A stretch of DNA of 12,048 nt from a virus. The notes below the pieces were generated by a model that saw only the letters and a program-made list of their open reading frames with translations, was not told where the DNA came from and searched no databases. Made by a program: the position numbers and the translations under genes. This document shows positions 1-12,048 of the stretch, piece after piece. The number at the start of each line of letters is the position of its first letter. Positions within the stretch are counted from its first letter, which is position 1. Where the stretch lies: IMG/VR virus record IMGVR_UViG_3300045988_058916, positions 1 through 12,048 of that record. The stretch is one strand, 5' to 3'.

Positions 1-109
1 GGTACACAAAGCACCCCAATTTAACATTTCCCAACGCATTTTTAACAGTTGCTAACACACTTTGGCACGGTTTTTGCTGTGCCACAAATACCTTACATTT
101 TACGTTTAT

Positions 110-136
110 TTAACACATTTAACACACCGTTAACAC
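110..136. repeat. Three phased TTAACAC copies inside the ITR (mirrored at 11913..11939)
   Basis: TTAACAC occurs at 110..116, 119..125 and 130..136, with start-to-start spacing of 9 and 11 nt. Related TTAACA/CTAACAC copies occur at 21..26, 42..47 and 52..58. Confidence 0.6.
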
Positions 137-168
137 TGTTAAACTTTCATAAAAATTAGGTTGCAAAT

Positions 169-209
169 GTTTCACGTGAAACGGTAGTAAGTGATGTTTC
201 ACGTGGAAC
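169..209. promoter_or_regulatory. Pair of 14-bp palindromic sites: GTTTCACGTGAAAC (169..182) and GTTTCACGTGGAAC (196..209). Candidate protein-binding sites.
   Basis: The first site is a perfect 14-bp palindrome; the second has one mismatch. Their centres are 27 bp apart. The same 14-mer recurs at 7025..7038 and in the right ITR. Confidence 0.55.
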
Positions 210-270
210 AAAAGATGGTATATGTTAAAAAGATTAAAATTTAAAATTTTACACTATTTAACAAAAATAA

Positions 271-302
271 TTTGGTGGTTTCGAAAAAAAGTCGTACCTT
301 TG
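271..302 (+). promoter_or_regulatory. Bacteroidota-type promoter of the rightward arm (-33 TTTG at 271..274, -7 TACCTTTG at 295..302)
   Basis: TTTG, 20 nt, TAnnTTTG matches the published Bacteroides/Flavobacterium sigma-A promoter consensus. A 20-mer, AAAATAATTTGGTGGTTTCG, is shared with the right-end promoter. The first ATG lies 46 nt downstream. Confidence 0.65.
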
Positions 303-347
303 CATCAGAAATAAGAAACATAAGTTAAACAATAAAATATAAATATT

Positions 348-473
348 ATGGTTACAATTAAATTTATCGGTGTTAACGGCAAAGGTCAAATGACTGTAAA
401 AGATAGCCAAAAAGATAGTGTTATTACTAGCTTATTAGCAGTTGGTTATGGCATTCTAGGTATTGAAAAGTAA
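348..473 (+). CDS. Small hypothetical protein, 41 aa (MVTIKFIGVNGKGQMTVKDSQKDSVITSLLAVGYGILGIEK), below the ORF-track length cutoff
   Basis: Hand translation: ATG at 348, TAA at 471..473. It is the first ORF after the left promoter and is followed directly by a GC-rich stem-loop. The C-terminal segment is hydrophobic. Confidence 0.4.
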   Translation: MVTIKFIGVNGKGQMTVKDSQKDSVITSLLAVGYGILGIEK

Positions 474-481
474 GTTTAACC

Positions 482-502
482 GCCCCGTGTTTATCACGGG
501 GC
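482..502 (+). terminator. GC-rich stem-loop (GCCCCGTG / CACGGGGC, 5-nt loop). Possible attenuator or RNA stabiliser.
   Basis: An 8-bp perfect stem with no downstream T-tract. It lies between the 41-aa and 108-aa ORFs. Confidence 0.35.
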
Positions 503-518
503 ATAAAATACAAAGGTT

Positions 519-845
519 ATGGCAATTTACAAAATTACATTGGATTTCGAAACCGTTATATCTGTTAACGGTGTTAGAATAAAGAGTGAAACATCACGTG
601 ACACAAAAGCAGTAATAGGTGTTTTTAAAGACGTTGCAAAGGTTATGTATGGGCACGAAATAAACTGCATCAAACATAACAGTTTACCAAATGTGGACAA
701 AGACGTTTGCACTATCTTTGAATCAAAAGATAGTTTACAGTACATAAACGAATATGGTTGTTGTGTTACACAAATTTGTAATAAGTTAGGCAAAGGTGTT
801 AGTTCATTCTTTCAGCTTATTCAGACAAGTGAAAGAATTGATTAA
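519..845 (+). CDS. Hypothetical protein, 108 aa
   Basis: ORF track. It is co-oriented with the left promoter and flanked by stem-loops. I recognise no motif. Confidence 0.6.
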   Translation: MAIYKITLDFETVISVNGVRIKSETSRDTKAVIGVFKDVAKVMYGHEINCIKHNSLPNVDKDVCTIFESKDSLQYINEYGCCVTQICNKLGKGVSSFFQLIQTSERID

Positions 846-855
846 ATGTTTAATA

Positions 856-876
856 GCCCGTGACTTGTTCACGGGC
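856..876 (+). terminator. GC-rich stem-loop (GCCCGTGA / TCACGGGC, 5-nt loop), related in sequence to the one at 482..502
   Basis: An 8-bp perfect stem sharing the CCCGTG...CACGGG core with 482..502. No T-tract follows. Confidence 0.35.
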
Positions 877-890
877 ACAAATTAATATAT

Positions 891-1091
891 ATGGGTTGCA
901 CTTATTTTAGAATCACTATTAAGAGTGATACCGTCAGCACCGTTTATATGGTACGTTCTGATAAAGTTAGCGAGTTTTTTAATAACAAAATAGACTACCT
1001 TTCGGGTGATTGCTCCATCACCGTAAAAGGTCGTTTTCCAACACACAAAGACACCCGCAAATGGTTTGTAGTTTCACCAAAAGAGAAATAA
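891..1091 (+). CDS. Hypothetical protein, 66 aa
   Basis: ORF track. The stop TAA at 1089..1091 lies 2 nt before the endolysin ATG. I recognise no motif. Confidence 0.5.
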   Translation: MGCTYFRITIKSDTVSTVYMVRSDKVSEFFNNKIDYLSGDCSITVKGRFPTHKDTRKWFVVSPKEK

Positions 1092-1093
1092 AT

Positions 1094-1516
1094 ATGAAGA
1101 AAATCAAGTATTTTAAGTTATCCGAATTTATCAATTCAGCAACGGCAAAACGTTTGGGTATTGATAATACACCCACGTTTGATGTAGTGGACAACTTAAA
1201 CCGTTTAGCAGACTATCTAGACGGCATTCGTGCAAAGCTAGGTAAACCGATTTTGGTTTCTAGCGGTTATCGTTGCCCGATGTTGAATAAAGCGGTTGGT
1301 GGGGTTGTTAACAGTCAACATTTGAAGGGTTTGGCTGCCGATTTAATTTGCGCTGATATGGAATCTTTAGAAAAGGTTCTGTTAAAAACGGGCGGTTACG
1401 ACCAACTTATAAAAGAACATCGCAAAGGTTCTAACAGTTTTTGGTATCACGTTTCTGTTTGCCCACGTAACGGCAAACCTCGTAACCAAATAATAATGAA
1501 TCTAGAAAAGAAATAA
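1094..1516 (+). CDS. Endolysin, peptidase M15 family (Peptidase_M15_3 / D-Ala-D-Ala carboxypeptidase-like zinc metallopeptidase), 140 aa
   Basis: The N-terminus YFKLSEFINSATAKRLGIDNTP and the segment SGYRCPMLNKAVGGVVNSQHLKGLAAD (zinc-binding H-x6-D) plus the later WYHVSV His are typical of phage M15 peptidases. I start at the internal ATG 1094 (MKKIKYF) rather than 1010, because 1010..1093 overlaps the upstream ORF and encodes a non-homologous extension. Confidence 0.88.
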   Translation: MKKIKYFKLSEFINSATAKRLGIDNTPTFDVVDNLNRLADYLDGIRAKLGKPILVSSGYRCPMLNKAVGGVVNSQHLKGLAADLICADMESLEKVLLKTGGYDQLIKEHRKGSNSFWYHVSVCPRNGKPRNQIIMNLEKK

Positions 1517-1547
1517 AGAAAGGGCGGTAAATTTACCGCCCCTTTCT
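1517..1547. terminator. Bidirectional intrinsic terminator between the convergent endolysin and tail genes
   Basis: AGAAAGGGCGGT-aaattt-ACCGCCC(C)TTTCT forms a stem with T-rich runs on both strands. It fills the 32-nt gap between the stop at 1514..1516 and the stop at 1549..1551. Confidence 0.75.
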
Positions 1548-1548
1548 T

Positions 1549-3414
1549 TTATAAATATACGCCCGTTTCAAGCTGCGAAATTATTTCGTTATATTCGTCA
1601 ACAAGCAAATTTGCAGTGTTCAAATTTACGTTTTCAAATTGAGCATAACCATTTACGGTATTAATAGTAACCTGCTTTTTAGTACTTTCGATAGAATCTT
1701 TCAACGATTCATAATATTTCACCGTTATATAAGGTTCTAAACCCATCAATACAGAATTTAAGTAACTAGAATCCCCGACCGTTCCTACCTCGTCATTTGC
1801 CAACGTCTTGTATATTATTTCACTGCTGCAATTAGTCACACCGTTATTGATAACAATATCATCGCATTTCATATTATAAGCACAATATCCCGTTACTAGG
1901 TCAATATCGTAACTTAAATTAATAGATTTACCCATAAAATCACTATCTATCGGTACGAATCCTACAAACGGCACGAAACACTGAATATTAACGTTAAAAT
2001 CGTTACTATTATTGGAGTAACTAGGTAGCAAAACAGTTCCAAAGTCAACGTGTACCTTTGAATCGTCAACGCTATTTGTTTCAATACCCGTGTCAAAGTT
2101 AGCTATCTTTAAAGACGTTTTAGAAACGTTTGGCACGTCAACGAAAACTTTATGCAACGAGTTAACATATTGTGCTATGTCGTAATACTCATATTCATAA
2201 GACTCATTTAATTTTTTGGTGAAACGAATCTTAGAAAACTCATTTAACGTTTTGGTGTTAACCAAATAAACGTTTATGCTACCATATCCACTAATCTCAA
2301 CATCGGGCATCGTGCCACCTAGCAGAGTAAAAGTGGAATCACTCACCCTTTCTACATCATTAGGAAAAGTGAAATTTAACGTTGCCGTTTTACCATTTTC
2401 ACTTAAAGTAAATTGGTGTTCCGTTGTTCCGTGTAATGTAGTAACCCATTGAGCAAACGGTAAATTTTCGGGGTCAAAATGAGTTTTTGCCGTTGCCGTT
2501 GCCGTAATATTTGCGACCTCGTTTTCTACATAGAAATCTTTCAGCCCCGAAACGTCACACCCCGTCATCTCGTTAGCAGTTACGCATACAAGACGGTATG
2601 CACCGTTTAAAGTAACGGTTGCACCCTGCTTAACATCGTCCAAAACAACATTTATAATGTTGGTTGTTTGTTCGGGTATTATTGTTTTTGTTTCTCCATT
2701 TGTAGCAACATACGTAACGGTAACGCCTACAAATTTTGCACGTTCACTTTGCCCCGTAACAGTAACAGAAACATTTGTGCCGTCTATCGTATGCGTTTCT
2801 GTTACATCACCCGTTATATTGTTTTTAACGTTTGTGCCAGTGCTAACAGTTTCGCCCGTTATGGTACGTCTTGTATCATAAAGACTATTTGTGTTTGAGC
2901 GAATTTTAAGGGTACACTTTGTATCGTCATCACTCCACGTTTGGCGTGGCACGTTAGCCCCGTTTAATTTAATCGTGTCACGAATCATTTTAAAACCCGA
3001 ATCACACGTAATATGGAGATAGAGATAGCAGTAAACTTGTATGCCCGAATATTCCCGTTCGCCCTTATCTTCCTGCACTATACTTGTATTTGGTATATTG
3101 TTTACCAAATCGTGATAATACAAATGTTCGCCCGTAAAATTAGTTACGTCACCGTCAAAAGTAACGTTCGGGTCGCCCTGCGTCCAATCACCTAGGTTTC
3201 CAATAACAGTTTCCGTTCCACTGCTAGGAATCGTTAACGTTATCTTTTTATCATATAACGTATGCGAGTATTTAGAGTCGTGAAATGTTACTGTTACTTT
3301 GCCCCCTTTCCAATTATAATTAGTGTTTGGTTTAATAGTAACATCGTAACCTAAACCTTTTTCTTTTACAGTAACGGTCGTGCCTATTACATTGTTTGTT
3401 GTCGTTATTGCCAT
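1549..3414 (-). CDS. Tail structural / receptor-binding protein, 621 aa. The N-terminal ~400 aa are beta-rich (Thr/Val/Asn). The C-terminal region resembles the central part of the phi29 gp9 tail knob.
   Basis: It is the last and largest gene of the structural operon. CFVPFVGFVPIDSDFMGKSINLSYDIDL resembles phi29 gp9 [24 protein letters not shown] (from memory). The N-terminal part has repeated VTVT-type beta-strand patterns, as in Ig-like or fibre domains. Confidence 0.55.
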   Translation of the reverse strand: MAITTTNNVIGTTVTVKEKGLGYDVTIKPNTNYNWKGGKVTVTFHDSKYSHTLYDKKITLTIPSSGTETVIGNLGDWTQGDPNVTFDGDVTNFTGEHLYYHDLVNNIPNTSIVQEDKGEREYSGIQVYCYLYLHITCDSGFKMIRDTIKLNGANVPRQTWSDDDTKCTLKIRSNTNSLYDTRRTITGETVSTGTNVKNNITGDVTETHTIDGTNVSVTVTGQSERAKFVGVTVTYVATNGETKTIIPEQTTNIINVVLDDVKQGATVTLNGAYRLVCVTANEMTGCDVSGLKDFYVENEVANITATATAKTHFDPENLPFAQWVTTLHGTTEHQFTLSENGKTATLNFTFPNDVERVSDSTFTLLGGTMPDVEISGYGSINVYLVNTKTLNEFSKIRFTKKLNESYEYEYYDIAQYVNSLHKVFVDVPNVSKTSLKIANFDTGIETNSVDDSKVHVDFGTVLLPSYSNNSNDFNVNIQCFVPFVGFVPIDSDFMGKSINLSYDIDLVTGYCAYNMKCDDIVINNGVTNCSSEIIYKTLANDEVGTVGDSSYLNSVLMGLEPYITVKYYESLKDSIESTKKQVTINTVNGYAQFENVNLNTANLLVDEYNEIISQLETGVYL

Positions 3415-3415
3415 A

Positions 3416-3856
3416 TTAATTACCTTTTACAGTCACCATTATAATGTGGTCGTTATCACTAAACAACCCCGTGTTCGAAAAATCCAACTTTTGGAGTTTT
3501 GGTCGCAAATCGTAAACATTTTCACGGTTTGAGCTATAAGCGCCTGCATTTTCACCCTTTGTCATCGTTGCCGAGCTGTTTAAAATAATATCCTTATAAG
3601 TAAAAAGTACGTCTATTTGCAAGTGTACCGTGCAAGTATCCCCATTTTGTTCTATTTCAGAAACAAAATAATAACGGTTTAAACTTTCGATATAAACATA
3701 GTTAAACGTTACGGGTGTGCGAGTTCTGAAACGAATAATCGGGTTTAACACGTTAAACGTCATATTGAGCACCCCAGTATATTCGTTGTTTTCTTGCAAC
3801 GTCTTGTTTATTCGGTTTGGTTCACCGTCATAAACATAAGTTTTTATTTTAACCAT
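3416..3856 (-). CDS. Tail protein resembling the N-terminal domain of the phi29 gp9 tail knob, 146 aa
   Basis: NRYYFVSEIEQNGDTCTVHLQIDVLFTY resembles phi29 gp9 [31 protein letters not shown] (from memory). The stop lies 1 nt before the ATG of the 621-aa gene (TAATATG). Confidence 0.55.
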   Translation of the reverse strand: MVKIKTYVYDGEPNRINKTLQENNEYTGVLNMTFNVLNPIIRFRTRTPVTFNYVYIESLNRYYFVSEIEQNGDTCTVHLQIDVLFTYKDIILNSSATMTKGENAGAYSSNRENVYDLRPKLQKLDFSNTGLFSDNDHIIMVTVKGN

Positions 3857-3872
3857 ATCTTATAAGTAAAAT

Positions 3873-3911
3873 GGGGCGAATCCCGCGCTTTTCACCTACG
3901 AGAAACGCCCC
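3873..3911 (-). terminator. Possible partial terminator or stem-loop after the capsid gene (GGGGCG ... CGCCCC)
   Basis: A 6-bp GC stem enclosing a 27-nt loop, followed on the - strand by ATTTTA. The structure is weak. Its position after the capsid gene is typical of an attenuator. Confidence 0.25.
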
Positions 3912-3932
3912 AAACAGTTAAACAATAACCAA

Positions 3933-5117
3933 TTAGGCGACGAAGAACACTACAAAGTTTTCGTTGGTATCGTTAAAATACCCTGCATCGAATTTGTAGT
4001 AATTGTTGAAAAACTCTGCTTTTGCGTTGTAATTTGTTGTTACTCGCTTATCTAAGTTAGTAACACCCAAAGCGTCACGGTCAAACATCACACCTAGAAC
4101 ACCGCTAATAGAAACGGCTGCACCGCTAGCAGATTTTACGTCAATCTTCGAAACGTTGGCAAAAGCATAGTCTTTGCCCGTTGCCTGCCAACTTGCCACG
4201 GTTTCAGCCGTTGGTAGCATAACGTTATCGTTGTGGTATGTATCAGCATACAGATAAGTCTTTGCAGCAGTTGCAAAATCAGACAACAAAACGGTGTGCA
4301 AAACGTCTTTCGGTGTGAAACGTTCCTTACCTCCCACGTTGAAAAGTGTTGAAATTGTCTGCAAACGGTCTGAATATAGCCCCATAGTATATGCAGCGAA
4401 ACGTATAAAATCGGGTGTGGTAATTGCAGCATTTGCAGCCAAATGTGCCCCCGTCTTGTCGTTATATAATTTGAGCAAGTTTACGCATCTAACAGTACTT
4501 GCCGTACTGTAATCCACTGTTTCGTGACTAGAAGCAATCCAACCAAATGCAGCTTTATCAGCGTCTAAGGTTTCAGCAATCATATTGTTAATTGTGCGCA
4601 TAATAAGTGCATCGGTCTTGATAGTCATAGACTTTTCAACTGCCGAGTAAATCATTGAAAGAAAACCGTTAAGTTGTTCAGCACTACTGAAAGACTCTTT
4701 TACTTGTCTTTCGGTAATTGAAACGGGCACCTCAAACGTCACCTTCGAATTGAAAAATTTTGCAGAAACAGTTGGTTTGTGAAAAACGTCTTGTTTGTAC
4801 TCTTTGCCGTCTTGCAAATTCCACGTGTCGTTTTCTTCTGCAACGGGCACGTCAGCAGAAATCTTTTCAAGAACACTACCAAATTCCCATGCATCCATAA
4901 GAACACTAGGGACTTTGCCTGCATAAGGGCGGTTCACGAAAACAACCTTACCAATATGGTTCACCAGTGATTTAACGTAGTTGTCAACGGCATTCTGATT
5001 AAAAATCTCGTTGCCCAAATCTACTACACCCGTAAGGTCTTCCTGCACCAAATCGGTTTTGCCCAAAACCTCACTTGAAACGCTATTAATAAGCGTGTAA
5101 ATCTGTTTAATCTCCAT
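3933..5117 (-). CDS. Major capsid protein, phi29 gp8-like (HK97 fold), 394 aa
   Basis: NYVKSLVNHIGKVVFVNR resembles gp8 DFITSLVDRIGLVVIRQV. The C-terminal FDRDALGVTNLDKRVTTNYNAKAEFFNNYYKF resembles gp8 [30 protein letters not shown] (from memory). It lacks the C-terminal BIG2 domain of phi29 gp8. Confidence 0.8.
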   Translation of the reverse strand: MEIKQIYTLINSVSSEVLGKTDLVQEDLTGVVDLGNEIFNQNAVDNYVKSLVNHIGKVVFVNRPYAGKVPSVLMDAWEFGSVLEKISADVPVAEENDTWNLQDGKEYKQDVFHKPTVSAKFFNSKVTFEVPVSITERQVKESFSSAEQLNGFLSMIYSAVEKSMTIKTDALIMRTINNMIAETLDADKAAFGWIASSHETVDYSTASTVRCVNLLKLYNDKTGAHLAANAAITTPDFIRFAAYTMGLYSDRLQTISTLFNVGGKERFTPKDVLHTVLLSDFATAAKTYLYADTYHNDNVMLPTAETVASWQATGKDYAFANVSKIDVKSASGAAVSISGVLGVMFDRDALGVTNLDKRVTTNYNAKAEFFNNYYKFDAGYFNDTNENFVVFFVA

Positions 5118-5132
5118 TTTATAAAATTTAAA

Positions 5133-5702
5133 TTAATAAATATCTAATGTTAACTCTTTTGCAAGTTCTGTAATAACCTGCATTTTGAAATTTGTTCTTC
5201 TGAGATTTATTTCTTTTTGAATAATCTCACTAGTAAGATAGCTAGACGGAACACCGTTTTTAACACTTGTTTTCGTGCCCGTTTCTTGTCTGCTTCCCGT
5301 TGTGTCACGTTGTTGTTTTGTGTCATTGCCAAATCCCCCATTATTAAATGTTGTACTTGAATCGATAGTATTATTATTGCCCGTTTCGTCAACGTTTGTA
5401 CTTGTTGTTTCCGTTAACTTTTCAGTAATCGGGTTTAATACCTCATATTCAGTGTTAAACACTTGAATCTGTTTTTGCCACGCATCAAAGTTTACTGTTA
5501 TGATACCTTTTACAATATCATTTGCAGTTTCGTTTGTGATGGCATCTACTAGTGTTCTGTTTCCGTATTTGAAACGAAAATCCGTATCAATAACTTTCGG
5601 GTCATCATCTCCAAAAATAGACTGATACAAGACGGGAAAAAGCGGTTTAAAGATTTTTTCAAATAAACCATTTTCACCCGTGAAAAGTTCATTTATCTTC
5701 AT
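5133..5702 (-). CDS. Structural-module protein of unknown role, 189 aa. Candidate scaffolding protein or lower-collar/head-tail adaptor.
   Basis: It lies between the portal and capsid genes, and its start overlaps the portal 3' end by 14 nt. The central T/N/G/S-rich segment (TETTSTNVDETGNNNTIDSSTTFNNGGFGNDTKQQRDTTGSRQETGTKTS) is low-complexity. The role is a positional inference only. Confidence 0.3.
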   Translation of the reverse strand: MKINELFTGENGLFEKIFKPLFPVLYQSIFGDDDPKVIDTDFRFKYGNRTLVDAITNETANDIVKGIITVNFDAWQKQIQVFNTEYEVLNPITEKLTETTSTNVDETGNNNTIDSSTTFNNGGFGNDTKQQRDTTGSRQETGTKTSVKNGVPSSYLTSEIIQKEINLRRTNFKMQVITELAKELTLDIY

Positions 5703-6750
5703 CTTCTTTTTCTTCTGTTTCTTGTGTTTCTTCTGTTTCCGTTTCTGTTTCTTCTGTTTCTTCTGTTTCTTCTGTTTCCGTTTCTGTTTCTTCTGTTTCT
5801 TGTGTTTCTTCTGTTTCGCCCGTTTCGTTTTCGTTTACGGGGTCAACGTCTTCTGTGTCGGTGTGGTCGTGCCCGTCTTCTGTTTCCTGCAATAAAGACA
5901 AGTAATTTTCGTGTTCAATTTTCCAACTTGAGCCGAGTGTTACGGTTATATCCGTACCGAACATTTCGTTAACACGTTTTACGCCCTCAACACGTTCTGT
6001 TAGCATTGAATCAACAAACGGCATTAATGCGTCAATATTCATTGAAACTTCTTGAGTGTTCAAACGTTCACGTTTCATATTGTAATTTGCGTTCAAACCT
6101 AGGTCGTTAAACATAGACGCTTTATAGTACTGCAAAAGTTCTATTAATTGTCCTATCTGCAAATTACTTTGTGACGGTGGGGTTTGCATATTTACACCTT
6201 TGAAAAATGCATTTTCACCGATAACGGAAAAATCACCGTCCAAAATCTTTTGCAGAAACAATTCTGCACTTTGTTTTGTCTTGTCATCACTAGCAGAAAT
6301 CAACATTGTAATGCGTGTTAAAATACTCGTCATATTGAGTGTTATTACTGTATCAGTATATAGCACACCATATTTGCCTATAATAGGCAGTATTGAATCT
6401 GCAAACGGGGTGTTATTGATAACGACAATATCGGAATCTATTTTATATGTTTTGTCAAGCTTTAGCCACGGGTTTGCTACCACATAATCTTTTCCGTGAT
6501 AATAAGCGTCACATTCGCCCCCACGTGTGCCCTGCAAAGCATACAAGTTTCCGTTAACTTCTGCTATTCCAACGTTACCGCTTGTTTGAAGAATCTTTTC
6601 AAGTTCAACGGGCGGCATTGTTTCGGGTGTTCCGTTGTACTCAAACATTTTTGTCGTCATACAAAGAACACGTTGCATAAACGAATTTAATGCCGTGTCT
6701 TTGTCTTTTACTTCTGTTTGGTACAAATTATATAAGTTTTCTTTTTTCAT
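5689..6750 (-). CDS. Portal (connector / upper collar) protein, phi29 gp10-like, 353 aa, with an extended acidic Glu/Thr repeat C-terminal tail
   Basis: [27 protein letters not shown] resembles gp10 [44 protein letters not shown] resembles gp10 NLEKKERMVTDEVSSN (from memory). The C-terminus is [45 protein letters not shown]. Confidence 0.85.
   Translation of the reverse strand: [353 protein letters not shown]
5710..5817. repeat. In-frame tandem triplet repeat (39-bp unit, about 2.7 copies) encoding the portal Glu/Thr tail
   Basis: 5731..5769 and 5770..5808 differ at one base. A 30-nt direct repeat occurs at 5710..5739 and 5788..5817. All units are multiples of 3 nt. Confidence 0.85.
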
Positions 6751-6944
6751 TACTTGATAAGCGTTTTAATTAACGTGCAAAGTTCAGTTAACACTTTCGT
6801 GTTACTTTGCACCGTTTCGTTTAACTTGTCGGTTTCGTTTTGGTGTCTTTCGTTCTGTTTCTCCATATAGAAGAAAAGGGCGACACACACCGCTACGGGA
6901 AACCCCACGTTACTAATTAGCGATATTAATCCGTTTATATCCAT
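6750..6944 (-). CDS. Small single-pass membrane protein, 64 aa, YvrJ-like. Holin candidate.
   Basis: LISLISNVGFPVAVCVALFFYMEK matches my recollection of the YvrJ family (PF12841) ISN-GFP-hydrophobic-helix signature. There is one predicted TM helix followed by a polar helical tail. It is the first gene after the late promoter, and its stop overlaps the portal ATG (TAATG). Confidence 0.55.
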   Translation of the reverse strand: MDINGLISLISNVGFPVAVCVALFFYMEKQNERHQNETDKLNETVQSNTKVLTELCTLIKTLIK

Positions 6945-6975
6945 ATAGTAAATTTTAACTTTATTATTTACGTTG

Positions 6976-7007
6976 CAAAGATACCCATATTATTTGGTTT
7001 CACCAAA
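6976..7007 (-). promoter_or_regulatory. Bacteroidota-type promoter of the structural (late) operon (-33 TTTG at 7007..7004, -7 TATCTTTG at 6983..6976, read on the - strand)
   Basis: TTTG, 20 nt, TAnnTTTG has the same spacing as the two end promoters. It lies 31 nt upstream of the ATG at 6944, just downstream of the early-operon terminator. Confidence 0.65.
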
Positions 7008-7010
7008 TAA

Positions 7011-7054
7011 AACGGGGGAAAATTGTTTCACGTGAAACAATTTTAACCCCCGTT
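7011..7054 (-). terminator. Long hairpin terminator of the replication/packaging operon, containing the GTTTCACGTGAAAC palindrome (7025..7038)
   Basis: 7019..7044 is a 26-bp perfect palindrome (AAAATTGTTTCACGTGAAACAATTTT). It is extended by AACGGGGG / CCCCCGTT arms with a 2-nt bulge. On the - strand it is followed by TTTTATTT. It starts 9 nt after the ATPase stop. Confidence 0.7.
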
Positions 7055-7062
7055 AACAGATA

Positions 7063-8202
7063 TTAAGTGATGATATTGCTCCTAGCACTTGCCATTAGGT
7101 AGTTTCTAACAATTTCGCCTATCTCGTTATTTTGGTAAAATACCTTATCTGTCGCGAAATACTTAGTTATCTGTGCCTCCAAATATGTGGCAGTACTTAG
7201 TAATTTACGCTTATAATTAGGTTTACCGTTCATTTGCAGCGAATAAATCAAGCTATTTTCCGTGTCTTTTATCGGGGTTGTTTTGTTATGTATATAGATA
7301 AAGTTGTTCACCCCGTTTTCTTTGTCTTCTATCTGAATAACGTTTCCCTGCAAAGTCATCTCATTAAACTGAATATAGAACACAAATAACACGTCTTTCG
7401 GTTTGTATTTAACGGGCAAATGTGGGTAAACTGCCAATTCCCATTTACCGCCCGTTATCATTTGCAGATTTTCGTTATCAAAGCAAAAATACTTGTTACT
7501 TGCTTTTTGCTTTATAATTGTACTGCAATATTCTACTGCGACCGTTGCACCGTGTTCACCGAATCGGTAAATGTCTATCGTTCCCTGCTCCATCACTCTT
7601 ACCTGCTTTAAACCCATTTCGGTAAAATACGGGCAAAATTGATTTACGGTGTTACCCAACATAAAGACTTTCACATCGTTTCTCTGTCGTATTATTGTGC
7701 TCAATAAATTCATATAAAGCATAAACTCATCGGGCAAATAGTAACGTCTAGTTAAAAACTCATCGAAAACGACCGTTGTTATGTTCGGGTAACTGCTAGA
7801 CTTTTCGTGTTCTTGTTCTGATAAACAGAAACCAAAACAGAAAGGTGTGCTATCGGGTACACGTTTTTTGGTTTCTGCATCATAAGACGAAAGAAACCAT
7901 TTACCCGACACGTAAAACACCTCGTTAAACTTGCCGTTTGTCAATTCTTGAATCACACCATTAGCAACGTGATTACTGAATAAACTTTCAGCTCGTTTTC
8001 CTCGCAAATCTTCACGCCATCTACGGATATACGCCATCTGTTTTCCCGTGCGCAAATACTCTTTTATGCCATACAATAACGTGGCATAAGTCTTTCCGTT
8101 TGAGCGTTCACCGAATATAACGTTGTAATCGGCATTCTTTGCCAAAATTCTAGAAAGACTGTAAAACTTTGGCGTTTCTACTTTTTCTTTCTTCTGTTTC
8201 AT
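7063..8202 (-). CDS. DNA packaging (encapsidation) ATPase, phi29 gp16-like, 379 aa
   Basis: Walker A: YNVIFGERSNGKTYA resembles gp16 LNFVIGARGIGKSYA. MAYIRRWREDL resembles FIYVRRYKPEL. Walker B: SSYPNITTVVFDEFLTR resembles NAYPNVSTIVFDEFIRE (from memory). Confidence 0.88.
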   Translation of the reverse strand: MKQKKEKVETPKFYSLSRILAKNADYNVIFGERSNGKTYATLLYGIKEYLRTGKQMAYIRRWREDLRGKRAESLFSNHVANGVIQELTNGKFNEVFYVSGKWFLSSYDAETKKRVPDSTPFCFGFCLSEQEHEKSSSYPNITTVVFDEFLTRRYYLPDEFMLYMNLLSTIIRQRNDVKVFMLGNTVNQFCPYFTEMGLKQVRVMEQGTIDIYRFGEHGATVAVEYCSTIIKQKASNKYFCFDNENLQMITGGKWELAVYPHLPVKYKPKDVLFVFYIQFNEMTLQGNVIQIEDKENGVNNFIYIHNKTTPIKDTENSLIYSLQMNGKPNYKRKLLSTATYLEAQITKYFATDKVFYQNNEIGEIVRNYLMASARSNIIT

Positions 8203-8203
8203 A

Positions 8204-10414
8204 TTATTCTTTTTTTAGTCTTATTCCCATTAAATAGTTTATATAAAGAACTGAAAGACTCAAAGTGTACCCCGTTGGTTCTAGGTGTACGCCAGTTACC
8301 GTGTCGTAACTTGAAACCGTACCCAAATAGTCTTTTATTGTTCCCGTTTGCTCATAGTCAATATATGTATGGATATTTTTGCCCGTTGCTATCGGTGGAA
8401 TATCTAGATAATTTGTAAATGCGTCAAAGATACCACTTTCACCGTATGTTTCTAACAGATACGGTATTGCATCTTTCTTGTTCACACCCGACACCGTTAT
8501 GCAATAATTATAGTCTTTTCCGTCAACTGTAAGGGCGTTTTCTTCCTCAACTAGATAACGTTTAGCCCCTAACGTTTTAAAACGCTTGTAACGCCCCTCG
8601 TAATCCCATATCCCCAAAAGTTTTGCGACCCCTTTTATTGTAACGGGTTCTACCTTTTCAAAAGGTATTTTATGAAATTTACAAGCTGCACGTAACTTTT
8701 GTTGTACCAAATCATTGTATGCTTTAAAATACGCTTTGTGGGCATCACCGTTCATTATTTTAACTGAATCGGTATCACTGTATATATAGTCATCTCCACA
8801 TTCAGAAATTCCCGTGAAAAGGTTTCGTCTAGCATAAGCGGTAACGTAAATACCCCACGGGTAAAAAAGAAAACGGTTTTTGCTATCATTGTATTTCGTC
8901 AGCATCTCTAATTTCTTTTCACTTGTCAAGTGTTCAATATCCCACGTTTCACCGTCACACAAAATCTCATCACGCAAAGGGTTTGTAACACACATACCAT
9001 AACAACTGTTTAACATCTCCTTACTATTTAAATACTCCACTTCTTTTCCACGCACGCCTTTTAGTTTCGTCTTCATTTCGTACAAATGGAGTATTGAATC
9101 CACAAATTCGGTGGGCAAATATTCTTTGCGGTAACAAATCATTTTGCCAATTCTGAAATTTTCCCAGCTGTAAAACTGCGAGAAAACTTTAAAATCTATT
9201 TCAGTAATAGTCATACATATTCGTTTTGCACAAACCAATCGCCCGTTATTTTCTGATATGTTTTCTTTTACAAAGCACTTACTAACAGAAATAGGATTTT
9301 CGTTTTCTGATTTTGCAAAAATGTTGTTTATCTCAATATCGAAAACACAACAAAATTTGCTTGTCATAAACTCAAATTGTTTCATTGATTTAATGGGTAC
9401 AAAAACACCCGTACTCATAGGAAAACGTTCTGAAACCATCACATAAGGGTAACTACTAGTAAAATCATAACTATCAACGTTTTCTATTACCTCATCGGTG
9501 TATTTAGCATTTGCGTGCGTGAAACCACCTGCAAACGCACGTTGCAACATTTCAAATTCTTCTATGCCAGTAATATTTAAGCTATGGATTTTATCTAAAT
9601 ACTTAAAATTCGGTACGGTTTTCCCCGTTTCGTTATCTTCTGTTTTGAAACAAATAGACCTGCAATATTTACGCACGAATCCCGTTTTCGTAAGTGGCAG
9701 TTTTGTTATGCCCTTATAACGTTCAATCAATTCTTGAATATAGCACATTACTACTTTTATATCGTTCAGACAATAACCAATCTCTTTTTGTGTTAACGGT
9801 GTTTTACTGTGACGTAATAGGCTATAATCTAAGTCACCAACTAACTTTTCACATTTGTATTTATGTAATTGTTCGCCTAACTTTGCCAAAGAATAACCGC
9901 TTAAAAGATACGAGCATCTAAACTCTAAACCCGTTTTTGTTATTCCATAAATAGGTTTACGTAAATCTATAGAGAAAACTTTTTCCCATAACAGTAACTC
10001 ACGGAAAAATTGAAACTCGTATGCTAGGTTATGCACGTATATAATGATACGTCTTTTTGTATTTAGTTTCAGAATTATTTCTATTTCTGATAACATATCC
10101 AAAAATTCTTCCCACGTGCGACCAATAATACAGAATCCGTTTATTCCAAATTGCCAAACATACATTAAAGAACACTTTTCCATTTTTGTATCTTTTCCAC
10201 CTAGTTTAATGTAACGGTCGTAACTATATGTTTCACCGTCAGCATCTCTATAGAAAGACGTTGTTTCAATATCAAACGAAACGGGCACATTTAAGAACTT
10301 TTCGCCCTTATTATTGCCAACGAAATTCTTTTCGTTCACTGCCAAAGATAAAACTTTTGCAATATCTTTCGGGGTGTACGTTTCTGTATGTAATTCAAAT
10401 GGAATCTTTTTCAT
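8204..10414 (-). CDS. Family B DNA polymerase, protein-primed type, 736 aa
   Basis: ExoI VSFDIETTS, ExoII YVHNLAYEFQF, ExoIII YCLNDIKVV, motif A DSYDFTSSYPYVM (Dx2SLYP-like), motif B KEMLNSCYGM (Kx3NSxYG), motif C YSDTDSV, KxY LGAKRYL. The context (ITRs and an adjacent candidate terminal protein) fits protein priming. Confidence 0.93.
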   Translation of the reverse strand: MKKIPFELHTETYTPKDIAKVLSLAVNEKNFVGNNKGEKFLNVPVSFDIETTSFYRDADGETYSYDRYIKLGGKDTKMEKCSLMYVWQFGINGFCIIGRTWEEFLDMLSEIEIILKLNTKRRIIIYVHNLAYEFQFFRELLLWEKVFSIDLRKPIYGITKTGLEFRCSYLLSGYSLAKLGEQLHKYKCEKLVGDLDYSLLRHSKTPLTQKEIGYCLNDIKVVMCYIQELIERYKGITKLPLTKTGFVRKYCRSICFKTEDNETGKTVPNFKYLDKIHSLNITGIEEFEMLQRAFAGGFTHANAKYTDEVIENVDSYDFTSSYPYVMVSERFPMSTGVFVPIKSMKQFEFMTSKFCCVFDIEINNIFAKSENENPISVSKCFVKENISENNGRLVCAKRICMTITEIDFKVFSQFYSWENFRIGKMICYRKEYLPTEFVDSILHLYEMKTKLKGVRGKEVEYLNSKEMLNSCYGMCVTNPLRDEILCDGETWDIEHLTSEKKLEMLTKYNDSKNRFLFYPWGIYVTAYARRNLFTGISECGDDYIYSDTDSVKIMNGDAHKAYFKAYNDLVQQKLRAACKFHKIPFEKVEPVTIKGVAKLLGIWDYEGRYKRFKTLGAKRYLVEEENALTVDGKDYNYCITVSGVNKKDAIPYLLETYGESGIFDAFTNYLDIPPIATGKNIHTYIDYEQTGTIKDYLGTVSSYDTVTGVHLEPTGYTLSLSVLYINYLMGIRLKKE

Positions 10415-11043
10415 TATAGACCAAAATTTTTAAAACTATCTAGAATCCTTTGCACCGTGTCTTCCACGACCTCACCAACATTATCAATACTGTTTTGTAA
10501 GTTGTCGGCAATTTTAACGGCATCACTTTCTATTTGGTCGGACACATCACGACTTTCTTGTTCCAATTCGCCCGTAAAATCTTTGTACTGCATTAAATAT
10601 TGTTCAAGAAACTTTTCGTCTGATACGCTAGAGATTTTGCCTATTAACTTGTTTTGCATTAAACTAAACTCATCGTCAGTTAGTTTATATGTTTTCTTTA
10701 AGTGTTTGGCATATTCGTTTGCACCCGTTGCCGTTGATGTTGGCTGCTGCAAAAATGCGATAGCTTTAGAATATTCGATTTTTAGGTCGTTCCAGTTATG
10801 TTTCATTGAAAACTTTGAATAACCTTTTACGTCACCCTTATTTAATGCCACAACTGCGGGAGATACCACACCGTTTTTCTCTATATTCTGAATGCGTCTA
10901 TTTGCCTGCTGAAAAACCTTCGAAATTTGTTTTCTTAAACTAGGGCTAGACTCAACGGCATTGATAATTTCTTTTTTGATACGGGCTTTTTTCGTTGCAT
11001 TAAATGTACGATTACTAAACCCGATAGGATTTTTATTTGCCAT
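10414..11043 (-). CDS. Candidate terminal protein (replication primer), 209 aa
   Basis: Position only. It lies immediately upstream of the polymerase and is translationally coupled to it (TAATG overlap at 10412..10416), as with phi29 gene 3/gene 2. The N-terminus is basic and the C-terminus acidic. I recognise no motif. Confidence 0.4.
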   Translation of the reverse strand: MANKNPIGFSNRTFNATKKARIKKEIINAVESSPSLRKQISKVFQQANRRIQNIEKNGVVSPAVVALNKGDVKGYSKFSMKHNWNDLKIEYSKAIAFLQQPTSTATGANEYAKHLKKTYKLTDDEFSLMQNKLIGKISSVSDEKFLEQYLMQYKDFTGELEQESRDVSDQIESDAVKIADNLQNSIDNVGEVVEDTVQRILDSFKNFGL

Positions 11044-11059
11044 AAAATAAATATAAAAA

Positions 11060-11091
11060 GGGGGCGATTATTAATTAAAACAACCGCCCCC
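11060..11091 (-). terminator. Intra-operon stem-loop with T-tract (possible attenuator) between the 121-aa gene and the terminal-protein candidate
   Basis: On the - strand: GGGGGCG, 18-nt AT loop, CGCCCCC, followed by TTTTTATATTTATTTT. The stem is a 7-bp GC stem. Confidence 0.4.
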
Positions 11092-11123
11092 ACCGTTACA
11101 CATATATCACCCAAAAACCACTC

Positions 11124-11489
11124 TTACTTATCTACAAAAGTAATGCCATAGCACTTCTTTGCGTGCGACTCGTACTCATAAATAGTATATCCCACCTTAT
11201 TTGCTTTAATAGCATCTACGGCATCACTGTTAGCTAAAATCTCACGTACCGTGTCACCCGTAAATGCTGGCAAATTTACTAGACGCTTGTTTTCAGCGTC
11301 AATAATAACGGGCGAGTCACCTAACTGTGATTTATGCACGTACATACCATTAATAGGGTGAACAACATCACCGCCACCGTCTTTCTCACCGTTGTAAATG
11401 TCTGTTAACTTCACAAACGGAAAATCTGTGGTATCAATACCAAAACTAGCCTTGTTAAATGTGCTAGCGAAACTAAAACCCTTTGCCAT
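11124..11489 (-). CDS. Hypothetical early protein, 121 aa. Possible ssDNA-binding protein by size and position only.
   Basis: ORF track. It is the second gene of the right-end operon, similar in size and position to phi29 p5 (SSB). I recognise no sequence motif. Confidence 0.6.
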   Translation of the reverse strand: MAKGFSFASTFNKASFGIDTTDFPFVKLTDIYNGEKDGGGDVVHPINGMYVHKSQLGDSPVIIDAENKRLVNLPAFTGDTVREILANSDAVDAIKANKVGYTIYEYESHAKKCYGITFVDK

Positions 11490-11540
11490 AACTTATAATA
11501 TTTAACGTTAAACTTTCTGTTTTTATAAAGAGATTAATTA

Positions 11541-11705
11541 TTAAATCTCTTTAAGACCGTTTGCACTTGCAAATTCGTTTAACCACTTCTTAAAGCGGTT
11601 CAACTTGATAACTGCTTTGTCATCTTTTGCAACCTCGTTACTAGTCATCAAAGCGTTAACGCTAGTAATACAATTAAACATTACTTCATTAAAATTTTCG
11701 TTCAT
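11541..11705 (-). CDS. Small hypothetical early protein, 54 aa (MNENFNEVMFNCITSVNALMTSNEVAKDDKAVIKLNRFKKWLNEFASANGLKEI), below the ORF-track cutoff
   Basis: Hand translation of the - strand: ATG at 11705..11703, TAA at 11543..11541. It is the first ORF downstream of the right-end promoter and is predicted helical. Confidence 0.45.
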   Translation of the reverse strand: MNENFNEVMFNCITSVNALMTSNEVAKDDKAVIKLNRFKKWLNEFASANGLKEI

Positions 11706-11754
11706 AACTTACCTAATTTAAATTGTTAAACTTATATGTTTTCTAAACACGGTG

Positions 11755-11786
11755 CAAAGATAAGTCAATTTTACGAAACCACCAAA
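11755..11786 (-). promoter_or_regulatory. Bacteroidota-type promoter of the replication (early) operon (-33 TTTG at 11786..11783, -7 TATCTTTG at 11762..11755, read on the - strand)
   Basis: TTTG, 20 nt, TAnnTTTG. It shares the 20-mer AAAATAATTTGGTGGTTTCG with the left promoter. Confidence 0.65.
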
Positions 11787-11800
11787 TTATTTTAGTTAAA

Positions 11801-11827
11801 AAGTATTAATGGATAAAATTAATACTT
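11801..11827. promoter_or_regulatory. 10-bp perfect inverted repeat (AAGTATTAAT, 7 nt, ATTAATACTT) between the right ITR and the early promoter
   Basis: Seen directly in the sequence. There is no counterpart at the left end. It lies about 15 nt upstream of the -33 element. Confidence 0.3.
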
Positions 11828-11834
11828 GTTAACA

Positions 11835-12048
11835 CTTTTGTTCCACGTGAAACATCACTTACTACCGTTTCACGTGAAACATTTGCAACCTAATTTTTAT
11901 GAAAGTTTAACAGTGTTAACGGTGTGTTAAATGTGTTAAATAAACGTAAAATGTAAGGTATTTGTGGCACAGCAAAAACCGTGCCAAAGTGTGTTAGCAA
12001 CTGTTAAAAATGCGTTGGGAAATGTTAAATTGGGGTGCTTTGTGTACC
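11835..12048. repeat. Right inverted terminal repeat (214 bp)
   Basis: Exact reverse complement of 1..214. Confidence 0.95.
11840..11880. promoter_or_regulatory. Right-ITR copies of the palindromic sites (GTTCCACGTGAAAC at 11840..11853, GTTTCACGTGAAAC at 11867..11880)
   Basis: Mirror image of 169..209. Confidence 0.55.

Follow-up and report, generated by a model that had tools for sequence, protein, structure and literature searches.

An uncultured phi29-like mini-podophage genome from a common gut group, with Bacteroidota-type expression signals

The cultured phages closest to the genome described here are Salmonella phages astrithr, Astrid and assan, of the genus Astrithrvirus, and four unclassified relatives of theirs: Pectobacterium phage DU_PP_III, Enterobacter phage Entb_47, Shigella phage vB_SHGBLB0004 and Vibrio phage K58 g2. 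Acinetobacter phage Phanie belongs to the same group. These phages have linear genomes of 10,390-11,885 bp. Inverted terminal repeats (ITRs), flush with the ends, are present in both records examined (18 nt in astrithr, 171 nt in Phanie). According to a J Virol 2024 report, as relayed in PMC11476376, Phanie is a satellite whose virions are infectious only once docked on the tail of a helper myophage. An earlier note on this DNA held that all characterised phi29-like families infect hosts of the Firmicutes, Actinobacteria or Mollicutes. This is incorrect; the closest cultured relatives infect six genera of Gram-negative Proteobacteria, and phi29-like phages of such hosts are explicitly described in a review (PMC11476376). 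The only phi29-like genome earlier proposed for Bacteroidales is 'Bacteriophage sp. isolate 2692_55609' (MCP cluster 30), which the same review relates to Amedibacillus phage AD70P2.

We analysed a stretch of 12,048 nt with 15 genes, here called the window. With a probability of roughly 0.78, we consider this to be, apart from a missing AAA at either end, the genome of an uncultured virulent phi29-like mini-podophage, with an Astrid/astrithr-like capsid and a putative Bacteroidota host. Its group, related to Salmonella phage Astrid, is common in the gut and has already been catalogued. Searching IMG/VR with the capsid gene found 384 matching stretches, the best 80 of the 384 at 88-94% identity, and ~190 faecal genomes are listed in Astrid's capsid cluster (MCP cluster 23, Table S1 of the Evseev et al. 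2024 review, PMC11476376). Given these matches, and the Astrithrvirus-type kin, the window is not deeply divergent, nor does it set a size record. Hence, the earlier suggestions of extreme smallness, implied rarity and proteins recognisable only by short motifs do not stand. Capsid, ATPase and PolB are 56-60%, 51-53% and 41-46% identical to those of the Astrithrvirus group, and alignments with phi29 proteins extend over 139-591 columns. Since there is no nucleotide-level similarity to the Astrithrvirus group, the window does not belong to that genus.

Genome ends and terminal repeats

The ITRs, at positions 1-214 and 11835-12048, match each other perfectly (100% complementary) and reach both window ends, exactly as first described. 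Inside these ITRs, a further 100 nt (223-322 and 11735-11834) are 73% complementary. A conserved origin core (GGTACACAAAGCAC..TTTAACATTTCCCAAC..TTTGGCACGGTTTTTG) takes up the first ~80 nt, and the terminal ~80 nt are kept among 38 unique ends. We surveyed the window together with 114 independently assembled related contigs. Flush ITRs, of 18-423 nt, were found in 67 of the 115 sequences (66 of 114 without the window), and 36 loci have an identical terminal sequence. AAAGGTACAC is the exact stopping point of 24 contig ends in related assemblies. At 17 more ends, an Illumina adapter is joined directly to AAAGGTACAC. A physical DNA end is the sole possible source of such ligation. Hence, real physical ends are demonstrated in the relatives. 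Because these display the true terminus 5'-AAAGGTACAC, we infer that the window is 3 nt (AAA) short at each end. Note that the phi29 terminus is AAAGTAAG. Thus, the earlier picture of a whole linear, ITR-bounded, phi29-like podophage genome is borne out, while its equation of window ends with genome ends fails by these 3 nt. Related assemblies cluster at 11.4-12.7 kb. Homologues of the tail protein and p189 (see below) never occur on contigs longer than ~13 kb, so the window is not part of a prophage.

Gene content

The protein-primed PolB gene (8204-10414, minus strand) matches PF03175 (E 2.5e-15), phrog_1907 (E 6e-71) and phi29 DNAP 1XHX (E 1.9e-8). BLASTP aligns the product with residues 14-509 of the phi29 polymerase (591 columns, 23% identity), and its sequence contains the motifs DIETT, DFTSSYP, KEMLNSCYG, YSDTDS and KRY. 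Immediately upstream is a gene for a 209 aa protein (10414-11043, minus strand), whose stop codon overlaps the PolB start (ATGA). In phi29, gene 3 likewise precedes gene 2. The protein is 27-30% identical to astrithr gp02 and Phanie gp2, with S61-P62-A63 invariant and T102-S103-T104 near-invariant; profile comparison with the phi29 terminal protein (gp3) detected no similarity. On position and conservation, it is a putative terminal protein. In this role, it would serve as primer for the phi29-type PolB at the two ITR ends, and the AAA terminal reiteration would permit sliding-back (compare AAAGTA in phi29). Two further early genes lie on the same strand. The first, p54 (11541-11705), has homologues in 83 loci of the clade lacking Shine-Dalgarno (SD) sequences. 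The second, p121 (11124-11489), was found in 87 loci. Searches of Pfam, PHROG and PDB with p121 gave no match, and an hhalign comparison with phi29 p5 (gp5) was not significant; its position and conservation make it a candidate ssDNA- or DNA-binding protein. The DNA-packaging ATPase (7063-8202, minus strand; PF05894, E 1.7e-22) is of gp16 type, with 27% identity to phi29 gp16 (275 columns, E 6e-22). Its Walker A (GERSNGKT) and Walker B (VVFDEF) motifs can be read directly from the sequence. A search of the genome for pRNA produced no match.

The virion genes are all on the minus strand. The phi29-type major capsid protein (3933-5117) matches PF25622 Phi29_MCP (E 1.9e-54). The portal, or upper collar connector (5689-6750), matches PF05352 (E 4.4e-13) and phrog_2038 (E 1.7e-35), and is 23% identical to phi29 gp10 over 282 columns. 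At its C-terminus is an acidic ETEETE repeat tail, encoded by a 39-nt repeat present 2.9 times. Hence, the phi29-like PolB, ATPase, portal and capsid named in the earlier note are upheld by Pfam and PHROG profiles, while its tail knob is upheld in part. The relevant protein, of 146 aa (3416-3856), matches the N-terminal part of knob proteins from C1 (4EO2, E 3.7e-4), phi29 (gp9, 5FB4, E 0.01) and Andhra (8EGS, E 0.01). It is 35% identical to astrithr gp09 and 29% identical to Phanie gp9, annotated 'putative tail knob protein'. From these profiles, we take it to be the proximal tail knob, corresponding to the N-terminal region of phi29 gp9. The distal tail knob, and probable receptor-binding protein, is the 621 aa product of 1549-3414, identified by Foldseek, AF2 and homology to astrithr gp10. 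Its N-terminal ~370 aa comprise tandem Ig/FnIII-like beta domains, of which the first ~200 aa are hypervariable, and the conserved knob part occupies its C-terminal ~300 aa (coverage profile of 98 homologues). In the AF2 model, pLDDT is 85-95 from residue 1 to 371 and falls below 50 over residues 372-621. Foldseek matches the protein with multi-Ig proteins as well as with Astrid gp10 (E 6e-12), and identity to astrithr gp10 is 25-26% in the C-terminal half. Between portal and capsid is p189 (5133-5702), a conserved virion-module protein syntenic with astrithr gp07 and Phanie gp7. Given its position and conservation, p189 may be a short lower collar or scaffold. A PDB profile search with it found no match, hhalign against phi29 gp11 was not significant, and its AF2 model is unusable (pLDDT 39.5).

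The late operon opens with a 64 aa holin (6750-6944, minus strand; phrog_4898, E 1.3e-7), which has one transmembrane segment (residues 6-24, hydropathy 2.2) and homologues in 96 loci, astrithr and Phanie among them. An M15 peptidase endolysin is encoded on the plus strand (1094-1516; PF08291, E 3.3e-20; phrog_894, E 2e-37). Among isolated phages, its best matches are Bacteroides fragilis siphophages (47-50% identity), almost equalled by Achromobacter phage enzymes (45-46%). The left arm, which is variable, also carries, on the plus strand, g41 (348-473), a 41-aa ORF of doubtful status with homologues in only 6 loci; g108 (519-845), an accessory protein present in 30 of ~114 loci, for which Pfam and PHROG searches found no match; and g66 (891-1091), a small protein of 78 loci, all inside the close clade.

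Expression signals and host

The primary sigma factor of Bacteroidetes recognises a bipartite TTTG/TAnnTTTG promoter (PMC7366714). The window contains 6 matches to TTTG-N17-23-TAnnTTTG, compared with 1.32 expected, a number reached in 1 of 200 shuffles. Three sites with the form TTTG-N20-TAnnTTTG share an identical 32-nt layout and are in the expected non-coding places, correctly oriented. These are the predicted left-end promoter (271-302, plus strand; TTTGGTGGTTTCGAAAAAAAGTCGTACCTTTG, with a -33 TTTG, 20-nt spacer and -7 TAnnTTTG), right-end early promoter (11755-11786, minus strand; TTTGGTGGTTTCGTAAAATTGACTTATCTTTG) and late promoter (6976-7007, minus strand; TTTGGTGAAACCAAATAATATGGGTATCTTTG). 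Conversely, sigma-70 type promoters are not enriched in the window (44 versus 40.4 expected) and none is at the needed positions. Equivalents of the inward-facing terminal promoters occur in 75-76 of 81 clade genomes, and the late promoter is at the same position in 78 of 81. Its -7 box is kept even in five diverged relatives (L005, L006, L007, L027 and L033) where intergenic DNA is otherwise unalignable.

The three predicted promoters (two terminal, one internal), of Bacteroidota sigma-AB type, would define three transcription units. The right early unit (p54, p121, terminal protein, PolB and ATPase) would run to a strong intrinsic hairpin terminator (7011-7054, minus strand; -31.6 kcal/mol, z = -6.4, followed by GUUUUAUUU). 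The late unit would comprise holin, portal, p189, capsid, proximal knob and distal knob/receptor-binding protein. It would converge with the left unit, of variable accessory genes and the M15 endolysin, on a bidirectional intrinsic terminator (1515-1549; -20.5 and -21.0 kcal/mol, z = -6.1 and -5.6). Hairpins with U tracts after the capsid gene (3872-3912, minus strand; -26.2 kcal/mol, z = -3.4) and in the gap between p121 and the terminal protein gene (11060-11091, minus strand; -25.6 kcal/mol, z = -3.6) are likely attenuators. Another hairpin is 3' of g41 (482-502; z = -3.7). A palindrome, GTTTCACGTGAAAC, is found upstream of all three predicted promoters. Two copies are at 169-209 (169-182, and 196-209 with one mismatch), mirrored at 11840-11880, and another (7025-7038) forms the apex of the early terminator. 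In total, the window has 5 sites, compared with 0.14 expected (0 of 200 shuffles), and the palindrome is confined to the SD-less clade. It is a candidate operator, probably bound by a dimeric regulator that would time early and late expression; p54 is one candidate for this regulator. Promoter activity and regulator binding are predicted from sequence.

No gene of the 15 has an SD sequence at dG <= -4.5 kcal/mol, and the mean of -1.25 is weaker than the background of -1.86. By comparison, SDs precede 12 of 15 genes in astrithr and 9 of 13 in Phanie. Leaders in the window are A-rich, with A enriched at -14 to -11, -6 and -3, matching the Bacteroidetes pattern (PMC7366714). Translation would thus be SD-independent. 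Across 77 close IMG/VR genomes, the mean SD energy is -1.4, with 3.6 TTTG/TAnnTTTG promoters per genome; SD-using relatives have energies of -4.5 to -9.7 and 0-1 such promoters. The SD-less genomes are monophyletic in both capsid and PolB trees, forming one gut subclade. MAG bins containing clade members are labelled discordantly, as Melainabacteria/Gastranaerophilales (two), Scatosoma, Prevotella and Christensenellaceae. Both the promoters and the lack of SDs reported in the earlier note hold across the 81 related genomes. Since translation appears SD-independent, with A-rich leaders, and promoters are of Bacteroidota type, our data indicate a Bacteroidota host, probably gut Bacteroidales, in agreement with that note.

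The same genome could instead belong to a phage of another SD-poor gut lineage, such as Gastranaerophilales (Melainabacteria). Low SD usage has been reported for the cyanobacterial lineage too. The closest genome_contigs relatives, L003 and L004 (91-92% capsid identity), are in two independent Melainabacteria/Gastranaerophilales MAGs, and their GC content of ~37% fits low-GC hosts. However, MAG labels are unreliable here: a contig labelled 'Phocaeicola' (L010) has strong SDs, and the bins of SD-less contigs include Tissierella, Staphylococcaceae and Christensenellaceae. Furthermore, the Bacteroidetes-sigma promoter is positionally conserved across the clade and the needed positions lack sigma-70-like alternatives. 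We regard such a host as unlikely. A gammaproteobacterial host is far less probable still. While the closest cultured phages grow on Salmonella, Pectobacterium, Acinetobacter, Enterobacter, Shigella and Vibrio, they have strong SDs, lack both Bacteroidota promoter and palindrome, are placed outside the SD-less clade by both trees and have no DNA-level similarity to the window.

A separate possibility, which would add to the Bacteroidota phage reading, is that the phage is a satellite like Phanie, needing a helper myophage. It has the group's split tail knob (146 and 621 aa) and no separate tail-fibre or tailspike gene, and Phanie's strategy has been proposed as possible for other Gram-negative phi29-like phages (PMC11476376, section 2.6). 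Yet Astrid, with the same architecture, is called non-satellite in a 2025 preprint (10.1101/2025.06.18.659913), no similarity to Phanie gp10 was detected, and the hypervariable, swappable Ig-like half of the 621 aa protein looks like an autonomous receptor-binding module. Hence, we think satellite status improbable. Least credible are ITRs produced by faulty assembly, or a circular or terminally redundant molecule. Chimeric reads can make assemblers produce inverted-repeat ends, and the window comes without read data of its own, but this explanation is largely refuted by the varying flush ITRs, shared termini, adapter junctions and clustered lengths of independently assembled relatives. Moreover, the repeats are inverted rather than direct.

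Comparison with known systems

Gene order is near one-to-one with astrithr and Phanie. The core shared with astrithr runs from small gene(s) through terminal protein candidate, PolB, ATPase, holin and portal to a ~185-aa protein, capsid, 146-aa proximal knob and large distal knob. The acidic portal tail is also common to the Astrithrvirus group. Unlike that group, the window has p121 as an extra early gene, Bacteroidota-type promoters and GTTTCACGTGAAAC, and lacks SDs. Its M15 endolysin is on the opposite strand; those of astrithr and Phanie are on the structural-gene strand and have no detectable similarity to it. Phanie shares synteny and the split tail knob (capsid 60%, proximal knob 29% identical), but its 854-aa gp10 has no detectable similarity to the 621-aa protein.

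More distantly, phi29 (a Bacillus phage, Salasmaviridae) shares the protein-primed PolB, gp16 ATPase, gp10 portal and gp8-type capsid, at 23-27% identity. The terminal AAA reiteration (at the inferred end), a terminal protein gene (here a candidate) directly upstream of the polymerase gene, and an inverted-repeat protein-binding site in the early/late switch region also correspond; in phi29 this is the annotated p4 site, for which the palindrome is a candidate equivalent. The window is smaller (12 kb versus 19.3 kb), with longer ITRs (214 nt versus 6 nt), lacks head fibres, appendages (gp12) and gp13, and has no match to pRNA. Its knob is split over two genes, its packaging ATPase is in the early unit, and its host type and expression signals differ.

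By description, isolate 2692_55609 is similarly faecal, phi29-like and ~12.1 kb; its tail knob is split, and Bacteroidales have been proposed as its hosts. However, the AD70P2 capsid is only 29% identical to that of the window and, comparing the isolate by its description, the two appear to be separate lineages. The uncultured faecal relatives are much closer. They have the same promoters, palindromes and termini, with genome-wide coverage x identity of 62-75%, and differ in left-arm accessory genes. In IMG/VR UViG 3300045988_061847, the terminal protein candidate, PolB, ATPase, portal and capsid are 94-98% identical, but the tail protein has a swapped receptor-binding half (identity 35% over 49% of its length). 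Among these relatives, the window is a distinct species-level genome.

Gene content and relatives

The window has a GC content of 36.4% and is tiled by 15 ORFs, four running rightward from the left end and 11 leftward from the right end. The rightward ORFs encode, from left to right, products of 41, 108 and 66 aa and then a 140-aa endolysin. Starting at the right end, the leftward products are of 54, 121, 209, 736, 379, 64, 353, 189, 394, 146 and 621 aa. The same layout emerged when genes were called independently on two related public contigs. Five main products had Pfam and PHROG matches well over threshold. These are PolB (736 aa; 8204-10414, minus strand; PF03175, DNA_pol_B_2, E 2.5e-15; phrog_1907, E 6e-71), the packaging ATPase (7063-8202, minus strand; PF05894, E 1.7e-22), the portal (5689-6750, minus strand; PF05352, E 4.4e-13), the capsid protein (3933-5117, minus strand; PF25622, Phi29_MCP, E 1.9e-54) and the endolysin (1094-1516, plus strand; PF08291, E 3.3e-20). 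The earlier note had described the proteins as recognisable only through short motifs. This was an understatement, since BLASTP aligned them with phi29's own proteins over 139-591 columns. Identity was 23% for PolB (591 columns, phi29 residues 14-509, E 2e-14), 27% for the ATPase (275 columns, E 6e-22), 23% for the portal (282 columns, E 2e-10) and 24% for the capsid protein (139 columns, E 3e-6). A profile match linked PolB to the phi29 DNA polymerase (1XHX, E 1.9e-8, chain residues 136-463). The window enzyme is of the protein-primed type, and its alignment with the phi29 polymerase spans the region that bears TPR1 and TPR2 in phi29. The 64-aa product is a holin with one transmembrane segment (phrog_4898, E 1.3e-7).

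The portal C-terminus (residues ~300-353; window 5689-5850, minus strand) is an acidic low-complexity repeat, ETEETEETQ..., encoded by 2.9 copies of a 39-nt unit at 96% identity. Acidic repeat tails occur on portals group-wide, including those of astrithr and of relatives that use Shine-Dalgarno (SD) sequences. They are built from differing units (DPTAEP, TETDTE and SEDSED in contigs L005, L019 and L086, respectively). Most other window genes have homologues in 78-105 loci. The left arm (348-1091) is the most variable part of the clade, with homologues of the 41-aa product in six loci and of the 108-aa product in 30. Its genes, without detectable homology, are candidates for host takeover or anti-defence.

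None of 50,697 INPHARED phage records was matched when the complete window was searched by megablast. By protein, the best cultured relatives included the Salmonella phages astrithr, Astrid and assan, Enterobacter phage Entb_47, Shigella phage vB_SHGBLB0004 and Vibrio phage K58 g2. Their genomes are 10.4-11.9 kb long, and their capsid and PolB proteins are 56-60% and 41-46% identical to those of the window. The gene orders of astrithr and of Acinetobacter phage Phanie match that of the window almost one-to-one. Such identities and synteny do not fit the deeply divergent lineage suggested previously. A search of IMG/VR with the capsid gene returned 384 matching stretches; the best 80 of the 384 were 88-94% identical, on contigs mostly of 11.4-12.7 kb. 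Some protein clusters had hundreds of members, up to 553 sequences. The product of whole-genome coverage and identity was 62-75% at best and, therefore, the window is a distinct species in a genus-level swarm.

With its gp16-type ATPase, gp10-type portal and phi29-type capsid, detected by Pfam and BLASTP, the window belongs to the broad phi29-like assemblage, and the phage would operate as phi29-type phages do. As judged from sequence, it falls in the Astrid-like capsid group (cluster 23 for the major capsid protein in PMC11476376), on the basis of capsid similarity, synteny, a split knob and a genome size of 10-14 kb. The same review describes these relatives as phi29-like phages that infect Gram-negative hosts, lack fibre genes and have a split tail knob, and in its Table S1 about 190 uncultured genomes from faeces (10.5-14.5 kb) are assigned to this capsid cluster. 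The genus Astrithrvirus does not include the window, given the absence of nucleotide similarity (the genus level is about 70%) and protein identities of only 41-60%. The Salasmaviridae do not include it either, in view of its different architecture and the lack of a detected pRNA. Note that the Rfam scan of the window (E <= 1) gave only chance-level matches, and that a divergent pRNA would escape it. We conclude that the window represents an uncultured phage from a gut subclade that has been catalogued, though not characterised. Literature searches turned up neither a cultured phi29-like phage of Bacteroidales nor a description of this subclade under a name.

Tail proteins and candidate terminal protein

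The tail-knob homologue proposed earlier was recovered for the proximal part only. The family profile of the 146-aa protein matches N-terminal portions of the tail-knob proteins from C1 (4EO2, E 3.7e-4), phi29 (5FB4, E 0.01) and Andhra (8EGS, E 0.01), and supports a predicted role as the proximal part of the knob. For the C-terminal half of the 621-aa protein, no link to phi29 gp9 was found. This half shares homology with gp10 of Salmonella phage Astrid, which was among the top viral matches in a fold search with the 621-aa protein (E 6e-12). AF2 gave a usable model for residues 1-371 only, a string of Ig/FnIII-like beta domains (pLDDT 85-95); the conserved knob part, residues 372-621, was unmodelled. 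The first ~200 residues are common to only 5-9 of 98 homologues and the last ~280 to nearly all. L035 (IMG/VR UViG 3300045988_061847), the closest genome overall, is 94-98% identical to the window in the candidate terminal protein (TP), PolB, ATPase, portal and capsid, yet only 35% identical, over 49% of the length, in the 621-aa protein. Hence, this protein looks like an exchangeable receptor-binding module fused to a conserved distal knob.

The 209-aa protein is encoded directly upstream of PolB, with an ATGA overlap, and its conservation reaches as far as astrithr gp02 and Phanie gp2. It is a candidate TP, assigned by position; phi29 gene 3 similarly lies upstream of gene 2. Profile searches of PDB sequences, and hhalign, detected no similarity between this candidate and the phi29 TP. 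Position also suggests that p121, the 121-aa product, may be an SSB or other DNA-binding protein, and that p189, the 189-aa product, may be a short lower collar or scaffold. The AF2 model of p189 was unusable (pLDDT 39.5). For p189, the TP candidate, the tail C-terminal half and p121, PDB-sequence profile searches returned nothing, or spurious designed-repeat matches. Alignments of the four with phi29 gp11, gp3, gp9 and gp5, using hhalign, were all non-significant (probability <1%).

Physical ends of the genome

As the earlier note had seen, perfect inverted repeats of 214 nt sit flush with both ends of the window (1-214 and 11835-12048). The next 100 nt inward on each side are 73% complementary. 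Among 115 sequences (the window and 114 related contigs), 67 have flush ITRs, of 18-423 nt, and a common terminal sequence is present, in independent assemblies, on 62 ends from 36 loci. Twenty-four of these 62 ends stop exactly at AAA+GGTACAC. At a further 17, an Illumina adapter (...GATCT) is fused directly to AAAGGTACAC. Such a junction arises only at a physical DNA end and, therefore, the true terminus is 5'-AAAGGTACAC. Since the window begins with GGTACAC, 3 nt are missing from each window end. Hence, the proposal that the window is a whole linear genome stands as regards the ITRs and the ends defined in relatives, but the sequence is 3 nt short at either side. The molecule is linear dsDNA with ITRs and defined physical ends. 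Note that TruSeq adapters fused to phage termini are contamination in the public IMG/VR records, yet proof of physical ends here; the contigs concerned include L066, L038, L052, L085, L069, L071, L094, L095 and others.

The terminus of phi29 is AAAGTAAG. Terminal reiteration of this kind is what sliding-back initiation in phi29 replication requires. Conservation extends over the first ~80 nt of 38 unique ends. Further inward are a variable AT-rich stretch with TTAACA repeats, then palindromes, and then a promoter. An element, TTTGGCACGGTTTTTG, occurs 64-65 nt from the inferred genome end (window 61-88 and 11961-11988; 65-105 in contig L027; 36-50 in contig L033). It is kept between sub-lineages with otherwise diverged ITRs, has two copies per end in L027, and may be an origin-associated or packaging site. 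The strict ITR motif, TGGCACGGTTTTTG, was rejected as a universal element, being present in only 13 of 89 clade genomes. Homologues of the tail protein and p189 were found on no contig larger than about 13 kb, which points to an autonomous linear genome and against a prophage.

Expression signals, host and regulation

None of the 15 window genes has an SD sequence, and the mean anti-SD duplex energy is -1.25 kcal/mol compared to a background of -1.86. SDs are used by 12 of 15 genes in astrithr (mean -6.84) and 9 of 13 in Phanie (mean -7.20). The sequence TTTG-N17-23-TAnnTTTG occurs six times in the window, where 1.32 matches are expected; 1 of 200 shuffles scored as high. Three of the six matches are in the three non-coding regions needing promoters, correctly oriented and with the same 32-nt layout (271-302, plus strand; 6976-7007 and 11755-11786, minus strand). 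A sigma-70 promoter scan of the window showed no enrichment. The -7 TAnnTTTG and -33 TTTG boxes are the recognition sequence of the Bacteroidetes primary sigma factor, and Bacteroidetes lack classical SDs, having leaders enriched for A at -3, -6 and -11 to -15 (PMC7366714). Leaders in the clade have 47-69% A at -14 to -11, 57% at -6 and 62% at -3. Those of SD-using relatives have a G peak at -13 to -10 instead.

The trait is bimodal. SD-less genomes are the window, 77 close IMG/VR genomes, with a mean of 3.6 TTTG/TAnnTTTG promoters each, and the contigs L003-L008, L027 and L033. Astrithr, Phanie and other gut relatives have strong SDs and 0-1 such promoters. In the capsid tree and in the PolB tree alike, the SD-less genomes group as a single clade. 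Promoter positions are conserved in 75-78 of 81 genomes, and the -7 box upstream of the holin gene is retained in sub-lineages with otherwise unalignable intergenic DNA. The Bacteroidota-type promoters and missing SDs reported previously were thus confirmed. Outside the SD-less clade, L028 (a 12,777 bp contig from a Muribaculaceae-labelled MAG) uses SDs at an intermediate level (mean -4.46; 5 of 12 genes). This lineage may be in transition, or may infect a different SD-poor host.

The promoters, absence of SDs and A-rich leaders agree with the expression signals expected of Bacteroidota phages, and we place the probability of a Bacteroidota host at about 0.75-0.8. The endolysin is weaker evidence. 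Among isolated phages, it is most similar to the enzymes of Bacteroides fragilis siphophages (47-50%), closely followed by those of Achromobacter phages (45-46%). MAG taxonomy was rejected as host evidence. Complete group genomes of ~12 kb (L003-L034, from the genome_contigs scan) are mis-binned into MAGs with conflicting labels, including Melainabacteria, Prevotella, Phocaeicola, Tissierella, Staphylococcaceae, Bifidobacteriaceae, Omnitrophota and others, and copies filed under Methanobrevibacter are also listed in PMC11476376. The labels span Melainabacteria, Firmicutes, Bacteroidota, Actinobacteria and Omnitrophota, and contradict the SD signature. A separate consideration is whether the clade requires a helper phage. 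The window shares its architecture with Phanie, which is a helper-dependent satellite according to the work cited in PMC11476376. Astrid is described as a non-satellite (preprint 10.1101/2025.06.18.659913). We regard helper dependence of the clade as improbable. Equally little weight is given to a combined scenario of one crossing into Bacteroidota, with rewired promoters and ribosome-loading signals, gain of a palindromic operator, and fibre-less virions needing the tail of a co-infecting helper. If true, tail-hijacking satellite phages would be common in the human gut.

Each intergenic gap of the window has a significant GC-rich hairpin and then a U tract. Hairpins follow g41, the 41-aa gene (482-502, plus strand, z -3.7), the capsid gene (3872-3912, minus strand, z -3.4) and the ATPase gene (7011-7054, minus strand, z -6.4). 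Another, on both strands, lies between the converging units (1515-1549, z about -6). Together, promoters and hairpins delineate three transcription units. The right-end early unit would comprise p54 (the 54-aa product), p121, TP, PolB and ATPase; the late unit would comprise the holin, portal, p189, capsid and two knob proteins; the left-end unit would carry accessory genes and the endolysin. The remaining hairpin and U tract, between the p121 and TP genes (11060-11091, minus strand, z -3.6), sit inside the early unit and could hold the expression of p121 above that of TP and PolB.

The palindrome GTTTCACGTGAAAC has five copies in the window, compared to 0.14 expected. Two are in each ITR, upstream of the terminal promoters, and the fifth makes up the early terminator's apex, 17 nt upstream of the -33 box of the late promoter. 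Only the SD-less clade has the palindrome, typically with five copies per genome, and every SD-using relative lacks it. In the diverged contigs L027 and L033, GTTTCACGTGAAAC is inside the late-promoter spacer. Half-sites (TTTGGTGAAAC, TTTGGTGGTTTC) occur in the -33 regions of all three promoters (271-283, 6996-7007 and 11774-11786), and this overlap hints at sharing of this DNA by a regulator and the sigma factor, or at competition between them for it. We propose that GTTTCACGTGAAAC is a putative operator for a dimeric regulator timing early and late transcription.

As a whole, the finding is incremental. The wider group and its Gram-negative hosts were already published, and for another lineage (cluster 30, PMC11476376) a Bacteroidales host had been proposed. 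New here are a monophyletic subclade with uniformly Bacteroidota-type transcription and translation signals, a clade-specific operator-like palindrome, and exact physical termini. Bacteroidota, for which no cultured phi29-like phage is known, are the dominant Gram-negative phylum in the human gut, the clade is prevalent (hundreds of IMG/VR entries), and its expression signals make a specific, testable host prediction. With 15 genes, three promoters, five terminators and one operator motif, it is a very small, fully mapped model for Bacteroidota transcription and SD-independent translation. It is also a natural example of phage regulatory rewiring after an inter-phylum host jump, and a candidate for a minimal chassis on which phages against Bacteroidales could be engineered. 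In phi29, the p4 site would be the functional analogue of the putative GTTTCACGTGAAAC operator, and the two are unrelated in sequence.

Follow-up and report, generated by a model that had tools for sequence, protein, structure and literature searches.

Copies of the chromosomal parS palindrome at the ends and the operon boundary of a 12-kb phi29-like phage genome

A 14-bp palindrome, GTTTCACGTGAAAC, is present at both ends of the window (the whole 12,048-bp stretch of viral DNA analysed here) and at the boundary between its early and late operons. Read with the T and the A that flank it, it is TGTTTCACGTGAAACA, the consensus chromosomal parS bound by ParB/Spo0J. Judged from its sequence, the palindrome is very probably a ParB target site, and we put at roughly 0.7 the probability that it is a host-type parS by which the phage recruits host ParB, as phi29 does. 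Since the site is the canonical chromosomal one, host ParB, and not one of the small early phage proteins, is the expected binder. The sequence-only reading had proposed a dimeric DNA-binding protein of phage or host origin; a dimer would suit a palindromic site of this type and the host appears the likelier source, a small early phage protein being disfavoured. That reading had also taken the site to be unrelated to known ones, which its identity to parS contradicts, and had looked to the p4/p6 proteins of phi29 for its closest analogy, a place that phi29's own parS/Spo0J system fills better. In annotation, the palindrome of a phage genome should be labelled parS and not taken for a novel operator.

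Host-type parS sites on phage genomes have been studied in phi29 and Nf only, there for spore entrapment, and a review of phi29-like phages from 2024, which includes a bioinformatic survey, mentions neither host-type parS sites nor their wider tandem occurrence. The sites described here are conserved in a large family of gut phages of about 12 kb, the host of which is probably non-sporulating. The window would thus carry a phage-borne host-type parS, as phi29 does, and differ from it by tandem sites embedded in the inverted terminal repeats (ITRs), by a site at the apex of a terminator and, probably, by a host that does not sporulate.

The window is a complete linear phi29-like podovirus genome with perfect ITRs of 214 bp (the arms are 100% complementary, the next ~100 nt 73%). 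Its membership of the phi29-like phages follows from matches to all four Pfam families PF03175, PF05894, PF05352 and PF25622 and from its linear form with ITRs. By protein comparison, its nearest cultured relatives belong to the Astrithrvirus group (Salmonella phages astrithr and Astrid, Acinetobacter phage Phanie and Pectobacterium phage DU_PP_III), at 58-60% capsid identity. GenBank phages yielded no match to the whole window in a megablast search, and relatives were instead collected through the capsid protein. Of 379 matches in an IMG/VR capsid search, 80 with 88-94% capsid identity, mostly from one metagenome, were kept; these are too alike for footprinting of the central region, and the informative comparisons are the ITR alignment and the more distant lineages. 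No tRNA was found in the window, and an Rfam search of it returned nothing at gathering level, phi29 pRNA included.

The promoters bear on the nature of the host. The Bacteroidota consensus TTTG-N20-TAnnTTTG has five matches in the genome against 0.56 expected; all three intergenic promoter regions match it and have ATTTGGTG in common at the -33 box. A sigma-70 promoter scan gave 44 matches for 40.4 expected, that is, no enrichment, and the Shine-Dalgarno sequence is absent at the starts of all 15 genes. Taken together, the promoter type and the missing Shine-Dalgarno sites lead us to infer that the host belongs to the Bacteroidota. Assignment from metagenomic bins was rejected as unreliable: those containing close relatives are named Melainabacteria/Gastranaerophilales, Prevotella, Scatosoma and Christensenellaceae, which are inconsistent with one another, and the relatives in these discordant bins carry identical Bacteroidota-type -7 boxes.

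In a word search of the whole window, the exact 14-mer occurs at 169-182, 7025-7038 and 11867-11880, and copies with one mismatch occur at 196-209 (GTTTCACGTGGAAC) and 11840-11853 (GTTCCACGTGAAAC); allowing up to two mismatches adds no further copy. These are the positions listed by the sequence-only reading, which had also found no other copy and had proposed a comparison of expected with observed counts. That comparison gives five 14-mer sites for 0.14 expected, a number reached in none of 200 shuffles (0/200). Because the two ITR arms form a perfect inverted repeat, the four terminal copies count as two independent sites, and the whole window as three, which is still far above chance. For bare CACGTG the expectation is 3.08 and the count 9, of which five lie within copies of the motif.

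None of the five copies falls within a gene. Matches to the promoter pattern place each of them before one of the three Bacteroidota-type promoters, in agreement with the sequence-only reading (Table 1). The central copy is 18 bp from the -33 box of the late promoter, and its centre precedes the inferred start of late transcription by ~62 nt. The tandem ITR sites lie 61-88 bp upstream of their -33 box and 170-210 bp from each genome end, and the perfect repeat stops 4-5 bp beyond the inner copy.

Table 1. Coordinates of the parS sites, promoters, terminal repeats, terminator and main genes of the window
Feature	Position	Strand	Remarks
Left ITR with two parS sites	1..214		arm complementarity
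parS L1, TGTTTCACGTGAAACG	168..183		perfect 14-bp core; 16-mer mismatch at last base
parS L2, TGTTTCACGTGGAACA	195..210		differs solely at consensus N; variant of four phi29 sites
Left-end promoter, TTTG-N20-TACCTTTG	271..302	+	61 bp downstream of parS L2
M15 peptidase gene	about 1094-1516	plus	
phi29-type major capsid protein gene	3933-5117	minus	profile match
phi29-type connector gene	5689-6750	minus	profile match
Holin-like 64-aa protein gene	6750-6944	minus	
Late promoter, TTTG-N20-TATCTTTG	6976..7007	-	columns conserved in relatives
Intrinsic terminator of right-hand (early) operon	7011..7054	-	stem AACGGGGG..CCCCCGUU, parS apex, U-rich tract
Central parS, perfect 16-mer TGTTTCACGTGAAACA	7024..7039		terminator hairpin apex
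gp16-type DNA packaging ATPase gene	7063-8202	minus	PF05894, E = 1.7e-22
Organellar/viral type B DNA polymerase gene	8204-10414	minus	PF03175 match
Right-end early promoter, TTTG-N20-TATCTTTG	11755..11786	-	downstream of parS R2
Right ITR with two parS sites	11835..12048		arm complementarity
parS R2 (ITR copy of L2), TGTTCCACGTGAAACA	11839..11854		
parS R1 (ITR copy of L1), CGTTTCACGTGAAACA	11866..11881		

Two other kinds of repeated element were noted. The half-site GTTTCAC occurs 16 times in the window against 2.67 expected; 8 occurrences are outside full sites (586, 1071, 2219, 4315, 6997, 8946, 9519 and 10230), and the one at 6997-7003 falls in the spacer of the late promoter. Binding of ParB to half-sites is reported for Pseudomonas aeruginosa in PMC10419367. 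Within the ITRs, blocks 20-68 and 99-146 are conserved as well, among them TTAACATTTCCCAACGC and TAACACACTTTGGCAC, together with repeats of the words TTAACA/GTTAACA; they are candidate origin or terminal-protein recognition elements.

When the 16-bp palindromes are compared with TGTTNCACGTGAAACA, the central copy is a perfect match, the copies at 195-210 and 11839-11854 deviate solely at the N position of the parS consensus, and those at 168-183 and 11866-11881 solely at the outermost base. A review tabulates the consensus as tGTTNCACGTGAAACa for Firmicutes, Actinobacteria and Proteobacteria, and among the papers listed as containing TGTTTCACGTGAAACA nearly all are studies of ParB/parS, the exceptions being one on Noc, a paralogue of ParB, and one on a tool for finding origins. 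With the consensus, parS clusters have been located in twelve gut bacteria, each of which has ParABS and one of which is Bacteroides caecimuris, and ParABS with consensus parS is reported for gut Bacteroides and Muribaculum.

The motif is conserved at equivalent positions in related genomes, as the sequence-only reading had required. Where contig ends permit, it is kept at both ends in about 80 close relatives, and in those with complete contig ends the terminal repeats hold two to three tandem copies, mostly 27-29 bp apart. When the 81 left ends (window and 80 relatives) are aligned, both parS copies appear as invariant islands, and the spacer between them and the flanks fall to 40-55% column identity. 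The relatives' ITR copies fit GTTTCACGTG(A/G)AAC in 134 of 145 cases, with core columns conserved at 95-100%, and the L2-type variant is dominant among them (101/145). Natural changes in these copies concentrate at the known degenerate position of parS, the CACGTG core being retained, and the T and A beside the 14-mer are conserved. Outside the ends and the centre, close relatives have almost no copy. At the centre, a copy with at most two mismatches is found in 77 of the 81 genomes, the window included, and is perfect in 48. The central copies follow the parS consensus more loosely (54/77 fit): 29 of the 77 have at least one mismatch, and three more genomes have a 1-nt deletion, with the hairpin kept. 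Because such mismatches and deletions are tolerated while the hairpin is maintained, the central copy may be less important as parS than as a terminator.

The central copy has indeed a second job, in that the palindrome is the top of the early-operon terminator hairpin. The packaging ATPase gene, the last of this operon, ends immediately upstream of the central parS and the terminator. The minus-strand fold of 7054-7011 is a hairpin of 19 bp interrupted by a 2-nt bulge, AACGGGGG-UU-AAAAUUGUUUC/ACGU/GAAACAAUUUU-CCCCCGUU; the region has a folding energy of -31.6 kcal/mol (z = -5.7) and is followed by the U-tract GUUUUAUUU, which reaches the -33 TTTG of the late promoter. This fold agrees with the sequence-only reading, which had placed the central copy in the stem of the early-operon terminator, some 60 nt before the late start. 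The hairpin is retained in all 69 distinct relatives (mean -20.7 kcal/mol) and in the three genomes with a degenerate parS. Indels in the outer stem misalign the columns, and the sequence of each relative was folded separately; read by eye, the outer-stem changes are compensatory (CGGGGG/CCCCCG versus CAGGG/CCCTG). A GC-based hairpin, a U-tract and compensatory conservation are thus all found, as expected of an intrinsic terminator.

Changes within the 14-bp apex, by contrast with those of the outer stem, come singly and always without compensation. Structure is therefore what constrains the base of the stem, and sequence what constrains the apex, the latter constraint being looser than in the ITRs. 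This distinction bears on the possibility that the resemblance to parS is incidental, the central copy being a mere terminator hairpin and the ITR copies structural or protein-primed origin elements. Such a possibility would account for a hairpin and U-tract that are conserved even where the parS core is degenerate, and for ITR copies that lie inside a perfect repeat ending just after the inner copy. We nevertheless regard it as scarcely credible: apart from the uncompensated changes at the apex, a parS-identical site stands at three independent places for an expectation far below one, the ITR copies form no extended hairpin, and many unrelated phages without ITRs carry the same pair of sites.

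More distant relatives show how far the arrangement extends. The four proteobacterial phages astrithr, Phanie, K58 g2 and DU_PP_III have no parS at up to three mismatches, and proteobacterial Astrithrviruses have no intergenic gap between the packaging ATPase gene and the next small gene. In a second group of relatives (group B, 75-79% capsid identity), the ITR sites are kept, and the left-end gene set and the central intergenic region are absent. Because the gap is missing from both, the module made of terminator, parS and promoter is specific to the clade of the window, though two relatives at 68-69% capsid identity, L210 (JAZUKR010000061.1) and L216 (JAZRKO010000018.1), have parS in the same gap. 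L210 contains 14 one-mismatch sites per 12 kb, many directly upstream of the start codons of early genes, and L216 contains 6 perfect sites per 12 kb, 3 of them inside coding regions. Together they have several sites within polymerase and structural genes, two of the in-gene sites being at homologous positions. A position-independent loading site therefore fits better than a promoter operator.

The same site recurs in phages of other kinds. A scan of IMG/VR found tandem site pairs in at least 110 viral contigs, about 40 of which, among the contigs listed, are outside the clade of the window; a control palindrome pair made from a permuted half-site was found in none. Thirty-seven loci outside the close clade, with GC contents of 0.27-0.60, were examined. 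They include other phi29-like groups, with a polymerase identity of just 21-32%, and contigs of 15-94 kb that encode HK97-type capsids, prohead proteases and large terminases, and the pairs adjoin or sit within capsid, protease, terminase, tail and lysin genes. None of the outside-clade loci checked has an adjacent ParB gene, and ribosome-binding sites differ among the few inspected. An identical site of 14-16 bp in phages of very different hosts suggests a universally conserved host protein, and the independence of the site from lineage and base composition is what is expected of parS. This suggests that recruitment of ParB is perhaps a more general phage strategy than currently appreciated, and tandem parS in unrelated viral contigs deserves a systematic census. 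Up to four tandem copies were seen among the IMG/VR contigs L085-L158, examples of tandem arrays being L092 1957-2006, L102 2834-2937, L112 1157-1228 and L138 8259-8305.

Could a protein of the phage itself bind the sites? A small early protein acting as a dimeric regulator, in the manner of p4/p6, could coordinate the early promoters, late activation and possibly the origin. Sites upstream of all three promoters, the central one centred near -62 of the late promoter, are compatible with such a role, and several small ORFs have no assigned function. Yet the site is identical to universal parS, and no ORF has a recognisable DNA-binding domain: searches of Pfam, PHROGs and NCBIfam gave no match of any window ORF to ParB, HTH, RHH or other DNA-binding families, PDB sequence searches with p121 and p108 gave nothing significant, and p121 has a weak match (E = 0.04) to the archaeal RNA polymerase subunit Rpo7. 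As the window ORFs include no ParB domain, a host protein would be required. Moreover, the presence of the site across lineages tracks no small protein of the window. Unrelated phages of 27-60% GC carry it without homologues of p54, p121, p108, p66 and p41 (none is detectable in loci L115, L200, L085 and L096), and group B keeps its ITR sites in spite of the losses described above. A phage-encoded regulator is for these reasons a very improbable binder.

The phi29 p4/p6 switch resembles the window in that its sites lie between early and late units and near end-proximal early promoters. It differs in that family searches detect no p4 or p6 homologue among the window ORFs, small ones included, and in that the site is that of a host protein, common to unrelated phages. 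Membership of the p4/p6 switch was rejected, since the small ORFs have no family match and the site is parS, not the annotated p4 site of phi29. Coordination of an early/late switch, antitermination and origin activity, as put forward by the sequence-only reading, are conjectural roles of the sites.

A closer parallel is found in the parS sites of phi29 and Nf. Like the window, these are protein-primed phi29-like podoviruses with several host-type parS and no ParB of their own. PMC2731898, citing Meijer et al. (2005, EMBO J 24:3647), gives the number of parS sites in phi29 as five and mentions evidence for a role of Spo0J in segregating the infecting phi29 genome into the prespore. Our scan of the phi29 sequence (NC_011048) found TGTTTCACGTGGAACA four times, at 10445, 15903, 17243 and 18760. 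This variant is common to phi29 and the window, and in both one copy follows the packaging ATPase gene at a terminator of the early/late boundary: the phi29 site at 17243-17258 (L185) starts one base past the stop codon of gene 16 and adjoins the bidirectional terminator TD1. The differences are that the window has tandem sites within 214-bp ITRs, phi29 having 6-bp repeats and no terminal sites; that the central copy of the window belongs to the terminator stem, the phi29 copy being beside the terminator; and that the host appears to be a non-sporulating Bacteroidota, with ParB binding in the window a prediction from sequence. A spore-entrapment strategy was rejected for the window, Bacteroidota-type promoters and the lack of Shine-Dalgarno sequences arguing against a Bacillus or Clostridium host; in a Bacteroidota host, which would form no spores, the sites cannot serve that end. 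A parS right downstream of the gp16 ATPase gene recurs in phi29, in MG-B1 (L219, 24729-24744) and in the window, at a terminator or a convergent operon boundary, and L216 and L210 have theirs in the same gap.

Other phi29-like phages are unequal in this respect. Two sites each were found in the Bacillus phages BSP11 and MG-B1 and in an Enterococcus faecium phage, and one each in phages of Clostridium symbiosum, Clostridium_AQ and Amedibacillus, for expectations of 0.07 or less. The sampled phages of Arthrobacter, Bifidobacterium, C. perfringens, Salmonella, Pectobacterium, Acinetobacter and Vibrio have none. Enterobacteria are not known to have chromosomal ParABS, with which the lack of sites in the Salmonella and Pectobacterium phages fits. 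Acinetobacter and Vibrio hosts do have ParABS. Many gut relatives are also without any site. Because sites are missing from these gut relatives and from the Acinetobacter and Vibrio ones, parS is optional, and not essential, to this phage type.

The question arises as to what host ParB would do on such a genome. After injection, ParB dimers would bind the five sites, two per terminal repeat and one central, shut into clamps in a CTP-dependent manner and travel along the 12-kb genome. Accumulation of ParB-CTP requires DNA that is closed or capped at its ends, with which the location of sites beside protein-capped ends fits. The covalent terminal proteins, together with reloading from end-proximal sites, may help to retain the clamps on the linear molecule, and tandem sites close to each end with one in the centre could keep it loaded. 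The coated genome might then be handled as a small chromosome by host ParA/SMC, through nucleoid tethering and positioning, and, with lytic growth delayed, be partitioned between the daughter cells, which would be a non-sporulating counterpart of phi29 spore entrapment. That positioning or partition is the main purpose of the sites is a tentative proposal, which we hold at somewhat less than even odds. More speculative is the fuller picture, in which a lytic-looking, protein-primed linear phage of gut Bacteroidota is partitioned like a mini-chromosome via host ParB-parS, its terminal-protein end caps retaining the clamps, and many unrelated lineages do likewise. If true, it would amount to a non-integrative carrier state without lysogeny genes, and parS offers a testable handle on the persistence of virulent gut phages in dividing host populations.

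Two families of known systems frame this proposal. With chromosomal ParABS (parS near oriC, a ParB CTPase clamp, ParA and SMC loading), the window has in common the same 16-bp sequence, its degeneracy pattern and clustering of sites; it differs in being a linear viral genome of 12 kb with protein-capped ends and no parA or parB in cis. The plasmid and prophage partition systems of P1 and N15 encode their own ParB and parS, and KorB is a ParB-type repressor of RK2. As in our proposal, these place a ParB-family clamp on an extrachromosomal replicon, and KorB shows that a clamp can regulate promoters; the difference is that the window carries a host-type site alone, whereas those elements encode a ParB with its own site.

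Because every site is just upstream of a promoter, ParB occupancy may, secondarily, also lower early and late transcription. One may go further and suppose that host ParB at parS is mainly regulatory, repressing or timing early and late transcription and coupling lytic development to the cell-cycle or growth state of the host, much as phi29 Spo0A boxes defer the lytic cycle. The position of all five window sites upstream of promoters would fit, as would the parS sites of L216 and L210 that precede by 4-7 bp the -7 box of the promoter following the gp16 gene, and a site in L200 that is 7 bp upstream of a TTGACA-N17-TATAAT promoter; in these three loci the site adjoins the promoter core or overlaps it. 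ParB is, moreover, reported to repress promoters beside parS3 and parS4 in P. aeruginosa, and ParB-parS to modulate competence in S. pneumoniae. However, the ITR sites of the window, at 61-88 bp upstream of the -33 box, are far for direct occlusion, and sites are found inside coding regions in relatives and in unrelated phages. It also counts against this explanation that chromosomal ParB has generally weak effects on transcription. We consider a mainly regulatory purpose unlikely, and partition the better account of the sites.

Less likely again is that the sites act as a sink, hundreds of replicating genomes with five sites each titrating host ParB from the origin region and thereby disturbing segregation, SMC loading or division to the advantage of the phage. 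The density of sites (5 per 12 kb in the window, 6 in L216 and 14 in L210) and the enrichment of isolated GTTTCAC half-sites are what a sink would predict. A simple sink would have no need, however, for the conserved placement of tandem sites in the ITRs and of a site at the operon boundary, and the role that published evidence supports in phi29 is genome segregation.

Some minor features of the genome may be added. The M15 peptidase (endolysin) gene at 1094-1516 (+) belongs to the left-end operon, convergent with the late operon, and is on the late strand in Astrithrviruses; a bidirectional GC-rich hairpin terminator, at 1519-1544, separates the two operons. Within the right-hand early operon, a strong intrinsic terminator at 11060-11091 (-), GGGGGCGG...CGCCCCC then TTTTT, sits between the 121-aa gene and the 209-aa gene, the latter probably encoding, by its position, the terminal protein. 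Such a placement suggests that transcription continues into the replication genes at an attenuated level. Lastly, the 3' end of the connector gene contains a 9-nt/39-nt tandem repeat of TTCTGTTTC units (5695-5829, -) which, on the coding strand, would encode an acidic Glu/Thr-rich C-terminal repeat.
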